A stretch of DNA of 64,000 nucleotides from an uncultured Chthonomonadaceae bacterium (lineage in GTDB: Bacteria; Armatimonadota; Chthonomonadetes; Chthonomonadales; Chthonomonadaceae), in assembly GCA_963835065.1 (NCBI GenBank), contig CAWIEK010000068.1, forward strand, positions 1 to 64,000, read 5' to 3'. The notes under the pieces were generated by a model. It worked only from the letters and a program-made list of their open reading frames with translations. It had not been told where the DNA came from and ran no database searches. Shown piece by piece: positions 1 through 64,000 of the stretch. How positions within the stretch are numbered: the first letter of the stretch is position 1; the number at the start of each line of letters is the position of its first letter. The position numbers were made by a program, and so were the translations under genes.

Positions 1-101
1 CGCCTGAGCAGGAAACTGACAAAACCGTTCACATCCTGCCCCGCGCGTTTTGCCACCGCCTCAATTTTCTGCTCCAACTCGGGTTCTAAGATGATAGTCA
101 T
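1..101 (-). CDS. Small CopG/RHH-like antitoxin-type protein, 5' part (runs off window start)
   Basis: ATG at 101 gives MTIILEPELEQKIEAVAKRAGQDVNGFVSFLLR; near-identical to the 5' part of the gene at 1585-1800. Confidence 0.55.
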   Translation of the reverse strand, partial: MTIILEPELEQKIEAVAKRAGQDVNGFVSFLLR

Positions 102-150
102 CGTTCGCTCCTTTTGGTCTTCAGTCCTTTTCGCGTTCTTTCGCGCCTTT
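1..150. repeat. Direct repeat, copy A (copy B at about 1700-1850)
   Basis: First 79 nt match 1700-1778 with 2 mismatches; weaker similarity continues to about 150/1850. Confidence 0.9.
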
Positions 151-209
151 CGCGGTTCTCATCTCTCCTACTCGCCCAATTTGAGAACGGACAGGAACTC
201 TGTTGTCAT

Positions 210-905
210 TCAGGACGCCGCTACATGGTAGGCATAATTCAGGGAAGAAGCGAACTCCCCGCTGATAGCATCTAAATCCGCTTTGATGTCCGGGAAGGGC
301 GTACCCGTTTTCCCGTAATCAGTTTCATTGGAACTGGCAAACACCACTTTACGAACCATCCCTCGCGCTTGCAGTTGACGCCCAAGTTCCAGTGTTTCCT
401 CGAAAATCTGGCAGTCTTTCGCCGACTGCTTGCCCTTTTGGGACGGGGCGCGTTTGTCACGGACGCGCTGCATGGCGCGTAGATCACACTGATCTTGATG
501 TTCGATAACGCCCGACGCGGCAATAATCCGGTCGCAAGCCTGTTCCAGTCTTTCCGCGAACGCAAATGTGGTGACATCAGGAATCAACAGCGGACTGCCG
601 TAAAGATGCCGGTGCAGTTGCTGAAAATTGTTGGATTGAGAGCGATGTCTTTCCAGCGCCTTGAACAACTCCTCGCGGATGGTAGGTATATTATCGCTCC
701 ATTCACGGTCAAAGAGCGAGGGCAACACAAGCGAGAACGGCAGCGTACCGGCCATCAATTCAGTATCCATGCGCAGCGCAAGTTCCACAATCGGCATCGT
801 GTCGCGGAAAGGACTTCGGATTACATCCAGCAATGTACAGGTATCCAGAACAAGAATGTTCTTGTTTGCGGTGGTGAGAACATCGGCGAGTTCAGCGAGT
901 CGCAC
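210..905 (-). CDS. PIN-domain protein
   Basis: ILVLDTCTLLD N-terminus, KDCQIFE and FASSNETDY motifs typical of PIN-fold nucleases. Confidence 0.7.
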   Translation of the reverse strand: MRLAELADVLTTANKNILVLDTCTLLDVIRSPFRDTMPIVELALRMDTELMAGTLPFSLVLPSLFDREWSDNIPTIREELFKALERHRSQSNNFQQLHRHLYGSPLLIPDVTTFAFAERLEQACDRIIAASGVIEHQDQCDLRAMQRVRDKRAPSQKGKQSAKDCQIFEETLELGRQLQARGMVRKVVFASSNETDYGKTGTPFPDIKADLDAISGEFASSLNYAYHVAAS

Positions 906-1554
906 CTACAACATCCTGTTCTCGTGGAAGGCTTTGCCAATGTTTGGTCAAATCCACGCCGAGTTGGTACTCACGATATAAATCAGAAGCCACATCGCCG
1001 GGGAAACCCTGTTCCACAAGCCATCGCTGCAACAGTTCGGCGCTCAATATCTGCTGATCTCGAACGCTGGCCCCAATAAATGCAACCCATCGGGCATAAT
1101 CCGAAGGATAGGAGGAACCCGTAGCTTTGTTCGCTTTGACGGCGAACTGTTCGAGCAATTCCATGTTTTCAGGTGAAAGGGTGGCTTCAAGCAAAACATT
1201 GTCTGGTGACAAGGTGACATGAAGGTTGTGGCGTGTGGCTTTTTCCTGCACAACATCCACACAGAAGGCTTGAAGAATACGATTGTATTCTTCAGGAGAC
1301 AATTCGCCACGCGGCGGTATGATGTTGGTAACAAGGCCGGTTGTGTTCTCCAGGTTGACGCGCAAGTATAGAGTTGCCGATTTCAATCCCTGTTTTTTGG
1401 GTACGGTAAAAGCAAAATCCCTCACATTAGCCGTTACGGGACTGGACACCTCCTTGTTTAGCGTCCAGCCGTTCGCGCCTTCCTGCAAACTGTCGAGAAA
1501 CCTCTGCATGTCCTCCGATTTACCGGAAATGGTAAGGTCTTGATATACTTTCAT
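892..1554 (-). CDS. Hypothetical protein, operon partner of the PIN gene
   Basis: Long ORF; ATG at 1554 with GGAGG upstream; overlaps the PIN gene start. Confidence 0.7.
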   Translation of the reverse strand: MKVYQDLTISGKSEDMQRFLDSLQEGANGWTLNKEVSSPVTANVRDFAFTVPKKQGLKSATLYLRVNLENTTGLVTNIIPPRGELSPEEYNRILQAFCVDVVQEKATRHNLHVTLSPDNVLLEATLSPENMELLEQFAVKANKATGSSYPSDYARWVAFIGASVRDQQILSAELLQRWLVEQGFPGDVASDLYREYQLGVDLTKHWQSLPREQDVVGATR

Positions 1555-1584
1555 AACTTGGTTGCCTCCCAACTGTCCCGCTCC

Positions 1585-1800
1585 TCATTTACGTAAGCGT
1601 CTGCTTCCGCCGCTGTTTTGAAAACACGCTGCCCCGGCGCTTCTGCCAGAATATCCACTGCCGAGCGATGTACCGGACATGCTTTTTCTTCTCGATTCAC
1701 GCCTGAGCAGGAAACTGACAAAACCGTTCACATCCTGCCCCGCGTGTTTTGCCGCCGCCTCAATTTTCTGCTCCAACTTCCGTTTCAGCATGATTGTCAT
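1585..1800 (-). CDS. Small CopG/RHH-like protein (C-terminus possibly chimeric)
   Basis: MTIMLKRKLEQKIEAAAKHAGQDVNGFV pattern; paralogues at 1-101 and 38772. Confidence 0.5.
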   Translation of the reverse strand: MTIMLKRKLEQKIEAAAKHAGQDVNGFVSFLLRRESRRKSMSGTSLGSGYSGRSAGAACFQNSGGSRRLRK

Positions 1801-1850
1801 TATTCGCTCTTCTTGGTTTTAAGTGCTTTTCGCGTTCTTTCGTGTCTTTC
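1700..1850. repeat. Direct repeat, copy B (copy A at 1-150)
   Basis: Direct comparison with the window start. Confidence 0.9.
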
Positions 1851-1854
1851 ATAC

Positions 1855-2195
1855 AAAAGGACAGAAAAAAGTGCCAATTAGCGCGAAAAGAACGAACCTT
1901 TTGCCCAACGCAGCCGTCTAAACAGTAGAACAATGTCTACATACCAGATGTTAGACACACAGGAAGGGAGGTGCAAAGCTATGTTTCACCCCTCCCGTTC
2001 GCCCTGACGCCGCTGAGGTCACGACGCCTCACTCCTACAATCAGACACAACGAGACATCGGGCTGGAAGCGCTGTATTGCCAAGATTTCGACGATGACTC
2101 TACATATTCTTTCTTCTACCAACACTTTCCCGTCGTGCTTGCAGGACTTTCCATTGATAAAGGGCAGGCTTCCTGCTGGTTCGGGAGGAATTAAA
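1855..2195 (+). ncRNA. Dispersed structured RNA/micro-ORF element, copy 1
   Basis: GAACCT 1894-1899, N16, GTCTAA 1916-1921; SD GGAAGGGAGGTG; micro-ORF 1981-2007 MFHPSRSP*; 53-nt core 2044-2096 shared with three other copies. RNA status is inferred. Confidence 0.65.
1894..1921 (+). promoter_or_regulatory. ECF-sigma-type promoter GAACCT-N16-GTCTAA
   Basis: Both boxes and the 16-nt spacing conserved in all four copies while the spacer varies; resembles RpoE-class GAAC/TCTAA promoters. Confidence 0.7.
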
Positions 2196-2205
2196 TGTAC
2201 GGGAC

Positions 2206-4002
2206 CTAGCCGAGTTTAAGGACGGATAGGAACGCTTCCTGCGGGATTTCGATGCTGCCGACAGACTTCATGCGCTTTTTGCCTTCCTTCTGCTTTTCCA
2301 GCAGCTTGCGCTTGCGGGTGATGTCGCCGCCGTAGCACTTGGCAATCACGTTCTTGCGGAACGCCTTAACGGTTTCCGCGCTGATGATTTTGCCGCCTAT
2401 CGCCGCCTGTATCCGCACCTCGTACTGCTGGCGCGGAACCACTTCCTTTAGTTTTTCCACAATTAACTTGGCCCGCTCGTATGCCTTGTCGCGGTGCGTG
2501 ATAAATGAAAGCGCGTCTACCGGGTCGCCGTTCATCTGAATGTCAATCTTCACCAGTTTACTATCCCGATAGCCGCTCAACTCGTAATCGAAACTGGCGT
2601 AGCCTTTGGTGCGCGATTTCAACTGGTCGAAAAAGTCCATCAGGATTTCGGAAAGCGGGATTTTGTAGCGCAGCATCACGCGCTCCGGCGCGGGGTATTC
2701 CAGGCTGACAAACTCACCCCGCCGGTCACGGCACAGTTCCATAATCGTGCCGACATAATCTTTGGGCAAAATCAGCGTGGCGTCCACAAACGGCTCTTCC
2801 GTGAAATCAATCAGCGTCGGATTGGGCATATCAGCGGGGTTGTCCACGTCCATAATCTTGCCGTCCGTGCGATGCACCTTGTACACAACAGAGGGACTGG
2901 TCGCAATCAGGGATAAATCGAACTCGCGCTCCAATCGCTCCTGTATCACGTCCATGTGCAGCAGTCCGAGAAAGCCGCAGCGATAGCCGAAGCCCAACGC
3001 CGCCGAGGTTTCCGCCTCGAAACTTAAGGCCGCGTCGTTCAACTGCAATTTAGACAGGGCTTCGCGCAGTTCGGGATAATCCGCGCTGTCAATCGGATAC
3101 AGGCCGCAGAACACCATCGGCTTGGCTTCGCGGTACGTGCCCAGCAATTCTTTGGCGGGATGGGCCGCGTCCGTAATCGTGTCGCCGACATTCGCGTCGC
3201 CAATGGTCTTGATGCTTGCCGCCACATACCCGACTTCGCCCGTTCCAATCATTTGCCCCACGCGGCGTTCCGGGCCGAACGAGCCGAGTTCAATCACTTC
3301 AAACTCCTTGCCCGTCGCCATAAACCGGATTTTCTGCCCGCTTTTGATATGCCCGTCCACGACGCGCACATAGGAGATAACGCCCAGATACTGGTCGAAT
3401 TTGCTGTCGAAAATCAGGGCGCGAAGCGGGGCGTCGGGATTGCCCGAAGGCGGCGGAATTTTACGGACAACCTGCTCCAGAATGTCCACAATGCCGATCC
3501 CCGCTTTGGCGCTTGCCAGCACCGCGTCGCTTGCGTCCAGAGCCAGCACGTTTTCGATCTCTTCCCGAACGCGCTCCGGTTCGGCTGCGGGCAGATCAAT
3601 TTTGTTGATGACCGGGATCAGTTCCAGATTGTTCTGGTAGGCCAGATTGACGTTGGCGAGCGTTTGCGCTTCCACGCCCTGCGCCGCGTCCACAACCAGC
3701 AGCGCGCCTTCGCAGGCCGCTAAACTGCGCGACACTTCATAAGTAAAATCCACGTGGCCGGGCGTGTCTATCAGATTGAACTCGTACTCCTGTCCATCCA
3801 GCGCGATATAATGCAGGCGAATAGCGGTCATTTTGATGGTGATGCCCCGTTCGCGCTCCAAATCCATCGTGTCCAGAAGCTGCGCCTGCATGTCGCGCTT
3901 GGCGATGGCGTTGGTGGTTTCCAGAATACGGTCGGCAAGCGTGGACTTGCCATGATCAACGTGGGCAATGATGCAAAAATTTCGGATATGGTCTTGGTTC
4001 AT
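2206..4002 (-). CDS. lepA: Elongation factor 4 (LepA)
   Basis: [56 protein letters not shown]. Confidence 0.99.
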
Positions 4003-4154
4003 GTTCAGCTTTCAGCAGAATTCGCAAGCGCAGGACAAGCAGCGCGTTTCAGGCATGGATTCTCCCTGTATTATAGCATAGCCGACAAATTACAGGCGGA
4101 ACGCCGGTATGCGACATTCCGCTCGCGCGTATACTATTGTTTATAACGGCAAAC

Positions 4155-4658
4155 TCAAGACAGAGAAGCAAGAAAAGCGGGAAGGTCGGCAGGGGCAATT
4201 GTTTCGGGGTTGAGGGTTTTCAAACCTTCTGATTCGGCGGCGCGAAGCAGGCGATTATCGGCAGCAACCAGTACGCATATCGGCTCGTCTGCGGACACAA
4301 ACTCGGCGTAGCGCAGATAAGCGGCAAGGATCGCGGCATCGGTGGAATTGATATTATGGGCGTCTGATAGCGCGATCCCTGCAAGTATGTCTTCGTCAAG
4401 AGTGGACAGCAGGGTAAATCGGTTGCTGTTCAGAACGTCGTCTTCCAGCAACAGGCGCGCATCTGTGTAATCTTGCTGCGACAACTGGCGGTTGTTCCGT
4501 TTTCGACGCAGGATGGCGGCGGTTTCCGCGTAACAAATATAGGCTATCGCCATGTCAGGAACAGGTGTTAAGTCGAAAATAGCTTCAACAGTCAAATCGC
4601 CGGCTTCAGGAGCATACTTTTTGCCAAAACCGCTGGAATCCCACAGCAATACAGCCAT
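4155..4658 (-). CDS. VapC-like PIN toxin
   Basis: LLWDSSGFGKKY, AETAAILRRK and DAAILAA PIN motifs; directly downstream of a small gene. Confidence 0.8.
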   Translation of the reverse strand: MAVLLWDSSGFGKKYAPEAGDLTVEAIFDLTPVPDMAIAYICYAETAAILRRKRNNRQLSQQDYTDARLLLEDDVLNSNRFTLLSTLDEDILAGIALSDAHNINSTDAAILAAYLRYAEFVSADEPICVLVAADNRLLRAAESEGLKTLNPETIAPADLPAFLASLS

Positions 4659-4661
4659 CGT

Positions 4662-4955
4662 TTATTCCTCTTTGTTCTGCTCGTCCAGCTTGCTCTGTTC
4701 ATCCAGTTGGCGCATATACTCGTCCTGATCGTAATCATCGCCATAGCGCATGCGCAGCAATTCGCTGGTGAAGATTTTGTCTTCAGGACGAACGCCGTTG
4801 GCAATCATACGCTCTCTGAGTTGCGTTGTGGTGATTGTCGGCTTACCGGAAATACCTGCGCGGGCGTTGACTTCCCGCGCGATACGCCGTAGTTCCGCCT
4901 GCTTTTCTTCACTGGGAATCTGCGGCGATACTCTCTTTGTAGAAGAAGTAGTCAT
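4662..4955 (-). CDS. Putative antitoxin
   Basis: 97-aa ORF with acidic tail, 3 nt upstream of the PIN gene. Confidence 0.6.
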   Translation of the reverse strand: MTTSSTKRVSPQIPSEEKQAELRRIAREVNARAGISGKPTITTTQLRERMIANGVRPEDKIFTSELLRMRYGDDYDQDEYMRQLDEQSKLDEQNKEE

Positions 4956-5068
4956 TCTGTTTCTCCCTGTACTGCATCGGTCACAAGGGCGCGATATTGT
5001 ACGCTGTCGCCGATGTCGTGTTGTATTGTTATTATAGCACAGGACGAGCTTTAGGAAGCGGCGGCGTT

Positions 5069-5983
5069 TCAGGGCGTGGATTCGTGGGCGGGATGGAGAA
5101 GTTCGCGCGGGGCGGGGTCGGAACAGTCGTCAACGGAGCGCAACAGCCCCGCGCCCGTTTCCGGTTCCATTGCGCTTGCCCGGAGCAGGGTGTGGTTGGC
5201 GGTGTCGTAGACGGCGCGAGCTTCGAGCAGGGGCAGGCAATGCTGCGCGGCGCGTAAGACCTGCGGGTCTACGCGGGCGCGTCCGTTCCCGTTTGCCAGC
5301 CGCGTCACCGGGCCAATGGAACGGCCATCCCCTATTTTCTCCAAAGCCCCCAACAGCAAGACCACCAGGTCGGTGTTCACATCGTCGAGGGCGAGATGCA
5401 GGGATTGGCGGTGCGCGTCCGTGAACAGCACGGCATCAGCGGGTGTGAGCAAGGGCAGCAGTTCCTTCAAAGCGCGTTGTGGAATTCCCTGCATGTCGGC
5501 GTAACGCATCGCTTCCAACAGCGGGCCAATCGCGCGGACGTCCGATTCAGGAATGTTGGCGACCAGCACAGTCATTTGCCCGTGCAGTCCGCTTCCTATG
5601 CCCATCACGCCGACCGCACAGGCCGCCAGCCATTCAAACGGCGCAAGCAATGTGTCAATCAGCCCGCCATTGACCATCATTGCCACGCCCGCGACAAGCG
5701 CCGTCCCGCCCGTCAGCGCAAACGCGCGCAGGCAAAACTTACGCTGCCGCCACTTGCGCTTGAAGTCAATCAGCAGCCGGTTGAGCAGTTCCTGTTCCCG
5801 CTCCCATCGCGCCTGCTGCTGCTGAAGCGCCACGTGAGCCAGTATCGGCTCCGATTCCGCCTGTAATGGTTCCGCTTCCACGCGCTCAGAAGCATCATTC
5901 CGCTCACCCTGCAAGATATGCGCGAACACCTCCAAGTCTGCAGCGGTGACAGTCGGCGTGTCTTCCAAGATTATGTTCGGCAT
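5069..5983 (-). CDS. Membrane protein with HEAT-like repeats
   Basis: Two hydrophobic segments, then DVRAIGPLLEA and ALEKIGDGRSIGPV HEAT-like repeats. Confidence 0.7.
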   Translation of the reverse strand: MPNIILEDTPTVTAADLEVFAHILQGERNDASERVEAEPLQAESEPILAHVALQQQQARWEREQELLNRLLIDFKRKWRQRKFCLRAFALTGGTALVAGVAMMVNGGLIDTLLAPFEWLAACAVGVMGIGSGLHGQMTVLVANIPESDVRAIGPLLEAMRYADMQGIPQRALKELLPLLTPADAVLFTDAHRQSLHLALDDVNTDLVVLLLGALEKIGDGRSIGPVTRLANGNGRARVDPQVLRAAQHCLPLLEARAVYDTANHTLLRASAMEPETGAGLLRSVDDCSDPAPRELLHPAHESTP

Positions 5984-8683
5984 GTCTACTCCTCAAGCCG
6001 GTCGTTTCGCTTCTTCTGCCAGCCTCCCAACCCTTCTCAACCTGTTCATGCAGATGTTTCAAATAAGCGCGTTGGTTCGGAGGACGACCAACCTCAGAAG
6101 CGGCTTTATGCAAATGTCGCAGCGTTTCATCGTCACCAAGCTGCTGAAGAGCCTGCCCATACTGCCATGTTGACGTCAACTGATCTGCCGGAGTCTCCAA
6201 GACATACTGAAGATACTGACGCGCCAGCATGATGCGGCGGCGCTCCTTTATCGTTTCGTTCGCCGCGCCACGCACATTCGCTTCTCGGTCGTGCCGCGCC
6301 AGTTTGTAAAGCGCTTGGAACGCGGCCTCATCTGCAAGCCATGCCGCCGCTTCTATCCCGCATCCCCGCTCATGTACGTTTTCGCTGTCAAGCAGACGTT
6401 TCGCTTCCATACGAAGACGCGGCAGGTCAATTTCTGCCAGAGTGCGAGCCGCAATGCGTCGGATGTGGTAAACGCCGTCCGTCAGAAACTGCGCAAGTGT
6501 ATCCGCAGCCTCCGCAGCCTCCAATCCCCGGTAGGCTTTAACAACAGCCTCCCTTGCAGTGGCAGGCCAGTTGAAAACATCCTTAAACGGAAATTCTTGT
6601 ACAAACCGCTCAGGAGCAACCCGCCGCAATGTCCACAAAGTCTCTGTTTCGGCCTGAAAAGGTTTGTTGATAGGGTGTGCGCGTCTGCTCAGTGCGTCAA
6701 GGATTGCGGGTGAAGCGTTTTCTGCGCTTAACTGCGCGAACACCTGTATTGCTTCCCCATAACTCCTATTCTCGATAAGATCGCACACTGCCGAAGTAAA
6801 CTCTTCAGGATGGTTGCAAAACAGAAGCCCCAGGATGAAGGCTTCGCGGTCGGTTAAAGGGCGTGTCACCTTCCATGCAGTCTGTTCAGCAGACTCAAGA
6901 CCAAGTTCGTTTAACAAGTTATGGTGAGTATGTAGGGTTCCCCACCGCGCAAGAACTTCCATCGCTTCAACGGCGTTCCGCTCTGATCCACCTGCCAACT
7001 TCAGCAGCAATGCCTCTGTTCTTTCATCTTTATCAAAGCCGCCTAAAGCGGGAAGCAAATAATGCAGATAAAGAGGATCCTCTTGAAGCAGTCACGACAC
7101 AGCAAAGCAAACACTCGCTCACGATAAGGCGTAACCAGAGCGGGCGCTGTAAACATCACCTGCTGTAATGCGAACGCGCAGGAAATCCAACAATGCGGCA
7201 TTGCTGCTGGGCTTTGCTCCAAACAATCAATTAAGGGAGCAGCATCCTGCATTGTCAATACGCAGGCGATAAAGGCTTCCCCATGTTCTAATGGAGTCGT
7301 GGCGGCAATACTTACATCAGGTTTTCCATACTTAAAAGAAACCTGACTGTCTGTTAAAGCCTGAAATGCTTCTTTCGTGCCGATACTGCCAAGTGCCCGC
7401 AGAGCCGCTAAACCCGGCTCAGTATGTATCCCCCCCGGTTCGCGCCAGTCCGTGCGCTTAATGATATTGTGCAAATTTGGAACAGCTTCGGTAACGCGCA
7501 GGAAGCCAGCCAAGCGGCATATATCGGCAAGAGTAAAGGGACTGGTTTCGTTGAACGCTTCGACAAGCCACTGCCTTGCTTCCGACAAGTCAAGACGCAG
7601 GACAATGTTCCAGCTATGCTCCTTAATTAAAGTGAGTTGTGTCTGCCAAGCCCCTTTGTTATCAGTGTCTAAAACGGCATCCTGATGAAGACATTCAATT
7701 ACCTTGTTCCGCGTGTCAGCATCCGCACGGTTCAGGCTTGTGGACATTGCTGCAAGTTGCTGCGGTTGCTCCAGATCGCTGAGACGTAGATACGGATGGT
7801 AATGGTTACTCATCCGGCCCTGTTCACGTAAATGTTCCGGCGCGTCAGGCTCCAGGCGATGCAGGAAGAAATCTACTACGCGGCCATCATCTATTCCGCG
7901 AGTAATTTCTGACGCTAATTTAAGAGCATTGTAGAGAGCATCAACACCATTCTCCGATCTACCCGCATACTGAATTATCGTGTCCCACACGGCAGAGGCA
8001 ACTTCCGGGTGTGTCTGCGCTGTATCGGAAAGAACATACAACACAGTCTGAAGTTCGGTTTTCGTGTCCGACGAGAACTTGGCGCGAAGCAGGCAATCTT
8101 GAAAATATGGCAGCAGTTTCAAGGAGGCAAGGTGACTTCCACAACGCAGGACAAGTTCCGGTATAACGTCAACTTGCTCCAATACTTTCTGAATTGTCTC
8201 TTCGAGGAAAGCGCGGTCTGAATATCCAAGCCATGCCAGCCCCCACAAGGCGATATATTTGGTTTGCTCATCCGGCGGAGCGGTAACGAAGGCCAGAAGT
8301 TTGCGCTGCAACGCCTCATCCCGATAACCGATGAAGATGAACGTCCAGAGAACATTTTGCACCCGGATAGTGTCTGGTTTATCCAGTTCAGGAAGAAGGC
8401 GGCATATAACATCGTCACGCTTGTGTGGATTTTCCTTCAGCCAGCGTTTGAGCAAGCCATGAATGAAGTGACCCTCATAACCCGAACGTAAAGCACACTG
8501 CTCCAGCAGTTCGTTTTCAAAATCAGGGTACTCCAAATCCCATAGACGATCCAAGCCGGACGAAAGAACGCGCCAGCGCGTATCTTCGTCGTACTCGTCT
8601 GCCCTGTGAAGAAGCGTCAGCACTTCTTCCGGTTTTTTGGCTGCGCGTATTTCGTTGTGAATGTCAGACCATGTTTCGTTCAT
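5904..8683 (-). CDS. Large HEAT-repeat protein (~900 aa), split by an apparent frameshift near 7093; true stop probably near 5986
   Basis: ORFs 7043-8683 and 5904-7058 join by a one-base shift (..CRD / LLQEDPLYLHYLLPALGG..); HEAT motifs LAALRALGSIGTKEA, YHIRRIAARTLAEI, DREANVRGAA. Confidence 0.65.
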
Positions 8684-10758
8684 CAGGGTAGTATCATCCT
8701 AAAGGGTGTATCTGCCAAGTACATTACAACAAAACCGTGCTTCCATTTCCACTCTCGATTGGCAGCGTTTTCGTCCACAATCGAAATAATTCCGCCTGAC
8801 GCCGCCTCTTCAAACAGCTCTTCTGCTTCGTGTTTGCGAACAATGCCTATCTCAACAGCGATACCGGACCATGTCGTTTCTGTCAAAGCGACTGAAACTT
8901 CAAATGTAGCCTTTGCAAGTTCACAAAGCAAGACTGCAAAATTGTTGGTGGATGGCAGATCGTTTCTCTCACGGCGATGTTCATACTTGCTAAGAAACTG
9001 TTTTACAAAAGCATTAGCTACTTTGTTTCTCGCAAGTACATCCCCGCGCAAGGCAGCTTCCGCAGTTCCTATTTCATGTTGCCCTACATCAATAAACGCT
9101 CCAAGCAAACGTGGATGTTTCAGACTCACTATAAAGCTATCCACTTCAGAAGGAACACGCAAATTACGCGCGTTGAAAGCGGCTTCTAACGACATTGGAA
9201 CATCATTTGTCCCGCCAGAACTGATCTGCTTCCACCCTGCATAGTTCCTGATATCTAAGTGTGTGCCCTTTTGCACAACCTCTTGCAAGTCGTTCGCTTG
9301 TAATTCGTTGACCGAAATTATGGCTATATCTTGTTCGGGAACAGTATACGAGGAGCGGCTCCACCTGTTGATATATCGGTGAACATCTTTATACTCTCTG
9401 CCCCGAGAAGTCATAATCAAACATACATCGTTGCGGCTTCGCACATCTTCTATGGTACGCTTTAATACGCTTTCATCTGGAAAATTCTCATCCAAGCCAT
9501 CAAAACCAACAAATAAAAGATGCTTTACGTCAGGGTTAGCAATCGTCAGATGGGTGTAAGGCTGGTCAAGGCTTTGTTCAGCACCAATGCCTCTATTAGC
9601 CCACCTACCAACTGCTTGGATAAACCAGTCGGATTGGAGATCAAAGCAACTTTCCAGCACGACAAAGCCATCAAAACTGTTGCTATTGCGCAGCATATCT
9701 ACTCTGGACTGTGTTAATTGTGTGAGCAATTCTGTTTTGCCACACCCTCCTTCTCCAATCAAAAAGATGAGTCGCTTGTTTTCCTGCAAAGCTTGTTCAA
9801 ACTCGCTTTGGATATCTGAGCGAAAGGCGATCCATTCTGGGCGAGCATTACGAGCTTTGCACCAATTATCCCATTCCGCAACACAATACTGCCCAATACC
9901 TTTTGGCGTAAGTTCGAGAGCATCCTTGTAATCGGTAATCGCTTTGATGAAATCCTTTTTCGTTAGAAGATGCTTGATTTTGATCCCACCCATCAGTTCA
10001 CCGACCAACTGATTTTTAGCATCTTCAATTTTATCGTCTAGCGCTCCGTACCGCTTCGCAAAGCTGATGAATGTTCGTTCAAAATCATGTTGATGTGCCT
10101 CTGTAACAAAATACAGTCCCGGTAAAACCCGTAGAGCCTGCTCAACCAATACCTCATCATGAGCTTTTTTCACCTTTCCATTCCGATGATAATCCGTTAG
10201 CCAGTGTTCCACTAAACTTTTCAGAGGTTGGTTATAAAGCTTTCTTCCCTTTTTGAAAGTTACTGTTAAATTGGCGTATGCTGACGATTTTACTGGAAGT
10301 TGATTGACTTGATTTGCTTTCCATCCAAGAGCATCTCGACACTGTTGAACGATGATTTTGATTAACGCGACAACTGCATGTGGAATACGGTTAGTCAGAA
10401 GGATACAACCACATACAGCAGGACCACCCTGCTTATCAATGTACTCAAGGCTGGAGGCAAAACTTGCCAGTATCTCACGGAAGCTACTTGGATCGAAAGT
10501 AGTTTTAGGATTGCTGGAGTGTTTCGCCTGACACAACAGACGCTTTCCTCCAGCTATAATTGATATATCCTGTCCAGCATCTTCAAAACGTAGCGTATGT
10601 TCTTCATTCGCCGTAAATGTCTTCACAAGCAGGCGCGTGTCGCCATCGGCAGCTTGCAGCGGTTCGTTGTTCAGCGTACCAAGCCCCAACAACATTATCA
10701 TTTGATAATAAAAGCCGAGAAGCGCCCAATCGCCGCCCTGTAATCTTGCGTCTGCCAT
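8683..10758 (-). CDS. PD-(D/E)xK nuclease fused to STAND/NACHT-like ATPase (defence candidate)
   Basis: N-terminal GGDWALLGFYYQ and ED..QD..QAKH; Walker A GEGGCGKT; Walker B LLFVGFDGLDE; C-terminal WKWKH winged-helix-like motif; visibly AT-richer than flanks; ATG at 10758 with RBS. Confidence 0.75.
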   Translation of the reverse strand: MADARLQGGDWALLGFYYQMIMLLGLGTLNNEPLQAADGDTRLLVKTFTANEEHTLRFEDAGQDISIIAGGKRLLCQAKHSSNPKTTFDPSSFREILASFASSLEYIDKQGGPAVCGCILLTNRIPHAVVALIKIIVQQCRDALGWKANQVNQLPVKSSAYANLTVTFKKGRKLYNQPLKSLVEHWLTDYHRNGKVKKAHDEVLVEQALRVLPGLYFVTEAHQHDFERTFISFAKRYGALDDKIEDAKNQLVGELMGGIKIKHLLTKKDFIKAITDYKDALELTPKGIGQYCVAEWDNWCKARNARPEWIAFRSDIQSEFEQALQENKRLIFLIGEGGCGKTELLTQLTQSRVDMLRNSNSFDGFVVLESCFDLQSDWFIQAVGRWANRGIGAEQSLDQPYTHLTIANPDVKHLLFVGFDGLDENFPDESVLKRTIEDVRSRNDVCLIMTSRGREYKDVHRYINRWSRSSYTVPEQDIAIISVNELQANDLQEVVQKGTHLDIRNYAGWKQISSGGTNDVPMSLEAAFNARNLRVPSEVDSFIVSLKHPRLLGAFIDVGQHEIGTAEAALRGDVLARNKVANAFVKQFLSKYEHRRERNDLPSTNNFAVLLCELAKATFEVSVALTETTWSGIAVEIGIVRKHEAEELFEEAASGGIISIVDENAANREWKWKHGFVVMYLADTPFRMILP

Positions 10759-10845
10759 CCTGCTCTCCCCATTGTATACGACATAAATTCTACGTCTGAA
10801 TGGTAAATCCTGCAAACAGAGAAAGGCATTGGCAAGAAAAACAGA

Positions 10846-10881
10846 GAACGGCTTGAACGAGTGTTCCCGTTCAAGCCGTTC
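10846..10881. repeat. Perfect 14-bp inverted repeat with 8-nt loop
   Basis: GAACGGCTTGAACG-AGTGTTCC-CGTTCAAGCCGTTC. Confidence 0.85.
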
Positions 10882-10929
10882 CTCTCAACCCTCAACTTCC
10901 ACCCCTTAACTTCGTAAAGTCTATATCCG

Positions 10930-11270
10930 ACAAAAAACCCAGCAAAAAAGATAAAAAAAGAGCAAAAAACGCGAACCCTTTGCCCAATACAGCCGTCTAA
11001 ACAGTAGATCAACGTCTACTATTCAAATGTTAGACACCGGAAGGGAGGTGCCAGTCCTATGTACCCACACCCCCGTTCGCCCTGACGCTGCTGAGGCCAT
11101 GACGCCTCTCTTCTACAACTTGACACAACGAGACATCGGGCTGGAAGCGCTGTATTGCCAAGATTTCGACGATGACTCTACATATCCTTTTTCTGCCTAC
11201 CCGTTTCCCAACGCTACCAGAACTTCCGCTTGGCAAAAGTCGAGCTTCCCGCCGGTTCGGGAAGTTAAAG
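10930..11270 (+). ncRNA. Dispersed structured RNA/micro-ORF element, copy 2
   Basis: GAACCC 10973-10978, N16, GTCTAA 10995-11000; micro-ORF 11059-11085 MYPHPRSP*; core 11122-11174; 3' hairpin CTTCCCG-CCGGTT-CGGGAAG. Confidence 0.65.
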
Positions 11271-11333
11271 GTTCACAAACGATTAGTCAAAGCGCTAATC
11301 CACTCTCACTCTCCACTCTTCACTCTCACTTGA

Positions 11334-12296
11334 TTAATGATCCGCATAATGCTGGAAGAGTTCGCTGACGGAATTGTCTTCGTGGATGCGGAGAATGGCC
11401 TGCGCCAAAAGGGGCGCAACGGACAGCACCTTGATTTTGGGACTGCGCTTGTGGTCGGGCAGGGGGATGGTATCCGTAACGACAAGAGAACGGAGGGGGG
11501 AACAGTTGACGCGCTCCACTGCCTTGCCCGACAAAATGCCGTGCGTACAGCAGGCGTGGACTTCCGCCGCGCCACGCTCGATCAGGGCTTCCGCGCCCTG
11601 CACGATGCTGCCGCCCGTGTCTATCATGTCGTCAATCATCACGCACCGCTTGCCCGCTACGTCGCCGATAATTTCCATGATTTCCACTTTGTTGGGTTCG
11701 GGGCGGCGCTTGGCGATGATGGCAATCGGGGATTTTAGGTTTTCGGCCAGGGCGCGGGCGCGAGCCACGCCACCCACGTCCGGCGAAACCACGCACGTGC
11801 TGCCATCATACAGCCCTTCGGAAAGCAGATGCTCGGCAATCAGCGGCCCGGCGTACAAATGGTCAACCGGCAGATCGAAGAACCCCTGTATCTGCCCCGC
11901 GTGAAGGTCTATGGCAAGGACGCGGCTGGCTCCCGCCTGCGTAATCAGGTTGGCAACCAAACGGGCGGTCACGGGTTCGCGCGGCTTCACCTTTTTGTCC
12001 TGCCGGGCGTAGCCGTAATACGGCAAAACAACCGTGATACGCGACGCGGACGCCCGCCGGAAGGCGTCAATCATAATCAGCACTTCCATCAGGTTGTCGT
12101 TGACGGGATCACACGTCGGCTGCACGATAAAAATATCCTGCCCGCGCGCCAACTCCTCAATCTTAACGCTGATTTCCCCATCGGAGAAATGGCTGACGTG
12201 GATTTCGCCAAGCGGAACCTGAAGTTCTTCGGCAATGCTGCCGGCAAGCATCGGGTTGGCGTTTCCCGTAAAGATACGCAGGTTGGAACCACACAT
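11334..12296 (-). CDS. prs: Ribose-phosphate pyrophosphokinase
   Basis: [45 protein letters not shown]. Confidence 0.98.
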
Positions 12297-12334
12297 ATCC
12301 GTTCTCCTCTGGCAATGTGAATACGACGCTGAAA

Positions 12335-13852
12335 CTATTCCGGTGACGGCACTACTTCGGTAAGCGTGGAGGCGTCCGCTCTTGCCGCTTCTGCTTTCGC
12401 TTTGGCCTGACGCGCATGGTAGGCGGCGGCCCATCCGTTTTTGAGGGTAAGACGTTCGCGGGCAACGGCAAGCGCGTCGGGCGGTACATCTTCGGTAATT
12501 GCGGACGCGGCGGCCACAAACGCGCCCTCCCCTATTGTCACAGGCGCGACTAAGGTAGAATTGGAGCCAATAAACGCCCTTGCGCCAATGATCGTGCGGT
12601 GCTTGCGATAGCCGTCGTAGTTGCAGGTAATCGCGCCCGCGCCGATGTTGGTTCCCGCGCCCACTTCCGCGTCGCCGATGTACGCAAGGTGCGACGCCTG
12701 CGCCCCCTCGTGGAACGTAGAATTTTTCACTTCCACGAAATCCCCGATTTTCACTTTTTTGCCTAACCGCGTTCCCGGACGCAGGTTGGCAAACGGGCCG
12801 ACTTTCACGCCATCCGCCAGCTCGCTGTCCACAACTTGTGAGGCCAGAACGCGAACGCCATTGCCCAACCGACTGTTTTCAATGCGCGTCATCGGCCCGA
12901 TAACGCAGTCCTCGCCAATCGTCGTGCCGCGCAATAGGTAAGAATTGGGTTCCACAACCGTATCCTGCCCGATGGTAACGCCCACGTCTATATACGCGCT
13001 TGCCGGGTCGGTAATGGTCACGCCCGACAGCATCAAATCGCGCAGCAGGCGTTCGCGCAGTATCGTGGCACAGCCTGCCAGTTCCGCCCGGTTGTTGACG
13101 CCCAAAACGTCGAGGGCATCGGCAACCGGCAGGGCTTCCAGCCGCGCATTGCGCTGCGCAAGCAGGCCGATGGTATCCGTCAAATAAAACTCGCCCTGTG
13201 CGTTAGCAGGCTGAATGTCGGCAAGGGACACCCAGAGGGCCGCGCTGCTAAAAGCGTACAGCGAGGGGTTCCACTCCGTAATGGCGCGTTCGGTTTCGCT
13301 GGCGTCTTTATGCTCTACGATTCGCGCTACCCGTTGTTCCCCATCGCGCACCACGCGCCCATAGCCGGTGGGATCGTCCAAAAACGCGGTCAGCAGGGTC
13401 GCCGCCGCCCCGGTTTGCGCATGGTGCTGCAGGAGATTTGCCAGTGTCGCGCCAGACAAAAGCGGTACATCCCCCGCTAAGACCAGTATCGCGCCGGGCC
13501 AGTCGCCGAGCAGGGGTTGTGCCGCCCGTACCGCATCGCCCGTGCCCCGCTGCTGCGCCTGCAAAACGTATTCGACATCGCTGCCCAACCCGGCCTTGAC
13601 CGCTTCGGCTTCATGCCCGACAACGACGACGATACGCGCCACGCCCGCCTGCCGACACGCGCGAATCACATGCGCCGTCATAGGCAGGCCGCAAATGGGA
13701 TGCAGCATTTTGGGCAGTTTGGAGCGCATGCGCGTGGACTTGCCCGCCGCCAAAATAATAGCCGCGCTTGGCAATGCGCTTGCCTGCGCGTCCAGCGCTT
13801 CCTGTGCGGCGTCCTGCGTCAAGGGCAGGGCCGCTCCTAATGTTTCCAGCAT
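12335..13852 (-). CDS. glmU: Bifunctional UDP-GlcNAc pyrophosphorylase/glucosamine-1-P acetyltransferase
   Basis: [23 protein letters not shown], hexapeptide repeats, [13 protein letters not shown]. Confidence 0.97.
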
Positions 13853-14036
13853 AACATACTCCGTCAGCCGCCGATTTTGCCGCCCGCGCGGACAGGTACA
13901 TTATGAAAGGATTCAGGAACCGGAGTCAAGCGAATCAAGTCCTAATTTGATTATTTCGGCGACGAATTTTTTATAATTTGCTTTCTATTTGCAAGAAGTA
14001 ACAACCATTATGCTATGGTACGCCGAATTGCACAGA

Positions 14037-14145
14037 AAAGACAGAGGCATTGACCAGGCACAGATTTACAGGCGTCCGCCGATGGTCAAAACTCAAACCA
14101 CCAACGTCCTGCTTTCAATCCTGCGCCTGCCAAACCTCTGTCTTT
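14037..14145. other. ~110-nt rod-like imperfect hairpin (possible sRNA or terminator)
   Basis: AAAGACAGAGG/CCTCTGTCTTT outer stem with nested CAGGC/GCCTG, CAGG/CCTG and TGGT/ACCA pairs. Confidence 0.45.
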
Positions 14146-14184
14146 GTACTTCAATCAAAATTAAAAACCAGAATTTTTGTCGTA

Positions 14185-14727
14185 TCAGCGTTCTTGCGGC
14201 TGTTCCAGCGTTTCCCGGTAAGCGTCGAGCGCGCTCCGCGTCAGCATGACATTTTCAATCGCGCTCATGTCGTTGATCACGTCTTCCAGATTGCGGGGCA
14301 CGAACAGACACTCGAACGGATCGAATTGGTCGTCGGGCGTTTCCAGAAAACTGCGCAGGCGTGGGCGCATCAGCCCGTAGTGAGCCTGCATCCACACGCG
14401 CATTTCGCTGTACTTGCGCGACTGCTCGACGTTCGCGCCTTCTTTGGCCGCCCAGCACAACAGGTCTACCATGTCCTCGTAGTGGACGCTGAAATCAGCT
14501 AACTGCGTCAATTGGCGGGCGCGCTGCCGCTGAAGAGCGCGTTCGCGCAGGCTCAACCGCGGCAATTTGGCAAGGACGACGCGCTGCCACCAGGCGCGGG
14601 CTTCGCCGCGCCAGGTCAGCGCCTGATCGTTCCAAATACGGGACTGCCGCAGAAATTGGCTGCGCGTGGCGTGCCACTGGAGGCGTAACCGGGCCAAGCC
14701 GGGCGGGGGACCCAGACGTATCGCCAT
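14185..14727 (-). CDS. Hypothetical protein
   Basis: 180-aa ORF with GGAG RBS. Confidence 0.65.
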   Translation of the reverse strand: MAIRLGPPPGLARLRLQWHATRSQFLRQSRIWNDQALTWRGEARAWWQRVVLAKLPRLSLRERALQRQRARQLTQLADFSVHYEDMVDLLCWAAKEGANVEQSRKYSEMRVWMQAHYGLMRPRLRSFLETPDDQFDPFECLFVPRNLEDVINDMSAIENVMLTRSALDAYRETLEQPQER

Positions 14728-14850
14728 TTTTCTCTCCTTGTTTGCTCCGGTTCACCCGAAAGGGGCTACAGAACCGTAACAGCCGGCTTCCGCGCTGTCG
14801 CCGTTCGCAGGGAACGTATTGCGCAGGCGGATCGCCGCCGCTTTATTAGT

Positions 14851-14971
14851 AGGTGTCAGGTTTCAGGTATCAGGTGTCAGGAAAAGCCATTCTGCTCACA
14901 TGGCAATTAATGTCAGAAGCGAGTAGGAATAGATGTTTTCCCTGACCCCTGATCCCTGAAACCTGACCCCT
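14851..14971. repeat. Inverted heptamer-repeat hairpin element (TCAGGTN arms)
   Basis: AGGTGTC-type tandem arm with complementary CCTGA arm around a ~58-nt spacer. Confidence 0.8.
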
Positions 14972-14975
14972 TTCT

Positions 14976-15572
14976 CTACTTTTCCTGCATTTTCGCCAGG
15001 TAATTGACGCGCAGATCGTTCAGTCGGCGCTGCATTTCGCGGCGCTCTTCCGCGCTCAATTCCGTCTCCAGTTTGCCGAACAGGAACTGTACGCAGTCAA
15101 TGGCAATTCGCGCTTCCGGCAGATCCTTTTCCGTTTGCCCGGTCACAGGGTTTGCCACCAATCCCATCGCGCGCCAGGCATGGCCGGAGAAGATTCCGAG
15201 CAGTGCGGCGGACAGCGATTTTACGTCCATCTGCATGGCGACATACGCCAGCAATGCGCCGGGATCGGGCGCGGGCATGTCGTTATCGGCTTCGCTATCA
15301 GCCTGCGTTTCGGATGACGCCGACGCCCCCCTGGATGTGGAGGCCGTGTCCAAAGACGTGTCGGCAAACGAGTCTTGATTATGAATTGTGTTCTGCTCCG
15401 AGGCAGGATTTGCGTCCGGGTTTGTGGAAGTGGTGTCGGCGGGAACATTGGATTTGGAACCATGGGTTGAGTCCGGTTCCGAAGGCGTTTCATCAGTAAG
15501 CGTTGGTTCCGTCGGCTGCGCGGATCGGCGGCGATCCACGACGGGAAAGGCCGGGCTGTCGGGGTCGGTCAT
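14976..15572 (-). CDS. DUF1844-type protein
   Basis: C-terminal AMGLVANPVTGQTEKDLPEARIAID..L..EE..L..LR.NY pattern; disordered N-terminus. Confidence 0.8.
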   Translation of the reverse strand: MTDPDSPAFPVVDRRRSAQPTEPTLTDETPSEPDSTHGSKSNVPADTTSTNPDANPASEQNTIHNQDSFADTSLDTASTSRGASASSETQADSEADNDMPAPDPGALLAYVAMQMDVKSLSAALLGIFSGHAWRAMGLVANPVTGQTEKDLPEARIAIDCVQFLFGKLETELSAEERREMQRRLNDLRVNYLAKMQEK

Positions 15573-15807
15573 CGTGGGATTAACTCCTCGCGCCAAAATG
15601 TGTTGTGTTCGCAACGTGTGTCAGTATAACACAAGTCGCCGGGGATTGCAATGCCAAGTTGCCACTTGCGCGACTCTTTTTCGACTCTATTTTCGTTCCG
15701 GCGGCAGGTGTTTCCCTGCGCCTGTTCCCTGACTGGTGACGTATCACTTATCACTTTCTCTTATCTCTTTTGACATACTCCTTATCCCCTATATGGAGGT
15801 TTGGGCC

Positions 15808-16563
15808 ATGACGCAGTTGACTTCTCTGGTTGCTTATTTGAACGATTATCTGGCGATACGAGACGTGCCGGATTATAAGGAAGCGTACAACGGCTTACAG
15901 GTGGAAGGCAAAGCGGAAGTACGTCGCGTGGCTGTTGCGGTAGACGCCTGCCAGGCAACCATGCGGCAGGCCATCGCCCAAAACGCGGATTTGCTGATTG
16001 TGCATCACGGCCTGTTTTGGGGCGCGAAAGCGCCGATAACAGGCATGTATTACGAGCGTCTCAAACTGCTCCTCAACAACGATCTGGCCCTGTACTCGTG
16101 TCACGTGCCCCTCGACGCGCACCCGGAAGTAGGCAATAACCACGCGCTTGCGCGTCTGCTTGGGCTGGAAGTGTCGGGCTTGTGGGGCGAAATGGAAGGC
16201 GTCCCGATGGGCGTTTATGCCGACGTTGATATGGCGCGGGAAGAATTAACCGAACGTATCCGCAAGACGCTGCAAATCGAGCCGCGCGTCATTGCCACCG
16301 GGCCGGCGCAAATCAAGCGCGTGGGCATTGTCACGGGGGCGGCGGGCACGTGGGTGGAACGGGCGCAGGCGCGGGGCATAGACACACTTCTCACCGGCGA
16401 AGGCCCGCACCACACGTACTTCGACGCCGAAGAGCGCCGCGTCAATCTCATCTTTGCGGGCCACTACGCAACGGAAACCGTCGGCGTCAAAGCGCTGGCC
16501 CAACATCTAACGGAGCGTTTCGGCTTGGAAACGTTCTTTATTGACCATCCCACGGGGTTGTAG
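15808..16563 (+). CDS. Nif3-like dinuclear metal-centre protein
   Basis: NGLQVEG, LIVHHGLFW, HVPLDAHPEVGNN, GHYATET. Confidence 0.95.
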   Translation: MTQLTSLVAYLNDYLAIRDVPDYKEAYNGLQVEGKAEVRRVAVAVDACQATMRQAIAQNADLLIVHHGLFWGAKAPITGMYYERLKLLLNNDLALYSCHVPLDAHPEVGNNHALARLLGLEVSGLWGEMEGVPMGVYADVDMAREELTERIRKTLQIEPRVIATGPAQIKRVGIVTGAAGTWVERAQARGIDTLLTGEGPHHTYFDAEERRVNLIFAGHYATETVGVKALAQHLTERFGLETFFIDHPTGL

Positions 16564-16668
16564 AGTCTAGGGTTCTAGGGTTCTAGGGTTTTAGGGGGTT
16601 ATGGTTTTTGGGTTGTTGGGGCTGTACTGTTCAAACAACGGCGCATCATGATAAGGAGCGGACAATTA

Positions 16669-17649
16669 ATGATTGATCTGGAGTTTTTGAAGGCGCTGAC
16701 GGAAGTTCCTTCGGTGGGAACCGCTTGTGGGCCGTGCGTCAGCCTGCTGGCGGAGCGGTTCGGAACGGGCTATGCGCAAACGCTTGTGCCGGACGGGTTT
16801 TGCCTGTTTCAAAAGACGGGCGCGAGCGTGTCGGATTTACAGGTTGTCTTTGTCGCGCACATGGACGAGGTTGGCGGCTGCATTTACGGCATTCGGGCGG
16901 AAGCGCATGGGGGCGGCTACAACGCGCGATTTTGGGGCAACCGCCCCCAAATTTTTGCCGACGCCAAACTGCAAGCCTTCGATTACCTTGCCGAAACTAC
17001 TGATACATTTCCCATAGACGGCGAGATTGTGACCGAGGGGGAAGAGGAGCGCTTGGTGATGCGCGGCGATGGCATCCGCGCCTATCGCACCGTATGGACA
17101 TTTCAGGAGGAAACCACGTTTGACGGCGACGTGATTGAAGGCAAAGCGCTCGATCCCCGCGTCACGCTGTATTCCGTCGTGGAAGCCGTTCGCGCGCTGG
17201 ACAGCCCGCATGTCGGCGCGATGCTGGTCATGGCCGAAGAGTGCGCGATGGATGTAGCGCGTAAGGGCGTGGCGTTTCTGCAAAAACACGCGCCCGACCT
17301 GAAGCTGATCGCCAACGCCGATGTGCCGTGGATACACAACATCGGCGACGGACAACTTGACATGCCGGCCATCCGCATTTTTGAAGGCCGCAACTTCATT
17401 GACCCCTCTTTCGGTATCCGCGTCACCGACATTTTGCAGGCGCAGGGCGTGGAACTGCACCTGTCCGCCGCCCGCAGCGGCAGCCAAACCCTGCTCTTCA
17501 CGCCTCTCGCCCCCACCCTCTCGATTGCCCTGCCCAGCGACGGTGTTCACCTGCCCCGCGTCAAAATGAGCCTGCGGGGAACCGAGCGCTGCACCGCCCT
17601 CCTGACCGCCATCGGCGCAAACGCCCTGTCCGGCAGCCTGCCGATTTGA
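16669..17649 (+). CDS. M42/M20-like metallopeptidase-fold protein
   Basis: VAHMDEVG, GKALDPR, EE and late His motifs. Confidence 0.7.
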   Translation: MIDLEFLKALTEVPSVGTACGPCVSLLAERFGTGYAQTLVPDGFCLFQKTGASVSDLQVVFVAHMDEVGGCIYGIRAEAHGGGYNARFWGNRPQIFADAKLQAFDYLAETTDTFPIDGEIVTEGEEERLVMRGDGIRAYRTVWTFQEETTFDGDVIEGKALDPRVTLYSVVEAVRALDSPHVGAMLVMAEECAMDVARKGVAFLQKHAPDLKLIANADVPWIHNIGDGQLDMPAIRIFEGRNFIDPSFGIRVTDILQAQGVELHLSAARSGSQTLLFTPLAPTLSIALPSDGVHLPRVKMSLRGTERCTALLTAIGANALSGSLPI

Positions 17650-17866
17650 GAACTAACCACCCGCTTCGCTAGAGACACAGAGACACAGAGGAAAAACCAA
17701 TACGAGAACGACAAAAGAGAACAAGGAAAGGAAAAGGAACCGCAAAGAGGCAAAGGAAGCAAAGAGGTTTATTCTCTTCTTTTCTCCTCTTCTTCTTTTC
17801 TTCTTTTCTTCTCTGTGTTCCCTCTCTGTGTCTCTGTGTCTCTAGCGCAGCGGGTGGTTAGTTCTC
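17648..17866. repeat. Long inverted repeat between convergent genes (GACACAGA tandem arms)
   Basis: GAGAACTAACCACCCGCT..AGAGACACAGAGACACAGAG with reverse complement at about 17824-17866. Confidence 0.85.
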
Positions 17867-20800
17867 CTCGCCCGGTGGGAAGGTGAACTGCGCGGCTTCG
17901 GCGACGAGGGGCGCGGGATCGTTGCGGTAGGCTTGCAGGCGGGCACGGCGTTCGTCTGTCCATCCGGTGGCGCCTCTGGCCTGCGCGATGAGGGCGGCGA
18001 GGGCCAGACGGCGAATGTAGCGATCCTCACTGCCGGAAAGCGCCTGTTCCAGTTCCTCCAGTTTAGCATCAGGGCGGTTGGCTTGCAGATGCGCCATCCA
18101 GTAGTTCGCGGTCGTATGCAGAATATCAGCATGAAGGGCGCGCGTTGCGGCCATCTGCTCGATTGTGGCAATGATTTCCTCGGTGGCAAGCGCCTGCATA
18201 GTCACTCCCATGCGCAGATTGCCGGTGAGCGGGTCAGGTTGTAGCGCGTCCAGAACGGCGCGGGCAGTCGGCAACAGGCGGGAACGGTTGACGGCAATCT
18301 GCGCATTCAGGGCTGTCACCAGCGTTTGCAGGGCGCGGCGGTTGGGAAGCAGTTCCCGGACGGTTTCACCGACAAGACCCGCGTCGCGTCCTGTATACGT
18401 CATAAAGGCGGCGGTGGACGCGGCTTTTTGTTCATCCCCGACAGGCGAGCGGACGGACTGCAAAAAGTGCGGCAATAGGCGGTGTTCCCGATCCGTGACA
18501 GGCAGGGTTGCGCAGCGATTCAGCGTGTCCAGACGAACGCGGGCATCCGGGTGTTGGAGTAACAGGGCGAGGACGCCGATCAGCCGAAGTTGGGCGAATT
18601 CGGCCAAGCCGGTTGCGGGGATGCGGCTGACATGAGCGGCAACGGCGGCTTCGGGACTGCGGGCAGCGTTGTCCAGTTTGTCCCACGTCGCGTCACGCTC
18701 CAGAAATTGCCAGAACGCGCGCAGCAGGGCGATTCGGGCGTCCCGGTGCAGGTCGCGCGCTTCCAACAAAAGCAATTCCTGATATGCGGCTTCGGTTTTC
18801 AGGTCGCCGAGCAGCCGAATCACCTCTTTGGCAACCGTCACTTTTTCCATTGGCATCCCGCGCAGCAGTTCCATCGCGCGGCTTGCAGGCATTTGCAGCA
18901 GTGCGCGACGCAGAGCGTAAATGGCGATACGGCCCCGGTCATCTCCCATCACTTCCAATAAAGCAGGGATGCCCGCACCGCTGTCCAGTTTCGCCAGGGC
19001 GCGCAGGGCGGCGTCACGAACGGCGAGGGTTTTGTTCTCAAGCCGCGCCAGATGTGCCAGCCGTTGTGGAAACACGGCTGGCAGGGCGGCAAGTTGGGTA
19101 ATTACCGCGTGAAGTGAAGGCGTATCGCGGCCTCTGTCCCATGTCACTTCCGTCAGGACACGGGCGAAAACCTGCTGCTGTGTGGCGGTCCAGCGTTCAA
19201 AACCCTTGGTGAGAGGCAGGACAAAGCGCGTACTGCCCGTTGAAAAGCGGCCTTTGTACGCTTGAAAACCCAAAAACGGGGTGAGTAAATCCTGCCGATG
19301 CCGATGCAGGTAGGTATACACGACCGGGCGCGTAGCCCAACTCGGATCGGCGGCAATCAGGGCAGGCACAAGCTGTGCCAGCCGTTCGCGCCGATGTTTT
19401 GCCAGCAGGTTCAGCGCGGTTTCCGACTGATGCTGCGCAGCCGGGGTCTGCGCTATCCGCTCCAATATAATCGCCAGTTCATCGAACACGCGCAAGCGCC
19501 GCCCGATACTGCCGGCCAATCGCAGCAGAGCATTCCAGCCTTCGCGTGTTTCCCATTCGTGCAGCACGGGCAGCAGAATGGGCACAAGCGTTCGCGTGTC
19601 GCTGTCGGAAAGCCGGTTTTCCAGTTTCGCAATGTGCAGCGTGCCCAATTCTTTTGCCAGTGTCGCCATCCATCCGGCGGACCAGTGCGGAGTGAACTTC
19701 AGCAAATTGACAACTAAAATCTTCATTGCGATTGCGCTTGCAGGAGAGAGGTCGGCGGCATCCAGTCCGCTGCGCAAAATTTGGGCAAGGTCGTCCAGAT
19801 GTTCCGGCTTCCAAATGCCCGGCGGCAGTCCAGTAAGGCTGGAAAGCATGGCAAGCCGAACCGAGTCCTGCTCGTTTTTACGCGCCGTTTGAATTTCCAG
19901 CAGGTCGGATAAGTGGCTGCGGCAGTAGCGAACCGCGTTGGCAAGGGCGCTATGGGCGAGAACGCGCAAGTCGGGGTCGGGATTGCGCAAGAACGGATCG
20001 AGGATTTGCCGCGCCTCGTCCCAAGGCAGAAACGCGGCATAAGGCAGGCGTTCGGCAGGACGCGGAGCCAGCGCGGGCAAATTCAGGTGTCGCCGCGCTT
20101 CCCGCTCGCGCAAGTCCCGCGACAATCCGCCGACAATCCAGTCGGGAACGCAGCCATCCTGATTCTGCCAGCCTCGCCCGAATTGCGCGAACAGGCGATC
20201 CCGTACTTCGGGAGTGAGACGACGCTGAAAAATGTGGCTGAGGAGATGTGTCTGAGCGCCATAGCGTTCAAGAAGGGCTGTGGCGCGTTCGGCATCGAGG
20301 CGCGGCAGCAGGCGCGGCAATGGCAGCATGGGGCGAGATTGGCTGCGCAGCACAAGGTGGGCGATTTCACTCGGCAGGAAGGAAGCTAAACGCTGAAACT
20401 GCAAATGGGTCAGGGGAACATGGCGCAGCAGAGTTTGTATTAGTATCAACGTGGCCTGCGGGCGCGTTTCCGCCGTAAAAGGCAGGACGGCATTGGCGCG
20501 GTACGTCAATCCGGCATCCGGGCTGTCGGCGCGTTCCGCCTGCGCCTGCAAGGTTTCCAGCGCAATATCGGGATGAAAACGGGCAAGCCGCGTCCAATGA
20601 TAGGCTGCAAAACGTTCCACAACCTGCGGCAGCAGGTCACGCGCCCTTTGCGCGGAACCGAACGGCAGGCACTCGCGCAAGCCGTCCTCGTCCTTGCGCG
20701 CTGCCATTGCTTGCAGACACGCTTCGATTACGTCATGGCGGTCATGCTTGTGCAGACCGAGCAACAGATTACGCCACCGTTTCGGCTGAATGCTGTCCAG

Positions 20801-21079
20801 CGCGGCAACAATTTGCTCGCTCGCGCCGATCTGCGTTAAAATAGCCGCCGCGCTCCGGCGTATCAGTTGCGATCCGTCCGTCAGCATCCGCAGGGCGCGT
20901 TCCCCGTTGCGGCTGCCATAGCATGAGTGCAGCGCCAGCCAGCGCAAATCAAAATCGCCCTGCTCCATCTCGTCGAACAGGGGGGTGTTTTCCGCCTGCT
21001 GTCCCAGCGCAATGATGCGTTTCATGCGCCCACTGTACGGCAGCGTTTCCAATTCCGCCTGCAATTCCGCTAAGTTCAT
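17858..21079 (-). CDS. Large HEAT/ARM-repeat protein
   Basis: ~1070 aa, L/A/R-rich helical repeats (NPDPDLRVLA, HPDARVRLDTL, DPAPLVAEAA). Confidence 0.75.
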   Translation of the reverse strand: MNLAELQAELETLPYSGRMKRIIALGQQAENTPLFDEMEQGDFDLRWLALHSCYGSRNGERALRMLTDGSQLIRRSAAAILTQIGASEQIVAALDSIQPKRWRNLLLGLHKHDRHDVIEACLQAMAARKDEDGLRECLPFGSAQRARDLLPQVVERFAAYHWTRLARFHPDIALETLQAQAERADSPDAGLTYRANAVLPFTAETRPQATLILIQTLLRHVPLTHLQFQRLASFLPSEIAHLVLRSQSRPMLPLPRLLPRLDAERATALLERYGAQTHLLSHIFQRRLTPEVRDRLFAQFGRGWQNQDGCVPDWIVGGLSRDLREREARRHLNLPALAPRPAERLPYAAFLPWDEARQILDPFLRNPDPDLRVLAHSALANAVRYCRSHLSDLLEIQTARKNEQDSVRLAMLSSLTGLPPGIWKPEHLDDLAQILRSGLDAADLSPASAIAMKILVVNLLKFTPHWSAGWMATLAKELGTLHIAKLENRLSDSDTRTLVPILLPVLHEWETREGWNALLRLAGSIGRRLRVFDELAIILERIAQTPAAQHQSETALNLLAKHRRERLAQLVPALIAADPSWATRPVVYTYLHRHRQDLLTPFLGFQAYKGRFSTGSTRFVLPLTKGFERWTATQQQVFARVLTEVTWDRGRDTPSLHAVITQLAALPAVFPQRLAHLARLENKTLAVRDAALRALAKLDSGAGIPALLEVMGDDRGRIAIYALRRALLQMPASRAMELLRGMPMEKVTVAKEVIRLLGDLKTEAAYQELLLLEARDLHRDARIALLRAFWQFLERDATWDKLDNAARSPEAAVAAHVSRIPATGLAEFAQLRLIGVLALLLQHPDARVRLDTLNRCATLPVTDREHRLLPHFLQSVRSPVGDEQKAASTAAFMTYTGRDAGLVGETVRELLPNRRALQTLVTALNAQIAVNRSRLLPTARAVLDALQPDPLTGNLRMGVTMQALATEEIIATIEQMAATRALHADILHTTANYWMAHLQANRPDAKLEELEQALSGSEDRYIRRLALAALIAQARGATGWTDERRARLQAYRNDPAPLVAEAAQFTFPPGEEN

Positions 21080-21177
21080 TCCGTTTTCACCTGGTTCTGT
21101 TTTCTGTCGTTTTGCTCCTTCTCTTTGACTTGCCAACCCACCCATAAGTTGCAGGCAAACAAATGCTCAGGCAAACG

Positions 21178-21284
21178 CTATAGCCGCGTCAGCGCGTTCA
21201 GAATTGCGTCGGCATCGTGCAAAGCGCGTTGCGCCTTATTTTGCAAGTTCTCCACTTCAGCATCGTAATCTGCTCAAATGGCAT
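21178..21284 (-). pseudogene. HEPN-like toxin relic, internally deleted
   Basis: ATG CCA TTT (MPF) overlapping the upstream stop, then out-of-frame ADYDAEVENLQNKAQRALHDADAILNAL*. Confidence 0.5.
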
Positions 21285-21636
21285 CAACAATCTCCATGTC
21301 CAGGCTGAGTTTGCCCTGCGTCCTGCGCAAAGCGGTTCGCCACCAGCCACTATCCAGAGCGCGGAGTTTGCTCAAGCCTTCCTCCTGTGTCTCCTGCGTC
21401 AGAATGATGATAAACAGTTGCGCATCTGCGGCTTCGGGGTCGTGGCTAACTTCCAGCGTCAGGCAGAAATCCACGCCAAAAACGCACTGAATGTGAGTCG
21501 GCGCTTCGAGCAGCAGAGGCAGCAGAAAGGAATGAACATTGACAAACTCAATCGTTTCCTCTACGTTGCGCAAAGTATAGTGTTGTGCCAGTACACGCCT
21601 ATCAAGTACCGGCGGGGCAATCGCTGAAACAGTCAT
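21274..21636 (-). CDS. Putative antitoxin (HEPN-associated type)
   Basis: 120 aa, GGAGG RBS, LEVSHDPE..LFIII..LD.GWW pattern; adjacent HEPN-like relic. Confidence 0.55.
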   Translation of the reverse strand: MTVSAIAPPVLDRRVLAQHYTLRNVEETIEFVNVHSFLLPLLLEAPTHIQCVFGVDFCLTLEVSHDPEAADAQLFIIILTQETQEEGLSKLRALDSGWWRTALRRTQGKLSLDMEIVDAI

Positions 21637-21651
21637 GACAAGCCTCCTTCC

Positions 21652-21841
21652 TCGCCCAACTTGAACCTCATTGAGCGCTTAGGGAAGTTGTGCAAGAAGA
21701 CGGTGTTGGTCCCGTTCTATGCCACCTACGCGCAGTTCACGCAGGCGATTGATGCCTTCTTCCACAACCTGCCGCGCTACAGGAGCGAGTTAGCTACCCT
21801 GATGACCGAGAACTTCGAGATGCTCACCTGCCGATAGTATA
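21652..21841 (+). mobile_element. IS630-family transposase C-terminal relic with right end
   Basis: Frame from 21652 reads SPNLNLIERL..ELATLMTENF..*, followed by TATA. Confidence 0.8.
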
Positions 21842-21944
21842 ACTGGTGGTTGGTGGTTGGTGATTGGTGGCTGGCATTGTCTTCCAGGTAACTCCCGGTG
21901 CAGGGCTGTTCTAAAGGTTTTGTTACTTGGAAGACAAGGCTTTT

Positions 21945-22760
21945 TTATTGTGGGCTGAGGGGCGTTAGTTTCGTGACGAGTTTCGCGCCTTCGGGCGGCG
22001 TATATTTGAAGACGGCGGCATCTATGGGCTTGTTGATCTGTACGTCCTGAATCTCTTCCGTCACGGAAGAGTCCACCTTCGTCGCCTTCTGCACGATCTT
22101 CACAATCCGGTGCGTGGCGGCATCCGCGTAAATGGTCATGGTCGCGTTGGGGTTGGTGATGACAACCGACTGACACGCCTTGCCATTCTCCTGCGTTTTT
22201 GCCCCCATCTTCGCCTGCGCAAGAACTACGTCCATATCCTTATCCGCCAGAACATCGCCCTGCAACGCCAGCGCAATGAGGTACGTTCCCTGCGGCTCGA
22301 AAAGCACGTCGTCTACGATGTTTATACCCTTATACGCGGCGGGAGCGGCGGATTTGGTATACTCGCTCGTGGCTTCGCCCTGCCGATAGTTGAGGAGCGT
22401 TTTGCCGTCACTGGCGACGGCGGCAATGCCGTTTTTGTCGGACTTGAACACGAACTTGTTGGGGCGTTCCAGCGCGAGGGTAAATTTCTGCACCTGTTTT
22501 TGCTCACCCTGCGGGAGCGTTACCTGCCGCGTATACACGGCGGTATGCTGATACGACTTCAGGTTCTGGTACGCGGCGGCGATTTGCTTGTAAAACGCGG
22601 CCACCTCAGGGTCCATCTGAAGTTTGTTGTCCGGCTTTGCCGGCGCGTCCTTTTGGCCTGGCGGCTCGGCCTGCGCGTGGCTGATGTGGCTGACACAAAC
22701 CCCGGAAATCGTTGCCGTTGCCAGCAATGCGCCGGTCAGAAACAAAGAGTTACGTCTCAT
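21945..22760 (-). CDS. Secreted LolA-like/DUF2092 protein
   Basis: Signal peptide, LALERPNKF, SDGKT, FKYTPPEGAK. Confidence 0.8.
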   Translation of the reverse strand: MRRNSLFLTGALLATATISGVCVSHISHAQAEPPGQKDAPAKPDNKLQMDPEVAAFYKQIAAAYQNLKSYQHTAVYTRQVTLPQGEQKQVQKFTLALERPNKFVFKSDKNGIAAVASDGKTLLNYRQGEATSEYTKSAAPAAYKGINIVDDVLFEPQGTYLIALALQGDVLADKDMDVVLAQAKMGAKTQENGKACQSVVITNPNATMTIYADAATHRIVKIVQKATKVDSSVTEEIQDVQINKPIDAAVFKYTPPEGAKLVTKLTPLSPQ

Positions 22761-22789
22761 TCTCGCTTTTCTTTCCTCTCGCCGCTAAA

Positions 22790-22916
22790 CAGTTGATAGT
22801 TCGTAGTTCCTGCGCCTCTATCAACTATCAACTATTAACTGCTTAGGGCATGAGCGTGTGCGGCGTCTGCGGACACATCAACATTCTATCAACTATCAAC
22901 TATCAACTATCAACTG
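22790..22916. repeat. CTATCAA heptamer tandem repeats
   Basis: Two CTATCAA tracts plus a short complementary arm. Confidence 0.8.
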
Positions 22917-22917
22917 C

Positions 22918-23829
22918 TTAGTGTGCCACAGCGACGGCATCCAATCCATGCTTCGGCAAGCCGACGACCTGCCGCGCGTTTTTGGGCAGCTTGTACTCGA
23001 ACGTATTGGGCGGCAGCGGCTTGTCAATCAAAACGTTCTCGATAATCTCCACCACTTTGTAGCTTAACTGTTTCGGATTATCTTCGTCCATCACGCTTTC
23101 GATGGTTTTGTGCAGCAGGTGCGTACTCGCGTCGAAGTAGAATTCAATCGAATTTTCACGGAATGGCGCTTCATGCTCCTGAAACGGCACACTCAGCACA
23201 TCGAACTTTTTGCCGTTTTCCTCGACGCCCGTTCGCAGTTTGGCTTTTGCCAGTCCCGCTCTTACTTCCTTGTCCGCCATCACGTCACCCTGAAGCATGA
23301 GCGCGACGAAGTACGTTCCATACGTGAACGTCACGTCGTCCACGATGTTGATGTCCTTAAAGGTGGCCGGCGCGGTGACTTTGGTGTAATACGTGTGTTC
23401 GCGCTCATCGGGTGTGTGGTCAATGCGGTGGTTGATAAACGTTTTGCCGTCGCAGATCGCCGCGCTCAGTCGCGTCGAGTCGGACTTGTAGCAGAATTTG
23501 TTGGGGCGTTCCATTGCCAGCGTGAAAACAACGGGTTTCGACGGCTCTCCGTCTGGGGCTGCCCCTTTTTTGAAGTATTCGGAGTTCTGCCGGTACGACT
23601 TCATGGCGGCATACAGCGCGGTAGAGCGCTTAATCAGCGCGGCCACTTCGGGTTTGGGCGCAGCCGCTTCCGCATCGGAAGCCGTCGGCTCCGGGTTTTG
23701 CAGCAAAACGCGCGGACGAACATCAGCGCGTACATCGGCGCGCGCAGCGCCCATGCGATTTGTAAACCCACTCGTTCCCAATGTCAGCGCTACAACGCAC
23801 CCGGCGGCACAAAGGCTAATACGCATCAA
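22918..23829 (-). CDS. Secreted LolA-like/DUF2092 protein (tandem paralogue)
   Basis: Signal peptide, LAMERPNKF, CDGKT, FEYKLPKNA; shares INIVDDV and LQGDV blocks with its neighbour. Confidence 0.8.
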   Translation of the reverse strand: MMRISLCAAGCVVALTLGTSGFTNRMGAARADVRADVRPRVLLQNPEPTASDAEAAAPKPEVAALIKRSTALYAAMKSYRQNSEYFKKGAAPDGEPSKPVVFTLAMERPNKFCYKSDSTRLSAAICDGKTFINHRIDHTPDEREHTYYTKVTAPATFKDINIVDDVTFTYGTYFVALMLQGDVMADKEVRAGLAKAKLRTGVEENGKKFDVLSVPFQEHEAPFRENSIEFYFDASTHLLHKTIESVMDEDNPKQLSYKVVEIIENVLIDKPLPPNTFEYKLPKNARQVVGLPKHGLDAVAVAH

Positions 23830-23937
23830 ATTCTCTCCTTACAGCGACACTCCCGCGCCCGTTTTCTGCTTATACGCGCAAGACACCTTTCTTATTCCAC
23901 ACTGCTTTCAAAATTCCTTTTTTGCCGGATGTTTTCC

Positions 23938-25224
23938 TTACAATTGCTGTCTCAAAGCCTCTATTGACGCGCCATAATGGACCGATTCAGGGTGACTGGC
24001 GATAATTTCCTCCATACGCTGGAGCCAATTTGCCGATTCCGCAGAGCGATTTATCCTTGCCAACGCCTGCGCTCCCGTCAGCAGAAACGGCAGGCGTTCC
24101 CGGAGCGGTTGTCCCAGGCTCAGGTACGCGCTGCATTCCTCAAGGGCTTCGCTGCCGCGCCCGGCTGCCAACAGCGCTCTGGCATAATCGCCGCGCCGCC
24201 ACCAGGGTTCCGAATCATCTACACTTTCGGCTATGCGAATGGCCTGCCTGCTCAACGCGAAAGCCGACTCAGCCTCTCCCATTTTCAGCAGGTATAAGGC
24301 GAGTTCGCTCTGCATCCAGGCGCGATACTCGGTACGCTCTCGGAGAAACGGGTTGTCTACCCACTCCCGCAATATCTTTACGGCGCGTTCCGGCCTGGAA
24401 ATAGGCCCGCCCACACCTGCAATCCGTGACGCCGCAATCACGCCGGCGGACCAGCCTATGTCATCGCGGAACCCGGCGCGCGCCAACTGATGAAGGCGCT
24501 TCACATACGCGGCGGCTTCGGCGAAGCGTTGGTGGTCTACCAGAAAACGCGCATGGCAGCCATAAGCGTAACTTAATTCAAACTTCGCCGCTTCCTCTCG
24601 CTGCGAGAAATGCCAGAGCTGCGCTTCGAGCGCTAGGAATTCCACGTCCGCCAGCGAGGAGTAAAACAGATTGTTCGCAACGATTGCGCGCGCCGCCTCG
24701 CGATCCATCCTGGCCCCCGCAGATGGATTGGCCTTCACCAACCCCCGCGTGAGCGCAATCAACTCGGCTTCCTGCGCGTGAAGCGCGAAGCACAACGCAT
24801 GCAGGCGCTCACTTGAAGGCCAGTCTTCCGACCGCTCCCACCGGGCAAGCGTTCCCTGCGCAATGCCGATTCGCGTTGCCGTTGCCTGCTGCGTCCATCC
24901 CTGCCGCAATCGCATGGCGCGGAGCAGGTCGCCGCGTACCGGGGGAGATTCGCCCGCCACTTCGCGCAATCGCTGCACGGCGCGGGGCGCTTCGATATGG
25001 GCGAGAGCCTCCTGCCGCTGCCCCTGCGAGACTTCCAGCGCGGTCAACACCGCTTCCAATTCCGCCATGCGCGGCTGCGTTTCTCCCGCTTCCCAGCGCG
25101 TCAGGGTCGTTCGGCTGATTCCGGCTTGACGGCATACATTTTCTCGCGTCAGTTTTTTAGGCTTGCGCCACGCTTTCAGCAGTTCCCCAACATGGCTGGT
25201 CATCTTACCTGCTCCAATCTGCAA
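23938..25224 (-). CDS. Tandem XRE-HTH regulator with TPR-like C-terminus
   Basis: Two HTH_XRE repeats (GISRTTLTRWEAG; GIAQGTLARWER). Confidence 0.85.
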   Translation of the reverse strand: MQIGAGKMTSHVGELLKAWRKPKKLTRENVCRQAGISRTTLTRWEAGETQPRMAELEAVLTALEVSQGQRQEALAHIEAPRAVQRLREVAGESPPVRGDLLRAMRLRQGWTQQATATRIGIAQGTLARWERSEDWPSSERLHALCFALHAQEAELIALTRGLVKANPSAGARMDREAARAIVANNLFYSSLADVEFLALEAQLWHFSQREEAAKFELSYAYGCHARFLVDHQRFAEAAAYVKRLHQLARAGFRDDIGWSAGVIAASRIAGVGGPISRPERAVKILREWVDNPFLRERTEYRAWMQSELALYLLKMGEAESAFALSRQAIRIAESVDDSEPWWRRGDYARALLAAGRGSEALEECSAYLSLGQPLRERLPFLLTGAQALARINRSAESANWLQRMEEIIASHPESVHYGASIEALRQQL

Positions 25225-25445
25225 ATCTGATCCTGCAAAGAAGACAATAAGAGTTTCGATCAGTTGGTATGCGCTAGTTTTGAAAACACGGCTGCGGGCA
25301 TCAAGGCAGCGCTTTCATCAGGAATGACGCACTTTCGCGTATAACGCTCCTGCCCTCTGGTGTGCCCATCCGCTTTATAGTATACTCTCAATCCCTACAA
25401 ATGAATTATCACTTGTTAGTTCTGAAGATAAAGAAAGGTCATTCT

Positions 25446-26168
25446 ATGTACAAAAAGCTTGCCGTACTTGTGTGCGTCCTCGTCTGCCTGATAGGAGCAA
25501 AAAGCGTCCGCGCCCAGTCCCTCTTCTACAACAATTCCATAGACGATTTTTTCTACTCTCCGGTTGGCGTGGAAATCGCCATGCCCGTCGCTTTTTCCGG
25601 CTCCTACGAGGTGGACAGTTTCACCTTCGGCTACTTCCTGCCACTCAACAGTCCTAACGGCCCGACCACCGATGCGATTGTCAACTTTTATACCGCCGCG
25701 CAGCCGTTGGGGGATGCCTACAGCGGCTACGACCCTGTGCAGGGCTATTTCCCCAATCTCGTCTCGTCCACGCGCCTGACGAACCTGCCCTCTGACCCTA
25801 CGGGCGCAACCAACATCGTCCATTATGACCTGACGCCCTTCGGCGACTTCTTCCAGTGGGACGCCGCGCTGCTTGCCACCGGGGAGACCGGCGGTTGGGT
25901 CAGCCTCCAGTTCACCAACCCCGATGCCGGTTGGGAAAACGCGCGAGGCGACAGCCAGGATGATGTTTTTCAGGACATGACCAACGGCAGTTTCTTCGAC
26001 TTTGGCGGCTCGCCGCAGGCAGCCTTCTACCTTCAATTGTACGGGCAAAATTTGACCCCGCAAGCCCCGCCGCCGGATGTTCCTGAGCCGGGCATCGCCG
26101 CGCTGCTTGTCGGGCTTCTGGCGCCCGGCAGCCTGCTCTGCCTGTGGCGTCGCAATCGTCGTGGCTAA
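25446..26168 (+). CDS. PEP-CTERM exported protein
   Basis: Signal peptide; VPEPGIAALLVGLL..WRRNRR tail. Confidence 0.9.
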   Translation: MYKKLAVLVCVLVCLIGAKSVRAQSLFYNNSIDDFFYSPVGVEIAMPVAFSGSYEVDSFTFGYFLPLNSPNGPTTDAIVNFYTAAQPLGDAYSGYDPVQGYFPNLVSSTRLTNLPSDPTGATNIVHYDLTPFGDFFQWDAALLATGETGGWVSLQFTNPDAGWENARGDSQDDVFQDMTNGSFFDFGGSPQAAFYLQLYGQNLTPQAPPPDVPEPGIAALLVGLLAPGSLLCLWRRNRRG

Positions 26169-26233
26169 GAACGGACAGGGGCCACAGTCCCTGAGAATCA
26201 CGCCTCATTCCACATTCATCAAAAGGAAGTACC

Positions 26234-29200
26234 ATGAACTCAACATCATTATCCCGGATGCTCGGCGCCTCCCTGGCCCTGACCGGGTTGCTCCTGCCGC
26301 TGGCAGGGCAAGCAGGGGGAACCCACCGTATGGCTAAATTGCACGGCCATGCGGCGGCAAAATCCAAACGAAAACCAACGGCACATAGCGTCGCCAACAA
26401 AAGCGTTCCCTTGTCCGCGCTGGACAGAATGGCTTTGGCTCATGCCGCCAGACGCGCCGCCATCGCGCGTAACGCGAAAGGGTTAGAAAGAGATAAGCGG
26501 GAAGAGAAAGATGGAGACGAGGAGCGCGAAGGCAAAGAAAAGAACCCGCGCGGCATGACGGGCGGCGAATACTTCCTGTGGCAGATACGCGCCTGGCCCA
26601 ACAACTTCATTGATCCGACAGCCTTTGACCGCGCCGTAGCCCAACGGTCGCGTATGCCTGCGGGCTATATCGGCTATGCGCAGAGCAGCCACAAGGGCAT
26701 CGGCATCCAATCCCTCTTTCCCAGCGCCACGTGGTCGTTCGTCGGCCCCATCAACTGGTATCCCACCAGCCAGCGCGCCTACTATGGCCCGGAGTCCATG
26801 AACGGACATCTGGAGGGCATCGTTGTTGATCCCACCAACCGCCTGATACTCTATGTCGCGTCGGTAACGGGCGGCGTTTTCAAGACCACGGATGGCGGCG
26901 TTACCTGGAAAGCGCAGTCGAATAACTGGCTGTACCTCAGCACTAACACGCTCGCCATTGATCCCAAAAACCATTTGACCGTGTATGCGGGAACAGCCAA
27001 CTCGCCGACCGGTTCTGGCAATGCCATCGGACTGATGAAAACAACGGACGGTGGCTTGAACTGGACCAATATCGGCGCGGACAAAGATTCGAACGGCAAC
27101 TATCTCTATTTTGCCGGTATGAATGTCAGCAGGGTTTTGGTGGACCCGACGAACTCCAATAGCGTTACCGTTCTGACGACAGCCAACGGCATTGGATCGA
27201 ATATCTGGAATTCGACAGATGGCGGCAAGACCTGGAGCAAAAAAATAGGTGGCTTCAACGTTGACACCAACGACCCCTCGCAAGGCTTCTACGACGCGAC
27301 CTGGATGGATGGCGTTGTCACCAAAAGCGGCAACTACCTTGCGGCAGGAAATTCCTTCACGGCAGCCTCGAACTTTCTGCTGTATAGCTCCACCGATCAG
27401 GGAAAGACCTGGGCGCAGCTGCCCAATGCTCCTATCGCTCCAACCACAACACCACGGGCCAAGGGGGTACGGCTGGCCGTCTCAGCGGTTGACAACAACA
27501 CTGTCTATCTGATCTACGCCTACACCGACCACGTTACCCTTTTCAAGACGATGAACAATGGCAACAGTTGGACCGACATTACCGCCAGTACGGGGTTAAA
27601 CAGCGGTTTCCTGACCGGCGCACAACTGAATCAAGTGCCCTACGACTACTATCTGGGCTGTTCCAAACGGACAGTGAGCGGGGTGGCGAAGGATGTCCTG
27701 TACCTGGGGCTGAAAAACGTGTATCAACAGGTGCAGAACGTAGGCAGCACCACCTGGGTGAATTTCGGCGACGCGGATGGCGATAACTCCAACACGCACT
27801 CCGACCAGCACAATATCGCCTTCGATCCCACCAACCCGGATCGGGGCTGGCTTTGCAACGATGGCGGCATCTACCAATTCTACTCCAGTCCTACACCCGG
27901 AGTGGCAGCCACCTTCCTGTCGCTCAACGATAGCTTGCAGACGACGCAGTTTTACAATACGGCCTACCATCCTACCAATTCGACCATCATGATCGGCGGG
28001 TCGCAGGACAACGGCACGGCAGGTGCCTTCGGCGACCTGAACTCCTGGCAGATGCCCACAGGAGGGGATGCCTTCAACGTGCTGATCAATCCGCAGAATC
28101 CGCAGACGATGTACAGCACCTACACCAACGGTTCCATATCGCGAACAGACGACATGTATCAATCGGGCAGGTACGAGATTGCGCCTGACCTGACCAGTGC
28201 GGGCGTTGGCTCGGTCGCCTTCGTGACTCCGTTGGCGATGGATGTTACCCATCCCAACTTCGTCTATACGGCGGGACAAAAACTCGGTCGCTACGATGCC
28301 ACGAAACCTTTGGAGTCGGCCTGGACCTATTTCCCGACTGTCCTTACAACAAGCCAGGCGACTACGCTGGCCGTTTCGTCCGCGAATGGCAGCCGCATCT
28401 ATGTTGCCACCAAAGACGGCAAATTGCTGACGACGGGGGACGGCGGCACAACCTTGGTCACGCTCAAGGCAGGCAACGCGAACGATGCGCTGCCCATCAA
28501 TAACGTCGGAGCCATCCTGCCCGACCCCGCCAACGCCAACGCCGTACTGGTCGGCATCAGTGGGGTCAATGTCCCCGGCCATCTCTACTACTGCGCGGAT
28601 GTCACCGCTGCGGTTCCAACCTGGACTAACCTGAGCGGAGCCAATGCAACTGCGCTGCCGGACGCGGCCCTGAACACCATCGCCATTGACCCGGCGGATG
28701 CCAATATCCTGTATGTCGGAGATGATGTCGGCGTCTTCCAGTCCTCAGATCGCGGTCAGACCTGGGCCAATGCCACCGCGCCGCTCGGCCTTCCCAACGT
28801 GATGGTCACGGACCTGAAAGCCATGCCTCTGCAGGGCTATCTTTATGCCGGAACCTTCGGGCGCGGCATCTACCGCATCCGCATCCGCAACAACGATCCC
28901 TTATCGGGTCTGCTGTTCAACCCGGAGCGCGTCAATGGCGGACAGCCCATTGCGGGAACGGTGCTATTGGGAAGCCCTGCGCCGACGGGCGGCACAACCG
29001 TGACACTGACCAGCAGCGTACCGGCAACCGCCAGCGTACCGGCAACAATCAATGTGCCGCAGGGACAGAGCCAGGCCGGTTTCACCATCACAACCAGCCC
29101 GGTGAGCTTCACGACGCCCGTGAACATCACCGCCTCCATCGGCGCAGGAGCGGGACAGACCAAAGTCGGCACGATCACGGTTCTATCAGGAACGGTTCTG

Positions 29201-29503
29201 CCCTTCCTTCAAAGCATTACCTTCGTGGAAGATCCTAACGGTTTTGGTTTTGGAATCGGCGGCAGCACAACTGAAACTGTACAGGTGACGTTGAACAAGG
29301 CTGCCACTTCGCCAATTACGGTCACTCTCACGACTAATGATCCCATCGGAGTGACCATCCCGGCGTCCGTGACTATTCCCGTCGGACAATCTACGGCACA
29401 GTTCACGGCCACATTCAATCCGGTCGTCGCTCCGGAGACGGTCACGATTACGGCCCAGCTTGGCAGTTTCCGCAAGACCAGTCCCCCGGTTACTCGCAAC
29501 TAA
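26234..29503 (+). CDS. Secreted BNR/Asp-box beta-propeller (VPS10/glycosyl-hydrolase-like) with C-terminal Ig-like repeats
   Basis: Repeated (S/T)xDGGxTW Asp boxes, HSDQH, GGSQDNG; C-terminal VPATINVPQGQSQAGF-type repeats. Confidence 0.85.
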   Translation: MNSTSLSRMLGASLALTGLLLPLAGQAGGTHRMAKLHGHAAAKSKRKPTAHSVANKSVPLSALDRMALAHAARRAAIARNAKGLERDKREEKDGDEEREGKEKNPRGMTGGEYFLWQIRAWPNNFIDPTAFDRAVAQRSRMPAGYIGYAQSSHKGIGIQSLFPSATWSFVGPINWYPTSQRAYYGPESMNGHLEGIVVDPTNRLILYVASVTGGVFKTTDGGVTWKAQSNNWLYLSTNTLAIDPKNHLTVYAGTANSPTGSGNAIGLMKTTDGGLNWTNIGADKDSNGNYLYFAGMNVSRVLVDPTNSNSVTVLTTANGIGSNIWNSTDGGKTWSKKIGGFNVDTNDPSQGFYDATWMDGVVTKSGNYLAAGNSFTAASNFLLYSSTDQGKTWAQLPNAPIAPTTTPRAKGVRLAVSAVDNNTVYLIYAYTDHVTLFKTMNNGNSWTDITASTGLNSGFLTGAQLNQVPYDYYLGCSKRTVSGVAKDVLYLGLKNVYQQVQNVGSTTWVNFGDADGDNSNTHSDQHNIAFDPTNPDRGWLCNDGGIYQFYSSPTPGVAATFLSLNDSLQTTQFYNTAYHPTNSTIMIGGSQDNGTAGAFGDLNSWQMPTGGDAFNVLINPQNPQTMYSTYTNGSISRTDDMYQSGRYEIAPDLTSAGVGSVAFVTPLAMDVTHPNFVYTAGQKLGRYDATKPLESAWTYFPTVLTTSQATTLAVSSANGSRIYVATKDGKLLTTGDGGTTLVTLKAGNANDALPINNVGAILPDPANANAVLVGISGVNVPGHLYYCADVTAAVPTWTNLSGANATALPDAALNTIAIDPADANILYVGDDVGVFQSSDRGQTWANATAPLGLPNVMVTDLKAMPLQGYLYAGTFGRGIYRIRIRNNDPLSGLLFNPERVNGGQPIAGTVLLGSPAPTGGTTVTLTSSVPATASVPATINVPQGQSQAGFTITTSPVSFTTPVNITASIGAGAGQTKVGTITVLSGTVLPFLQSITFVEDPNGFGFGIGGSTTETVQVTLNKAATSPITVTLTTNDPIGVTIPASVTIPVGQSTAQFTATFNPVVAPETVTITAQLGSFRKTSPPVTRN

Positions 29504-29514
29504 GGAAAATCAGA

Positions 29515-29562
29515 CAGGCAACAGGGAATCTGCAAAGCAGACACGTTCCCTGTTGCCTGCTT
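29515..29562 (+). terminator. Hairpin after the beta-propeller gene
   Basis: CAGGCAACAGGGAA...TTCCCTGTTGCCTG. Confidence 0.55.
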
Positions 29563-29831
29563 TGTACTGCCGGGAGAGGAACCATGAAACATCGTGCCTT
29601 TACGCTCCTACGGCTAAAATATTTCTGAATTTTCCGTAAATTTATGAGTTTTTGTTCAATTTGGCATAAATTATACAATATGCCTAATAGAATGGATGTA
29701 TCTGCCTCTGAGGGCGTATTTCCCCGCTGAAAACCTTACTTAAACACGGCATGGAAGAGCCTGAAGCAATGCTTCTCCCTTTTTCCATCGCCGTCTACTA
29801 CCCTTCTCTATTTGCTTACAAGGAGTCAAAC

Positions 29832-30872
29832 ATGCGTTCTCATTTCCGAAAAGCAGGGTTTTGCGCCCTCTTACACAACCCGTATGGCGTCCTGACCGCT
29901 TCTCTCGCCGCCGTCCTTCTGAGCGGCAGCGCGCCCGCCCACGCGCAGTTCATGATCAATCCGAACTTCGAGTCAAGTATCACTAGCCTCTCCAACGCCA
30001 GCGATATCGAGAACACGATCAACTCGGCGATCAGCTTCTACAACACAAACATCACCAATCCGGTCACCGTTACCATCGATTTCGGAGGCATTAACACCGG
30101 CTTGGGCCAGAGCACGACGACCCGTTACTCGGTAGATTATAGCGCTTACGCCACCGCGCTCCACGCTACCGCCACCGGTAATACCAGTTTCCTGCAGTCT
30201 GTCCCTATTCAAGCGGCCAATCCCGTCAATGGCAGCACGACAGTACGCGCCTCGTCGGCCCAACTGCGGACACTGGGATTCGGTCCCCTCTACCCCGGAA
30301 CTCAGAACGGCACCTTCGACAGCTTCATCGAGTTGAATTTTGGCGTTCAGTACACCAATCGGGTGCCTGTCGCCGGCCAGTACGATCTCTTCTCGACGGT
30401 CGAGCATGAGATCAATGAGGCGTTGGGCCTCTTTACGACTCTCAACCACCTCAACAATGGCGATCCCGCTCCCACCGGCGACATCGGCTCGCTGGATCCC
30501 TACCGCTACTCCGCGAATGGCGTTCGCAGTTTTGACACTGGCTTGAACACGGCAGCCTACTTCTCCACGGATGGCGGCGCGACGCCCCTCGTCTATTTCA
30601 ACCAGATGGCGGGCGGCGATTTCCATGATTTTGCAAGCAACGGGGAACCTTACGACCTGGCGCCGGAAGTGCAGGATGCTAGTGGCATGCCCGCCGCCAG
30701 TAACACGGACTTCAGCCAACAGCCTGTAAATGGGCCTAACGAGATAGCCGCGCTTCACTCCATCGGTTACAATTTTGCTGTCGCCGCCGTCCCGGAACCC
30801 GGCAGCGTTGCGCTTCTCGTCGGCATGGCAACCATCGGCGTCAGCGTACTGCGCCGCAAACGTCGCAAGTAA
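29832..30872 (+). CDS. PEP-CTERM protein with metalloprotease-like domain
   Basis: Signal peptide, LRTLGF, HEINEALG, VPEPGSVALLVGM..LRRKRRK. Confidence 0.85.
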   Translation: MRSHFRKAGFCALLHNPYGVLTASLAAVLLSGSAPAHAQFMINPNFESSITSLSNASDIENTINSAISFYNTNITNPVTVTIDFGGINTGLGQSTTTRYSVDYSAYATALHATATGNTSFLQSVPIQAANPVNGSTTVRASSAQLRTLGFGPLYPGTQNGTFDSFIELNFGVQYTNRVPVAGQYDLFSTVEHEINEALGLFTTLNHLNNGDPAPTGDIGSLDPYRYSANGVRSFDTGLNTAAYFSTDGGATPLVYFNQMAGGDFHDFASNGEPYDLAPEVQDASGMPAASNTDFSQQPVNGPNEIAALHSIGYNFAVAAVPEPGSVALLVGMATIGVSVLRRKRRK

Positions 30873-30915
30873 ACCGTTCATACGGATAGCAGACGCGCTT
30901 CCACTCTCACCATTC

Positions 30916-30941
30916 AGGGGCGCTGCAAAAGCAGCGCCCCT
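30916..30941. terminator. GC-rich hairpin
   Basis: AGGGGCGCTGC-AAAA-GCAGCGCCCCT. Confidence 0.65.
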
Positions 30942-30943
30942 CA

Positions 30944-30985
30944 GAGCATCGGCTTTCGTTCGCTTCGGCAGGGTATAATTAGGTG
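30944..30985 (+). promoter_or_regulatory. 42-bp promoter-containing repeat, copy A (copy B 38698-38739)
   Basis: GAGCATCGGCTTTCGTTCGCTTCGGCAGGGTATAATYAGGTG, one mismatch; contains TATAAT; upstream of antitoxin-like genes in both places. Confidence 0.85.
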
Positions 30986-31037
30986 CAACGCAATTGTATG
31001 AGAACGTCGTTTCCATTTTCGATAGCAAAGGAAAAAC

Positions 31038-31256
31038 ATGACAACCGTAGTTCAGGCTATTTACGCAAATCAAACTTTGCGGTTGGACGCGCCGCTTCCC
31101 CTTCAGAACGGCGCGACCATCGAAGTGACTTTGAATCTGCCGGAGCCAACTTCTGCCGCGCCCCGCAAGCGCTTTTCATGGGAAGACGGTCCCATTCTTT
31201 CAAGCGATAGTTACGCGGGCGACATTGCCGATGAAGTCCGCCGTCAGCGCGAATAA
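31038..31256 (+). CDS. DUF104/AF2212-like antitoxin (no adjacent co-oriented toxin)
   Basis: MTTVVQAIYANQTLRLDAPLPLQNGATIEV. Confidence 0.75.
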   Translation: MTTVVQAIYANQTLRLDAPLPLQNGATIEVTLNLPEPTSAAPRKRFSWEDGPILSSDSYAGDIADEVRRQRE

Positions 31257-31285
31257 AGTTATGCATTAGAGAAGAGGCAGAGCAG

Positions 31286-31726
31286 TCATAAAATGCGGAG
31301 CAAATCGGGATGGGGTGAGACAATGGCGGCAGTGGCGATTCCGGTATCCAGCGTAACCAGAGTTCCGCCGTTTTGCTGGCAAAGAGCCAGAAGATAGACG
31401 TCGGTAATTTGTTTTGGCCCCGCGATAGCGGAAGGAACAAGAAGTGTTCTATCGCGCAAGTTCACGCTATCCGGCCAGAAATGATGCGTCGCGCCGTACA
31501 CCTGTATCATGTTTTCCAGAATGTAGAGCGCGGCAGAAACGCCCTGTAAGTTGTTGGGGTATTGTACCTGCGTGAAGACTCGCGCAAAGCCGTTTTCCGT
31601 GAGAGGGCAGGTTGCCCATCCATACTTGCCTTTCGTATCAAACCATTCATGCGCTTTATCATGCCCCACATGTTTCGAGTTATGCAGGGCGATTAGCACG
31701 TTGACATCCGGCAGGTCAATTAGCAT
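31286..31726 (-). CDS. vapC: VapC PIN toxin
   Basis: LPDVNVLIAL, WATCPLTENGFAR, QITDVYLLAL, LVTLD. Confidence 0.9.
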   Translation of the reverse strand: MLIDLPDVNVLIALHNSKHVGHDKAHEWFDTKGKYGWATCPLTENGFARVFTQVQYPNNLQGVSAALYILENMIQVYGATHHFWPDSVNLRDRTLLVPSAIAGPKQITDVYLLALCQQNGGTLVTLDTGIATAAIVSPHPDLLRIL

Positions 31727-31729
31727 AAC

Positions 31730-31966
31730 TCAGTCCTCGCTCAACTCTTTAACCAGTTCGAGCGTGACCAGACGTTCCGATGATTTTGTCGGCACAAGAA
31801 TCAGGCCGTTTCGTCTTGGCGCGTTTGCAAACAAAACTTCCTCCGGTGAAGACGGTTTTTCCGTTTGCGTCACTGTGATACGCAAACGCGCTTCCGCCTT
31901 CAAAGGCAACGCGCTCAATCGCCGCTGCACTTCCGCAAATGTTCCTTCGAGAATTTGAGTGTCCAT
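31730..31966 (-). CDS. Putative antitoxin
   Basis: Small ORF 3 nt upstream of vapC; RNGLILVP..VTLELVKEL tail. Confidence 0.75.
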   Translation of the reverse strand: MDTQILEGTFAEVQRRLSALPLKAEARLRITVTQTEKPSSPEEVLFANAPRRNGLILVPTKSSERLVTLELVKELSED

Positions 31967-32033
31967 ACTCTTCCCTTTCACTAACCCGGAGTGTTCACCG
32001 CTTCTCCTCTATTATACCGCAAAGGGTTTTTCC

Positions 32034-32131
32034 TTATACGGAAAGACGTTTTTGCACCTGCTGGACGAGGGTTTTGAGTTCGGGGTCGAATTCCATCAAG
32101 CCTTTGACGCGCTGACAGGCATACACGATGG
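32034..32131 (-). pseudogene. Diverged duplicate of the dnaA 3' end
   Basis: Aligns without gaps to 39870-39967; encodes IVYACQRVKGLMEFDPELKTLVQQVQKRLSV*. Confidence 0.9.
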
Positions 32132-32229
32132 CAGCGACGCGATAGTTGCCGCGTTGTGGTTCATAGCACATTGCGTAGATAATTCTCGTACAGAGGACAT
32201 CGGAGGGCAGGAGAGCGCTCGGATTAGCC

Positions 32230-33818
32230 TCGGAGAATGCCCGCGCTGCGCAGAGCGATAGAAACTCGCCATATCGGGACAGGGCTGACCACGCAGAACG
32301 CCGCGTACTACCGCCAGGTTCTCCTCTTCCTGATACAAGATGGCGCGCAGACGGCGCAGATGCTCACCGAATAGCCCATTTTCTTTGGGCGCGTCGGCTT
32401 CCAGGTCGGCATAATCCCAATGCCGAACCTGCATCTCGTAATAGCCTTTACCAGCGAGATAAGGATGCCCGTTTATGAGCGCATGGAAGCGGGCAATGTC
32501 TTCGGCGGATTGGAGCAGGGCGTCGCAGGCGGCGTTGAGTTTTGCCATCTGGCTCAGGTCGAAGTCCGAAAGCGTGACCTGCGTTCCGACATTGAAGGGC
32601 GATTGCGTGGTGTTGTGAATAAACAGGTGGGGTTCGGTGGAGTGCGCAATGGCAAGCGTGAGCCGTTTCCAGCCGCCGTTGGGATCGCCTGCCCGCTTGT
32701 TGTGCCAGGAGCGGAACAGCCCGCAAGACATCACTGGCGTAAGGCCGCCCAAAGATGCGGTCGAACTCGTCTATCGCCCACAGCAGCGGCTCCTCAAAGG
32801 CACGCAGGACATTGCGCTTGAGAATGTCGTCCAGATTGTCGTTGGCTCCCAGGTACGTCGTCCCACAGGTCGCGTATGCGCAGGTTGAGGTCGAGTTCGC
32901 GCAGAGAGTTTGCCGGCAAGGGCGCGCAGGAAAACTATACGCCGGATCGCCATCTGCTCTTCGGTCAGGCTCTGCAGGTCGGTCCAGACGACGCGGAGTT
33001 GGCGTTTGACGGGACGGCATCCAGGAGCGCGGGCCAGGAGGGAAGTCTTCCCCATCTGCCGCGCCCCCTTTACCAGCACGATGCTGTTGCGGCGCTGAAC
33101 GGCGGCATGGAAGGCGACATCGGTTTCCCGAACGATATAGCGGCGGCTGGCAACGTCCAGCGCGCCCCCGGCTCCATTGGCGGCTTCGACGGGAATATCC
33201 GCAAGTGCGGCGGGCGCGGTTCTTGCGTTTGCAGGCGGGCTGGAATTGCCGCAGGCGGGAGAAACGTAGTTCCAGAGGGTAAGCTTTTGGTCATGCTTGA
33301 CGGTATATTCGCCGAGCTGATGGAGGTGCGGCTGCCACTCGTCAAAGACCGAGCAGCAGGCCGGCGTAGGCGTCGGAAAGGAGAATATGCCCCGCCTCGC
33401 CGCAGTCCATGACGCGCTGCGCGGTATTGATGCCGCCTCCTAAAACGTTGGCATTGTCGTCCGCGCCCGTGACGAGAAAGACCGCGCCGATATGCAGCCC
33501 CATGCGCAAACAAAGGTCGGACTGCGGACGGAGGGCGGAAGCGATTTCGACTGCGCAGCGAAGGGCGGCATTCGGGTTTTTGAGGAAAACAAGCGCCATG
33601 CCGTCGCCCGTGTCACAGCGTACCATGTCCTGCGTGGAAGCGTCGGGCAGACGGTTGAGCGCGGTGCGGGCAAGGTTGTGCAGCCGCGCTTTCTGACGCG
33701 CTTCCTCCTCGTTGGAAAGCAGGGTAAACCCCACAATGTCAAGGAAAAGCGTATGGGCGGTGACAGCAGGCAACAGGGTTTCGAAAGTCATGGGGACCCT
33801 TTCGGCGGCGGAGTACAT
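32230..33818 (-). pseudogene. Adenylate/guanylate cyclase - AAA_35-type STAND fusion, multiply frameshifted
   Basis: LFLDIVGF and TGDGM..LRMGLHIG..GGGINTAQR (cyclase); KGARQMGKTSLL, WAIDEFD, SPFNVG, GHPYL in several frames. Confidence 0.75.
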
Positions 33819-33854
33819 GACAACAATGATTTCCGGTTGGGGCGTACCGTCTGT

Positions 33855-34262
33855 TCAGGGGGAAACATCGAACGGCTCTGAGCCATTTCGCTGATAGATA
33901 TAGAAATCACTGTCAAGCGTAAAAATGCGCTTTTTGCCCAATGCTTCGGCGGCGGCTACAAGGGAAGCGTCCGCCATGTCCATGGACGTATCGTGGTATT
34001 GATCCATTAAAATCTGCATCCGCGCAACTTCCGCTTCGGTCGGAATATGCAAACGTAAAAGCCCGGTGTTCACTAAATTCCACATAAGGCGCTGCATCGG
34101 CAACCCGCCTGATTTGAAGGCAAAGTACATCGCCTCTGTAAAACAGGGCCAGGGAATGAGGAGCGGCTTTGGCAGTGTTCTCAAAGTGGCGCGGCAACGC
34201 GCATGCGCGTCCTGAGTCTTGTCCACGAGCGCGTAAAGGGCGCTGGCATCTGTGAGTGTCAC
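33855..34262 (-). CDS. vapC: VapC PIN toxin
   Basis: LTDASALYAL, MDMADASLVAAAE, IFTLDSDF. Confidence 0.9.
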   Translation of the reverse strand: MTLTDASALYALVDKTQDAHARCRATLRTLPKPLLIPWPCFTEAMYFAFKSGGLPMQRLMWNLVNTGLLRLHIPTEAEVARMQILMDQYHDTSMDMADASLVAAAEALGKKRIFTLDSDFYIYQRNGSEPFDVSP

Positions 34263-34579
34263 GGCCTAAACCCCAGCTTAAGGTACTTTTCGTCCATGCT
34301 TTTCGTAAATGCCGCTTCCGCCGGATCTCGGCCAACAATTTTGGCCGACTTCTCAAAATGGAGCGTATCAAGGTTGTCAAAGAAACACTCGAAACGCGCT
34401 TGCAAATCTGCCTGAGCGGGTTTTTCACTGTGGCTTGCTCTGTCGGCGGCCTCAACCCGCACCTGGACTTCATCTCCAGGATGAATACCAAGTTCCTCAA
34501 TCGCTTCTTCAGGCAGAGCGAGGGAACCATCGGACTTCAATTTTGATGCGAAGGTGACTGCTGCCATACAACATTCCAT
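34259..34579 (-). CDS. AbrB/MazE-like antitoxin
   Basis: DGSLALPEEAIEELGIHPGDEV; overlaps the toxin start. Confidence 0.8.
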   Translation of the reverse strand: MECCMAAVTFASKLKSDGSLALPEEAIEELGIHPGDEVQVRVEAADRASHSEKPAQADLQARFECFFDNLDTLHFEKSAKIVGRDPAEAAFTKSMDEKYLKLGFRP

Positions 34580-34672
34580 CCTTTATAAAACCGGCATTGT
34601 GGAGGTTAGTATACCAAACTCCTTTTAATAGCGCAAGAGGGGAAAAAGCGCTCCGGTTTCTGAATGACTTCT

Positions 34673-35344
34673 TTACGGCCTGGGTAACTGGCTACTATAA
34701 ACCTCGTGCGGTGAGAAGCGCATTTGCTCATTCCGCATTTTCGGCGGACAGAGGGGGAGCAGGCGCTTTGCTGTAGTCGAGGCGACGGACATACGCGCCT
34801 TCGTCATACGCGCGTTCCAATACCGCCTGCACATCCAAAATCGTGTCGGGAAACCCGGCTTCAAGCGGCACGGCAATACGCGGGAGGGGTTGTTGAATCA
34901 TCGCAGGCCACAACTCATAACGCGCCCGTTCCGCCCCGATGCAGGCAAACGAGATAGTCGGGAAGTTGTGTCCAGCCTTTCCAGAGGAACCGCGAGGGTC
35001 GGCGGGCCGGCGCGAAGCAGATCAATTTCGATGAGATGCGTGTCGCTGTCACAGACAGCCCGCTGCTTGCGAAGGGAGGCGTCCCGATTTTGACCGGGGG
35101 TTTTGTTGGCGTGGCTCAGATATTCCAGAGTGGCAATCACTTCGCTGGCGTCGTGGGCGCGTACAACATTCACAAAGCGCTGGCGCGGCTCATCCTCCAG
35201 CGCCTTCACAACCGCAACATAGGCCGCAGGCAGAACGCGATTCAATGCCGCCGCCGTGTAGACAATCAGGTTATGACGAAAACTTTCCCAAATGCCGGGG
35301 GCTTCAAGATAAGGATTTATGCCGGGAAAAGGTGAACTCGCCAT
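34673..35344 (-). pseudogene. DUF4058-type protein, frameshifted or deleted
   Basis: SPFPGINPYLE, EYLSHANK, HLIEIDLLRAG, then PLPRIAVPL..LDY in another frame. Confidence 0.75.
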
Positions 35345-35541
35345 AACGCTTCCTCAACTCTCTTAATTTCGCACCTTACGCTTAAATTGGTTTTCGCCGG
35401 AAAACCGATTAAAATTTGGCCTGCGCTGCAAAAACGATTGTCCTGCGGACAAAACCCGTTGCAGCAAGGGTTGTGCCTGCACAGCAACCACTCGTTTTGT
35501 CCAGCGCAGGCAAAAATTCAATCGGTTTTCCGGCATGACCG

Positions 35542-35916
35542 TTACTTGCCGCCAGCCTTTTGGAGATAGACGAGCGCCTTCTCAAGCGCGGGGTTGTCCC
35601 GTTTCTTGATAGCATCCTGAACGTTGCTTGTTCCCCATTTAATCTCAAACTTTTCGGCGACTTTTAATGCCCTGTCGTACTCCTGTTTAGCGCGGGGCCA
35701 ATCATTGAGCGTTGCATAGCACAGTCCAAGATTCATTCTCAGGTACGTGCGTGTGCAGCCATTTTCTAACGCGCTGTTGTTGCTCTTGATGGCATCGTCA
35801 ACCTGACCAGCGAGGTACTCGGAACTGCCCAAGTAATACTGAAGTGTGGCGTCATTTGGGCGGAGGCGGAGTGCCGACTTGTACTCTGGCAACAGCTTCA
35901 GTTTTGTTATTTCCAC
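35542..35916 (-). CDS. TPR segment, likely frameshifted tail of the AAA-WD40 protein
   Basis: ALRLRPNDATLQYYLG and MNLGLCYA TPR motifs; overlaps the end of 35907-38525. Confidence 0.6.
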   Translation of the reverse strand: MEITKLKLLPEYKSALRLRPNDATLQYYLGSSEYLAGQVDDAIKSNNSALENGCTRTYLRMNLGLCYATLNDWPRAKQEYDRALKVAEKFEIKWGTSNVQDAIKKRDNPALEKALVYLQKAGGK

Positions 35917-38525
35917 TCAGAAACTCTGGCTATCCTGATATGCGCGTTTGCTTCGCTGACAGCCCGCATTGTATCCTTGTCGTTCGGATCGGATAACCAT
36001 ACCGTTGCACCCTCGCTTCCGCTTGCAAATACAATTTTCTTGCCATCTTTGGAGAACACAAGTGATCCAATGGTGGCCCGCTTCTTACTATCCGGGGAGG
36101 ATACAACCGATCCCACGGTGGTTAGCCTTGCCATGATCTCTCGCCCTGTCTGTGTTTCCCACACATGTATTGAGCCGGAATAATCCATAATTAGCCCGAT
36201 ATTTCCTGCTACGATCCGCTGACCGTCAGGCGAGAACGCGACAAAGCCGATGCCCGTTGGATCATAGGTCAACAATTTCAGGACTACTTGACCTGTCTGT
36301 GTATTCCATACCTTCACCGTTTTGTCATAACTTCCGGTGACGACCTGTTGGCTGTCTGGAGAATAGGCGACCGAACTTACTCCTTCCGTATGCCCTGTTA
36401 AGGTTCTGATCTCCCGGCCTGTCTGTGTATCCCAAACTTTCGCCGTTTTGTCCCAACTCCCGGTGATGATTTGTGTGCCGTCAGGAGAGAAGGCAACGGA
36501 ACTCACGCCTGCACTATGTCCCTTCAACATCAGTAACGACCGGCCTGTCTGCGCATCCCACACAATTGCTTCACCCGGTTTTCCATAATCTTTAAATTTT
36601 TCAGATTCTCCACTCGCCGTTGCAATCCGCGTACCATCGGGAGAAAAGGCGACAGAGCTAATTCTGGCGGTATGTCCTTTCAGAACCAGTATCTCTTGGC
36701 CTGTCTGCAAGTCCCATACCCTTGCCGTTTTGTCATAACTCCCGGTGACAATCCGCGTAGTATCAGGAGAGACGGCAACCGAAGAGATGAGAAGGGCGTG
36801 TCCGCGCATCGCCATCAACTTCCTTCCGGTTTGCGCTTCCCATACCGTCACTTCACCCGGCTTCCCCTCTTCTCCACTGCCAGTGATAATCCGCTGGCAA
36901 TCGGGAGTGATGGCAGCGCAAGAGACAGGATCAGAACGCCAGTTAAGACTTACAATCTCTCGCTTCACACTCTGCTCAACATTAGGGTCGTTGAACAAAG
37001 AAGCATATTCTGTATGATCCTTGGGTTTTATTGGCTCAATGTGGCGGAGACGGTTCCAATAGCCCCACTCGAAACCTCGGAAGGGGCGGTACTTCTCCTG
37101 ATTTATCTCATCCAAAATTTCATCGACGCGATCAAACCGTTTTGCCTCGTATGCGGCAGGAATGAGGCTTATGTTCGCAATGTACGCATTGCGTTCGGCT
37201 TCCTTTTGTTGTTGTTGCGACAGAGCGGACTGAGTACGCGCTATTGTCGCCGCCTTTTCCGCATCAGTCCGGTATCTATTTGCCTGCTGCTGCGACCGGA
37301 TGGCCCACATTGTCAGCAATCCCATGATACTCACAACTACGGATGCCATTGCACCCGCGCGATAGAGGCCGCGCCGGTACGCCATCTGCTGACGACGTGC
37401 TTCGGCATAGGGCATGTTCTCGCGTATCCAACTCTGGTCGAAGACGCGCTCGTAGATACGGTTGCGTATCTCCAATTGCCTGTTTCGCGCCCGCGCTATG
37501 CCCGACAGCCGCAGCGTACTTTGCAGGGCGTCCTTCTCGTCGTTGACCACACTTCCGCGCCGCACTTTGCCGTACAGGTCGAGCAGAGCGGCCCGGTCCA
37601 GCGGACTGTCCAGTATGCGCTTTGCCACGAACGCCAGATTCTTTTCGCTTTTACGCGCTTCCGGTGCGAAGAACAGGCGTTCGCAGAGGGCATCAATGGC
37701 GCGGGGGTCGGGTATCGGGTGTCGGGTGTCGGGAGATACGAAGGACGAGTTGGGATCGTCTGAACCTACTTCTGTGAGTTCGGCGCAGAGGCGTTGGGTT
37801 AGGTAGGGATGGCCGTTTGTCCAGTAGAGGATGCGGTCTAGGATCGCTTCATTGGGAAGCCCTGCCGCCAGAACCGCCGCCTCAGTTCGCGTGAAATCCG
37901 AAAGCGTGATGCCCCTCCCGATGTTGAAGGGTGTTGAAGTGACGCTGTGAATGAGTTCATCGGGAGTTGCGGAACCCGCGAGGCAAAAACTCAGGCGGCG
38001 CAGGGCGGGTTCGTCCACGCGCCGATTGTAGCAGGCGCGAATGCCCGCGAAAAACTCGTCCGTAAAGTCGAAACTGCGAACGCTTTCGATCTCGTCCACG
38101 AAAATCACGAGGTTCGCGTCGCTGTGGGCAAGGACAACGGAACGCAGGGCTTCGACCCAGCGCTGCATCGGGCCGAGTTCGCCATTGTCGCGCCAGAAGC
38201 CGCGCAGGCCGTCCCAAAAATCGGGTATTCCCGCCGCGTGGAGGCTGTCCGCCACCTGACGCAGCATCCCGTTGTACCACTGCCCGGGCGTCACCTCTTT
38301 GCCCGTCGTGGTCAGGTCTATCTTGGCGACTACAACCCCGCGCTCACGCAGTTTTCGCGCCGTCCGTTCGATGAGAGACGACTTGCCGACCTGCCGGGTA
38401 TCCAGAACGTAGCAGAATTGGGCGTCCAGAAGGGCTGCGAGCAGATCACGATCCGCCTGCCGCTCTACATAGCAAAGCGCGTCGGCAGGGAGCGTTCCCC
38501 CGGTGATATAAAAGAGTGGACGCAT
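35907..38525 (-). CDS. AAA_35-type STAND ATPase with TM segment and WD40 repeats
   Basis: YVERQADR, RQVGKSSL, IFVDEIE, TPFNIG, WTNGHPYLTQRLC; GH..VAFSPDG..TGSxDKT WD40 repeats. Confidence 0.9.
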   Translation of the reverse strand: MRPLFYITGGTLPADALCYVERQADRDLLAALLDAQFCYVLDTRQVGKSSLIERTARKLRERGVVVAKIDLTTTGKEVTPGQWYNGMLRQVADSLHAAGIPDFWDGLRGFWRDNGELGPMQRWVEALRSVVLAHSDANLVIFVDEIESVRSFDFTDEFFAGIRACYNRRVDEPALRRLSFCLAGSATPDELIHSVTSTPFNIGRGITLSDFTRTEAAVLAAGLPNEAILDRILYWTNGHPYLTQRLCAELTEVGSDDPNSSFVSPDTRHPIPDPRAIDALCERLFFAPEARKSEKNLAFVAKRILDSPLDRAALLDLYGKVRRGSVVNDEKDALQSTLRLSGIARARNRQLEIRNRIYERVFDQSWIRENMPYAEARRQQMAYRRGLYRAGAMASVVVSIMGLLTMWAIRSQQQANRYRTDAEKAATIARTQSALSQQQQKEAERNAYIANISLIPAAYEAKRFDRVDEILDEINQEKYRPFRGFEWGYWNRLRHIEPIKPKDHTEYASLFNDPNVEQSVKREIVSLNWRSDPVSCAAITPDCQRIITGSGEEGKPGEVTVWEAQTGRKLMAMRGHALLISSVAVSPDTTRIVTGSYDKTARVWDLQTGQEILVLKGHTARISSVAFSPDGTRIATASGESEKFKDYGKPGEAIVWDAQTGRSLLMLKGHSAGVSSVAFSPDGTQIITGSWDKTAKVWDTQTGREIRTLTGHTEGVSSVAYSPDSQQVVTGSYDKTVKVWNTQTGQVVLKLLTYDPTGIGFVAFSPDGQRIVAGNIGLIMDYSGSIHVWETQTGREIMARLTTVGSVVSSPDSKKRATIGSLVFSKDGKKIVFASGSEGATVWLSDPNDKDTMRAVSEANAHIRIARVSEWK

Positions 38526-38697
38526 GGCGCAGCCTCACAGCAGACGAAAGGGCGGGGCCACAAAAGTATGGCTCCTCTTATTCTACCCGGTTCCGGCCCT
38601 GCGCCTTGTGCAGAACATCACACGCGCACTGTGATATTTTATGCTATGCGGGGAGGAGACGCTTCAAACTTTTGAAGATTGCCCTGCCCGGAACCGG

Positions 38698-38739
38698 GAG
38701 CATCGGCTTTCGTTCGCTTCGGCAGGGTATAATCAGGTG
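38698..38739 (+). promoter_or_regulatory. 42-bp promoter-containing repeat, copy B
   Basis: Matches 30944-30985 with one mismatch. Confidence 0.85.
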
Positions 38740-38771
38740 TAGCGTATGTTCGTTTTGAGGAGCAGAATCGT

Positions 38772-39107
38772 ATGACAATTACACTGGACTTACCCCCGGA
38801 GTTGGAAGGGCAAATACAGCAGGTGGCGCGGGCACAGGGCAAGGATGTGGCTGCCTTCCTGCTTGACAGCATCCGTCAGCGCTTGCGCCATGACGTACTG
38901 CCCGAAGCGGATGCGCGTCTGCTTCAGATAATCAATGCCCCGATTGCTCCAGCGAGGGATAGATTTCCAGCCCCGAAGCAAGCGCCCCCTACGTTCCCCA
39001 AGACTCCAACAGCAACCATCCCACTAAAACAATCCCGCAAAAAAGACAGAAAAAAAGAGCAAAACAATGCGAAAAAAGCGAACCCTTTGCTCAACTCAGC
39101 CGTCTAA
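38772..39107 (+). pseudogene. RHH-like antitoxin gene whose 3' part runs into element copy 3
   Basis: MTITLDLPPELEGQIQQVARAQGKDV..LLQIIN, then read-through of A-tract DNA; its stop is the TAA of the element's -10 box. Confidence 0.55.
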
Positions 39108-39437
39108 ATAGCAGTACAAACGTCTACTACACAAACACAAAGGCTGAACGTTGGTAGTTCCTATCAACTATCAACTACACTAACAGGAAGGGAGGTGCAT
39201 GAGAATGTCCCTACACCCCTCCCGCCCGCCTTGACGCTGCTGCGAGGTCACGACGCCTCTCTTCTACAATCTGACACAACGAGACATCGGGCTGGAAGCG
39301 CTGCATTGCCAAGATTTCGACGATGCCTCTACATATCCTTTTTTCTGACTGCTCTTTTTTCATCTGCCGCCTGTCCAATGCACTTTCAAGACTCCCGTTG
39401 GCAAAGGCCGGAATTCCCGCTGGTTCGTGAAGTTATA
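39015..39437 (+). ncRNA. Dispersed structured RNA/micro-ORF element, copy 3
   Basis: GAACCC 39080-39085, N16, GTCTAA 39102-39107; micro-ORF 39205-39234 MSLHPSRPP*; core with one substitution; extra insert shared with copy 4. Confidence 0.65.
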
Positions 39438-39510
39438 GATTTATGGACTTTTTTATTCTCGCAAAGATGGGAAGACCGCTAACCTCTGTAGAAACGGAGT
39501 AGAACGAATT

Positions 39511-39610
39511 ATGCCATTGCCTCCTTTTGAGAGAACAGGCGACAATAGAGTATTGGCAGATCAAGCGCGAGGGCGGTTTTCGCGGTATCATTGAAGTGAC
39601 AGGAGAATAA
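39511..39610 (+). pseudogene. Internally deleted toxin-like gene (nucleotidyltransferase-type, tentative)
   Basis: RBS plus MPLPPF start joined out of frame to EYWQIKREGGFRGIIEVTGE*. Confidence 0.45.
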
Positions 39611-39614
39611 CAAC

Positions 39615-39815
39615 ATGCTACGCAACGATCAGGAACTCACAACAACATTAGAGCGCATTGCCCGCTTTCAGCAGCAAGTCGCTCACCTGCGCCGCGTGGA
39701 AACCAATCCAGCCAACTACAAAGGCGCCTCTTCGGGCTTCCTTGCCGAAATAGACCGCATGCAATTGGAAGTGCGTGAGTATCTCAGTCTGCTTCCCGCA
39801 GAACTCGCCAAATAA
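39615..39815 (+). CDS. Small coiled-coil protein, putative antitoxin
   Basis: AGGAG RBS; MLRNDQEL..LERI..EIDRMQLEVREYL. Confidence 0.65.
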   Translation: MLRNDQELTTTLERIARFQQQVAHLRRVETNPANYKGASSGFLAEIDRMQLEVREYLSLLPAELAK

Positions 39816-39869
39816 TCCCACAGGCAAAATAAACGAAACCAGCGTGAGGAACGCGGAAGCCGTGTTGCG

Positions 39870-41552
<1,683 letters not shown>

Positions 41553-42176
41553 CCGCCGCCTCCCCGATTTCCCCGCCCGTCCGCTTGGCAGACACGATAA
41601 TTTCCGACGAAAGAAACGCAGTTGCCAACGTTCTTCGACCCGGTTACTTCTCGCGCTGCGCGCGGCTTCTTTAATAGCGTGGGAACTGTCCCGACAGCGT
41701 GGAGGCAACAGTCACGAACGGACTGCGCCGGTGTTCACGGCGTGGGAACAGGGCTGATTATAGCAAATCGGGAGGAGAATCGCAAGGTGATTCAGGCAGA
41801 TTCTTACCTTATTTTCGCTTATTTCCAAAGGTACTTTTGTCTACGCAAAATGACGCCTTTGCGCTTGCGCTAAGAAGTGTCTACCTGCTTTGGAACACTA
41901 AATGTAGCGTTTTCGCCACTTAATATCAACAGGTTTAGATGAGCGTCAGCAGGTTACGCCAATCGCGCATAGCCGCGCAGAACCTCCAAAATATGCGTTT
42001 AGATACTGTTTCGCGCAATCTAGCAAAAAAATCGTAAATCATATCCAAAATGGCTTGACAAAACAAAGGACAGGCAGAAATGACATGCCTGTCCACGATT
42101 TTCTCTATGCAGTTGCCCGAATAAACGCCGCCAGTTACCGATGTTTGTTCTATCAAACAGAACCTAAAACATTCTC

Positions 42177-43061
42177 CTAAATTTTCGCTAACGCCTGCCG
42201 TACCAGTTCGGGAATGTCGTGCGTGGTGTCGGCGACGGGAACGCCCGCGTCCTGCAATGCCTGTACTTTGGCCTGCGGCGTGCCGCTTGTGCCGGAAATG
42301 ATCGCGCCCGCGTGTCCCATGCGCTTGCCGGGGGGAGCGGTGCGCCCGCCGATGAAACCAACAACAGGCTTGGTCATGTGCGCTTTGATGTACGCCGCGC
42401 CCTGCTCCTCGTCGCTGCCGCCGATTTCACCCACCATCACGATCACTTTGGTGTCCGGGTCAGCCTCGAACAGTGGAAGCACGTCAATAAACTTCGTGCC
42501 GATCATCGGGTCGCCGCCGATGCCCACGCCGCTGGATTGTCCCATGCCTCCCCGCGTCAGTTCGTCGGCGATCTCGTATGTCAGTGTTCCCGAACGCGAT
42601 ACTAAACCTACCGGGCCGGGCGTGAAGATCATGCCGGGAATGATGCCGATTTTGCATTTGCCGGGCGAAATCAGGCCGGGGCAGTTCGGGCCGATCAGCC
42701 GAACGCCGGGGTAGCTCCGCTTCAAAATGGCGTTTACCTTAATCATGTCTTCGGTAGGCACGTTTTCCGAAATGCAGACGACGAGGGACACTCCCGCGTC
42801 GGCGGCTTCCAAAATGGCATCGGCAGCGTTCAATTTAGCGGGCACAAAGATGCAGGAAGCATTGGCTCCCGTTTCCCGTACAGCCTCCCGCATGGTGTTG
42901 AAAACCGGCACGCCCTGCGCCGTCTGCCCGCCTTTACCGGGCGTCACCCCGCCCGTCACTGTAGTTCCGTACTCAATCATCTGCTGCGTGTGAAACCCGC
43001 CGTCGCGCCCCGTAATACCCTGCACGACAACGCGCGTCTTTTCATCTATCAGTATGCTCAT
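42177..43061 (-). CDS. sucD: Succinyl-CoA synthetase alpha subunit
   Basis: [35 protein letters not shown]. Confidence 0.98.
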
Positions 43062-43075
43062 AATCACTCCGTTCA

Positions 43076-43191
43076 AGTAGTCAGTAGTCAGTAGTCAGTA
43101 GTCAGTAGAAGAACCCGCTTCTGCAATTCGTCATTGTCGCGCAAAGAGTGAACAGACAGGCATTTCTACTGACTACTGACTACTGACTACT
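43076..43191. repeat. Inverted heptamer-repeat hairpin element (AGTAGTC arms)
   Basis: (AGTAGTC)4 ... (GACTACT)3. Confidence 0.85.
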
Positions 43192-43702
43192 CCTCTTCTT
43201 CTCCTAACATCGGTTCGCCGTCCGCGTCGTAAAACGCTTCGCCTTCCGCGTAAATCAAATCGTCGCCGTGTTCGGCAAGCGTTCGCAGGGCTATATCTAA
43301 GGCCGGCCATGCGGGATGGTCCTCATCTTCAAGCATCGCAGGCAGGATTACGAATGTGTACACCATTCGGGTTTTGCGCAAATGATCGGCCACAATCAGT
43401 TTGTCGCCGGATTCGACATGGTTATTGGCAAAGCGCAAGGCCCCCGTTATGGCATGATCCGCTTCCTCGTCCGTGCCGACGACTGCGCGTTCCAGCAGCC
43501 ATACATCGTGCAGTTCCGGCTCCTTCCAGCGTACAAACGCCGTTTCCCAGAGCGGATCGTCCAACTGCGCGTCAATGGCATCCCCGGCAATCTCTATGCC
43601 GATCCCGACAGGTAGCCTCGCCCGCCGCAGCGCGTCCAGCAGGATCCGCAGCGGGACGCCCGTTTCCGCTTGCGCAAATACAAAGAGAGGTTGGTCTTGC
43701 AT
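43187..43702 (-). CDS. Hypothetical protein
   Basis: 171-aa acidic ORF co-oriented with neighbours. Confidence 0.7.
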   Translation of the reverse strand: MQDQPLFVFAQAETGVPLRILLDALRRARLPVGIGIEIAGDAIDAQLDDPLWETAFVRWKEPELHDVWLLERAVVGTDEEADHAITGALRFANNHVESGDKLIVADHLRKTRMVYTFVILPAMLEDEDHPAWPALDIALRTLAEHGDDLIYAEGEAFYDADGEPMLGEEEE

Positions 43703-43708
43703 GGTCGT

Positions 43709-43830
43709 AGGGATCAGGGTTCAGTGATCAGGGTCAGGGGTCAGGTTGTAAGATCGTAGCATCAAGTTGGATGCTCTTATGTCTTTTCTCTTGCGCATCT
43801 CCTGACCACTGATCCCTGATCACTGACCAC
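43709..43830. repeat. Inverted heptamer-repeat hairpin element (TCAGGGN arms)
   Basis: TCAGGG tandem arm and CCTGA/CACTGA complementary arm. Confidence 0.75.
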
Positions 43831-44275
43831 TATTTTCCGCCCTTTTCTTAATCGCTTCCAAAGTGGCCTGCAAATTGTCGGTCATCAGTTTTTTGACGAG
43901 CGATTTAATCATCGGACCGATCATCGGAATGTCAATGTCATAGTCTACCACGCTGTCAAAGCGCGTCTGCGCGTCTGTTTCCGTAAACTGCCAGAAGCCG
44001 GACATGCGTTTCAAGTCGCCCGTAATCATCTGAAAGTCGTCGCGATGCGTATCATCATTCCAGACATCTTCCTGCGTCCAGCGCATAGACAATTTAACGG
44101 CAGGAATAAAGCCAACCCATTCCGTGACGGTGCGGGCATTGTCCGGGCTGCGCTCCAGCACTTTCAGCGACTTCAAATCGGCCATGAATTCGGGAAACGC
44201 CTCCACATCCCGCGCCACTTCGTAGACGTGTACAATGGGCGCGTTGATGAGAATGGTTTGTTCGATGCGCGGCAT
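43820..44275 (-). CDS. SRPBCC/polyketide-cyclase family protein
   Basis: IEQTILINAP..VYEVARDVEAFPEFM, GFWQF. Confidence 0.9.
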   Translation of the reverse strand: MPRIEQTILINAPIVHVYEVARDVEAFPEFMADLKSLKVLERSPDNARTVTEWVGFIPAVKLSMRWTQEDVWNDDTHRDDFQMITGDLKRMSGFWQFTETDAQTRFDSVVDYDIDIPMIGPMIKSLVKKLMTDNLQATLEAIKKRAENSGQ

Positions 44276-44286
44276 AACTTCTCCAG

Positions 44287-44413
44287 AGGTTTCAGGTGTC
44301 AGGTGCAGGTGTCAGGGTAGAAAACACGCCCCTAATTCTTTGCTGCCTTGCATATCATCGCAAACACTGTAGAAGTGTCGTCCCTAACACCTGAAACCTG
44401 AAACCTGACCCCT
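44287..44413. repeat. Inverted heptamer-repeat hairpin element
   Basis: AGGTTTCAGGTGTCAGG ... CCTGAAACCTGAAACCTGA. Confidence 0.8.
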
Positions 44414-45440
44414 ACTTATCCACTTCCCGCCACGCCAGTTCCGCCGCGCCCATAATGCCGGCGTTGTCGCCCAATTCGGCGCGGACGATTTTAGCGCCTG
44501 CCATGATGCTGCCGATGGCGCTGGCGCGGGCGGTGCGCAGGGCGGTCTGGAACAGGGTTTCCGACTGCGAGATTTTGCCGCCCAGGACGATCACTTCAGG
44601 GTTAAAGACGTTGACCATCGTGGCGATGCCCAGGCCGACGTAATGCCCGGTTTCCTGCAAAACTTCGATGGCAAGCGCGTCGCCCTTTTGCGCCGCGTCG
44701 TCAATCGCTTTGGGCGTCAAAAACTGCTGCAAGGCTTCCGTTCCGGTAATGCTTTCCCACAACAGCGTGTCACGTCCCGATTCCATTTTCAGCGCCGCGC
44801 GCTCGATGATGGCGTCGCGGCCTACGAGGGTTTCCAGGCGTCCGTGCGGGCCGTTAAGGCTGCTGCCTTTGCCGTCCGAAATGATGATGTGGCCCACTTC
44901 CGCCGCGCCGCCCGCCGAACCGCGCAGCACTTCACCCTCAATAATGATGCCGCCGCCAACGCCCGTGCCGAGCGTGAACATCACCAGATGTTTGGTTCCA
45001 CGCCCCGCGCCGAAGCGGAACTCGCCCAGCGCGGCGACATTGGCGTCGTTGTCCATCACCATCGCCACGCCCAACTCCTGCGCAACCATTTCGCGCAGGG
45101 GAACGTCTTTGTAAGGCACGTAGCCGGAAGCGTCATTGTGGCCGAAGTTGGGCGCCCATACCACTCTGCCGCTTGGCACGTCAATGTGGCCGGGCACGGC
45201 GATGCCAACCGCGCCAACTTCTTCAAGTGAAATTTTGGCGTTCTGGCACGCGCCGCGCACGGCCTCGCCAATGCGCGCAACAGTGCGCTCAACGCCGGAC
45301 TTGGCTTCTGAGGAATTTTCCGAGCGTCCCAGCGTGGTTTCCTCACGGCTGATGACGGCGGCGCGGACGTTGGTTCCGCCCAGATCAATGCCGACAACGT
45401 AGGCGGCGTCTTTTTTTGGTTGCACGGGAGCCGTATTCAC
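44412..45440 (-). CDS. ROK-family sugar kinase (glucokinase-like)
   Basis: GIDLGGT, DNDANVAALGE, TLGTGVGGG, AEVGH. Confidence 0.92.
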   Translation of the reverse strand: MNTAPVQPKKDAAYVVGIDLGGTNVRAAVISREETTLGRSENSSEAKSGVERTVARIGEAVRGACQNAKISLEEVGAVGIAVPGHIDVPSGRVVWAPNFGHNDASGYVPYKDVPLREMVAQELGVAMVMDNDANVAALGEFRFGAGRGTKHLVMFTLGTGVGGGIIIEGEVLRGSAGGAAEVGHIIISDGKGSSLNGPHGRLETLVGRDAIIERAALKMESGRDTLLWESITGTEALQQFLTPKAIDDAAQKGDALAIEVLQETGHYVGLGIATMVNVFNPEVIVLGGKISQSETLFQTALRTARASAIGSIMAGAKIVRAELGDNAGIMGAAELAWREVDK

Positions 45441-45689
45441 GGGCGCGTTCCTCCACTAAGGCTGAATTTGGTGGCTGGCAGTTGGTAATTGGTGGCAGGA
45501 AGCCAGTGCGCAGGCCGTTCCGCCGCCTGCAAGTATAGCCGAGGACGCGAGGTTTGTCAAGACTCAAAAGCAAGCCTGCGGAACGTAATTGCCTTCATTC
45601 CCGAAACATATTGTATTTTTCGTCTGTGGGCAGTATCATAGTGTCGAAAGTATCCGTTCCAAAGCATTTACTGCAAAGCGAGGACGTTC

Positions 45690-46742
45690 ATGCCGGACGA
45701 TTTTGATTATTCCAAGTTTGATTATTCCAAGCCGCGAGACGCGCGGCCTGTAGGGGAAGCGCAGCCCCTGCTGACGTATCTGCTGGTCGCGCTTTCGGTG
45801 ATGGTGACGGGCGCGTTCTTCGCGCCCGGCAGCGAACCGGGAACCTTTTTGTACCGGCTCGGCCACTTGGGATTCGGGTCGTCGCTCGACATCTGGAACG
45901 GCCACTACTATTTTCTCGTGACCGCCATTTTCAACCATCTGTCTCTAATGCACATCGTTTTCAATATGCTCTGGCTGCTGCAATTGGGCCGCGTATTGGA
46001 AATGACCCTGAAGCCCTGGCAGTACGCGCTGTTCGTTTTGGGCGCGGCGGTTGTCGGCTCATGTTCGGAAATGATGATCGGCAGCAATGGCGTCGGCATG
46101 TCGGGCGTTGTCTATGCTATGTTCGGCTTATTGTGGGCGGGGCGCGGAGCCTACCCTTCCTGGAGCGCCGTTGCCACGCGCAACAATCTGAACTATCTCA
46201 TAGGCTGGGGCGTGTTGTGCATCTTCCTCACGTACACAAATATCATGCGTATCGGCAACGGGGCGCATGCCGGCGGATTTTTGTTCGGGCTGTGCATCGG
46301 CTGGCTGTTTGTCGCGCCGCGCCGCCGCCCGATTTGGTGGCTGCCGCTTGCCGGACTGATGGTTGTTTGCGTTCTGGCGCTGACCTGGGTTCCCTGGTCG
46401 CCGGATTGGAAATGGCGGCAATACAGTCAGGCATTTGATAAAGCAAGCAAGGCGTTTGAAAAGGGCGATTACCCCCAATCCATTGCCTTGTTTGAGCAGG
46501 CATTGACGCGCGTACCCCACGAGGAAAGCGCCGAACACAATATCGCGGCTGCCTGGCACAATATGGCGGTGGCAGCGCTGAAGCGCAACGACCCAAAAGC
46601 GGCAGAAGCCGCCATGAAGCAGGAAGAACAGGCCAAAGCCCGCGCCGATGCGGATATGAAACCGGGCCAAGCCAGTGAAGATACGCCTGCATCGGACGAT
46701 TCAAACGCGCACAAACGGACAAAATCCGCCACAGAACACTAA
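45690..46742 (+). CDS. Rhomboid intramembrane protease with C-terminal TPR
   Basis: HIVFNM, GMSGVVY, NGAHAGG; TPR-like tail. Confidence 0.92.
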   Translation: MPDDFDYSKFDYSKPRDARPVGEAQPLLTYLLVALSVMVTGAFFAPGSEPGTFLYRLGHLGFGSSLDIWNGHYYFLVTAIFNHLSLMHIVFNMLWLLQLGRVLEMTLKPWQYALFVLGAAVVGSCSEMMIGSNGVGMSGVVYAMFGLLWAGRGAYPSWSAVATRNNLNYLIGWGVLCIFLTYTNIMRIGNGAHAGGFLFGLCIGWLFVAPRRRPIWWLPLAGLMVVCVLALTWVPWSPDWKWRQYSQAFDKASKAFEKGDYPQSIALFEQALTRVPHEESAEHNIAAAWHNMAVAALKRNDPKAAEAAMKQEEQAKARADADMKPGQASEDTPASDDSNAHKRTKSATEH

Positions 46743-46791
46743 TTTTCCTCAATGAATCTCTTTCGTAAGCCTGTTCGGTTCGGTAGGCTTT

Positions 46792-47781
46792 GTGTTGTTC
46801 AAGAGGATTAATGAAAACAGTTTGATAGCTGCGAAGGCAAGGCCAATGCCGGAACGCGCCGTACAATCCAAAACACCGCCAACCAAAACACAACAAAAAA
46901 CGCGCGCAGCCCGCTTGTCGGTGGGCTGCAACGCGCTTTTGGTGCTGCTTAAACTCGGTATCGGGCTGTGGATCGGGTCGGTGGGCGTTTTGTCGGAAGC
47001 CATGCACTCGGCCACAGATTTGATGGCCGCAAGCATCGCGTTTTTATCCGTGCGCGCCTCAGATATTCCGCCCGACGACGATCACCCGTATGGACACGGT
47101 AAAATCGAAAGCATTTCCGGGCTTGCCGAAGCCCTCTTGATTGTTGTGGCCGCCATTCTCATCATTTATGAAGCGGCCAGTAAACTGCGCAATCCCGAAC
47201 CCGGCCTGCCGCCCCTCGGCGCGGGATTGGCCGTAATGGTCTTTTCCGCAACCGTCAACGTGTTTCTGTCCCGGCACCTGCTGCGCGTGGCGCGGCAAAC
47301 CGACTCGCTCGCTCTGGAAGCCGACGCGAAGCATTTGCGCACCGATGTTGTCACGTCCGTCGGCGTCGCAGTGGGACTATTGCTCGCGCATCTGACGGGC
47401 AGGGCGTGGTTCGATCCTCTGACCGCGCTGTTTGTGTCCCTGCTGATTTTATACACAGGCTATAAATTGGGACACGAGGCCATGCACCCCCTGCTTGACG
47501 CCCGCCTGCCCGTAGAGGAAGAGGCCGTCATACAAGAAGTTTTGGAAACGCACCCCAAAGTGCTGAGTTACCACAAGCTGCGGACGCGCAAATCCGGTTC
47601 GCAGCGCCACATAGATGTTCATGTCCTGATGGACGACAACAGCACCCTGCTGGAAGCGCATGACATCAGCGAGGAACTGGAAGACCACATACGCGCCGCC
47701 CTCGCCGACACGCATATCAACATCCACATCGAACCCTACCACGCCGAAATGCGCCATCAGCAGGAAGCGCACGGGGAGTAG
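46792..47781 (+). CDS. Cation diffusion facilitator (FieF-like)
   Basis: EAMHSATD, PPDDDHPYGHGKIE, HLRTD, LRTRKSG, IHIEP. Confidence 0.95.
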   Translation: MLFKRINENSLIAAKARPMPERAVQSKTPPTKTQQKTRAARLSVGCNALLVLLKLGIGLWIGSVGVLSEAMHSATDLMAASIAFLSVRASDIPPDDDHPYGHGKIESISGLAEALLIVVAAILIIYEAASKLRNPEPGLPPLGAGLAVMVFSATVNVFLSRHLLRVARQTDSLALEADAKHLRTDVVTSVGVAVGLLLAHLTGRAWFDPLTALFVSLLILYTGYKLGHEAMHPLLDARLPVEEEAVIQEVLETHPKVLSYHKLRTRKSGSQRHIDVHVLMDDNSTLLEAHDISEELEDHIRAALADTHINIHIEPYHAEMRHQQEAHGE

Positions 47782-47880
47782 GTATCAGGTGTCAGGTGTC
47801 AGGTGCAACATTGCTGTTACACTTAATAGAGTGGGCAAATGGCATTTCCCTGAAACCTGACACCTGACACCTGATACCTA
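47780..47880. repeat. Inverted heptamer-repeat hairpin element between convergent genes
   Basis: AGGTATCAGGTGTCAGGTGTCAGG ... CCTGACACCTGACACCTGATACCT. Confidence 0.85.
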
Positions 47881-49140
47881 GCCAACTGTCATCGTCGAAT
47901 ACACCGCGTTGAACACTTCTTTGGGCGTGGTCAGGCCCGCGAAGATTTTTTCGTAGCCGTCCTGGAGCATGGTACGCATTTTGACCGTGCCGAACGCATA
48001 GTTTTTTACTTCCTCGACGGTTGCGTGCCGCGCAATCAGTTCGCGCAGACCTGCCGTGCTGACCAGCAACTCGAACAATCCCAAGCGTCCCTTGAAGCCG
48101 GTTTGTCGGCAGTTTTCGCAGCCTTTGCCCATGTAGAACGAGCGTCCTGCCATCTGCGCGGGGTCCAGTCCGATTTCGATCAGTTCGTCGGGCGGCGGCT
48201 GAAACTGCGTTTTGCAGTTGACGCAAATGGTGCGGACAAGCCGCTGCGCCATGACCGCCTGGAGCGTGGAAGCGATCAGGTAAGGCTCCGCGCCCATGTC
48301 CATCATGCGCCCGACGGTTTCAATGGCGTTGTTGGTGTGCAGGGAGGAGAGTACAAGGTGTCCGGTCAGGCTGGCCTGTATGCCGATACCCAGCGATTCC
48401 GGGTCGCGCATTTCGCCCACGAGCATGACGTCCGGGTCCTGGCGCAGGAACGAGCGCATGACGCGGGGAAACGTCATCTTTTCCGTCACCTGCACCTGCA
48501 AAACGTGGTCGCTGAATTCGTACTCAACCGGGTCTTCGACGGTCACGATGTTGCGCTTTTCCCGATCCAGTTTGTTCAGGCTGGCGTACAGCGTGGAGGT
48601 TTTGCCGCTTCCCGTCGGGCCGGTGACAAGGATCAGGCCGTAGGAGGACTGCACGGACGTTGACCATGCCTTCAGCACATCGGGCGGCATTCCCAACTTT
48701 TCCAGTTCCACTTTTGCGCCCATCGGGTCGAGAATACGCATCACGATCTTCTCGCCGTTCAAGCCGGGCAGCACGGACATACGCGCGCTGAGTCGGCGCG
48801 GGCCGTATTCCATATCCAGACGCCCGTCCTGCGGTTCGCGCCGTTCGTCAATGTGCATCCCCGCCGCCAGTTTAAGCCGCGCCAGCACGTTGGGAACCAG
48901 GTCCGCCCGCATTTGCCCCACGTCCTGCATCACGCCGTCAATGCGGTAGCGCACCAGCAGGCGGCTGCGCTCCGGCTGCAAATGCACGTCGGACGCGCCC
49001 ACATCCAGCGCCTTGCGCAGCATGTAATCCGTTTGCGTGACGGCTTCGGTCAGTTCGCCGCCCATTTCCCGCGCCACGCCATCCTGACGCATAATCAGCT
49101 TAAACGACTGCGGCCCGGTTCGCGCCCCTACTTGTGTCAT
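47878..49140 (-). CDS. GspE/PilB-family secretion ATPase
   Basis: ASDVHL, RYRIDG, GPTGSGKTS, TVEDPVEY, LRQDPDV..GEMRD, GHLVLSSLH; ATG at 49140 with AAGGAG. Confidence 0.95.
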   Translation of the reverse strand: MTQVGARTGPQSFKLIMRQDGVAREMGGELTEAVTQTDYMLRKALDVGASDVHLQPERSRLLVRYRIDGVMQDVGQMRADLVPNVLARLKLAAGMHIDERREPQDGRLDMEYGPRRLSARMSVLPGLNGEKIVMRILDPMGAKVELEKLGMPPDVLKAWSTSVQSSYGLILVTGPTGSGKTSTLYASLNKLDREKRNIVTVEDPVEYEFSDHVLQVQVTEKMTFPRVMRSFLRQDPDVMLVGEMRDPESLGIGIQASLTGHLVLSSLHTNNAIETVGRMMDMGAEPYLIASTLQAVMAQRLVRTICVNCKTQFQPPPDELIEIGLDPAQMAGRSFYMGKGCENCRQTGFKGRLGLFELLVSTAGLRELIARHATVEEVKNYAFGTVKMRTMLQDGYEKIFAGLTTPKEVFNAVYSTMTVG

Positions 49141-49670
49141 TGGTGTTGCTCCTTTGTCGGATTGGGAGCAGGAGCCTTGCTGAGTTAGCCCCGTATCTTC
49201 GTCGCGCCGTTCAATCCGCTTACGCTGAACCTGGCAATGACCGCGCTCGCTTTGATTGGCCTGATAACGGCGCATGATCTGCCGACGGCGCGCATGTGCC
49301 TGCGTCGGCGGCAGGAGAAACGCGCATGACGGCTGCCGGTTCAACCGATGCTGCAACCGCAACATTTACCTCTATTTATCAGCAGGCAATGGGAGCGGAT
49401 TTTTGCCGCCTGCATCGGAAAATTCAGCAGCGTTTCGGCTTCAGCAGCAGGGATGAAACCGCTGCTGTGGGAACAGGGACGATGGAGCGCGTCTGGCATG
49501 GGCGTTTGTACACGCTGCCGTTTTTATGTGTGGGTACCTGGCGGCGCATCATGTTCCCCGAACACGGAGTAAACATTCCCTTTACCATCCAAAACTATGC
49601 GTATCTGATAGTTACGGACGCGAAACGGTGACATGGGTACGCGCGTTCCAGACTATTGGTGTTGCTCCTT
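49139..49670 (+). mobile_element. 500-bp insertion of gene fragments (DoxX-like tail, DUF4166-like head) bounded by a 16-bp direct repeat
   Basis: ATTGGTGTTGCTCCTT at 49139-49154 and 49655-49670; inside TSIYQQAMGADF.RLH..IQQRF..MFPE.G.NIPFTI and LNLAMTALALIG..LP.A..C.RR. Confidence 0.65.
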
Positions 49671-49691
49671 AGAAAGTGGTTGGTAATTACA

Positions 49692-52370
49692 TTATAACGT
49701 GGTTGTAGCGTTAATCTGCCGCTTACGGATAAGAACGGATGCTGATTTTTCCTGTGTTGTTGGCGTTGGGGGCGGCGGCAATTGGAGGCGCAGCGCTTTT
49801 TGCACCAGTTCGGGACGCTGGAACTCTTTGGCGTAGTTGTCGCCGGTTTTCAGTTCGCCGCCCACGTTCCAGCGCAGGTAGGAAGCGATGTTGGCGGAGC
49901 CGTCGTAATGGCCCGCAGCGGTTTGCGCGATCCAGGCGAAGGGACGCGCGGCGAGGGCTTTGTCGTCCGGTGTGGCTGCGCCCGGTTTCTGCTCGTCGGG
50001 CGTGAGCGCGGGGAAGGCCGTCAGGCTTGCCAGCAGCGTTCCCGCGCGCGGGTCATGGATGACGAGCGATTCACCCGATGCCGTGAGCGGACGCCGGAAC
50101 GCGGACGGCAGGATGGCTAACTGCTCCAGCGACGTAATTGCAACCCGCTTGCCGACTGCAATATCCCATATAATAACCTGATTGCTTGTCGTTCGCGCGG
50201 CAAACCATTTGCTGTCATTGGAAAACGTCAGGCCGGAGGGATTGAAATTGTAATCCTGCGTGGCTTCGCTGTTGGGCGTTACCCCGGTTAAGATGCCCAC
50301 GATCTGCCCCGATTGGACGTTCCAGATACGCATTTTTTGCACCCCCCGCGTCAGGATGTATTTGGCGTCGGGGGAAAGCGTGATGCCGAACAGGTACTCC
50401 CCGTCCGTAATCTTCAAGTTGGATTTCAGCGCGCCTGTCGTCACGTCGTAAAACTGCACTTCGCGGTCCAGCATCGCCGCCAAAGTGGTCCCGTCCGCCG
50501 ACAAATGGATGCCGTCCTGGTAGCGTCCCGGCGCAACCGTCGCCCGCAACTGCCCGCCCGGCACGTCGTACAATTGAATCGCGCTGTTGTTCAGGACGAG
50601 AAACGTTTTGTTGTCGGGCGTGAAGCGGGCGATGCGTTCGCGCTCCAGTCCCGTGTTGTTGAACTGGCAGTTCAAGGTTCCGACAATCGTTCCCGTCGCC
50701 ACATCCACGAGAGATGTTTTTTCGCCGCTCACGGCCAGCAGTTTGCCGTCGGGCGAGAAGATGATGCGATTAGCGTTGGTGGTTCCATTCACGTTGGGCG
50801 AGTACAAGCGCCTCTTTTGCCTGGTTTGCAGGTCGTACACATCCACGCTGCCGCTGTGGGGAACCACAAACGCAAGGGTTTTGCCGTCCGGCGCGAACAC
50901 AGGTTCGGTTTGCAGATAGCGGTCGCGCGGCCCATACTGCTCATTGGTTTGGAAGTTGTCGCGCAATTGCCCCGTCAGCGTGTCCCAGATTTGCAGGTAG
51001 CCGTTGAAGGCAACACCGGCGGCGAGCGCTCCATCCGGCGAGTACGAAAAATAGTACAGCGCGCTGGACGCCTGGAACGCGGCAACCTGCTTCCCGCTCT
51101 GGCTGTTCCACACGCGCAGTCCACCGTCGCCGTCGCCGCCCACGAGCAGGGGATCGTTGGGCGCGAACAGCAGCATGTCCGTTTCCCCGCCCCCCTCGGT
51201 CATCACGCGCGGCTTGCCCGTCGCCACATCCCACAACTGAACGCCCTTCTGGTTTTCGTGCCAGTTGGGAGCGACGACGGCCAGCGTTTGCCCCGTTCGG
51301 TCAAAGCGCAGGGCGCGAACGCTGATTTCCGGCTTGCCCGGCAGGGTTGCCAGGCGCTTGCCGGTCGCCACGTCCCACACAAACACATCGCTCGGCGCTT
51401 CCTTGCTGCTTCTGTTGCTCCCTGTCGCCAGTTTCTTGCCGTCCGGCGAAAAGGCCAGGGACGTGACGGGCGAAGTATTGCCCTTCAGGGGTGGCAGCAG
51501 TTTGCCCGTTTTCAAATTCCATGCCCGCGCCCCGCTGTCGTTGTTGGCAAGGGCAAGCGCGGAGCTGTCCGGCGCAAACACAACGTCGGCGTTGTAGCCC
51601 TGATCGGAGCGGAGTTCAAACGGCTGGAGCGTCAATTTGGAAAGACCGGTTTCCGCGTCCACCAGTTGAAACGTCACCAATTTATACCGCCGGGGCGAGT
51701 TTGCGCCGTTGTTGTCGGTATCAATCTCTTCCTGCTCCTCGCGCTGAAACAGCAGGGTCTTGCCGTCGGGCAGAAACGCGAGCGGGCGTCCGTACTTTTG
51801 CTGTGTTTCCGGCTTCCACGCATGGGTGTCGGTCAGCGTACCCGTCCGCATGTCCCACATCTGCACCTGATTTTGGAACGTGTACGTCGTGACCATGTCG
51901 CCGCTGACGGCAAACGTGGCGTAACTGGAAGGCATGACCTGCGTTTGGCCTATCGGCTGCCCCGTTTCGGTGTTCCAAAAGCGCAATTGCCCGGAACTTT
52001 GCGTTACCAGCGTCTTGCCGCCGGCGGCAAACGCAATGCGCGAAACAGGCGCGCCCTGCGCCAGATTCAGCAGCAGTTGCCCGCTTTTGAGGTCCCACAA
52101 CCGCGCCGTGCCGTCCTGGCTGGCCGTTGCCAGCAGCGCTTTCCCCGGCGCAAAGACCATACTCAAAATGCGGTTCGAATGGCCTTGCTGGAGGACGGGG
52201 AGGGGGTTGGGAGTTGATAGTTGATAGTTGATAGTTGATAGTTGGCCGCTCGTTGCTTGCGCGACTATCGTTTGTCCTTTATTCCGGTTTTCGGCGTATT
52301 GCGCGAATGCCCTCTGAGTATTGGGCAAAAGCATTGTCATCATCAGCCATGCGTATTGTTGTCTCATCAT
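49692..52370 (-). CDS. Secreted WD40-repeat protein
   Basis: Signal-like N-terminus; many FSPDG/WD repeats. Confidence 0.9.
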   Translation of the reverse strand: MMRQQYAWLMMTMLLPNTQRAFAQYAENRNKGQTIVAQATSGQLSTINYQLSTPNPLPVLQQGHSNRILSMVFAPGKALLATASQDGTARLWDLKSGQLLLNLAQGAPVSRIAFAAGGKTLVTQSSGQLRFWNTETGQPIGQTQVMPSSYATFAVSGDMVTTYTFQNQVQMWDMRTGTLTDTHAWKPETQQKYGRPLAFLPDGKTLLFQREEQEEIDTDNNGANSPRRYKLVTFQLVDAETGLSKLTLQPFELRSDQGYNADVVFAPDSSALALANNDSGARAWNLKTGKLLPPLKGNTSPVTSLAFSPDGKKLATGSNRSSKEAPSDVFVWDVATGKRLATLPGKPEISVRALRFDRTGQTLAVVAPNWHENQKGVQLWDVATGKPRVMTEGGGETDMLLFAPNDPLLVGGDGDGGLRVWNSQSGKQVAAFQASSALYYFSYSPDGALAAGVAFNGYLQIWDTLTGQLRDNFQTNEQYGPRDRYLQTEPVFAPDGKTLAFVVPHSGSVDVYDLQTRQKRRLYSPNVNGTTNANRIIFSPDGKLLAVSGEKTSLVDVATGTIVGTLNCQFNNTGLERERIARFTPDNKTFLVLNNSAIQLYDVPGGQLRATVAPGRYQDGIHLSADGTTLAAMLDREVQFYDVTTGALKSNLKITDGEYLFGITLSPDAKYILTRGVQKMRIWNVQSGQIVGILTGVTPNSEATQDYNFNPSGLTFSNDSKWFAARTTSNQVIIWDIAVGKRVAITSLEQLAILPSAFRRPLTASGESLVIHDPRAGTLLASLTAFPALTPDEQKPGAATPDDKALAARPFAWIAQTAAGHYDGSANIASYLRWNVGGELKTGDNYAKEFQRPELVQKALRLQLPPPPTPTTQEKSASVLIRKRQINATTTL

Positions 52371-52411
52371 AATTCCTCGTCCTATCAACTATCAACTTTT
52401 TACTATCAACT
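52213..52411. repeat. GTTGATA/CTATCAA inverted heptamer tracts; one arm lies inside the WD40 CDS
   Basis: (GTTGATA)4 near 52213-52242, CTATCAA tract near 52382-52411. Confidence 0.8.
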
Positions 52412-53430
52412 ACAATGCCTCATTCTCTTCCTTCGGCGGGCGCAGCATCAGGGCGCGAATTACGTCCGGGCGCGTGGCGTCCCTCGAAGAGAATACGGTA
52501 CAGGGCGGCGCACAGGGGCATTTCGATTGCAGTGCGCGCGGCCAATTCGCACAAGACGCGGGTTGTCGGGACGCCCTCGGCCACCTGTCCCAATTCGGCC
52601 AGAATAGCGTCCAATTGCCGGCCCTGTCCCAGAGCATGGCCTACGCGGTAATTGCGCGATAGGTGGCTGGCCCCGGTTGCCACCAGATCGCCGAAGCCGG
52701 ACAGGCCGCGAAATGTTTCCGCCTGCGCGCCCTGCGCCACGCCCAATCGAATGGCTTCCGTCAGGCCCCGCGTCATCAGAGCGGCTTTGGAATTGTCGCC
52801 AAACCCCAGCCCGTCGCACACGCCCGCGCCAATCGCAATCACGTTTTTAATCGCGCCGCCGAGTTCCACGCCGATAACGTCCTGCCCGGTGTACACGCGA
52901 AAGGTCGGCGCGGCCTGCTGCGAAAACAAGCGCTGCGCCCGTCTTGCGGCTTCCTTATTTATAGACGCGGCGACACTGGCGGATGGCATCCCCTGCGCCA
53001 CTTCAATCGCTAAATTCGGGCCGGAAAGCGCGACGATGCGTTCGGGCGCGTCGGGCAGAACTTCGGCAAGAACCTGACTCATGCGCAGTCCCGTGCCTTC
53101 TTCCAGCCCTTTGGCGGCGGAAAGCAGCAGGGCGTGGGGCGGCAAAAAACCGCGCGCCTGCTCCGCAATGCCGCGCATGGCTCCACTGGGCACGGCGAAA
53201 ACAACGGCTTCCACATTATGGCAGGCTTCGGCAAGATCGGCAACAGGCGTAATCGCCTCGTCAAGCCGAAAGCCGGGCAGGTACGCGCGGTTTTCACGCG
53301 CGGCTTGCAGCAGTGCGATGAGGGCGGGACTGCGCGCCCACAGCCGTACCTGCTGCCGATTGGCAGCCAGCAGAACCGCAAGCGCCGTGCCCCAACTCCC
53401 CGCGCCCAGCACGGCGACCGGCGCGGAAAT
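52410..53430 (-). CDS. gpsA: NAD(P)H-dependent glycerol-3-phosphate dehydrogenase (apparent frameshift near 3' end; start uncertain)
   Basis: VLGAGSWGTALA, LSGPNLA, GGAIKNVIAI, GDLVAT..SRN, AEGV; tail DVIRALMLRPPKEE in another frame after a C-run. Confidence 0.93.
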
Positions 53431-53675
53431 CAGGCTGGTTGTTGGTATGTTAGTCTCTGTTTTGATACGTTTGTTCCGGTACGTTTTGCGGCTACATTCA
53501 GGGATACGCTTCTTCCTGTGGCAAATTCGCTATTGTGGAACGCGACTCCTGCACAATGTTGCTTTTATAACCTGTCCGGTTCGCGGTACACGTTCAATGT
53601 TATGTTGAATATGCCATAATCATAAATCATGCGCGGTTGCCGCAAAGGAAGACGTTTAGCCTGGAGAAAGTCACA

Positions 53676-53870
53676 ATGGATGCCGCTGTCAAAGCCCGGT
53701 TAGAGGCCGCCGGATTTCGGGAAACGACGGTTCAGGAACTTCTCGGTCTGACGCCGGAAGAAAACGAACTGGTTGAAACGCGCCAATGCGAGGCGCGTTT
53801 GATTCGAGAATTACGTCAGACGCATCATCTAACTCAAGAAGCGTTAGCGAAGCGTTTAGGCTCAGATTAA
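53676..53870 (+). pseudogene. XRE/HigA-like antitoxin truncated inside the HTH
   Basis: LEAAGF..TVQELLGLTPEE..LTQEALAKRLGSD* stops before the recognition helix, at the end of element copy 4. Confidence 0.65.
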
Positions 53871-54240
53871 GGCAATGTCTCCAAAACGGAGAAATATGTA
53901 GAGTCATCGTCGAAATCTTGGCAATACAGCGCTTCCAGCCCGATGTCTCGTTGTGTCAAATTGTAGGAGTGAGGCGTCGTGACCTCGCAAAGCGTCAGGG
54001 CGCACGGGAGGGGTGAAACATAGGCCTGCACCTCCCTTCTGGGTTAGGGTTCTAGGGTTTTAGGTTGTTAGTTGTTAGGTTGTTAGTTGATAGGAACTGC
54101 GAACGTTCAGCCTTTGTGTCTGGATAGTAGACACTTGTGCTATTTAGACAGGAGGAATGGGGAAAAGGTTCGCTGTTTTCGGATTGTTTGGCTATTTTTT
54201 TCTGCTTCTTTTTTGGTGTGATTTTTTGCGGGAGGGTTGC
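53871..54240 (-). ncRNA. Dispersed structured RNA/micro-ORF element, copy 4
   Basis: Minus-strand GAACCT 54171-54166, N16, GTCTAA 54149-54144; micro-ORF 54021-53995 MFHPSRAP*; identical 53-nt core; heptamer-expanded insert. Confidence 0.65.
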
Positions 54241-54429
54241 TGGGGGATGATGGGTACGACAATCGTGAGCAATTATGTAAAGTTTTTAAGATGCGTTAGC
54301 CCTGTTCCGGTTCGCGGCCTGCTTGACTCTGCTTGCAGGATTAGGTAGACTACGGTATATTACAAACAACATCGTTGTGTACAGTAGAAAGCGAGTGCAG
54401 TCGGTACGAAAGTCTGCTCCGAAGAACAA

Positions 54430-54642
54430 AGTGTTTTTGCTATGTCCTTCTCGGCTCCGTCGAGTGGACGCCCGGCTAAGAACCTTTGTTTGTGCCGCAG
54501 GAACCGTTGGCCGTGACCGCATGACCATCTGTACACAAGGGAATAGGTTTGCAACACAATTACAAACAGACTTTCCACAGGGCGGTGTGGAATCAGCGCA
54601 AGACTGTAGAAGCCCCGGCGTTTACGCCTGGGGAGCCGTCAC
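54430..54642 (+). mobile_element. IS200/IS605 (tnpB)-type right-end relic
   Basis: AGAAGCCCCGGCGTTTACGCCTGGGGAGCCGTCAC at 54608-54642; upstream degenerate RTFVC..G...RD resembles a TnpB Zn-finger tail. Confidence 0.55.
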
Positions 54643-54679
54643 AATTTGAAAGCGGAACAGAACTCAGGAGAACATTCCC

Positions 54680-55811
54680 ATGCACACTCGGCTCAACCGA
54701 CAACTCTTACTGAATGTGGCAGGCGCTGCTGCCGTGCTGTTCCTCAGCGCAAGCCTGCCTTCCCTCGCGCAGCGTCCCGGTGGCGGGCAGGGACGCGCCG
54801 GGGGCGCGAACGGCGCAAATGGCGCGAATGGTCCCGGCGCGGCGTTCGGCGGCATGATGAACACCCCGATGGGCGCGCAGATGGGCGAGATGCTCAACAA
54901 AATGCGCCAGACGCGCGCTTTTGTGGACCCCGGCGTCAGCAATACGTCCAACCTGCTGACCCGCTCCGATGTGCGCAACGAACTGGTCCTCAATGGGCGT
55001 CAGACCGAAGCCATTGCCGCGCTGTCCAGCGGCTACCCCGCCGCCATGATGCAGGGCATAATGACAACCGTAATCAGCAGTATGCAGAAAATGCAGCAGG
55101 ATGGCGTCAATATGGATTTCCGCACTATGACGCCGGACGACCGTCAGCAGATGTTTACGCAGATGCGCGACAAGGCAACGGAAAGCATGTTTGCGGTGCA
55201 GGCCGACCAGGACAAGAAGGCGGAAGCGTCCCTGACACCCGCGCAGCTTAAGCGGCTGCATGAGTTAGACTTGCAGTGGCGCGGCCCGCTCGCCTTGACC
55301 GAGGAAAAACTGGCGGACAAAGTGAATTTAACGTCCGAACAGCGCGCGAAAGTTTACGGCTCTCCTAAAAGAATTGCGGGATGCGCGCATGAAGGCGCAG
55401 ATGGGCATGTTCAGTCCGGGCGGCGGCTTCCCCGGCGCTCCGGGCGCAGGCGGCAGGGGCGCCCCCACCGGCAAACCGAACGGCGCAGCCGGCGCAAAGG
55501 ACGCGAATCCTCCCGGTAAGACCAGTGACGCAGGCGCTCCGAACGGCGCGGGCAATCCTCCCGCTAAACCCGCCACTCCCGGCGCAGACCCGAACGCGGA
55601 AATCAACGCCGCGCTCAACGCTCCCGGAGCCGGAAACTTCACCCCGCCCTCGCCGGAACAAATTCAGCGCGCGACGGATGAGGCGAGCAAGCAAAGCGAA
55701 GCCCTGCTCAAAGCGATGGATAAAAAAGGGTTGCTCCTCCTCACGCCCGAACAGCAGACGCAATGGAAACTCCTGCAAGGCAAGCCGTTCACCTTCCGCC
55801 AATACCTGTAG
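54680..55811 (+). CDS. Secreted Spy/CpxP-like LTxxQ-motif protein (apparent frameshift near 55360)
   Basis: Signal peptide; LTPAQ, LTSEQ, LTPEQ motifs across two overlapping frames. Confidence 0.7.
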
Positions 55812-55892
55812 GAAGAGATGCGTGAAACTCTCCCGGGGGCTGCTTCCGCCCACGTCAAGCGGCCCCAGGAACCTATAAGAGAAGGAGACGCG

Positions 55893-56333
55893 ATGGATCG
55901 CAGCGAGATGCTCACGCTTTGGAACGACATGGGGAGTGAAGGCAATTGGGTTCCCTCGTGGCCGGATAGCCTGGCGGGAGTGACGGCGCAGGAAGCGCTG
56001 TGGACGCCGCATCCCGGTTGCCATTGCATCTGGCAAGAAGTGGTACATGCGACCTTTTGGCGACAGGTGACGCTGGCGCGTATGGAAGGTGGCACACCGC
56101 CTAGCGAGCCGGAAATTGAGGCGCAGCAATTCGCCCTGCCTGCGCAAACCGGCGAGGCAGAATGGGCCACAGCGGTTGCCGCCTTGCAGCAGACGCAGGG
56201 AGCGATAGCCGCCGCCATTGAAGACGAAACCAAAGATGTGGAGCGCATCCCGTACCACCTGATCCACGACGCCTACCATTTAGGCCGGATCACGCAACTG
56301 CGCATGATGCAGGGGAACGCGCCCAAATTCTAG
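55893..56333 (+). CDS. DinB-family protein
   Basis: VTAQEALW.P..HCIWQEVVH, HDAYHLGRI. Confidence 0.85.
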   Translation: MDRSEMLTLWNDMGSEGNWVPSWPDSLAGVTAQEALWTPHPGCHCIWQEVVHATFWRQVTLARMEGGTPPSEPEIEAQQFALPAQTGEAEWATAVAALQQTQGAIAAAIEDETKDVERIPYHLIHDAYHLGRITQLRMMQGNAPKF

Positions 56334-56488
56334 CCCAAGTGTCTATTTATAAGCAGACAAGCATAAGAACTTCTGAACTAATCCCCGCTTGTCTGCCGTC
56401 TCTACATTGAACCCCCGCTTGCAATACCGCAAGCCCCGTTCCTGATTGCTTCCTGAACAACTTTGTCCCCCCAAAGGAGTTTACAGTT

Positions 56489-57481
56489 ATGCCGTTTGGC
56501 AATCTTGCGCCTACCCCAAAATTCGTTCGCTCGCTTCGACGCGCTCTTTCTTTGCCCATTGCAGCGTTCGCGGCCTGCATTCTGCCGATGCTGCTTGTCG
56601 GCTGTGGCACCCCTGTTACGAGGACGTCTGTTCCTATAGCCATTCCGGTCACGTCAGGAACGCGCCTGCTGTTCGACTCGGAAGTGTTTGCCGCCAACGC
56701 CTTTACCAATGGAATTGACACTATTGCCCCGGATGGCAGCAATCTTCAGCGCGTCATCAATGACGACAGCGCCGTATTTCCTCGTTTCAGCGCGGATGGG
56801 ACGAAACTCGTTTATGAAGGGGGATCGGGAATTTCTTTTCTGGTCATCGCCAATGCCGATGGCTCCAATGTTTCGACAGCCCAGTCGTCCGGCGTGGCTT
56901 CCTACCCCGCGTTTCGACCCGATGGCAAGGCGCTTGTGTTTGTCAGCGGCTCCGACGAACTCTACACGCAGAACGTTGACGGCTCACAGTTTCACAAGAT
57001 TCTCACGCCCCCGGCCGGCTACGGTCTTTCGCGCCCTGTTTACACGCCGGATGGAACCCACATCGTTTATGAGCAGGACCCTAATGTTGCTACCAACGAT
57101 ACGCCCAAAGTGTATGTCATCAATGCCGATGGCAGCAATCGCCGCGCCCTCGGCCCCGATTACAGCGTTACGCCCGCTGTCAGTCCCGATGGCAAGCGCA
57201 TCGCTTACGGCGGCTATAACAACACCGGCACAACTATGGGCCTGTTCCTGATGAACGCGGACGGGACGGGGCAGCCGGCCACACTCATTCTGAGCAACGC
57301 TTCCCATCCGGTTTTCAGCCCGGACGGCACAAAAATCGCCTACCTGAAACGGCTGGACGACAGCATGGCAATCAACAGCAGTCCCACCTACGAAATTCAC
57401 ATCATCCATGTGGACGGCACGGGCGATACGCGCGTCGGCACAAAACTGGCTGTCGCAACAACGTCACTGGACTGGCGCTAA
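56489..57481 (+). CDS. TolB-like PD40 beta-propeller lipoprotein
   Basis: Lipobox LVGC; P..SPDG.KI and NADGS repeats. Confidence 0.88.
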   Translation: MPFGNLAPTPKFVRSLRRALSLPIAAFAACILPMLLVGCGTPVTRTSVPIAIPVTSGTRLLFDSEVFAANAFTNGIDTIAPDGSNLQRVINDDSAVFPRFSADGTKLVYEGGSGISFLVIANADGSNVSTAQSSGVASYPAFRPDGKALVFVSGSDELYTQNVDGSQFHKILTPPAGYGLSRPVYTPDGTHIVYEQDPNVATNDTPKVYVINADGSNRRALGPDYSVTPAVSPDGKRIAYGGYNNTGTTMGLFLMNADGTGQPATLILSNASHPVFSPDGTKIAYLKRLDDSMAINSSPTYEIHIIHVDGTGDTRVGTKLAVATTSLDWR

Positions 57482-57494
57482 GACCCACCTTAAC

Positions 57495-57546
57495 TTTTGT
57501 ATCTTGTATCTTATATCTTGTGCCTTATCCCTTATCCCTTATACCT
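57495..57546. repeat. Heptamer tandem tract overlapping the PhyH stop
   Basis: TTGTATC/CTTATCC units. Confidence 0.7.
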
Positions 57547-58376
57547 TCTGCCTTCTTCGCTCGCTCGTCTCTCGGCGTTTGTTTGATGTCGTTCCATGGA
57601 AAGCGGCGCGGTTCTTCGCTCGGCGTGGGCGGCAGGCCGAAGCCTAAGATGTAGGCGCGGCGGGGAATGTCGGAGCGGTTTGGGCCGGCGTAGTGCAGGG
57701 TGCGATTGTGGTGGATGGTGCAGCCGCCGGGTGGCAGCGGGCAGGGAACGGCGTGAGCAACGGCTGCGCCCCCATTGGTTTCCATGTCGTCAATTTCCAG
57801 GCCGTGAATGCGAACGTCGTGGTTGATGCTGTGATGCGGCAGAATGTCCAGGCGGTGGCTGCCCGGCACGAACTGCATACAGCCATTTTCGATTGTGGCG
57901 GGCTGAAGCGGCATCCACAGGCTGAACGAGTTGTAGCGCATCATCGGGTTCCAGTACGCTTCGTCCTGATGCCAGGGCGTGGCGGCGCCGATGCGGGCAG
58001 GCTTGAAAATGGCGTGTTCGCCCATCGCCTGCGCGTCCGGCCCAAGCAGTTGGCGGGCAACATGCAGCGCATTGACGCGAAACAGGCCGTTTTTCAGTTC
58101 CGGCGCGTATTTGGCAGGGTTCAAAATCTGCGGCAGGGTGGCTTCCTTGCCCTCCTCATCCGTGCCGCCCAGGTCGAACTGATTGCCTTCCTCCCGCCCG
58201 GCGCGGCTGGCAAACAAGCGGTCGTAAATGTCGCGCAGCCAGGCCACTTCGTCAGGCGTGGTAATCGCCTCCAAAATCAGGTAGCCCTCCCGATGGTAAA
58301 AATCAATCTGCTCCTGCGCCAATGTAACCGTCGGCTCCGCTGCCGCTGTGTTCTGTAAGGTTGTTGCCGTCATCAT
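57525..58376 (-). CDS. Phytanoyl-CoA dioxygenase (PhyH) family 2OG-Fe(II) oxygenase
   Basis: TPWHQD, ENGCMQFVPGSH, TLHYAGPN..RRA. Confidence 0.93.
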   Translation of the reverse strand: MMTATTLQNTAAAEPTVTLAQEQIDFYHREGYLILEAITTPDEVAWLRDIYDRLFASRAGREEGNQFDLGGTDEEGKEATLPQILNPAKYAPELKNGLFRVNALHVARQLLGPDAQAMGEHAIFKPARIGAATPWHQDEAYWNPMMRYNSFSLWMPLQPATIENGCMQFVPGSHRLDILPHHSINHDVRIHGLEIDDMETNGGAAVAHAVPCPLPPGGCTIHHNRTLHYAGPNRSDIPRRAYILGFGLPPTPSEEPRRFPWNDIKQTPRDERAKKAEGIRDKG

Positions 58377-58651
58377 GCCTCCTGATCTCGCAATTTCGTC
58401 TTCCGCGTCACCATACCCTGCTTGATTGTAGCCTGTACAGCCTATCTCCGAGCAGTGTACCTTCTATGTACCGGTTTCAGACACATTCTGAGACGTGAAT
58501 GTGAGACGCGATAAGATTGAAACCGCTCCTCATCGTCTGACGTATCAATTCCAGAATTTAATTTTCTGTCTGTGTTGATACTAAAACTTGCGCATTCATA
58601 AATACGCAGGCGCTTTCCTCAAACCAGATATGCCGAAAGAGAGATTGTACC

Positions 58652-59197
58652 ATGCGTCACCATCGTTTTCTGTTCGTCCTTGCCGTATTTGTCATTGTCA
58701 ACATAGCGGGCTGGTTTGTGGCTGCCCTTTATCTCAAAAAGCAAGTGTTTGCCGACCTGAGAGGGCCGTACACAACTCTGTTCAATACCATCTTTCCGTT
58801 TGACTCGGTGGATGCGGGACCGCGTTCCCGCTTTGTGCAGACGGATTGGGTCTTCCCAAAAGATGCGCCTGTGGTTGGCCCGAACGGAGAAACCCGCATG
58901 TCCCTGACGACGGACGGGCGTACCGTCAGCGTCAGCGTCCGTAAAGGCACGATGTACTACCACACGCCGCTTTCTTTTGAGCAGGTGTGCAGCCTGTATC
59001 GCCAGAAACCGTCCGTAGAGGAAAACCGCAATGCCTTTGAGGGCGTTGCCACCGACTCCAACCAACATGCCGTTTTTGTCTGCTATGGAAGCCGCTACAA
59101 CATCTTCCTTCTTGTCACGCATATTCCCGCAAGTCCGATGACCAACGTGACGATTGACTATCGCGCCATTGACGTAGAGGGGCTGCCAGCGCGCTGA
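58652..59197 (+). CDS. Hypothetical membrane-anchored protein
   Basis: N-terminal hydrophobic helix, 181 aa. Confidence 0.6.
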   Translation: MRHHRFLFVLAVFVIVNIAGWFVAALYLKKQVFADLRGPYTTLFNTIFPFDSVDAGPRSRFVQTDWVFPKDAPVVGPNGETRMSLTTDGRTVSVSVRKGTMYYHTPLSFEQVCSLYRQKPSVEENRNAFEGVATDSNQHAVFVCYGSRYNIFLLVTHIPASPMTNVTIDYRAIDVEGLPAR

Positions 59198-59405
59198 TAA
59201 GCCGAAACCTTTCTACAGCGCGGCTTCACTTCTTGTGCCGTTGCGCGCGGCAGCAGGCAATTTCGGGAACATTTGCCATTTCTGTTCAGTTATACACTCG
59301 TAACCAGTAACAGGGGTAACTCTGTGTCTGGTGCAGCGCCTTTTCTTTTGCAGGTGTTTGGTGTGAAACAGACGGGTTCCAGGAGTTCACAAGGAGTTTA
59401 CGACA

Positions 59406-60032
59406 ATGAAGTATGCTATGAAGACCTCGCTGTATGTGACTGCCGCCGCGCTCGTGACATTGAGCGGTCTCGCGGTTGCCCAGGATAAGATGGGCAAGAT
59501 GGACAAGGGCGATAAGATGGGCAAAGCGGGAAGCGGCACGGTCAGCGCCCAGGACAAGATGTTTATGCAGCATGGCGGAGAATTCTAATATCGCCGAAAT
59601 CAAAACCAGCCAGGTTGCGCTTACAAAAGCCACCAAACAGCCCCTCAAAGATTTCGGGCAAAAGATGATTGATGACCATACCACCGCGGAAAACGACTTG
59701 AAGACGCTTGCCGGGAGCAAGAGCGTGACACTGCGGGGCGATACCGAACCTGACAAACAAAGCGGCCCTTGCCAAACTGATGAAGCTCAGTGGCGCGGCT
59801 TTCGACGCCAGCTACACCAAAGTGCAGAAAACCGGCCACGACAAAACCATTCTCGCGTTCCAGAAAGAAATCAGCAGCGGTAAGGACGCGGATGTGAAAG
59901 CCTACGCGCAGAAAGTACCTGCCCGCCATTCAGGAACATGATAAGATGATCATGGACATGAAGGCTACGGGTAAAATGGACAAGATGGGTAAGATGGGTA
60001 AGATGGATAAAATGGGCAACGGCAAAATGTAG
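59406..60032 (+). CDS. DUF4142-type secreted protein with Met/Lys/Asp-rich repeats (split by frameshifts)
   Basis: Signal peptide, SAQDKMFM, NIAEIKTSQVAL, FGQKMIDDH, MDKMGK repeats in successive frames. Confidence 0.75.
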
Positions 60033-60358
60033 ATTCTCTTCTACACTCGGCTTGTGCTTCCATGCCGGTTCTGTCCTTTTTAGCAACGCAAAATGCCCTT
60101 TCTTCAAACTGATAATTGGAGAGAGGGCATTTGTCGCGTCGGCTCCTGATGAACTCATTTCCGTCTGTGAATTTTTTCACACGCTGAACTTTTGTTAAAA
60201 TTTGTCTGTTTAACCGGCAGGAATAACCGTCATGCGGGTAGAATACCTCGCCTGCATGTTAGCGCAACGTAATGGTTGCTAATTCCATGCGCAAAACATC
60301 CGGCGCGGTAAGCAAGAAGACACCGGAGGACAATTCTTGACAAGGAGAACGTGAGCAA

Positions 60359-61706
60359 ATGAAGTTTGTAATCGCGCGCACACAGCCGTTCGCGCTCAAA
60401 AAAGGAACCCGCGCTGTTTTCACAGGATTGGCCGCTGTCGGACTGATTGCCAACTTGTTCGGCTGCGGGGGTGGCAGCGGCGGCAGCAAGAGCGCCGCCG
60501 ACTCGAAATTGCTGTACACCGAATCTAACGATCCGACGCGCAACGTCATTCTGGCGTTCCGGCGCGCGTCCGACGGTTCCTTGACGCCGCTTGCGAGCAG
60601 TCCCATTGATTTGCGGGGACAGGGATTTGCCAACCCACAGGAACAGCCCGGCCCGCCCGACGCGGACCAGCAGATTATCACCAACGCCAATCATACGCTG
60701 CTGTTCGCGGTCAATTCCGGCAGCAATACGATTGCCGTCATGAAGATCAATTCCGACGGCAGCCTGACCCACATTTCCGGTTCGCCCTTTGCTTCCGGCG
60801 GCACAAACCCGTTCACCCTGTACCTGTTGGGCAGCAAACTCTACTGCGGCAACAAAAACGTGGGGTCGGGCGCGGGGGCTGGCGGAACGCCGAACTACAC
60901 GGTCTTTAATGTGGGCGCGGACGGCACATTGACGCAATTGACGGGCGCGACAGTCGGGGCAAGCGCGGGTTCCTCGCCCTCGCAAGTGCTGGCCTCGCCG
61001 GACGGCAAGACGATGTTCACCAATGACTTCTTCGGCCCGCTCGCGTCGCCCGCTACGGGCAGTCTGCGCTCCTACAAAATCAACGCCGATGGCAGCCTGA
61101 CGCAAAACGGCGCGGCCATCGCCCCTCCGACGACGGTTCCCGCCAATACCGCCGCGCCCTTCGTGCCGTTCTATTCGCTGGTGCAGGGCGTACAGGTACA
61201 CCCGACGCAGCGCATCGTGTATGCCACTGTCCCGGTAACGGATCAACTGGCCGTGTACACCTATGACGCAAGCGGCGTCCTGAGTTTCAACTCGTTTTCG
61301 CCGGTATCGGGCGCGATTCCCTGCTGGCTCGTCATCAACAAGGCGCGAACGCGCATGTATATCGTGGAAACCGGCAGCAACAGCGTTTCGACATTTGACA
61401 TTACCAACCCGCTGACGCCCAAAGAAGTCCAGTATCTGCCATTGGGCAGTTCCGGCCCGACCTTCCCGCTGCTGCCGATTTTGCCCCCGCTGACTTCCAG
61501 CGCGGCGGCGGAAGAGTCGCTCGATCCCAATGGCAACTTCCTGTACGTGGTGTCGCACCATGCCAACCCCGACCCCACGTTCAACGGCGGCGGCGTTCTG
61601 CACACCCTGAAAGTGAACAGCGACGGCACATTGACCGAACAGGGCGTTGGCCTGAACCTCGGCCTGTCCAACGCCGCGCACCCACAGGGGCATGGTTACG
61701 TTCTAA
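60359..61706 (+). CDS. Lactonase-like 7-blade beta-propeller lipoprotein (likely end 61706 after a G-run frameshift)
   Basis: Lipobox LFGC; LFAVNSGSNTI, DGSLT repeats, PCWLVI; ends HPQG-MVTF* if one G is removed. Confidence 0.8.
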
Positions 61707-61780
61707 AAGCGCTGCCGTTCAAACAAACTTTGTGGGGGCGCAATCAAATTGCGTCCCTGCTTCCTCTTTTCCTTTTCTCC

Positions 61781-61810
61781 TCTCCGTGTCCTCCGTGTTC
61801 TCCGTGGTTT
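61781..61810. repeat. Solo arm of the CACGGAGRA nonamer repeat family
   Basis: CTCCGTGTCCTCCGTGTTCTCCGTGGTT, same as the right arm near 62903-62930. Confidence 0.85.
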
Positions 61811-61887
61811 ATTCTCTTGTTCGTGTGACTTCTGCGCGGCAGGCGCGTAGAAAGAGTGTCATCAATTTTGCGGGGAGGAGGGACATC

Positions 61888-62784
61888 ATGGAAAAGCGGG
61901 TTTTGGGCAAGACGGGCATGGAAGTCAGCGTGTTGGGCTTCGGGGGCGCGGAAATCGGATACGAGGGCGCGACAACCGCAACGGTAGAAGCCTTGCTGAA
62001 CAGCGCCTTAGACGCGGGGCTGAATATTATTGACACGGCGGAATGTTACGCCGACAGCGAGGAAAAGATCGGGCAGACCGTGGGGCATCGGCGCAAGGAC
62101 TTTTTCCTATTTACCAAATGCGGCCATGCGGCGGGCCTGGATTTGCCGGATTGGGACCCGAAACTGCTGGAACAGAGCATTGACCGCAGCCTGCAGCGTC
62201 TGCAAACGGATTATGTAGACCTGGTGCAGTTGCACAGTTGCTCCGAGGACATTCTGCGCAAGGGCGACGCGATTGAAGTGCTGCAAAAAGCGCAGGCGGC
62301 GGGCAAAACGCGGTTTATCGGCTACAGCGGCGACAACCAACACGCCAAATACGCCATCGAATGCGGCGCGTTCGACACGCTGCAAACCTCCATCAGCATC
62401 GCCGACCAAGTTGCGGTAGACACGACGCTGCCGCTTGCCCAACAGCACAACCTGGGCGTGATCGTCAAGCGTCCGATTGCCAACGCGGTTTGGCGTCACG
62501 CTACCAAGCCCGACAACGGCTATGTCGTGCCGTATTGGGAGCGGATGCAGGAATTGAAGTACGACTTTTTACGCAGCGACACCAACGACATTACGAGCAT
62601 CGCCCTGCGCTGGACATTGGGGCTGCCGGGGGTGCATACCGCCATTGTCGGAACCACGCACCCGGAGCGCTGGAAAAGCAACGCGCAATTATTGGAAGCC
62701 GGCCCGCTGCCGCAGGAATTGGAGCAGGCCATCCACGCCCGCTGGAAAGAAGTCAGCGCGCCGGAATGGACAGCACAAACGTAA
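61888..62784 (+). CDS. Aldo/keto reductase
   Basis: LGKTGMEVSVLGFG, IDTAECY, SLQRLQTDYVDLVQLH, GKTRFIGYS. Confidence 0.95.
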   Translation: MEKRVLGKTGMEVSVLGFGGAEIGYEGATTATVEALLNSALDAGLNIIDTAECYADSEEKIGQTVGHRRKDFFLFTKCGHAAGLDLPDWDPKLLEQSIDRSLQRLQTDYVDLVQLHSCSEDILRKGDAIEVLQKAQAAGKTRFIGYSGDNQHAKYAIECGAFDTLQTSISIADQVAVDTTLPLAQQHNLGVIVKRPIANAVWRHATKPDNGYVVPYWERMQELKYDFLRSDTNDITSIALRWTLGLPGVHTAIVGTTHPERWKSNAQLLEAGPLPQELEQAIHARWKEVSAPEWTAQT

Positions 62785-62791
62785 AGAAGAT

Positions 62792-62931
62792 AAACCACGG
62801 AGAACACGGAGGACACGGAGGGAAGAAAAGGAGAGGGGGAGATAGGGAGAAGAGGAGATAAGGAGAAAAACTCTCCATGTTCCCTCCTGCGTTTTCCCTC
62901 TTCTCCGTGTCCTCCGTGTTCTCCGTGGTTT
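62792..62931. repeat. Inverted nonamer-repeat hairpin element
   Basis: AACCACGGAGAACACGGAGGACACGGAG and its exact reverse complement. Confidence 0.9.
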
Positions 62932-62979
62932 GACACTCCTGCATACGTTGTCGTTTGTTTCGCTGTCATTAGGTATAGT

Positions 62980-63933
62980 ATGAAGATTACGTTTTTGGGA
63001 ACCGGGGCGGGCAGTCCGAGCCGCGCGCGCAACGTCACGAGCATCGCTTTGCAGCTTCCGCAGCAGGCGCGCTTGTGGATGTTCGACTGCGGCGAAGCGA
63101 CGCAGCACCAGATATTACGTTCCCCGCTCCGGCTCAGTCAGTTGGAGCGGGTGTTTGTCACGCATCTGCACGGCGACCATATTTTCGGCCTGCCGGGACT
63201 GCTTGCCAGCCGCTCCATGCAAAACGGCGGAACCACGCCCCTGACACTGTACGGCCCGCAGGGGTTGGGCGAGTATGTGCGCGCATCCCTGGAACTCAGC
63301 CAATCGCATCTCGCCTTTCCGCTCAAAGTGGAAACCGTTCGGGCGGGCAAAGCGGGCGGAGTCTGCGCGGTTTACGAGGATGCCGGGTATCGCGTGGAGT
63401 GCGCGGCAATGGCGCATCGGGTGGAAGCGTACGGGTATGCGGTTGTGGAAAAGGATCAGACGGGGCATTTCGACGTGGACAAAGCGCGCGCCCTGAACAT
63501 TCCGCCGGGGCCATTGTACGGCGAGTTGAAAAAGGGCGCGACTGTTCGGCTGGAGGATGGGCGCGTCATTGACGGCAAAGATTTGATCGGGCCGACAATC
63601 AAAGGGCGCAAAGTGGTCTTTTGCGGCGACACGATTTACACGCCCAACGCGGTAGAACTGGCGCGCGATGCCGATGTACTGATCCACGAAGCCACGTTTT
63701 TGCAGGAAGAAACCATGCAGGCGGAGCGGGCGCGACATTCCACGGCGCTTATGGCGGCGCAAACCGCGCTGCAAGCGAACGCCAAAACGCTGATTTTAAC
63801 CCATTTCAGCGCGCGTTATGAGGCGGGGCAGCAATTGGGCGATCTGCTGGCCGAGGCGCAATCCGTGTTCCCGAATACCCTGCTCGCCCACGACTTTATG
63901 ACGGTTGAAGTGCCGCGTGAAGAAGCCGACTAA
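62980..63933 (+). CDS. rnz: Ribonuclease Z
   Basis: FLGTGAG, FDCGEATQ, THLHGDH, PPGPLYG, HEATF, LTHFSARY. Confidence 0.97.
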   Translation: MKITFLGTGAGSPSRARNVTSIALQLPQQARLWMFDCGEATQHQILRSPLRLSQLERVFVTHLHGDHIFGLPGLLASRSMQNGGTTPLTLYGPQGLGEYVRASLELSQSHLAFPLKVETVRAGKAGGVCAVYEDAGYRVECAAMAHRVEAYGYAVVEKDQTGHFDVDKARALNIPPGPLYGELKKGATVRLEDGRVIDGKDLIGPTIKGRKVVFCGDTIYTPNAVELARDADVLIHEATFLQEETMQAERARHSTALMAAQTALQANAKTLILTHFSARYEAGQQLGDLLAEAQSVFPNTLLAHDFMTVEVPREEAD

Positions 63934-63976
63934 TCAGGAAGGCAGGAAAGCGACGTCGAGACATAAGGAGTAATCT

Positions 63977-64000
63977 ATGAAAGTAACCTATGACTTTACG
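63977..64000 (+). CDS. Start of a small gene (MKVTYD.., DUF2283-like), partial
   Basis: AAGGAG RBS and ATG; only 8 codons visible. Confidence 0.35.

Follow-up and report, generated by a model that had tools for sequence, protein, structure and literature searches.

Multicopy small RNAs under alternative sigma factors, such as the sigma-E RNAs MicA and RybB, CcsR1-4 and Qrr, form groups of several paralogous RNAs, some with a small ORF. The unit described here resembles them in its alternative-sigma promoter, its paralogous RNAs and its small ORF, but occurs in tens to hundreds of dispersed copies, combines an internal SD, an ORF and a fixed hairpin, and lacks Rfam similarity. Insertion sequences of the ISAs1 family have CAGGG ends and 8-10 bp duplications. 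The 19-bp terminal inverted repeat (TIR) of some copies is identical to that of two full-length PF13808 elements in the congener G002 (L128 and L129, with a matching target duplication found at neither) and of a transposase remnant in the genome of the window, G000 (G000:C48:46848); the cargo of the unit, however, is unrelated to the interior of these insertion sequences, with no similarity found between them, and PF13808 has zero matches in G000 and the other congener, G001. Known arrest peptides, TnaC among them, are longer than the 8-11 residues encoded by the unit, which carries no localisation signal and no regulated downstream gene, occurs in 162 copies and continues into a conserved RNA domain.

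Prokaryotic MITEs carrying promoters or sRNAs (Correia/CREE, Coxiella QMITE1/2 and MITEAba12) are described in PMC10969869 as short, TIR-bounded, non-autonomous and intergenic, with target duplication, an internal promoter and a borrowed transposase, and those copies of the unit that have both TIRs are alike in kind. The unit differs from the elements as presented there in that both TIRs accompany a small minority of copies, conservation favours the cargo over the decaying ends, TIR-less cargo occurs in the most distant congener, the promoter is ECF-type instead of sigma-70, and a micro-ORF is conserved. Ribosome termination structures (RTS), as described in PMC7518266, place a stable structure right behind the stop codon, where the edge of a terminating ribosome would lie; in the unit the corresponding hairpin is conserved in sequence and loop, keeps a 7-nt offset that is fixed, and lies inside a stand-alone RNA gene.

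Across the copies, sequence comparison shows drift in the DNA that separates the parts, whereas each part is itself conserved: the promoter boxes, the SD, the reading frame with its Pro-stop, the distance from stop to hairpin, the hairpin and the core. We interpret the unit, with confidence slightly short of even, as a genus-specific, high-copy sRNA gene whose RNA would be designed for loading a ribosome and keeping it in place by a Pro-stop pause and a hairpin shield, and would act by dosage.

Organisation and spread of the unit

The window, that is, the whole stretch of DNA analysed (64,000 nucleotides), contains all four copies of the original prediction, with the order of parts given there and the coordinates of Table 1. 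Copies 1, 2 and 4 indeed share an identical 53-nt core, from which copy 3 departs by a single T>C change. The expectation of many more copies genome-wide was borne out, as G000 (assembly 92% complete) holds 162 core copies, far beyond chance, at an average of one unit per 49 kb, and nhmmer found no extra core copy in G000 with E better than 0.77; two congeners of the same genus hold 47 and 13, so that the description as a multicopy family applies across all three. The copy density of the 64-kb window is about three times the genome average.

A covariance model detected the unit in 0/39 other family genomes and 0/150 phylum-sample genomes, some of them incomplete (with scoring limited to 85 and 23 candidates in each genome), and it is apparently confined to one genus among the genomes searched. 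Among the motif matches listed, those elsewhere (28 metagenome, 8 other-taxon) all scored 21 bits or less, versus 74-137 bits for full copies, and viral contigs gave zero exact motif matches. Consistent with the earlier view that this is no known RNA family, Rfam 15 gave 0 matches in the window at the gathering threshold and a best E of 0.89 (copy 1) in E-value mode. ARAGORN likewise reported 0, the tmRNA of G000 being a separate single gene, and no account of the element was found in the literature searched, the coverage of which was partial. Likenesses to twister, HDV, hammerhead, c-di-GMP-I and dif were considered and dropped.

Table 1. Positions of the parts of the four copies in the window.
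Copy	Feature	Position	Strand	Remark
1	Upstream A-tracts	1854..1893	+	Possibly UP-element-like or bending
1	ECF-type promoter: -35 GAACC + T-tract, -10 GTCTAA	1894..1921	+	
1	Second motif GTCTAC	1935-1940	+	
1	Extended SD	1963..1973	+	Complementary to G000 16S 3' end, one G-U
1	Micro-ORF MFHPSRSP-stop	1981..2007	+	R-x-P-stop
1	Hairpin H1	2015..2030	+	7 nt past stop codon
1	Structured core	2052..2106	+	Outer stem, inner UGRAA/UUUCG stem, near-invariant inner loop; end is invariant CAUA, then pyrimidine tail
2	Promoter GAAC..GTCTAA	10973..11000	+	
2	SD	11040-11050	+	
2	Micro-ORF MYPHPRSP-stop	11059-11085	+	
2	Hairpin H1	11093-11108	+	
2	Core	11130-11184	+	
3	Promoter	39080..39107	+	Followed by longer leader with heptamer repeats
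3	SD	39187-39197	+	
3	Micro-ORF MSLHPSRPP-stop	39205-39234	+	
3	Hairpin H1 + core	39244..39335	+	9-nt spacer; core 39281-39335
4	Remnant ISAs1-type terminal inverted repeat	54286..54304	-	3 mismatches
4	Promoter GAAC..GTCTAA	54171-54144	-	
4	SD	54039-54029	-	
4	Micro-ORF MFHPSRAP-stop	54021-53995	-	
4	Hairpin H1 + core	53895..53986	-	8-nt spacer; core 53949-53895

Promoter

A -35 box AAC with a T-tract and a GTC-type -10 box occur in 135/162 copies, 21 or 22 nt apart in 123 of these 135, and both boxes are conserved while the spacer between them varies. The boxes fit the pattern tgaAACntttt / CGTC given for ECF promoters in PMC5758882, and this signature with its near-fixed spacing upholds the ECF-type promoter signature originally proposed. 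The motif fits several ECF groups, the RpoE class and the stress induction first suggested being putative, and G000 contains 57 sigma region-2 matches. A promoter matrix trained on the copies found 154 strong sites of G000 within copies and 15 outside, with 9 in the control. In G001 and G002, differing upstream promoter-like sequences are fused to the same ORF-plus-RNA module, which favours the ribosome-holding reading. An intrinsic terminator was not found at copy 1, which counts against it.

Micro-ORF, stop codon and spacer

The 11-nt SD precedes an ORF that is in frame with an ATG in 155/160 copies, with lengths of 24, 27, 30 or 33 nt, and this maintained frame argues that the micro-ORF is probably translated, as had been suggested. 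The last codon is Pro in 162/162 G000 copies (CCC 144, CCT 15, CCG 3), a count that weighs less for ribosome holding because the search for stops there took a Pro-like pattern as its anchor and tolerated one mismatch; in the relatives, where the stop was located independently of the preceding codon, it is Pro in 56/58. The background is 490/5861 genes, called with a rough dicodon model made for this analysis. The third-last residue is R in 151, H in 6 and L in 5 of the 162 copies, and [RH]xP-stop ends 45/5861 genes. At the sequence level, a RAPP-like feature is thus present as a conserved C-terminal R/H-x-P-stop motif. The second-last codon is almost always NCG, so the motif may be partly constrained at the nucleotide level, again counting against the ribosome-holding reading, as does the shortness of the peptide beside known arrest peptides.

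Stop codons interchange among TGA, TAA and TAG, with TAA in 6/162 copies of G000 and 31/58 of the relatives. Because TAA stops occur and the frame beyond the stop is not kept, read-through at selenocysteine (bacterial SECIS) and a +1 frameshift into the open core frame were rejected. The spacer from stop to hairpin is 7 nt in 157/162 copies of G000 and 54/58 of the relatives while its sequence varies; copies 3 and 4 of the window are two of the five exceptions. The distance from hairpin to core is 13, 14, 15 and 16 nt in 9, 132, 8 and 13 copies. Occlusion of the SD by the ORF was weakly above that of shuffled ORFs (0.80 versus 0.72) and was dropped as a function for this weak excess.

RNA structure

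The fold evidence supports a structured RNA, as first read, on the plus strand. Paired cells reach 91.7% against 40-51% for slid partners, double changes number 25 against 11.7 in shuffles (0/500 shuffles reach this value), and one-sided changes in stems are G-U on the plus strand. Against the ribosome-holding reading, shuffles do as well as the real alignment on two of the five covariation measures (199/500 and 244/500), and the remaining ones are inflated by kinship among copies. The small hairpin has the reported U-G pair in copies 1, 3 and 4 and C-G in copy 2. The varying base of the long stem, by contrast, had been taken as unpaired and is an A-U pair in 42/51 genus-wide sequences; the loose part of this stem is its middle, where one pair is open in 38/51. 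Folding energy is ordinary (z 0.46), which argues against a ribosome-holding RNA.

The promoter signature matching PMC5758882, the near-invariant loop, which may bind a protein, and the MITE-derived sRNAs of Coxiella described in PMC10969869 are consistent with a conventional ECF-driven sRNA family acting by base-pairing or as a protein sponge, whose micro-ORF and RTS-type hairpin would do no more than stabilise the 5' end while MITE capture and recombination amplify the gene. Such a family would not need the invariant Pro-stop, the R/H at -3 or the exact 7-nt spacer, and its copy number would lie far above that of known sRNA families. Moreover, the invariant 15-mer has only five one-mismatch matches outside copies on either strand, hence no evident long target set. 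We therefore hold this explanation to be improbable.

Transposon ends and route of spread

About 24 of 221 copies lie in a MITE of ~460 bp with both ISAs1-type 19-bp inverted repeats (up to 6 mismatches), and 10-bp target duplications with 9-10/10 identity flank 10/221 copies. TIR matches number 41 genome-wide, versus 3 for a reversed control. A minority of copies is thereby shown, at the level of sequence, to have spread as a passenger in an ISAs1-type MITE. The mobility in the original proposal of a mobile RNA element accordingly stands for this subfamily, but the RNA route does not, as spread is DNA-borne and the unit extends to the upstream side of the predicted start. The ends are ragged in about 85% of copies, a TIR is absent from all 12 copies examined in G001, and in the window copies 1-3 have no TIR and copy 4 has a remnant for which neither a partner end nor a target duplication was found. 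A generic search for other TIR and target-duplication pairs returned 31 where controls averaged 25, and other such families for the TIR-less copies were dropped, none being above control.

Among 15 MITE copies, pairwise differences are 0.04 in the -35, 0.00 in the -10, 0.01 (0.012) in the SD, 0.05 in the hairpin and 0.013 in the inner core, versus 0.30 in the promoter spacer, 0.19 in the linker and 0.18/0.26 in the TIRs. Unlike in a typical MITE, the ends are here less well conserved than the interior; the TIRs drift while the -10, SD and core are fixed (0-1%), so that conservation falls on the cargo. A plain MITE or IS remnant without function, kept uniform by gene conversion, would account for TIRs identical to those of a full ISAs1-family element in G002 and for the ordinary folding energy. 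It is nonetheless largely refuted and highly improbable, given the alternation of conserved and variable blocks at a 6-10 bp scale, the upkeep of reading frame, synonymous codons for Pro, exchange among stops and compensatory pairing, the cargo unlike the IS interior, and the TIR-less copies examined in G001.

Proven transposition of a subfamily, the ragged ends of the majority, rapid turnover of sites, and 13, 47 and 162 copies within one genus among those searched would also suit a selfish element, in which RNA and micro-ORF would serve the spread or persistence of the element itself as an addiction module or as RNA for some mobilising protein. That reading is quite unlikely, as the MITE copies keep their cargo while the transposase ends decay, the unit has no toxin-sized ORF, and viral contigs gave no exact motif match. 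With the promoter located upstream of the predicted start, an RNA intermediate would leave it behind. A retron-type RT common to the three genomes (in G000 at G000:C50:52482-53912, ~11 kb from the nearest copy) had no nhmmer match to the unit nearby, and a retron/msDNA-like (msr-msd) origin was rejected since no unit-like sequence lies beside it.

Genomic placement and neighbouring genes

The copies are over-dispersed. In G000, 1/105 gaps is below 8 kb against 17.7 expected (1000 placements; 0.1th percentile 8) and 10 are below 15 kb against 32.1 expected; in G002, 0/36 are below 13 kb against 3.3 expected (P 0.024, the threshold having been picked after looking). Genes on the promoter side appear foreign-looking. 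Their codon use is less typical (0.325 versus 0.406; n=152, p=5.5e-8), 30/60 versus 13/60 lack a Pfam match, although upstream proteins are shorter and so have a lower Pfam hit rate, and defence/TA-type families, sorted by eye, number 9 versus 2. A copy shares its place with one in G000 at 14/54 congener sites with a mappable flank.

These observations would be explained if each copy acted in cis as a boundary or switch at a foreign/core junction, with pausing on the micro-ORF gating read-through or antisense into the neighbour, or with the unit organising a chromosomal domain; local action would also account for selection on every copy. Against this, the downstream gene lies on the opposite strand in 98/155 cases and the downstream families are unrelated, with no common class; at 40/54 sites the copy has no counterpart in G000, and G002 lacks the unit at lepA, prs and aspS. 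Recombinational loss of close repeats can also give the spacing, and insertion preference the polarity. We hold a cis role to be unlikely. Upstream of aspS in G002, the orthologous element-free site has both flanks contiguous and a short direct repeat, possibly the footprint of an excision. A leader, riboswitch or leader-peptide attenuator of downstream genes was rejected, as orientation and mixed gene classes do not fit.

Proposed action of the RNA

In the ribosome-holding reading, an ECF-type sigma would transcribe an RNA of ~190-270 nt from all copies together, and a ribosome would bind the 11-nt SD, translate 8-11 codons and terminate slowly at R/H-x-Pro-stop, the peptide being a pausing device and not a product. 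NSP-stop and NAP-stop peptides stall when their stop codon occupies the A site, and RAPP, HAPP and LPPP motifs arrest, as reported in PMC10987492; most natural RAPP-like sequences tested there gave no efficient arrest, which tells against this step. The hairpin 7 nt past the stop would sit at the mRNA entry channel and block 3' trimming, rescue and onward scanning. According to PMC8012679, cleavage in the A site depends on earlier 3'-5' trimming, and the channel shields 12-15 nt past the P site. RTS hairpins behind stops are, as PMC7518266 describes them, common and generic (18-65% of genes), a further point against. The core may form the effector surface, binding ribosome or protein, and the RNA-ribosome complex would act in trans through dosage, its likeliest effect being to titrate ribosomes or a translation factor upon sigma induction. 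Pure dosage does not by itself explain even spacing and neighbour polarity.

A bolder form, which we regard as conceivable but doubtful, is a new class of RNA gene, a ribosome-trapping decoy mRNA. About 160 evenly spaced copies under one ECF sigma would combine Pro-stop pause, entry-channel hairpin and docking domain to park ribosomes and throttle translation in dormancy or defence, with MITE capture tuning copy number.

If the RNA holds ribosomes, it would be an RNA-based translation throttle, a counterpart of the hibernation factors made of protein, and making it would be the purpose of about 90% of the strong sites that one promoter class has in G000. The vehicle, a MITE, is of known kind while the cargo matches no family tested, giving a bacterial MITE that carries a selected RNA gene. 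The arrangement raises the question of why such repeats sit evenly spaced and polarised at foreign/core boundaries. The 220 natural variants form, in effect, a mutational scan covering the Pro-stop, the 7-nt spacer and the geometry of the hairpin. The strongest signals, namely Pro-stop, fixed 7-nt spacer, transposon ends, even spacing and neighbour polarity, are additions to the first reading of this DNA.

Distribution of the element

The positions and order of parts of the four window copies, each combining an ECF-type promoter, an SD, a micro-ORF, a hairpin (H1) and a structured core RNA, were borne out on re-examination, as was the original prediction of many more copies genome-wide. A 66-nt core located 162 copies in the 8.0-Mb source genome (G000), and a profile search with filters off returned the same 162, the next best match being no better than E 0.77. 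The original reading did not recognise the element as tRNA, tmRNA, SRP, 6S or a known riboswitch, and the Rfam check agreed: nothing in the window reached a gathering score, and the best match for copy 1 was E 0.89. The element fits neither any Rfam family nor an attenuator. A covariance model trained on 51 copies, with 85 and 23 candidates scored per genome in the family and phylum sets, was positive in 3 of 42 family genomes, all of one genus (G000 and the congeners G002, 47 copies, and G001, 13 copies), and found no copies in a sample of 150 other genomes of the phylum. In the genome collection, the named records with many motif matches were Chthonomonadaceae among the matches listed. The 28 metagenome and 8 other-taxon matches reached at most 21 bits versus 74-137 for full copies, and viral contigs gave no match. 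A literature search of limited depth found no earlier report of the element, and MITE-borne promoters and sRNAs are described in PMC10969869; the MITE vehicle is known in kind, and its cargo, the promoter-ORF-RNA unit, matches none of the families tested.

Promoter

The sequence signature of an ECF-type promoter was confirmed, its AAC/T-tract and GTC boxes fitting the consensus tgaAACntttt / CGTC given in PMC5758882. A -35 AAC plus T-tract accompanies a -10 GTC in 135 of 162 copies, with an AAC-to-GTC distance of 21 or 22 nt in 123. A promoter matrix identified 154 sites inside copies, a circular count given its training on copy promoters, with 15 outside them and 9 in the reversed sequence. 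G000 contains 57 sigma region-2 matches, and subfamilies in G002 and G001 have other promoter-like sequences fused to the same ORF-plus-RNA module. Five G001 loci (L022, L024, L026, L028, L032) have in common an extended 5' region, in which a promoter-like motif of another type, an additional hairpin and an NrdR-box-like word occur, and their ORFs have non-ATG starts.

Micro-ORF and stop codon context

Selection acts on the micro-ORF. Its start codon is in frame with the stop in 155 of the 160 ATG-bearing G000 copies (ATG is absent from 2 of 162), with lengths of 24, 27, 30 or 33 nt, and the final codon is Pro in 162/162 (CCC 144, CCT 15, CCG 3). Because this search relied on a Pro-like pattern (one mismatch tolerated), the stop was re-located in 58 congener copies by hairpin distance only, giving Pro before the stop in 56, with all four Pro codons used. 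For comparison, Pro is the last residue in 490 of the 5861 called genes, with an [RH]-x-Pro ending in 45. The third-last position holds Arg in 151, His in 6 and Leu in 5 G000 copies, and Arg in 50, Leu in 7 and Gly in 1 of the relatives. Stops are TGA (156) and TAA (6) in G000, and TAA (31), TGA (26) and TAG (1) in relatives; this exchange excludes a selenocysteine/SECIS reading. The stop-to-hairpin spacer is 7 nt in 157/162 G000 and 54/58 related copies, its sequence being variable, and the SD can pair with the 3' end of G000's own 16S over 11 nt with one G-U. Since N-terminal residues vary freely and the hairpin-to-core distance (13-16 nt) maintains no reading frame, the effector does not look to be the peptide or a product of read-through.

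The reading we favour, at somewhat less than even odds, is of an RNA that an alternative sigma would transcribe from the copies, and that would load a ribosome and hold it at the stop codon, acting like a Pro-stop arrest leader with a ribosome termination structure (RTS). A hairpin that begins 10 nt beyond the P-site codon would lie at the entry-channel edge where 3'-5' trimming ends. PMC10987492 reports that NSP-stop and NAP-stop peptides stall while the stop codon occupies the A site, and that RAPP, HAPP and LPPP motifs cause arrest, most of the natural RAPP-like sequences tested there being without efficient arrest. A-site cleavage of stalled complexes requires prior 3'-5' trimming, which proceeds as far as the entry channel, 12-15 nt beyond the P site (PMC8012679). 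Structure behind stop codons is a common generic feature (PMC7518266), so hairpin geometry alone is no proof of pausing. That some 160 copies together supply a ribosome-parking decoy RNA is a more doubtful proposal.

RNA structure

In the model, H1 is followed by a linker rich in A and C, an outer stem whose middle is loose, an inner UGRAA/UUUCG stem, a closing stem of 2 bp around a loop that hardly varies, and a CAUA that never does. The expectation of a structured RNA with compensatory variation held in part: pairing across 51 sequences reached 91.7% of cells versus 40-51% with slid partners, and both-side changes occupied 25 cells versus 11.7 in shuffles (0/500 reach), measures inflated by the kinship of the sequences, whereas the numbers of covarying pairs and pair types did not exceed shuffles (199/500, 244/500) and copy 1 had an ordinary folding energy (z 0.46). 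One-sided changes in stems give G-U on the + strand. A conventional sRNA, which would not require the constant Pro-stop context, appears very unlikely. Intergenic inverted arrays of 7-9-mer tandem repeats, with long hairpin arms, also occur in the window (Table), and a similar style is seen in G001, G002 and within the leaders of many copies.

Mobility and retention of the cargo

The idea of a mobile element applies to a subfamily whose ends are sharply defined, about 365 nt upstream of the core and 97 nt downstream of it, and are formed by 19-bp terminal inverted repeats (TIRs; 41 matches versus 3 in the reversed control); both TIRs occur in only 24 of 221 copies, and a target duplication at 9-10/10 identity is kept in 10. 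Most copies have ragged ends, and a minority behave as MITE passengers; window copy 4 retains one TIR remnant. The same TIR flanks two full-length PF13808 (ISAs1-family) elements in G002 (L128, L129), for which a matching target duplication was sought and none found, and a transposase remnant (G000:C48:46848); the IS interior is dissimilar to the cargo. Upstream of aspS, the G002 flanks are contiguous without the unit and carry a short direct repeat, perhaps left by excision, and G002 also lacks the unit at the sites where window copies 1 and 2 lie (lepA and prs). G000 has a copy at the same place in 14 of 54 congener loci with mappable flanks (60 examined; one of the 54 a chance match), so that inheritance and turnover both occur. 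The TIR is absent from 12/12 G001 copies examined and most TIR copies cluster in a single branch of a tree with weak support, from which we infer that the gene probably predates its capture by the MITE.

Pairwise comparison of 15 MITE copies gave mean differences of 0.18 and 0.26 for the TIRs, 0.22 for the subterminal parts, 0.30 for the promoter spacer, 0.18 for the 7-nt spacer and 0.19 for the linker, but of 0.04 for the -35, 0.00 for the -10, 0.01 for the SD, 0.09 for the ORF, 0.05 for the hairpin and 0.013 for the inner core. The transposon parts are decaying while expression signals and RNA are retained, and the scale of this alternation is not one that gene conversion would produce by itself. 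A typical MITE fails as a description, the ends being less conserved than the interior, and a dead MITE is scarcely credible; a selfish element needing its own RNA is distinctly unlikely.

Two tiny TIR-bounded elements are too short for cargo (Table). In two MITE copies (G000:C2:238651 and C11:2338), the left flank of one matches the right flank of the other over 9 nt, the pattern expected from recombination between two copies. Several TIR copies, e.g. C48:43614, C54:125905 and L105, lie by eye tens of bases upstream of the next gene's sigma-70-like boxes, hinting at a transposase target preference.

Chromosomal placement

Copies avoid one another, with 1 of 105 gaps below 8 kb (a tandem duplication) versus 17.7 expected and 10 below 15 kb versus 32.1, and weakly so in G002. 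Codon use is less typical in the genes on the promoter side (n=152, p=5.5e-8). Around 60 random copies, 30 upstream versus 13 downstream neighbours had no Pfam match, under a length limit of 450 residues and with upstream proteins shorter, and 9 versus 2 were defence/TA-like by the author's own sorting; the downstream gene is convergent in 98/155. All gene calls come from a rough custom model. Even spacing and neighbour polarity, which a ribosome held at the stop does not explain, are the main support for a cis boundary or switch, overall an unlikely explanation.

Copy 3 lies about 0.9 kb past the dnaA 3' end amid small toxin-antitoxin-like ORFs. Adjoining copy 1 is an 87% identical duplicated start of a small antitoxin-like ORF, and its site in G001 holds, by eye, a two-gene toxin-antitoxin-like pair in place of the element. 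A second repeat has 42 genomic copies, 22 directly downstream of an element copy, and a palindromic repeat (153 copies) often adjoins the element.

Reverse transcriptases and an insertion sequence

A retron RNA was rejected as an identity: a retron-type RT is common to the three genomes without a link to the element. It lies behind a conserved neighbouring gene, presumably SWIM/BRCT-like, and no Rfam RNA was found beside it. A second reverse transcriptase adjoins a Cas1-like gene (by eye), which has a paralogue. Unrelated to the element, a 975-bp IS5-like element (by eye), with several G000 copies >99% identical, is a recently active IS.

Coordinates of features in the window and in the compared genomes
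Feature	Sequence	Position
Inverted tandem-repeat array	window	14851-14971
Inverted tandem-repeat array	window	43083-43191
Inverted tandem-repeat array	window	47779-47880
Inverted tandem-repeat array	window	52212-52411
Inverted tandem-repeat array	window	62792-62931
Second repeat	window	~2175-2210
Second repeat	window	11250-11275
Second repeat	window	39420-39445
Duplicated ORF start	window	1-151 and 1700-1850
dnaA	window	40203-41552 (-)
TIR-bounded element, 134 bp	G002:C9	64631-64764
TIR-bounded element, 77 bp	G001:C2	5687760-5687836
Retron-type RT and neighbour	G000:C50	52482-55980
Retron-type RT and neighbour	L184, L185, L186	
Second RT and Cas1-like gene	G000:C49	681660-685905
Cas1-like paralogue	C44	541643
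IS5-like	G000:C24	151614
IS5-like	G000:C31	13506
IS5-like	G000:C41	136798
IS5-like	G000:C51	56363
IS5-like	G000:C53	53234
IS5-like	G000:C71	35698

Follow-up and report, generated by a model that had tools for sequence, protein, structure and literature searches.

A candidate pause-prone leader mini-ORF in a genus-specific, high-copy intergenic repeat of Chthonomonadaceae

Arrest and leader peptides are known from particular operons, which they regulate as single-copy elements, and the intergenic repeat families of bacteria are generally taken as non-coding. Correia/NEMIS, ERIC, BOX and RUP are such families; they are short, transposase-less, high-copy and lineage-specific, and they lie between genes in either orientation. 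To our knowledge, none of them carries a conserved mini-ORF with a Shine-Dalgarno (SD) sequence and an ATG. In the ermC leader and the STAB-SD of cryIIIA, a strong SD, accompanied or not by a short ORF, is located near the 5' end of the RNA, and the resident ribosome protects the downstream RNA. The leader peptide TnaC has about 24 residues, with conserved Trp12, Asp16 and Pro24, and ends at a UGA that is read by RF2. Type I toxins are hydrophobic peptides of about 18 residues or more.

In RxPP arrest sequences, the permitted residues at x are Gly, Ala, Ser and Pro (PMC12992588). According to a further source (PMC10951233), RAPP arrest occurs while peptidyl-RAP-tRNA occupies the P site, where the Arg lies in a pocket of the 23S rRNA, and the stalling is relieved by mutation of the Arg or the Pro. 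A C-terminal Pro can stall termination, and release after Pro is slow for both RF1 and RF2 (PMC7246954, citing Hayes 2002 and Pierson 2016); the same source reports one reporter study in which a C-terminal Pro was without measurable effect on expression, and the effect may be species-specific. Short ORFs that stall at their own stop codon are described for PepNL (PMC11890864) and TnaC (PMC8450073).

The window analysed here is the whole stretch of 64,000 nucleotides from one contig of an uncultured Chthonomonadaceae bacterium, a host known from assembled genomes alone, whose genome comprises 8.0 Mb with 57% GC. Four sites in the window are copies of one repeat of about 300 bases, and the alignment shows that its best-conserved part extends from the SD to ...CTCTACATA. 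In copy 1, the order is an A-rich stretch, a 5' module, the SD, the mini-ORF, the hairpin P1, a linker, an invariant core and a pyrimidine tract. The features are as follows.

1860..2125, plus strand: repeat copy 1, whole unit, ends approximate (four-copy alignment; family of 162 from blastn and nhmmer)
1933..1951, plus strand: hairpin of the 5' module, AUGUCU-ACAUACC-AGAUGU, copy 1 (read from the sequence)
1966..1973, plus strand: Shine-Dalgarno GGGAGGTG, copy 1 (sequence)
1981..2007, plus strand: mini-ORF of copy 1, MFHPSRSP*, TGA followed by C (sequence and copy tally)
2015..2030, plus strand: hairpin P1, GAGGU-CACGAC-GCCUC, copy 1, 7 nt past the stop (alignment)
2031..2106, plus strand: C/A-rich linker and nearly invariant core of copy 1, 3' end CTCTACATA (alignment)
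10944..11205, plus strand: repeat copy 2, whole unit, ends approximate (sequence, alignment)
11043..11050, plus strand: SD of copy 2 (sequence)
11059..11085, plus strand: mini-ORF of copy 2, MYPHPRSP* (sequence)
11093..11184, plus strand: P1 (11093-11108), linker and core of copy 2 (sequence, alignment)
39040..39355, plus strand: repeat copy 3, whole unit, ends approximate (sequence, alignment)
39161-39177, plus strand: (CTATCAA)n heptamer array of copy 3, between the 5' module and the SD
39190..39197, plus strand: SD of copy 3 (sequence)
39205..39234, plus strand: mini-ORF of copy 3, MSLHPSRPP*, 9 codons, with a second in-frame ATG at 39199 (sequence)
39244..39335, plus strand: P1 (39244-39259; spacer 9 nt), linker and core of copy 3 (sequence, alignment)
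53880..54215, minus strand: repeat copy 4, whole unit, ends approximate (sequence, alignment)
54045-54094, minus strand: arrays of period 7-8, copy 4 (sequence)
54029..54036, minus strand: SD of copy 4 (sequence)
53995..54021, minus strand: mini-ORF of copy 4, MFHPSRAP* (sequence)
53895..53986, minus strand: P1 (53986-53971; spacer 8 nt), linker and core of copy 4 (sequence, alignment)

The sequence-only reading had described the mini-ORF in these four copies, and its description was reproduced in every detail: GGGAGGTG at 1966-1973, ATG at 1981 and TGA at 2005-2007 in copy 1; ATGs at 11059, 39205 and 54021 and stop ends at 11085, 39234 and 53995 in copies 2, 3 and 4, the last on the minus strand; and the four peptides listed above, that of copy 3 being one codon longer. 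In all four copies, GGAGGTG is followed by the ATG after 7-8 nt, and the TGA of CCYTGACGC is the stop. The segment CACCCCTCCC, which had been proposed to pair with the SD, is found in copies 1, 3 and 4 and is degraded in copy 2.

Both blastn and an nhmmer profile gave the same count of 162 core-bearing copies in the source genome. By BLAST, the core is present in the two further species sampled from the genus (2 of 40 relatives) and absent from the 38 genomes of other genera within the order, and a covariance model of the core with strict filters returned no match in 150 other genomes of the phylum. A scan for the exact pattern gave at least 33 matching stretches; among the matches listed, 32 of 33 lie on contigs titled Chthonomonadaceae (Armatimonadota). 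The same scan found no match in viral contigs and none in metagenome contigs. No Rfam family matched the window at its gathering score, and over copy 1 the matches were merely noise with E>1. The family thus appears to be genus-specific and absent from Rfam, and it corresponds, as far as these searches indicate, to no named RNA or arrest-peptide family.

Among the matches listed, the remaining one of 33 is a single copy in a metagenome-assembled genome titled Solirubrobacteraceae (G041:C7:44666-47866, at 1500-1700). This copy is truncated at its 5' side just before the ATG, so that everything upstream is missing, and it is surrounded by DNA of 66-70% GC, compared with 56-59% for the element itself. 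It hints at either a horizontal movement between phyla or a chimeric contig or assembly.

The 5' module (GAACC-TTTGCCC...GTCTAAA...hairpin) has 144 profile matches in the source genome. It was counted as paired with a core in 118 cases, in 117 of which it precedes the core by 0-156 nt; the two parts of the remaining pair are 5238 nt apart. A further 26 modules were counted as solitary, most of which overlap their own core by a few bases, and in the one solitary module that was inspected the core is cut off by another repeat. The hairpin of the module reads ACGTCT-ACTATAC-AGACGT or GTGTCT..AGACAC in other copies, its arms changing together between copies as seen by eye, and in copy 1 it contains G-U pairs that are compatible with the plus-strand RNA only. 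The flanks of the element are mosaic, with heptamer arrays between the 5' module and the SD and with other repeat modules downstream.

One such module is a second repeat (...ACTTCCCGTTGGCAAAGG..GGCTTCCCGCTGGTTCGGGAAGTTATAGATTTACGGAC) that is located downstream of copies 1-3, at 2140-2200, 11225-11275 and 39385-39440. Elsewhere in the genome, it lies upstream of many copies and is also arranged in long inverted pairs. Its appearance is that of a distinct family of MITE type that nests beside the element.

The tally over the source genome shows that an SD, an in-frame ATG and the conserved stop occur together in 153 of the 162 copies. The ATG and frame are kept in two others, which lack a GGAG-type SD within 17 nt; five copies have a private 1-nt frameshift, and ATT replaces ATG in two copies that form a duplicated pair. 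The frame check that had been suggested over all genomic copies thus found the in-frame ATG missing in just 7 of 162 copies of the source genome and in 1 of 42 of the second species. The latter set combines genome loci with named contigs after removal of duplicate sequences; SD and ATG are present in 41 of its 42 copies, and the other has CTG. The ORF has 8 codons in 113 copies and 9 codons in 40 copies of the source genome, and 8 codons in 26 and 9 in 15 copies of the second species. In the third species, it has 15-16 codons and starts with ATG, GTG, TTG or CTG; the frame is open in 5 of 6 copies, and a nonsense codon is located at codon 4 in the sixth. Of the 160 source-genome copies with a GGAG, 145 have it beginning 14-15 nt ahead of the ATG. 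The ATG is an invariant island, the entropy of its flanks being 0.7-1.7 bits. The two copies with ATT (G000:C30:36851-38094), which end in TAA, are the most diverged of the genome, identical to each other and about 1.1 kb apart, which corresponds to a local duplication.

The codon pattern was scored over 210 copies, consisting of 161 from the source genome and 49 from other genomes. A stop codon is present at the conserved site in all 210 copies (TGA 174, TAA 35, TAG 1), and UGA is the commonest stop in the source genome. The last codon is Pro in 208 copies (CCC 158, CCT 29, CCG 16, CCA 5), and the third-from-last codon is Arg in 196 (CGT 152, CGC 30, CGG 8, CGA 6). Between them, the middle codon of this R-x-P encodes Ser in 146 copies, Pro in 53, Ala in 9 and Gln in 2. 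In the 49 copies outside the source genome, the three positions of CGN have entropies of 0.39/0.25/1.69 bits and those of CCN 0.29/0.00/1.89 bits, and the second letter of the stop toggles between G and A. R-x-P-stop is read in 33 of the 41 distinct 12-nt end haplotypes. The stop-to-P1 spacer is 7 nt in 203 of 210 copies. The conserved motif is therefore R-(S/P/A)-P-stop rather than H-P-x-R-x-P as first described, since the upstream His-Pro is specific to a sub-family.

The private changes in the core amount to 0.18% per site in the source genome, so its copies are young or homogenised. At this rate, about 2 of 162 copies would be expected to lose the start or stop by chance, so the intactness within the genome says little by itself. 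That single copies decay, without strong constraint on each, is evident from the five private frameshifts. The constraint is visible between sub-families and species, and seems to act on the lineages that proliferate, because private frameshifts accrue at about the rate of other private changes. This pattern suggests that the element itself needs the mini-ORF for its life cycle or expression, and not that each of the 162 loci serves the host. As far as the sequences can tell, it is shown that, in the lineages from which the copies descend, selection preserved the start, the reading frame, the position of the stop and the final R-x-P. The proposal of a translated or arrest-type leader is thus upheld for its first half, as translation is indicated by the start, the frame, the stop and the synonymous variation of Arg and Pro across sub-families and three species; its second half, arrest, would fit the location of the constrained residues immediately before the stop, which is also their place in arrest peptides. 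On this comparative evidence, the mini-ORF is real and unusually well supported, with an arrest-like end.

As in the RxPP group (ApdA, ApdP and SecM-type RAGP), the Arg-small residue-Pro of the mini-ORF would occupy the P-site tRNA, and the middle residues match those reported for RxPP. The mini-ORF also resembles these peptides in being constrained at its last residues only, with a free N-terminal part. The restriction to the last three of 8 residues would, by analogy, be the signature of an interaction with the peptidyl-transferase centre. However, the codon after R-x-P is a stop in all 210 copies and never one for Pro or Gly, so that no RxPP is formed. In the known RxPP arrest, the A-site partner is Pro-tRNA rather than a release factor; the mechanism therefore need not carry over to the mini-ORF. 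Unlike the RxPP arrest peptides, the mini-ORF has 8-9 codons and no part that senses membrane or secretion, is not located upstream of Sec/YidC or of any fixed gene, and exists in about 160 copies inside a repeat.

The likeness to TnaC, PepNL and proline stalling is that of a short upstream-type ORF whose stop is the proposed pause site and whose final Pro is TnaC-like. The similarity to TnaC and PepNL is in the final Pro alone, and no tna-like operon lies downstream. Unlike in TnaC, UAA and UAG serve equally in the sister species, which indicates no RF2 specificity; the mini-ORF has 8-9 (or 15-16) codons and no conserved Trp or Asp, and 35 TAA and one TAG are found among its stops. In comparison with the ermC leader and STAB-SD, the part protected by a ribosome would be a non-coding core and not an mRNA. 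Among the repeat families, the element is like BOX in consisting of modules that are separated by varying numbers of short tandem units, whereas it has no clear terminal inverted repeats or target duplications, unlike Correia/NEMIS, ERIC, BOX and RUP. It is best filed as a combination of two known kinds, namely an arrest-like mini-ORF inside an intergenic repeat. A type I toxin-antitoxin locus was rejected as a classification, as the peptides have 8-9 residues and are rich in Pro, Ser, His and Arg.

Downstream of the stop, P1 (GAGGY...GCCUC) and a GAGAC/GUCUC helix show one-sided changes only (U-G to C-G, G-C to G-U), which are compatible with a plus-strand RNA. A compensatory change was found in 0 of 15 predicted pairs of the core, and the folding energy of the core is ordinary relative to shuffled sequences (z = +0.94 for copy 1 and -0.82 for one third-species copy). 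The suggestion that a switch controls folding of the downstream core finds no support here: no covariation defines a fold, and with energies no better than those of shuffles, 'control of a fold' would refer to no defined fold. The variable columns of the core fall into the codon phases as 7/6/6, with no periodicity, and the linker length differs by 1-2 nt between copies and species; therefore, the core is non-coding and no frameshift or readthrough product is conserved. About 45 nt of the core are invariant or nearly so across the three species, which, from the comparison of copies, points to sequence-specific recognition by some factor.

The other part of the earlier proposal, a switch in which the ORF occludes its own SD, was evaluated by comparing the SD:ORF duplex energy with the values obtained after the letters of each ORF had been shuffled. 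The median duplex energy is -12.7 kcal/mol, and the median of the shuffle means is -12.56 kcal/mol, which indicates that the C-rich composition of the ORF suffices. A duplex with p<=0.05 was found in 0 of 153 source-genome copies and in 0 of 41 second-species copies, and no outstanding pairing was found in the four third-species copies scored. Of the 144 sequence variants of the source genome, the 60 commonest were inspected, and among them hairpins between GGGAGG and the C-rich codons are predicted with energies of about -10 to -16 kcal/mol. The pairing is physically plausible and indistinguishable from the by-product of a Pro/Ser/His-rich ORF opposite a G-rich SD.

In its distribution, the element is short, high-copy, non-autonomous and dispersed in the manner of a MITE, with 162 units in which the mini-ORF is the sole conserved ORF. 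The A-rich 5' motif AGAAAAAAGAG and the 3' motif CTCTTTTTTCT form an inverted-repeat match of 6-15 nt in 108 copies, and exact 11-mers of these motifs flank just 8 cores. In the window, 1860-1880 (..ACAGAAAAAAGAG..) and 2107-2125 (..CTCTTTTTTCTAC..) are reverse complements, as are the corresponding places of other copies. The A-rich stretch and the pyrimidine tract change together in some copies (GATAG.../...CTATC), and their complementarity could mean either terminal inverted repeats of a weak kind or pairing between the 5' and 3' parts of the RNA. No further inverted repeats were found at the element, and no target-site duplication was found at the sharp ends of five third-species copies sharing the 5' module. 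An nhmmer search with the core and the 5' module and a short-word BLAST search with the core found no autonomous parent in the genome; a 1681-nt unit between A/T-rich motifs was considered as a parent and rejected as ordinary coding DNA. By nhmmer, no core occurs outside the 162 units of the source genome. The locus of copy 1 holds a tandem paralogue and no empty site in the sister species, and the synteny at copy 2 is broken; the exact ends of the element are therefore undefined.

The orientations of the neighbouring genes, obtained with a crude ORF caller, are mixed (52 opp/opp, 40 same/opp, 38 opp/same and 25 same/same), and no regulated target gene is evident. No neighbour gene is conserved for the sub-family that is common to all four genomes, and the neighbours of five copies are unrelated housekeeping genes. 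The promoter scan found no sigma-70-like promoter, and the sole candidates in the terminator scan are weak, on the opposite strand and near copy 2.

An IS200/IS605 relic or a TnpB omega-RNA was considered as the identity of the element and rejected: among 12 TnpB and 4 Y1 matches, none lies beside a core except one divergent chance neighbour. No linkage of the element to TnpB, Y1 transposase or the two reverse transcriptase genes was found.

The reading that we prefer, with a confidence slightly better than even, is that of a translated and probably pause-prone leader mini-ORF belonging to a genus-specific, high-copy, non-autonomous and MITE-like intergenic repeat. In each unit, a strong SD is followed, in this order, by an ATG, a frame of 8-9 codons (15-16 in one species) with Arg-(Ser/Pro/Ala)-Pro-stop at its end, the fixed 7-nt spacer, the small hairpin P1 and a nearly invariant non-coding core of about 75 nt. 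Ribosomes would translate the mini-ORF and dwell at the stop codon after R-x-P. The dwell is proposed because R-x-P matches RxPP, because release after Pro is slow and because short ORFs that stall at their own stop are known. With the stop codon in the A site, the leading edge of the ribosome would reach the first pairs of P1 through the fixed 7-nt spacer; this geometry is taken from general knowledge of ribosome footprints. The dwell would then decide how the core RNA just downstream folds or what becomes of it, possibly by protecting it from 5' decay, by controlling the access of Rho or nucleases, or by the choice of a fold.

Four other explanations were weighed against the translated leader. 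It is unlikely that the mini-ORF is a relic, in which a start was fused to the last codons after an insertion sequence lost the interior of its gene, and which looks conserved because the copies are young. The very low private divergence, the five tolerated frameshifts, the MITE-like habits (intergenic, in either orientation, high copy) and the one 5'-truncated copy in an unrelated genome of 66-70% GC are in line with such an origin. However, the genome has no full-length parent, the module and core keep their distance in all but one pair, the nhmmer matches to the core are confined to the 162 units, and the TnpB, Y1 transposase and reverse transcriptase genes are unlinked to the element. Youth also fails to account for the preservation of the start, the frame, a stop for which all three stop codons are used, and a synonymous R-x-P among sub-families and species whose ORFs diverge along their whole length. 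The same variation bears on the possibility that GGAGG, AUG and UGA/UAA together form an untranslated motif, either an RNA structure or a binding site for protein or rRNA, with a coincidental three-base rhythm. Pairing between the SD and the C-rich ORF is possible in almost every copy of two species, the CGCCCUGACGC region is conserved as sequence within the source genome, and a core that is conserved without covariation indicates that sequence-specific recognition matters in this element. Against such a motif, the AUG is invariant amid flanks of 0.7-1.7 bits, the second stop position changes between G and A only (with one TAG), the third positions of CGN and CCN are near maximal entropy with positions 1-2 fixed, and the ORF length changes in whole codons; the SD:ORF pairing, moreover, is no better than in the shuffled controls. 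This explanation is accordingly given little credence.

An SD/anti-SD switch, in which the C-rich codons sequester the SD, the opening of the hairpin is regulated and the peptide is irrelevant, would be supported by the predicted hairpin energies and by the distance from CUCCC to the Arg, which by inspection is kept, though the segment is read as Pro-Ser or Ser-Pro depending on the sub-family. We consider it quite improbable, as shuffled ORFs pair equally well in both larger sets, the four scored third-species copies show nothing, and the switch leaves the synonymous conservation of R-x-P and the fixed stop unexplained. The least probable explanation, to which we attach hardly any weight, is recoding, in which CCC-UGA-C with a hairpin 7 nt further on would direct a +1 frameshift or readthrough into a longer protein spanning the core. 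Two frames of the core are open in the source genome, where copies 1 and 2 are covered by ORFs of 82-113 aa; CCC-UGA is similar to shift-prone sites, and recoding is promoted by a hairpin placed 5-9 nt downstream. Nevertheless, the variable columns of the core are unphased, the linker shifts of 1-2 nt conserve no downstream frame, many copies have UAA or UAG and CCG, CCT or CCA instead of CCC-UGA, and the sequence past the core is mosaic and unrelated between copies.

If the translated leader is accepted, a role for it can be proposed tentatively, and we regard the following as rather doubtful: the spread or activity of the element may depend on ribosome pausing on its own leader, or the approximately 160 distributed pause sites may serve the cell. 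In the former case, the ribosome, parked at a fixed distance from the invariant RNA core, would deliver, protect or process this core for propagation, as Alu RNA exploits the ribosome; in the latter, the pause sites would read out the capacity for termination or for proline-related translation. If true, either role would for the first time connect arrest-type peptides with repeat families of bacteria. Should the pause prove real, it would carry the RxP module over from elongation arrest to termination, with 8 residues as the shortest context so far, and it would provide a handle on the role of an abundant and otherwise opaque repeat family. What the copies present is a repeat family with a mini-ORF in nearly every copy across three species, whose coding signature is confined to an arrest-like R-x-P-stop.

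Some further features were seen nearby and in the genome. The window contains about 30 short tandem arrays of period 7, with units such as AGGTGTC, CTATCAA, CGATTTT, TCTTCTG, CCTGTTC and AGTAGTC, for example at 14851-14881, 22886-22915, 41002-41159, 43076-43191 and 52212-52244; they are often clustered and often perfect. They flank the repeat studied here as well, without being specific to it, and recall the heptamer repeats of cyanobacteria.

A pair of genes resembling a type XIII retron is located at G000:C50:49500-57500 (ORFs 2983-4413 and 4541-6535, both on the minus strand), where the reverse transcriptase matches PADLOC RT_XIII (E 8e-163) and the adjoining SWIM/BRCT protein matches SWIM_XIII (E 7e-169). 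The reverse transcriptase is matched once in each sister species, by frames of similar length (484 and 503 aa, compared with 484 in the source). Another reverse transcriptase gene lies directly upstream of a Cas1 gene at G000:C49:678500-685500 (ORFs 2930-4114 and 4282-4953, both on the plus strand), which suggests an RT-associated CRISPR adaptation module. Two genes for Y1 (HUH) transposases, with frames of 187 and 216 aa, are found at G000:C51:101607-104945 and G000:C42:75032-78370. The former especially is flanked by short palindromic repeats that are common to other intergenic regions, and the Y1 genes have the look of a RAYT/REP-type system that has no relation to the repeat described here.

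Follow-up and report, generated by a model that had tools for sequence, protein, structure and literature searches.

A nuclease-STAND ATPase gene overlapping a HEAT-repeat gene in an uncultured Chthonomonadaceae bacterium: a putative two-chain Avs/NLR-type receptor

Described nuclease-STAND receptors and the split pair

In the characterised Avs and bNACHT receptors of the studies consulted, sensor and switch are parts of one chain. SeAvs3 (PDB 8dgc) and SeAvs7 (Lee et al., 2026, PMC13581612) are single chains in which Cap4-like motifs, a STAND ATPase and a winged helix are followed by helical repeats that form TPR-like sensors. In the accessible part of the bNACHT study (Kibby et al., bioRxiv 10.1101/2022.07.19.500537), the group includes REase-type effectors and HEAT sensors and is encoded by single genes, rarely in poorly conserved operons; the repeat-less bNACHT01 (clade 14) carries short C-terminal extensions, and that part names no partner HEAT gene for it. 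Avs8 (PD-lambda-4) is a two-gene operon with the nuclease-NTPase first, of which Avs8A suffices by itself, whereas Avs8B can be dispensed with and lacks known homologues (PMC12236752). The CARD-NLR system LypABC is also multi-gene and NLR-like, and its parts bind each other (PMC13236601).

The window analysed here, a stretch of 64,000 nucleotides, contains two adjoining genes, A and B, which the original prediction described as a nuclease-STAND ATPase coupled to a HEAT protein acting as its sensor in trans (Table 1). Like SeAvs3 and SeAvs7, gene A combines Cap4-like motifs with a STAND and winged helix, and has a conserved Arg and His at predicted nucleotide contacts; it ends past the winged helix, whereas the repeats form a separate HEAT protein. 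The pair thus departs from the one-chain order of effector, STAND and repeat sensor in Avs and bNACHT, the HEAT protein being encoded separately at all five loci seen in full. It resembles Avs8 in gene order, and its sequences share the D[GAS]hDE Walker B with bNACHT but not the single-gene organisation. In LypABC the split parts the effector from the NLR, LypB retaining TPR-like repeats (PMC13236601), whereas the cut between A and B parts the switch from the likely sensor.

None of the models of Pfam, NCBIfam or PADLOC (2023 release) claims the pair, so that in these libraries it was not assigned to a described system. The best Avs models (Avs2, E 9e-5 for P0027; Avs4, E 0.06 for P0001) did not pass, and no PADLOC or NCBIfam Avs model came near significance for the whole gene A protein. 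We found no description of a nuclease-STAND with a separate HEAT sensor in the literature, chiefly open-access, and the words 'split', 'HEAT' and 'Armatimonad' are absent from seven supplementary files of PMC13581612. In the largest survey, which defined 90 families, STANDs whose C-terminal region was shorter than 400 aa were excluded ahead of sensor clustering (PMC13581612); since about 200 aa remain in gene A beyond the NTPase domain, such systems fall outside these families.

Table 1. Positions of features of the A-B locus within the window
Feature	Position	Strand	Remarks
Gene A, 691 aa	8683..10758	(-)	Predicted Cap4-like PD-(D/E)xK nuclease, helical linker, NACHT-type STAND ATPase, winged helix; without sensor repeats
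Predicted Cap4-like nuclease core of gene A	10387..10758	(-)	Residues ~1-124; G8, G9, Q77, K79, N123 invariant in 8/8
STAND module of gene A	8686..9900	(-)	Residues ~287-691; Walker A 335-342, D-G-h-D-E Walker B 420-424, R452, winged-helix W-x-W-x-H 670-674
TGATG stop/start overlap	8681..8685	(-)	ATGA in four other loci; unchanged and gap-free in related-strain contig (run X1)
Gene B, HEAT/alpha-solenoid protein	5986..8683	(-)	About 898 codons, broken here by frameshifts near 7090 and 6021
Frameshift 1 of gene B	7072..7093	(-)	Net +4 bases difference in run X1 contig
Frameshift 2 of gene B	6019..6023	(-)	One more base at 6021 in run X1 contig; about 12 codons ahead of likely stop
Promoter-like site TTCAGA-18-TACAAT	10771..10800	(-)	Just upstream of STAND start; consensus match only
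17-pair hairpin with T-tail	10882-10845		Near promoter-like site

The two proteins

The reading frame of gene A runs from the ATG at 10758 to the TGA at 8685-8683. Its sequence contains all the motifs originally named: the N-terminal GGDWALLGFYYQ (8-19), followed by E59...D64 and Q77-A-K79, then Walker A GEGGCGKT (335-342) and Walker B FDGLDE (419-424). The hallmark of Cap4-like nucleases, which we take to be GGxxAxxGFxYQ plus the catalytic motifs D...QxK, is matched by gene A; Q77 and K79 are invariant in all eight family members and D64 is kept in the five closest. As had been predicted, the chain stops sensor-less after WKWKH (670-674), with 17 more residues before the stop. D420, D423 and E424, also invariant in 8/8, fit D[GAS]hDE, given as the NACHT Walker B signature in bioRxiv 10.1101/2022.07.19.500537. 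The Pfam NACHT score of P0001 was 18.7, under the gathering cut-off of 26.7, and among seven homologues only P0027 exceeded it (29.9), P0004 reaching 26.0. The N-terminus is predicted from these motifs to be a Cap4-like DNA nuclease, an identification that is weak, since residues 35-86 of the model in the nuclease region have pLDDT <50, the Pfam search reported no nuclease family, and the only PDB matches of the core at E<=10 were LmuA (E 0.21) and SeAvs3 (E 0.88, its residues 77-139), both at motif level. P0001 alone gave no relevant match among PDB sequences.

The structure model of gene A shows an AAA+-like NBD, a helical domain and a winged helix in this order, and in a fold search it matched Apaf-1, resistosomes, SeAvs3, Avs4, Avs5, NLRPs and CED-4; the alignment to SeAvs3, at 688 columns, was the longest among the matches listed. 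Residues 287-688 align with Avs4, Avs5, NLRP3, Apaf-1 and Orc1/Cdc6 (Z ~11, rmsd 5-6), and in fold the ATPase matches Orc1/Cdc6, BrxC and TnsC equally well. A Tn7/TnsC identity was rejected because a transposase is absent and the motifs are of NACHT type.

For gene B, the predicted HEAT protein of ~900 aa has no intact ORF here: the sequence reads as a 546-aa ORF (8683-7043) followed, in a different frame, by 395 open codons (7091-5907). The expected length is recovered only when both frameshifts are discounted, and the intact protein of a congener (G261) has 889 aa. The HEAT profile continues across frameshift 1 (positions 1-497, then 499-890). The true stop is likely to be TAG 5988-5986, 2 nt ahead of the next gene, so that position 5904, originally taken as the gene end, is the limit of the read-through frame. 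Both shifts are absent from the related strain (run X1) and fit either assembly error or real decay, and the window's copy of the pair may be a pseudogene. Frameshifts occur in the assembly at ~0.17 per kb and affect 19 of 109 orthologue pairs, some of these ORFs being antisense duplicates; the chance of at least two in 2.7 kb is 0.08 at this overall rate and 0.007 on the -1 class alone (6 of 23 shifts).

Pfam HEAT_2 scored 40.5 bits for P0003 and 72.4 bits for P0008, and gene B was modelled as a confident all-helical solenoid (pLDDT 87). Its fold matches are generic scaffolds (CAND1, the importin-beta family, SF3B1); Avs sensors, to which gene B may still be related, were not among the matches listed in the HEAT fold searches. 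Of 13 HEAT search matches, 12 were dropped as generic HEAT proteins that aligned with 7-12% of the query. More informative were uncharacterised 1378-aa HSDR_N-like nuclease-STAND-HEAT proteins of two genomes (G303, G338), one chain each, whose C-terminal, sensor-position region is homologous to gene B (hhalign probability 99.9%, E 1e-33, 764 columns). This homology supports the idea of a detached sensor, in line with the original reading of a HEAT sensor in trans. The fused proteins carry a different nuclease, and their STAND barely aligned with that of gene A (probability 1.3%), which argues for a common sensor module and not for a demonstrated fission. In G338 the fused gene sits after a type I R-M hsdR.

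The A-B junction and the proposed two-chain receptor

The TGA of gene A overlaps the ATG of gene B, as first noted, in a TGATG at 8685-8681, and this overlap suggests translational coupling. All five loci seen in full, in two phyla, have a stop/start overlap at this point: besides the window, the congener (G261, 668+889 aa), G188 (673 aa and ~1240-1260 aa), a Desulfuromonadaceae locus (L047, 663+1035 aa) and G082, where the pair is likewise split. Beyond these loci, three homologues of 695-705 aa (67, 43 and 42% identity) finish at the same motif, and the STAND protein ends 12-21 residues past the winged-helix motif in 8/8 family members. In the contig of the related strain (run X1, ~89% identical), 8540-8800 is covered with 0 gaps and no change is listed in 8643-8694; runs X2 and X3 had no coverage of the locus. 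At the start of gene B, 9 of 15 changes lie at third positions and 7 of 13 codons are synonymous, which favours the assigned reading frame; the last 38 codons of gene A have 7 non-synonymous changes and 1 synonymous change. A search for a fused form of this STAND returned none among 5462 longer candidates compared with the STAND profile, which is weak evidence. Since the split recurs in 5/5 loci and the related-strain contig is gap-free, the split is real: A and B are conserved as two genes, and the boundary between them does not stem from faulty assembly.

On balance, we favour the reading of this module as an Avs/NLR-type anti-phage receptor of two chains, with a putative role in defence. 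In this view the predicted nuclease and the ATP/ADP switch would both reside in gene A, and the sensor would be supplied in trans by gene B. A mechanism can be proposed from the example of SeAvs7 (PMC13581612): coupled translation might yield an A:B complex of about 1:1, in which B would sit against the winged helix and the NBD, locking A in its inactive, ADP-loaded form. Once B had captured a phage protein, A could exchange ADP for ATP. R452 and H674 of gene A likely match R395 and H545 of SeAvs7 (PMC13581612). Subsequently A would oligomerise and cut DNA, and the infection would end. We count in favour of a two-chain receptor the conserved split, the stop/start overlaps, the homology of gene B, the NACHT signature, the structure models of A and B, the patchy occurrence, low GC and differing genomic site of the pair, and the defence neighbours in G261 and G188. 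Against it we count the low nuclease scores, the sub-threshold NACHT score of P0001, the fold tie with DNA-binding ATPases, the poor alignment with the STAND of the fused proteins, the lack of clear defence neighbours at three of the five loci, the broken gene B, the mostly non-synonymous changes at the end of gene A and the dispensability of the second gene of Avs8 (PMC12236752).

That the junction is an assembly error hiding one Avs-like gene of ~1600 aa, a caveat of the original prediction, might be suspected from the frameshift rate of the assembly and the two further shifts within gene B, but it is effectively refuted by the identical junction in the related strain and the split in four other genomes, with the failure of longer candidates to match the STAND profile adding weakly to this. 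A fused product of similar size could also arise by programmed -1 frameshifting or read-through, and gene B does lie in the -1 frame relative to A at 5/5 loci; such a frame is, however, given by construction in ATGA and TGATG overlaps, and every junction offers an ATG at the stop, preceded by a purine-rich stretch. In addition, a TAG five codons ahead of the ATG shuts the -1 frame in the window, and inspection revealed no slippery heptamer at this junction, so that we regard this mechanism as very improbable.

Other explanations accept two proteins and assign them different roles. CED-9 restrains the sensor-less CED-4, and gene B might in the same way serve chiefly, as antitoxin or guard, to inhibit an A that is constitutively active, and infection would free A by removing or destroying B. 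The tight stop/start coupling in 5/5 loci and the presence of CED-4 among the fold matches agree with this, as does the sensor C-lobe that keeps SeAvs7 off (PMC13581612). We nevertheless judge it rather unlikely: gene B is a full-length homologue of a sensor-position region and far bigger than an antitoxin requires, and should its breaks be genuine, this genome keeps a complete A alongside a truncated B. It is also unlikely, in our estimation, that the pair is a conflict system with a non-phage trigger (plasmid or other foreign DNA, DNA damage), or that B is a scaffold or loader. Such a role would suit an ATPase whose fold ties with DNA-binding AAA+/winged-helix proteins (Orc1/Cdc6, TnsC, BrxC), generic scaffolds as HEAT matches and a window locus outside a defence island, but it is at odds with the NACHT-type Walker B and winged-helix motifs, with the C-terminal position of the HEAT module behind a STAND in one-chain proteins and with the lack of transposase genes adjoining intact pairs.

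If the two-chain receptor is accepted, nature's own separation of the sensor from the winged helix would be evidence for regulation in trans, and sensor-helper NLR pairs and CED-4 would have a counterpart in bacteria. The split would also allow a direct test of sensor swapping, and the HEAT sensor may recognise a phage target outside those already assigned. More tentatively, the sensor could be a free, exchangeable protein, the HEAT module moving among unrelated STAND clades either fused or coupled in trans, so that a single sensor with its ligand could activate numerous nuclease-switch subunits. We hold this possible rather than probable; if true, it would define a free-sensor class likened to the eukaryotic sensor-helper pairs, one overlooked entirely by surveys that demand an in-chain sensor of at least 400 aa.

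Locus context and distribution

The locus is AT-richer than its flanks, as originally stated: GC is 0.446 in the STAND gene (GC3 0.41) and 0.50-0.53 in the HEAT gene, against 0.56-0.63 (GC3 0.67-0.73) in four other genes of the window. Promoter-like sites number nine in 4000-11400 compared to 5.8 +/- 2.4 in shuffles, and the 64,000 nt gave no tRNA or Rfam matches. The repeat noted earlier as element copy 2 is present at ~10925-11280, but with 182 merged copies of this repeat spread over the genome, its position says little. A link between pair and repeat was rejected on account of this copy number and because the listed matches in G261 (40 of 128 candidates scored) are not near the G261 pair.

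The congener pair sits at a different genomic site. Clear defence neighbours occur at only two of the five split loci, G261 (type I R-M) and G188 (DUF4062, DUF4365); the window's locus is not one of them. Transposase genes were not seen adjoining intact pairs.

The full STAND was found in 4 of 401 genomes of the phylum, a patchy distribution, and the known range of the family is a lower bound. Matches by P-loop only (86 of the 90 genomes matching in the phylum search, and G335), a transposase-like ORF with a chance motif (L023) and 15 of 18 motif loci that lie outside the STAND family were dropped. The nearest ESM Atlas clusters consist of unnamed proteins of 612-736 aa, the top cluster having 71 members, most commonly from Planctomycetota, which provides a lead that sensor-less STANDs may be more widespread.

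A conserved split between switch and putative sensor

The TGA of the STAND gene overlaps the ATG of the HEAT gene as TGATG, just as originally predicted. A search of 401 genomes of the phylum with the STAND protein matched five, the window's own included; true homologues were those of the congener G261 and of genomes G188 and G082, and the remaining match was P-loop-only. The STAND profile search, in which two candidates were scored per genome, returned the same four full-length copies and P-loop-only matches in 86 other genomes. Scanning the genome collection for the motifs gave 18 loci, two of them again in G261 and G188 and one new (L047), from a genome labelled Desulfuromonadaceae and so of another phylum than the window's. 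In G261, G188, G082 and L047 alike, the STAND gene ends after the winged-helix motif, and the ATG of the HEAT gene overlaps that stop as ATGA and is preceded by a purine-rich stretch. Three further homologues (695-705 aa; 67, 43 and 42% identity) have the same C-terminal end point, and all eight family proteins end 12-21 residues past the winged-helix motif; the fused form was found in none of 5462 candidates among proteins of 1235-3525 aa, which is weak evidence.

Features of the STAND/HEAT pair, its relatives and the upstream repeat
Feature	Location	Strand	Size or remark
STAND gene ORF	ATG 10758 to TGA 8685-8683	-	691 aa
Cap4-like N-terminal motif GGDWALLGFYYQ	STAND protein residues 8-19
E59, D64, Q77-A-K79	STAND protein N-terminal region		motif residues
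Walker A	STAND protein residues 335-342
Walker B FDGLDE	STAND protein residues 419-424
WKWKH winged-helix motif	STAND protein residues 670-674		then 17 residues to end
HEAT gene, first part	8683-7043	-	546 aa
HEAT gene, second part	7091-5907	-	395-codon stretch, another frame
HEAT gene, likely true stop	5988-5986	-
Pair	G261		668+889 aa
Pair	G188		673+~1240-1260 aa
Pair	L047		663+1035 aa
Pair	G082		HEAT gene cut by contig end, resumes on another contig
HSDR_N-like nuclease-STAND-HEAT protein	G303:C1 (L015 7637-11773)		1378 aa
HSDR_N-like nuclease-STAND-HEAT protein	G338:C70 (L016 6110-10246)		1378 aa
Dispersed repeat	10925-11280; also 1855-2200, 39032-39441, 53893-54042	+ (10925-11280)	~150-350 bp

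A contig of sequencing run X1, from a related strain (2226 bases, ~89% identical), covers 8540-8800 gap-free, with no listed change at 8643-8694. Where it differs from the window at the beginning of the HEAT gene, the assigned frame is favoured: 7 of 13 altered codons are synonymous in that frame, and 1 of 12 in each of the others. Constraint is weak over the last 38 codons of the STAND gene, where 1 of 8 changes is synonymous. The split is real and conserved. The earlier caveat that the junction could hide one ~1600-aa protein finds no support, given the same split in four other genomes and the gap-free run X1 junction, and we regard an assembly artefact at this point as extremely improbable. 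Recoding that would lead to a fused product seems very improbable as well.

The STAND protein and its HEAT partner

All motifs of the original prediction are present in the 691-aa ORF. In Pfam, the STAND protein gave matches to NACHT, NPHP3_N and nSTAND3, all sub-threshold; of its seven homologues, one (P0027) exceeds the NACHT threshold. Its Walker B matches D[GAS]hDE, the signature of NACHT proteins stated in the accessible part of Kibby et al. (bioRxiv 10.1101/2022.07.19.500537). D420, D423, E424 and R452 are invariant in all eight family members, and H674 is kept in seven. The structure model (mean pLDDT 68) resembles Apaf-1, Orc1/Cdc6, plant resistosomes and, over 688 columns in the fold search, SeAvs3; in a wide fold search, Avs5, BrxC, Cdc6, NLRP3, NLRP9 and Avs4 were tied (Z 11-12) over residues ~287-688. 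More caution is due for the nuclease, a prediction from sequence: the model is poor over residues 35-86, and searching the PDB with a profile built from five N-terminal sequences gave just two matches at E<=10, to Lamassu LmuA (E 0.21; GG-AL-GF-YQ motif) and to SeAvs3 (E 0.88; QxKHS and TNR motifs), both of which we take to be Cap4-type nucleases.

The intact HEAT protein of G261 is modelled as an all-helical solenoid (pLDDT 87, pTM 0.83) resembling CAND1, importin-beta proteins and SF3B1, which are generic matches. The most important connection is with the one-chain proteins of genomes G303 and G338: over 764 columns, the HEAT protein of the pair is homologous to their residues 592-1374 (99.9%, E 1e-33, thin profiles). 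These two proteins are 48% identical to each other and carry an HSDR_N-like nuclease and STAND ahead of the HEAT region; the G338 gene lies directly 3' of a type I R-M operon. Since the STAND of these proteins hardly aligns with that of the window (1.3%), the HEAT module is common to more than one STAND clade, as part of the chain in one and as a separate protein in the other; the Avs7 sensor is likewise spread across clades, according to the available text of Lee et al. (PMC13581612). The HEAT partners of G188 (L007 5472-9254) and L047 (1004-4111) bear an extra ~100-aa C-terminal extension, unlike HEAT repeats in sequence and absent from the window and G261 proteins. The window also encodes a second, unrelated HEAT-repeat protein of 1095 aa with genome-typical GC (17858-21145, minus strand).

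Relation to known systems and possible working mode

If the analogy holds, the pair would share the working mode of Avs3/Avs7-type receptors, whereas their one-chain architecture is absent; since, moreover, none of the PADLOC or NCBIfam models recognises either protein or the homologues, the pair is not an Avs3/Avs7 member. Avs8 also has two genes, but its second is dispensable (PMC12236752, part consulted), and LypB, unlike the STAND protein described here, retains its own repeats (PMC13236601, part consulted). The layout was not found among the other multi-gene STAND systems in the accessible part of Kaur et al. (PMC7159879), nor the pair in the available text and supplementary files of Lee et al., whose sensor clustering left out C-terminal regions <400 aa (PMC13581612). 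We found no description of such a nuclease-STAND protein with a separate HEAT partner in the literature searched. The known family is small, and a separation of switch and sensor would surprise specialists.

On balance we favour a two-chain Avs-type receptor. In SeAvs7, as far as described in the text available (PMC13581612), the sensor holds the ADP-bound NTPase and Cap4 domain off; once ligand is bound, the nucleotide can be exchanged, tetramers can form and DNA can be cleaved. Arg395 and His545 contact the nucleotide. By analogy with SeAvs7 at every step, the HEAT protein would bind the STAND protein after coupled translation and keep it off, and binding of a phage protein by the HEAT protein would then switch the STAND protein on. 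It is unlikely that the HEAT protein acts as a pure inhibitor of the STAND protein, and slightly less likely still that the trigger is non-phage or that the HEAT protein has a scaffold role.

Integrity and genomic setting of the pair

The HEAT gene is present, but the predicted ~900-aa protein is not encoded as a single ORF. Relative to the window, run X1 contigs carry a single extra base at 6021 and a net gain of four at 7072-7090, so the related strain is without either break, and the HEAT profile carries on across the break near 7090 (positions 1-497, then 499-890). The window's assembly is error-prone: of 109 orthologue pairs compared with G261, 19 show a frameshift (0.17 per kb); the chance of at least two in 2.7 kb is 0.08 at the overall rate and 0.007 for the rarer -1 class alone, to which both breaks belong. 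Genuine decay occurs in the family too: several insertion sequences cut a metagenome homologue of the STAND gene that adjoins a kdp operon (L020-L022; L021 7992-11659), and genome G230 has a 226-aa HEAT remnant alone, among mobile genes. We consider assembly error the somewhat likelier cause of the breaks and real inactivation a serious, if lesser, possibility; the window copy may be dead. Further ORFs with frameshifted-looking ends, at 32096-33020, 52420-53412, 54680-55519 and 60359-61828, are consistent with the indel rate of this assembly.

The pair is patchy and mobile. Its locus is AT-richer, as had been predicted: GC is 0.446 in the STAND gene and 0.50-0.53 in the HEAT gene, whereas four other genes of the window have 0.56-0.63. 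The window's pair is flanked by prs and a 304-aa gene and has a toxin-antitoxin-like pair nearby (97-aa gene, then PIN-domain gene; 4155-4955, minus strand). In G261 the pair is missing from the prs-glmU and lepA regions; its site in that genome has a type I restriction gene on one side and a serine recombinase on the other. The G188 pair is flanked by DUF4365 and DUF4062 genes, near a DUF3854 gene, and that of L047 by a RecG-C-like gene and a YhcG gene; no defence neighbour was identified in G082, where neighbours were viewed without a library scan. Defence neighbours are thus clear at two of five split loci. DUF4062 has been reported as anti-phage (10.64898/2026.05.01.722283, 10.64898/2026.06.25.731849; accessible parts).

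Several nearby genes were recorded: an unassigned pair in the window (210-1572, minus strand; 226+231 aa); a second, unrelated large gene with a P-loop motif, broken up by scaffold gaps, that immediately follows the G188 pair (L007 1631-5447), and a two-gene set directly downstream of the G261 pair (L006 7121-8941), both without Pfam or NCBIfam match; a set similar by eye ~6 kb upstream of the G082 pair (L099 5086-6996); and, in the G261 island, a tandem of two genes (~500-580 aa) that look like paralogues and have no Pfam match (L006 3380-7052).

Upstream of the STAND gene lies a copy of a dispersed repeat that the genome carries 182 times (merged copies) and that has no Rfam match. Part of it resembles a promoter, it has strong motifs like ribosome-binding sites, and its conserved core can be read as a short peptide (TPLFYNLTQRDIGLEALYCQDFDDDSTY for the copy at 10925-11280); related copies were found in G261.
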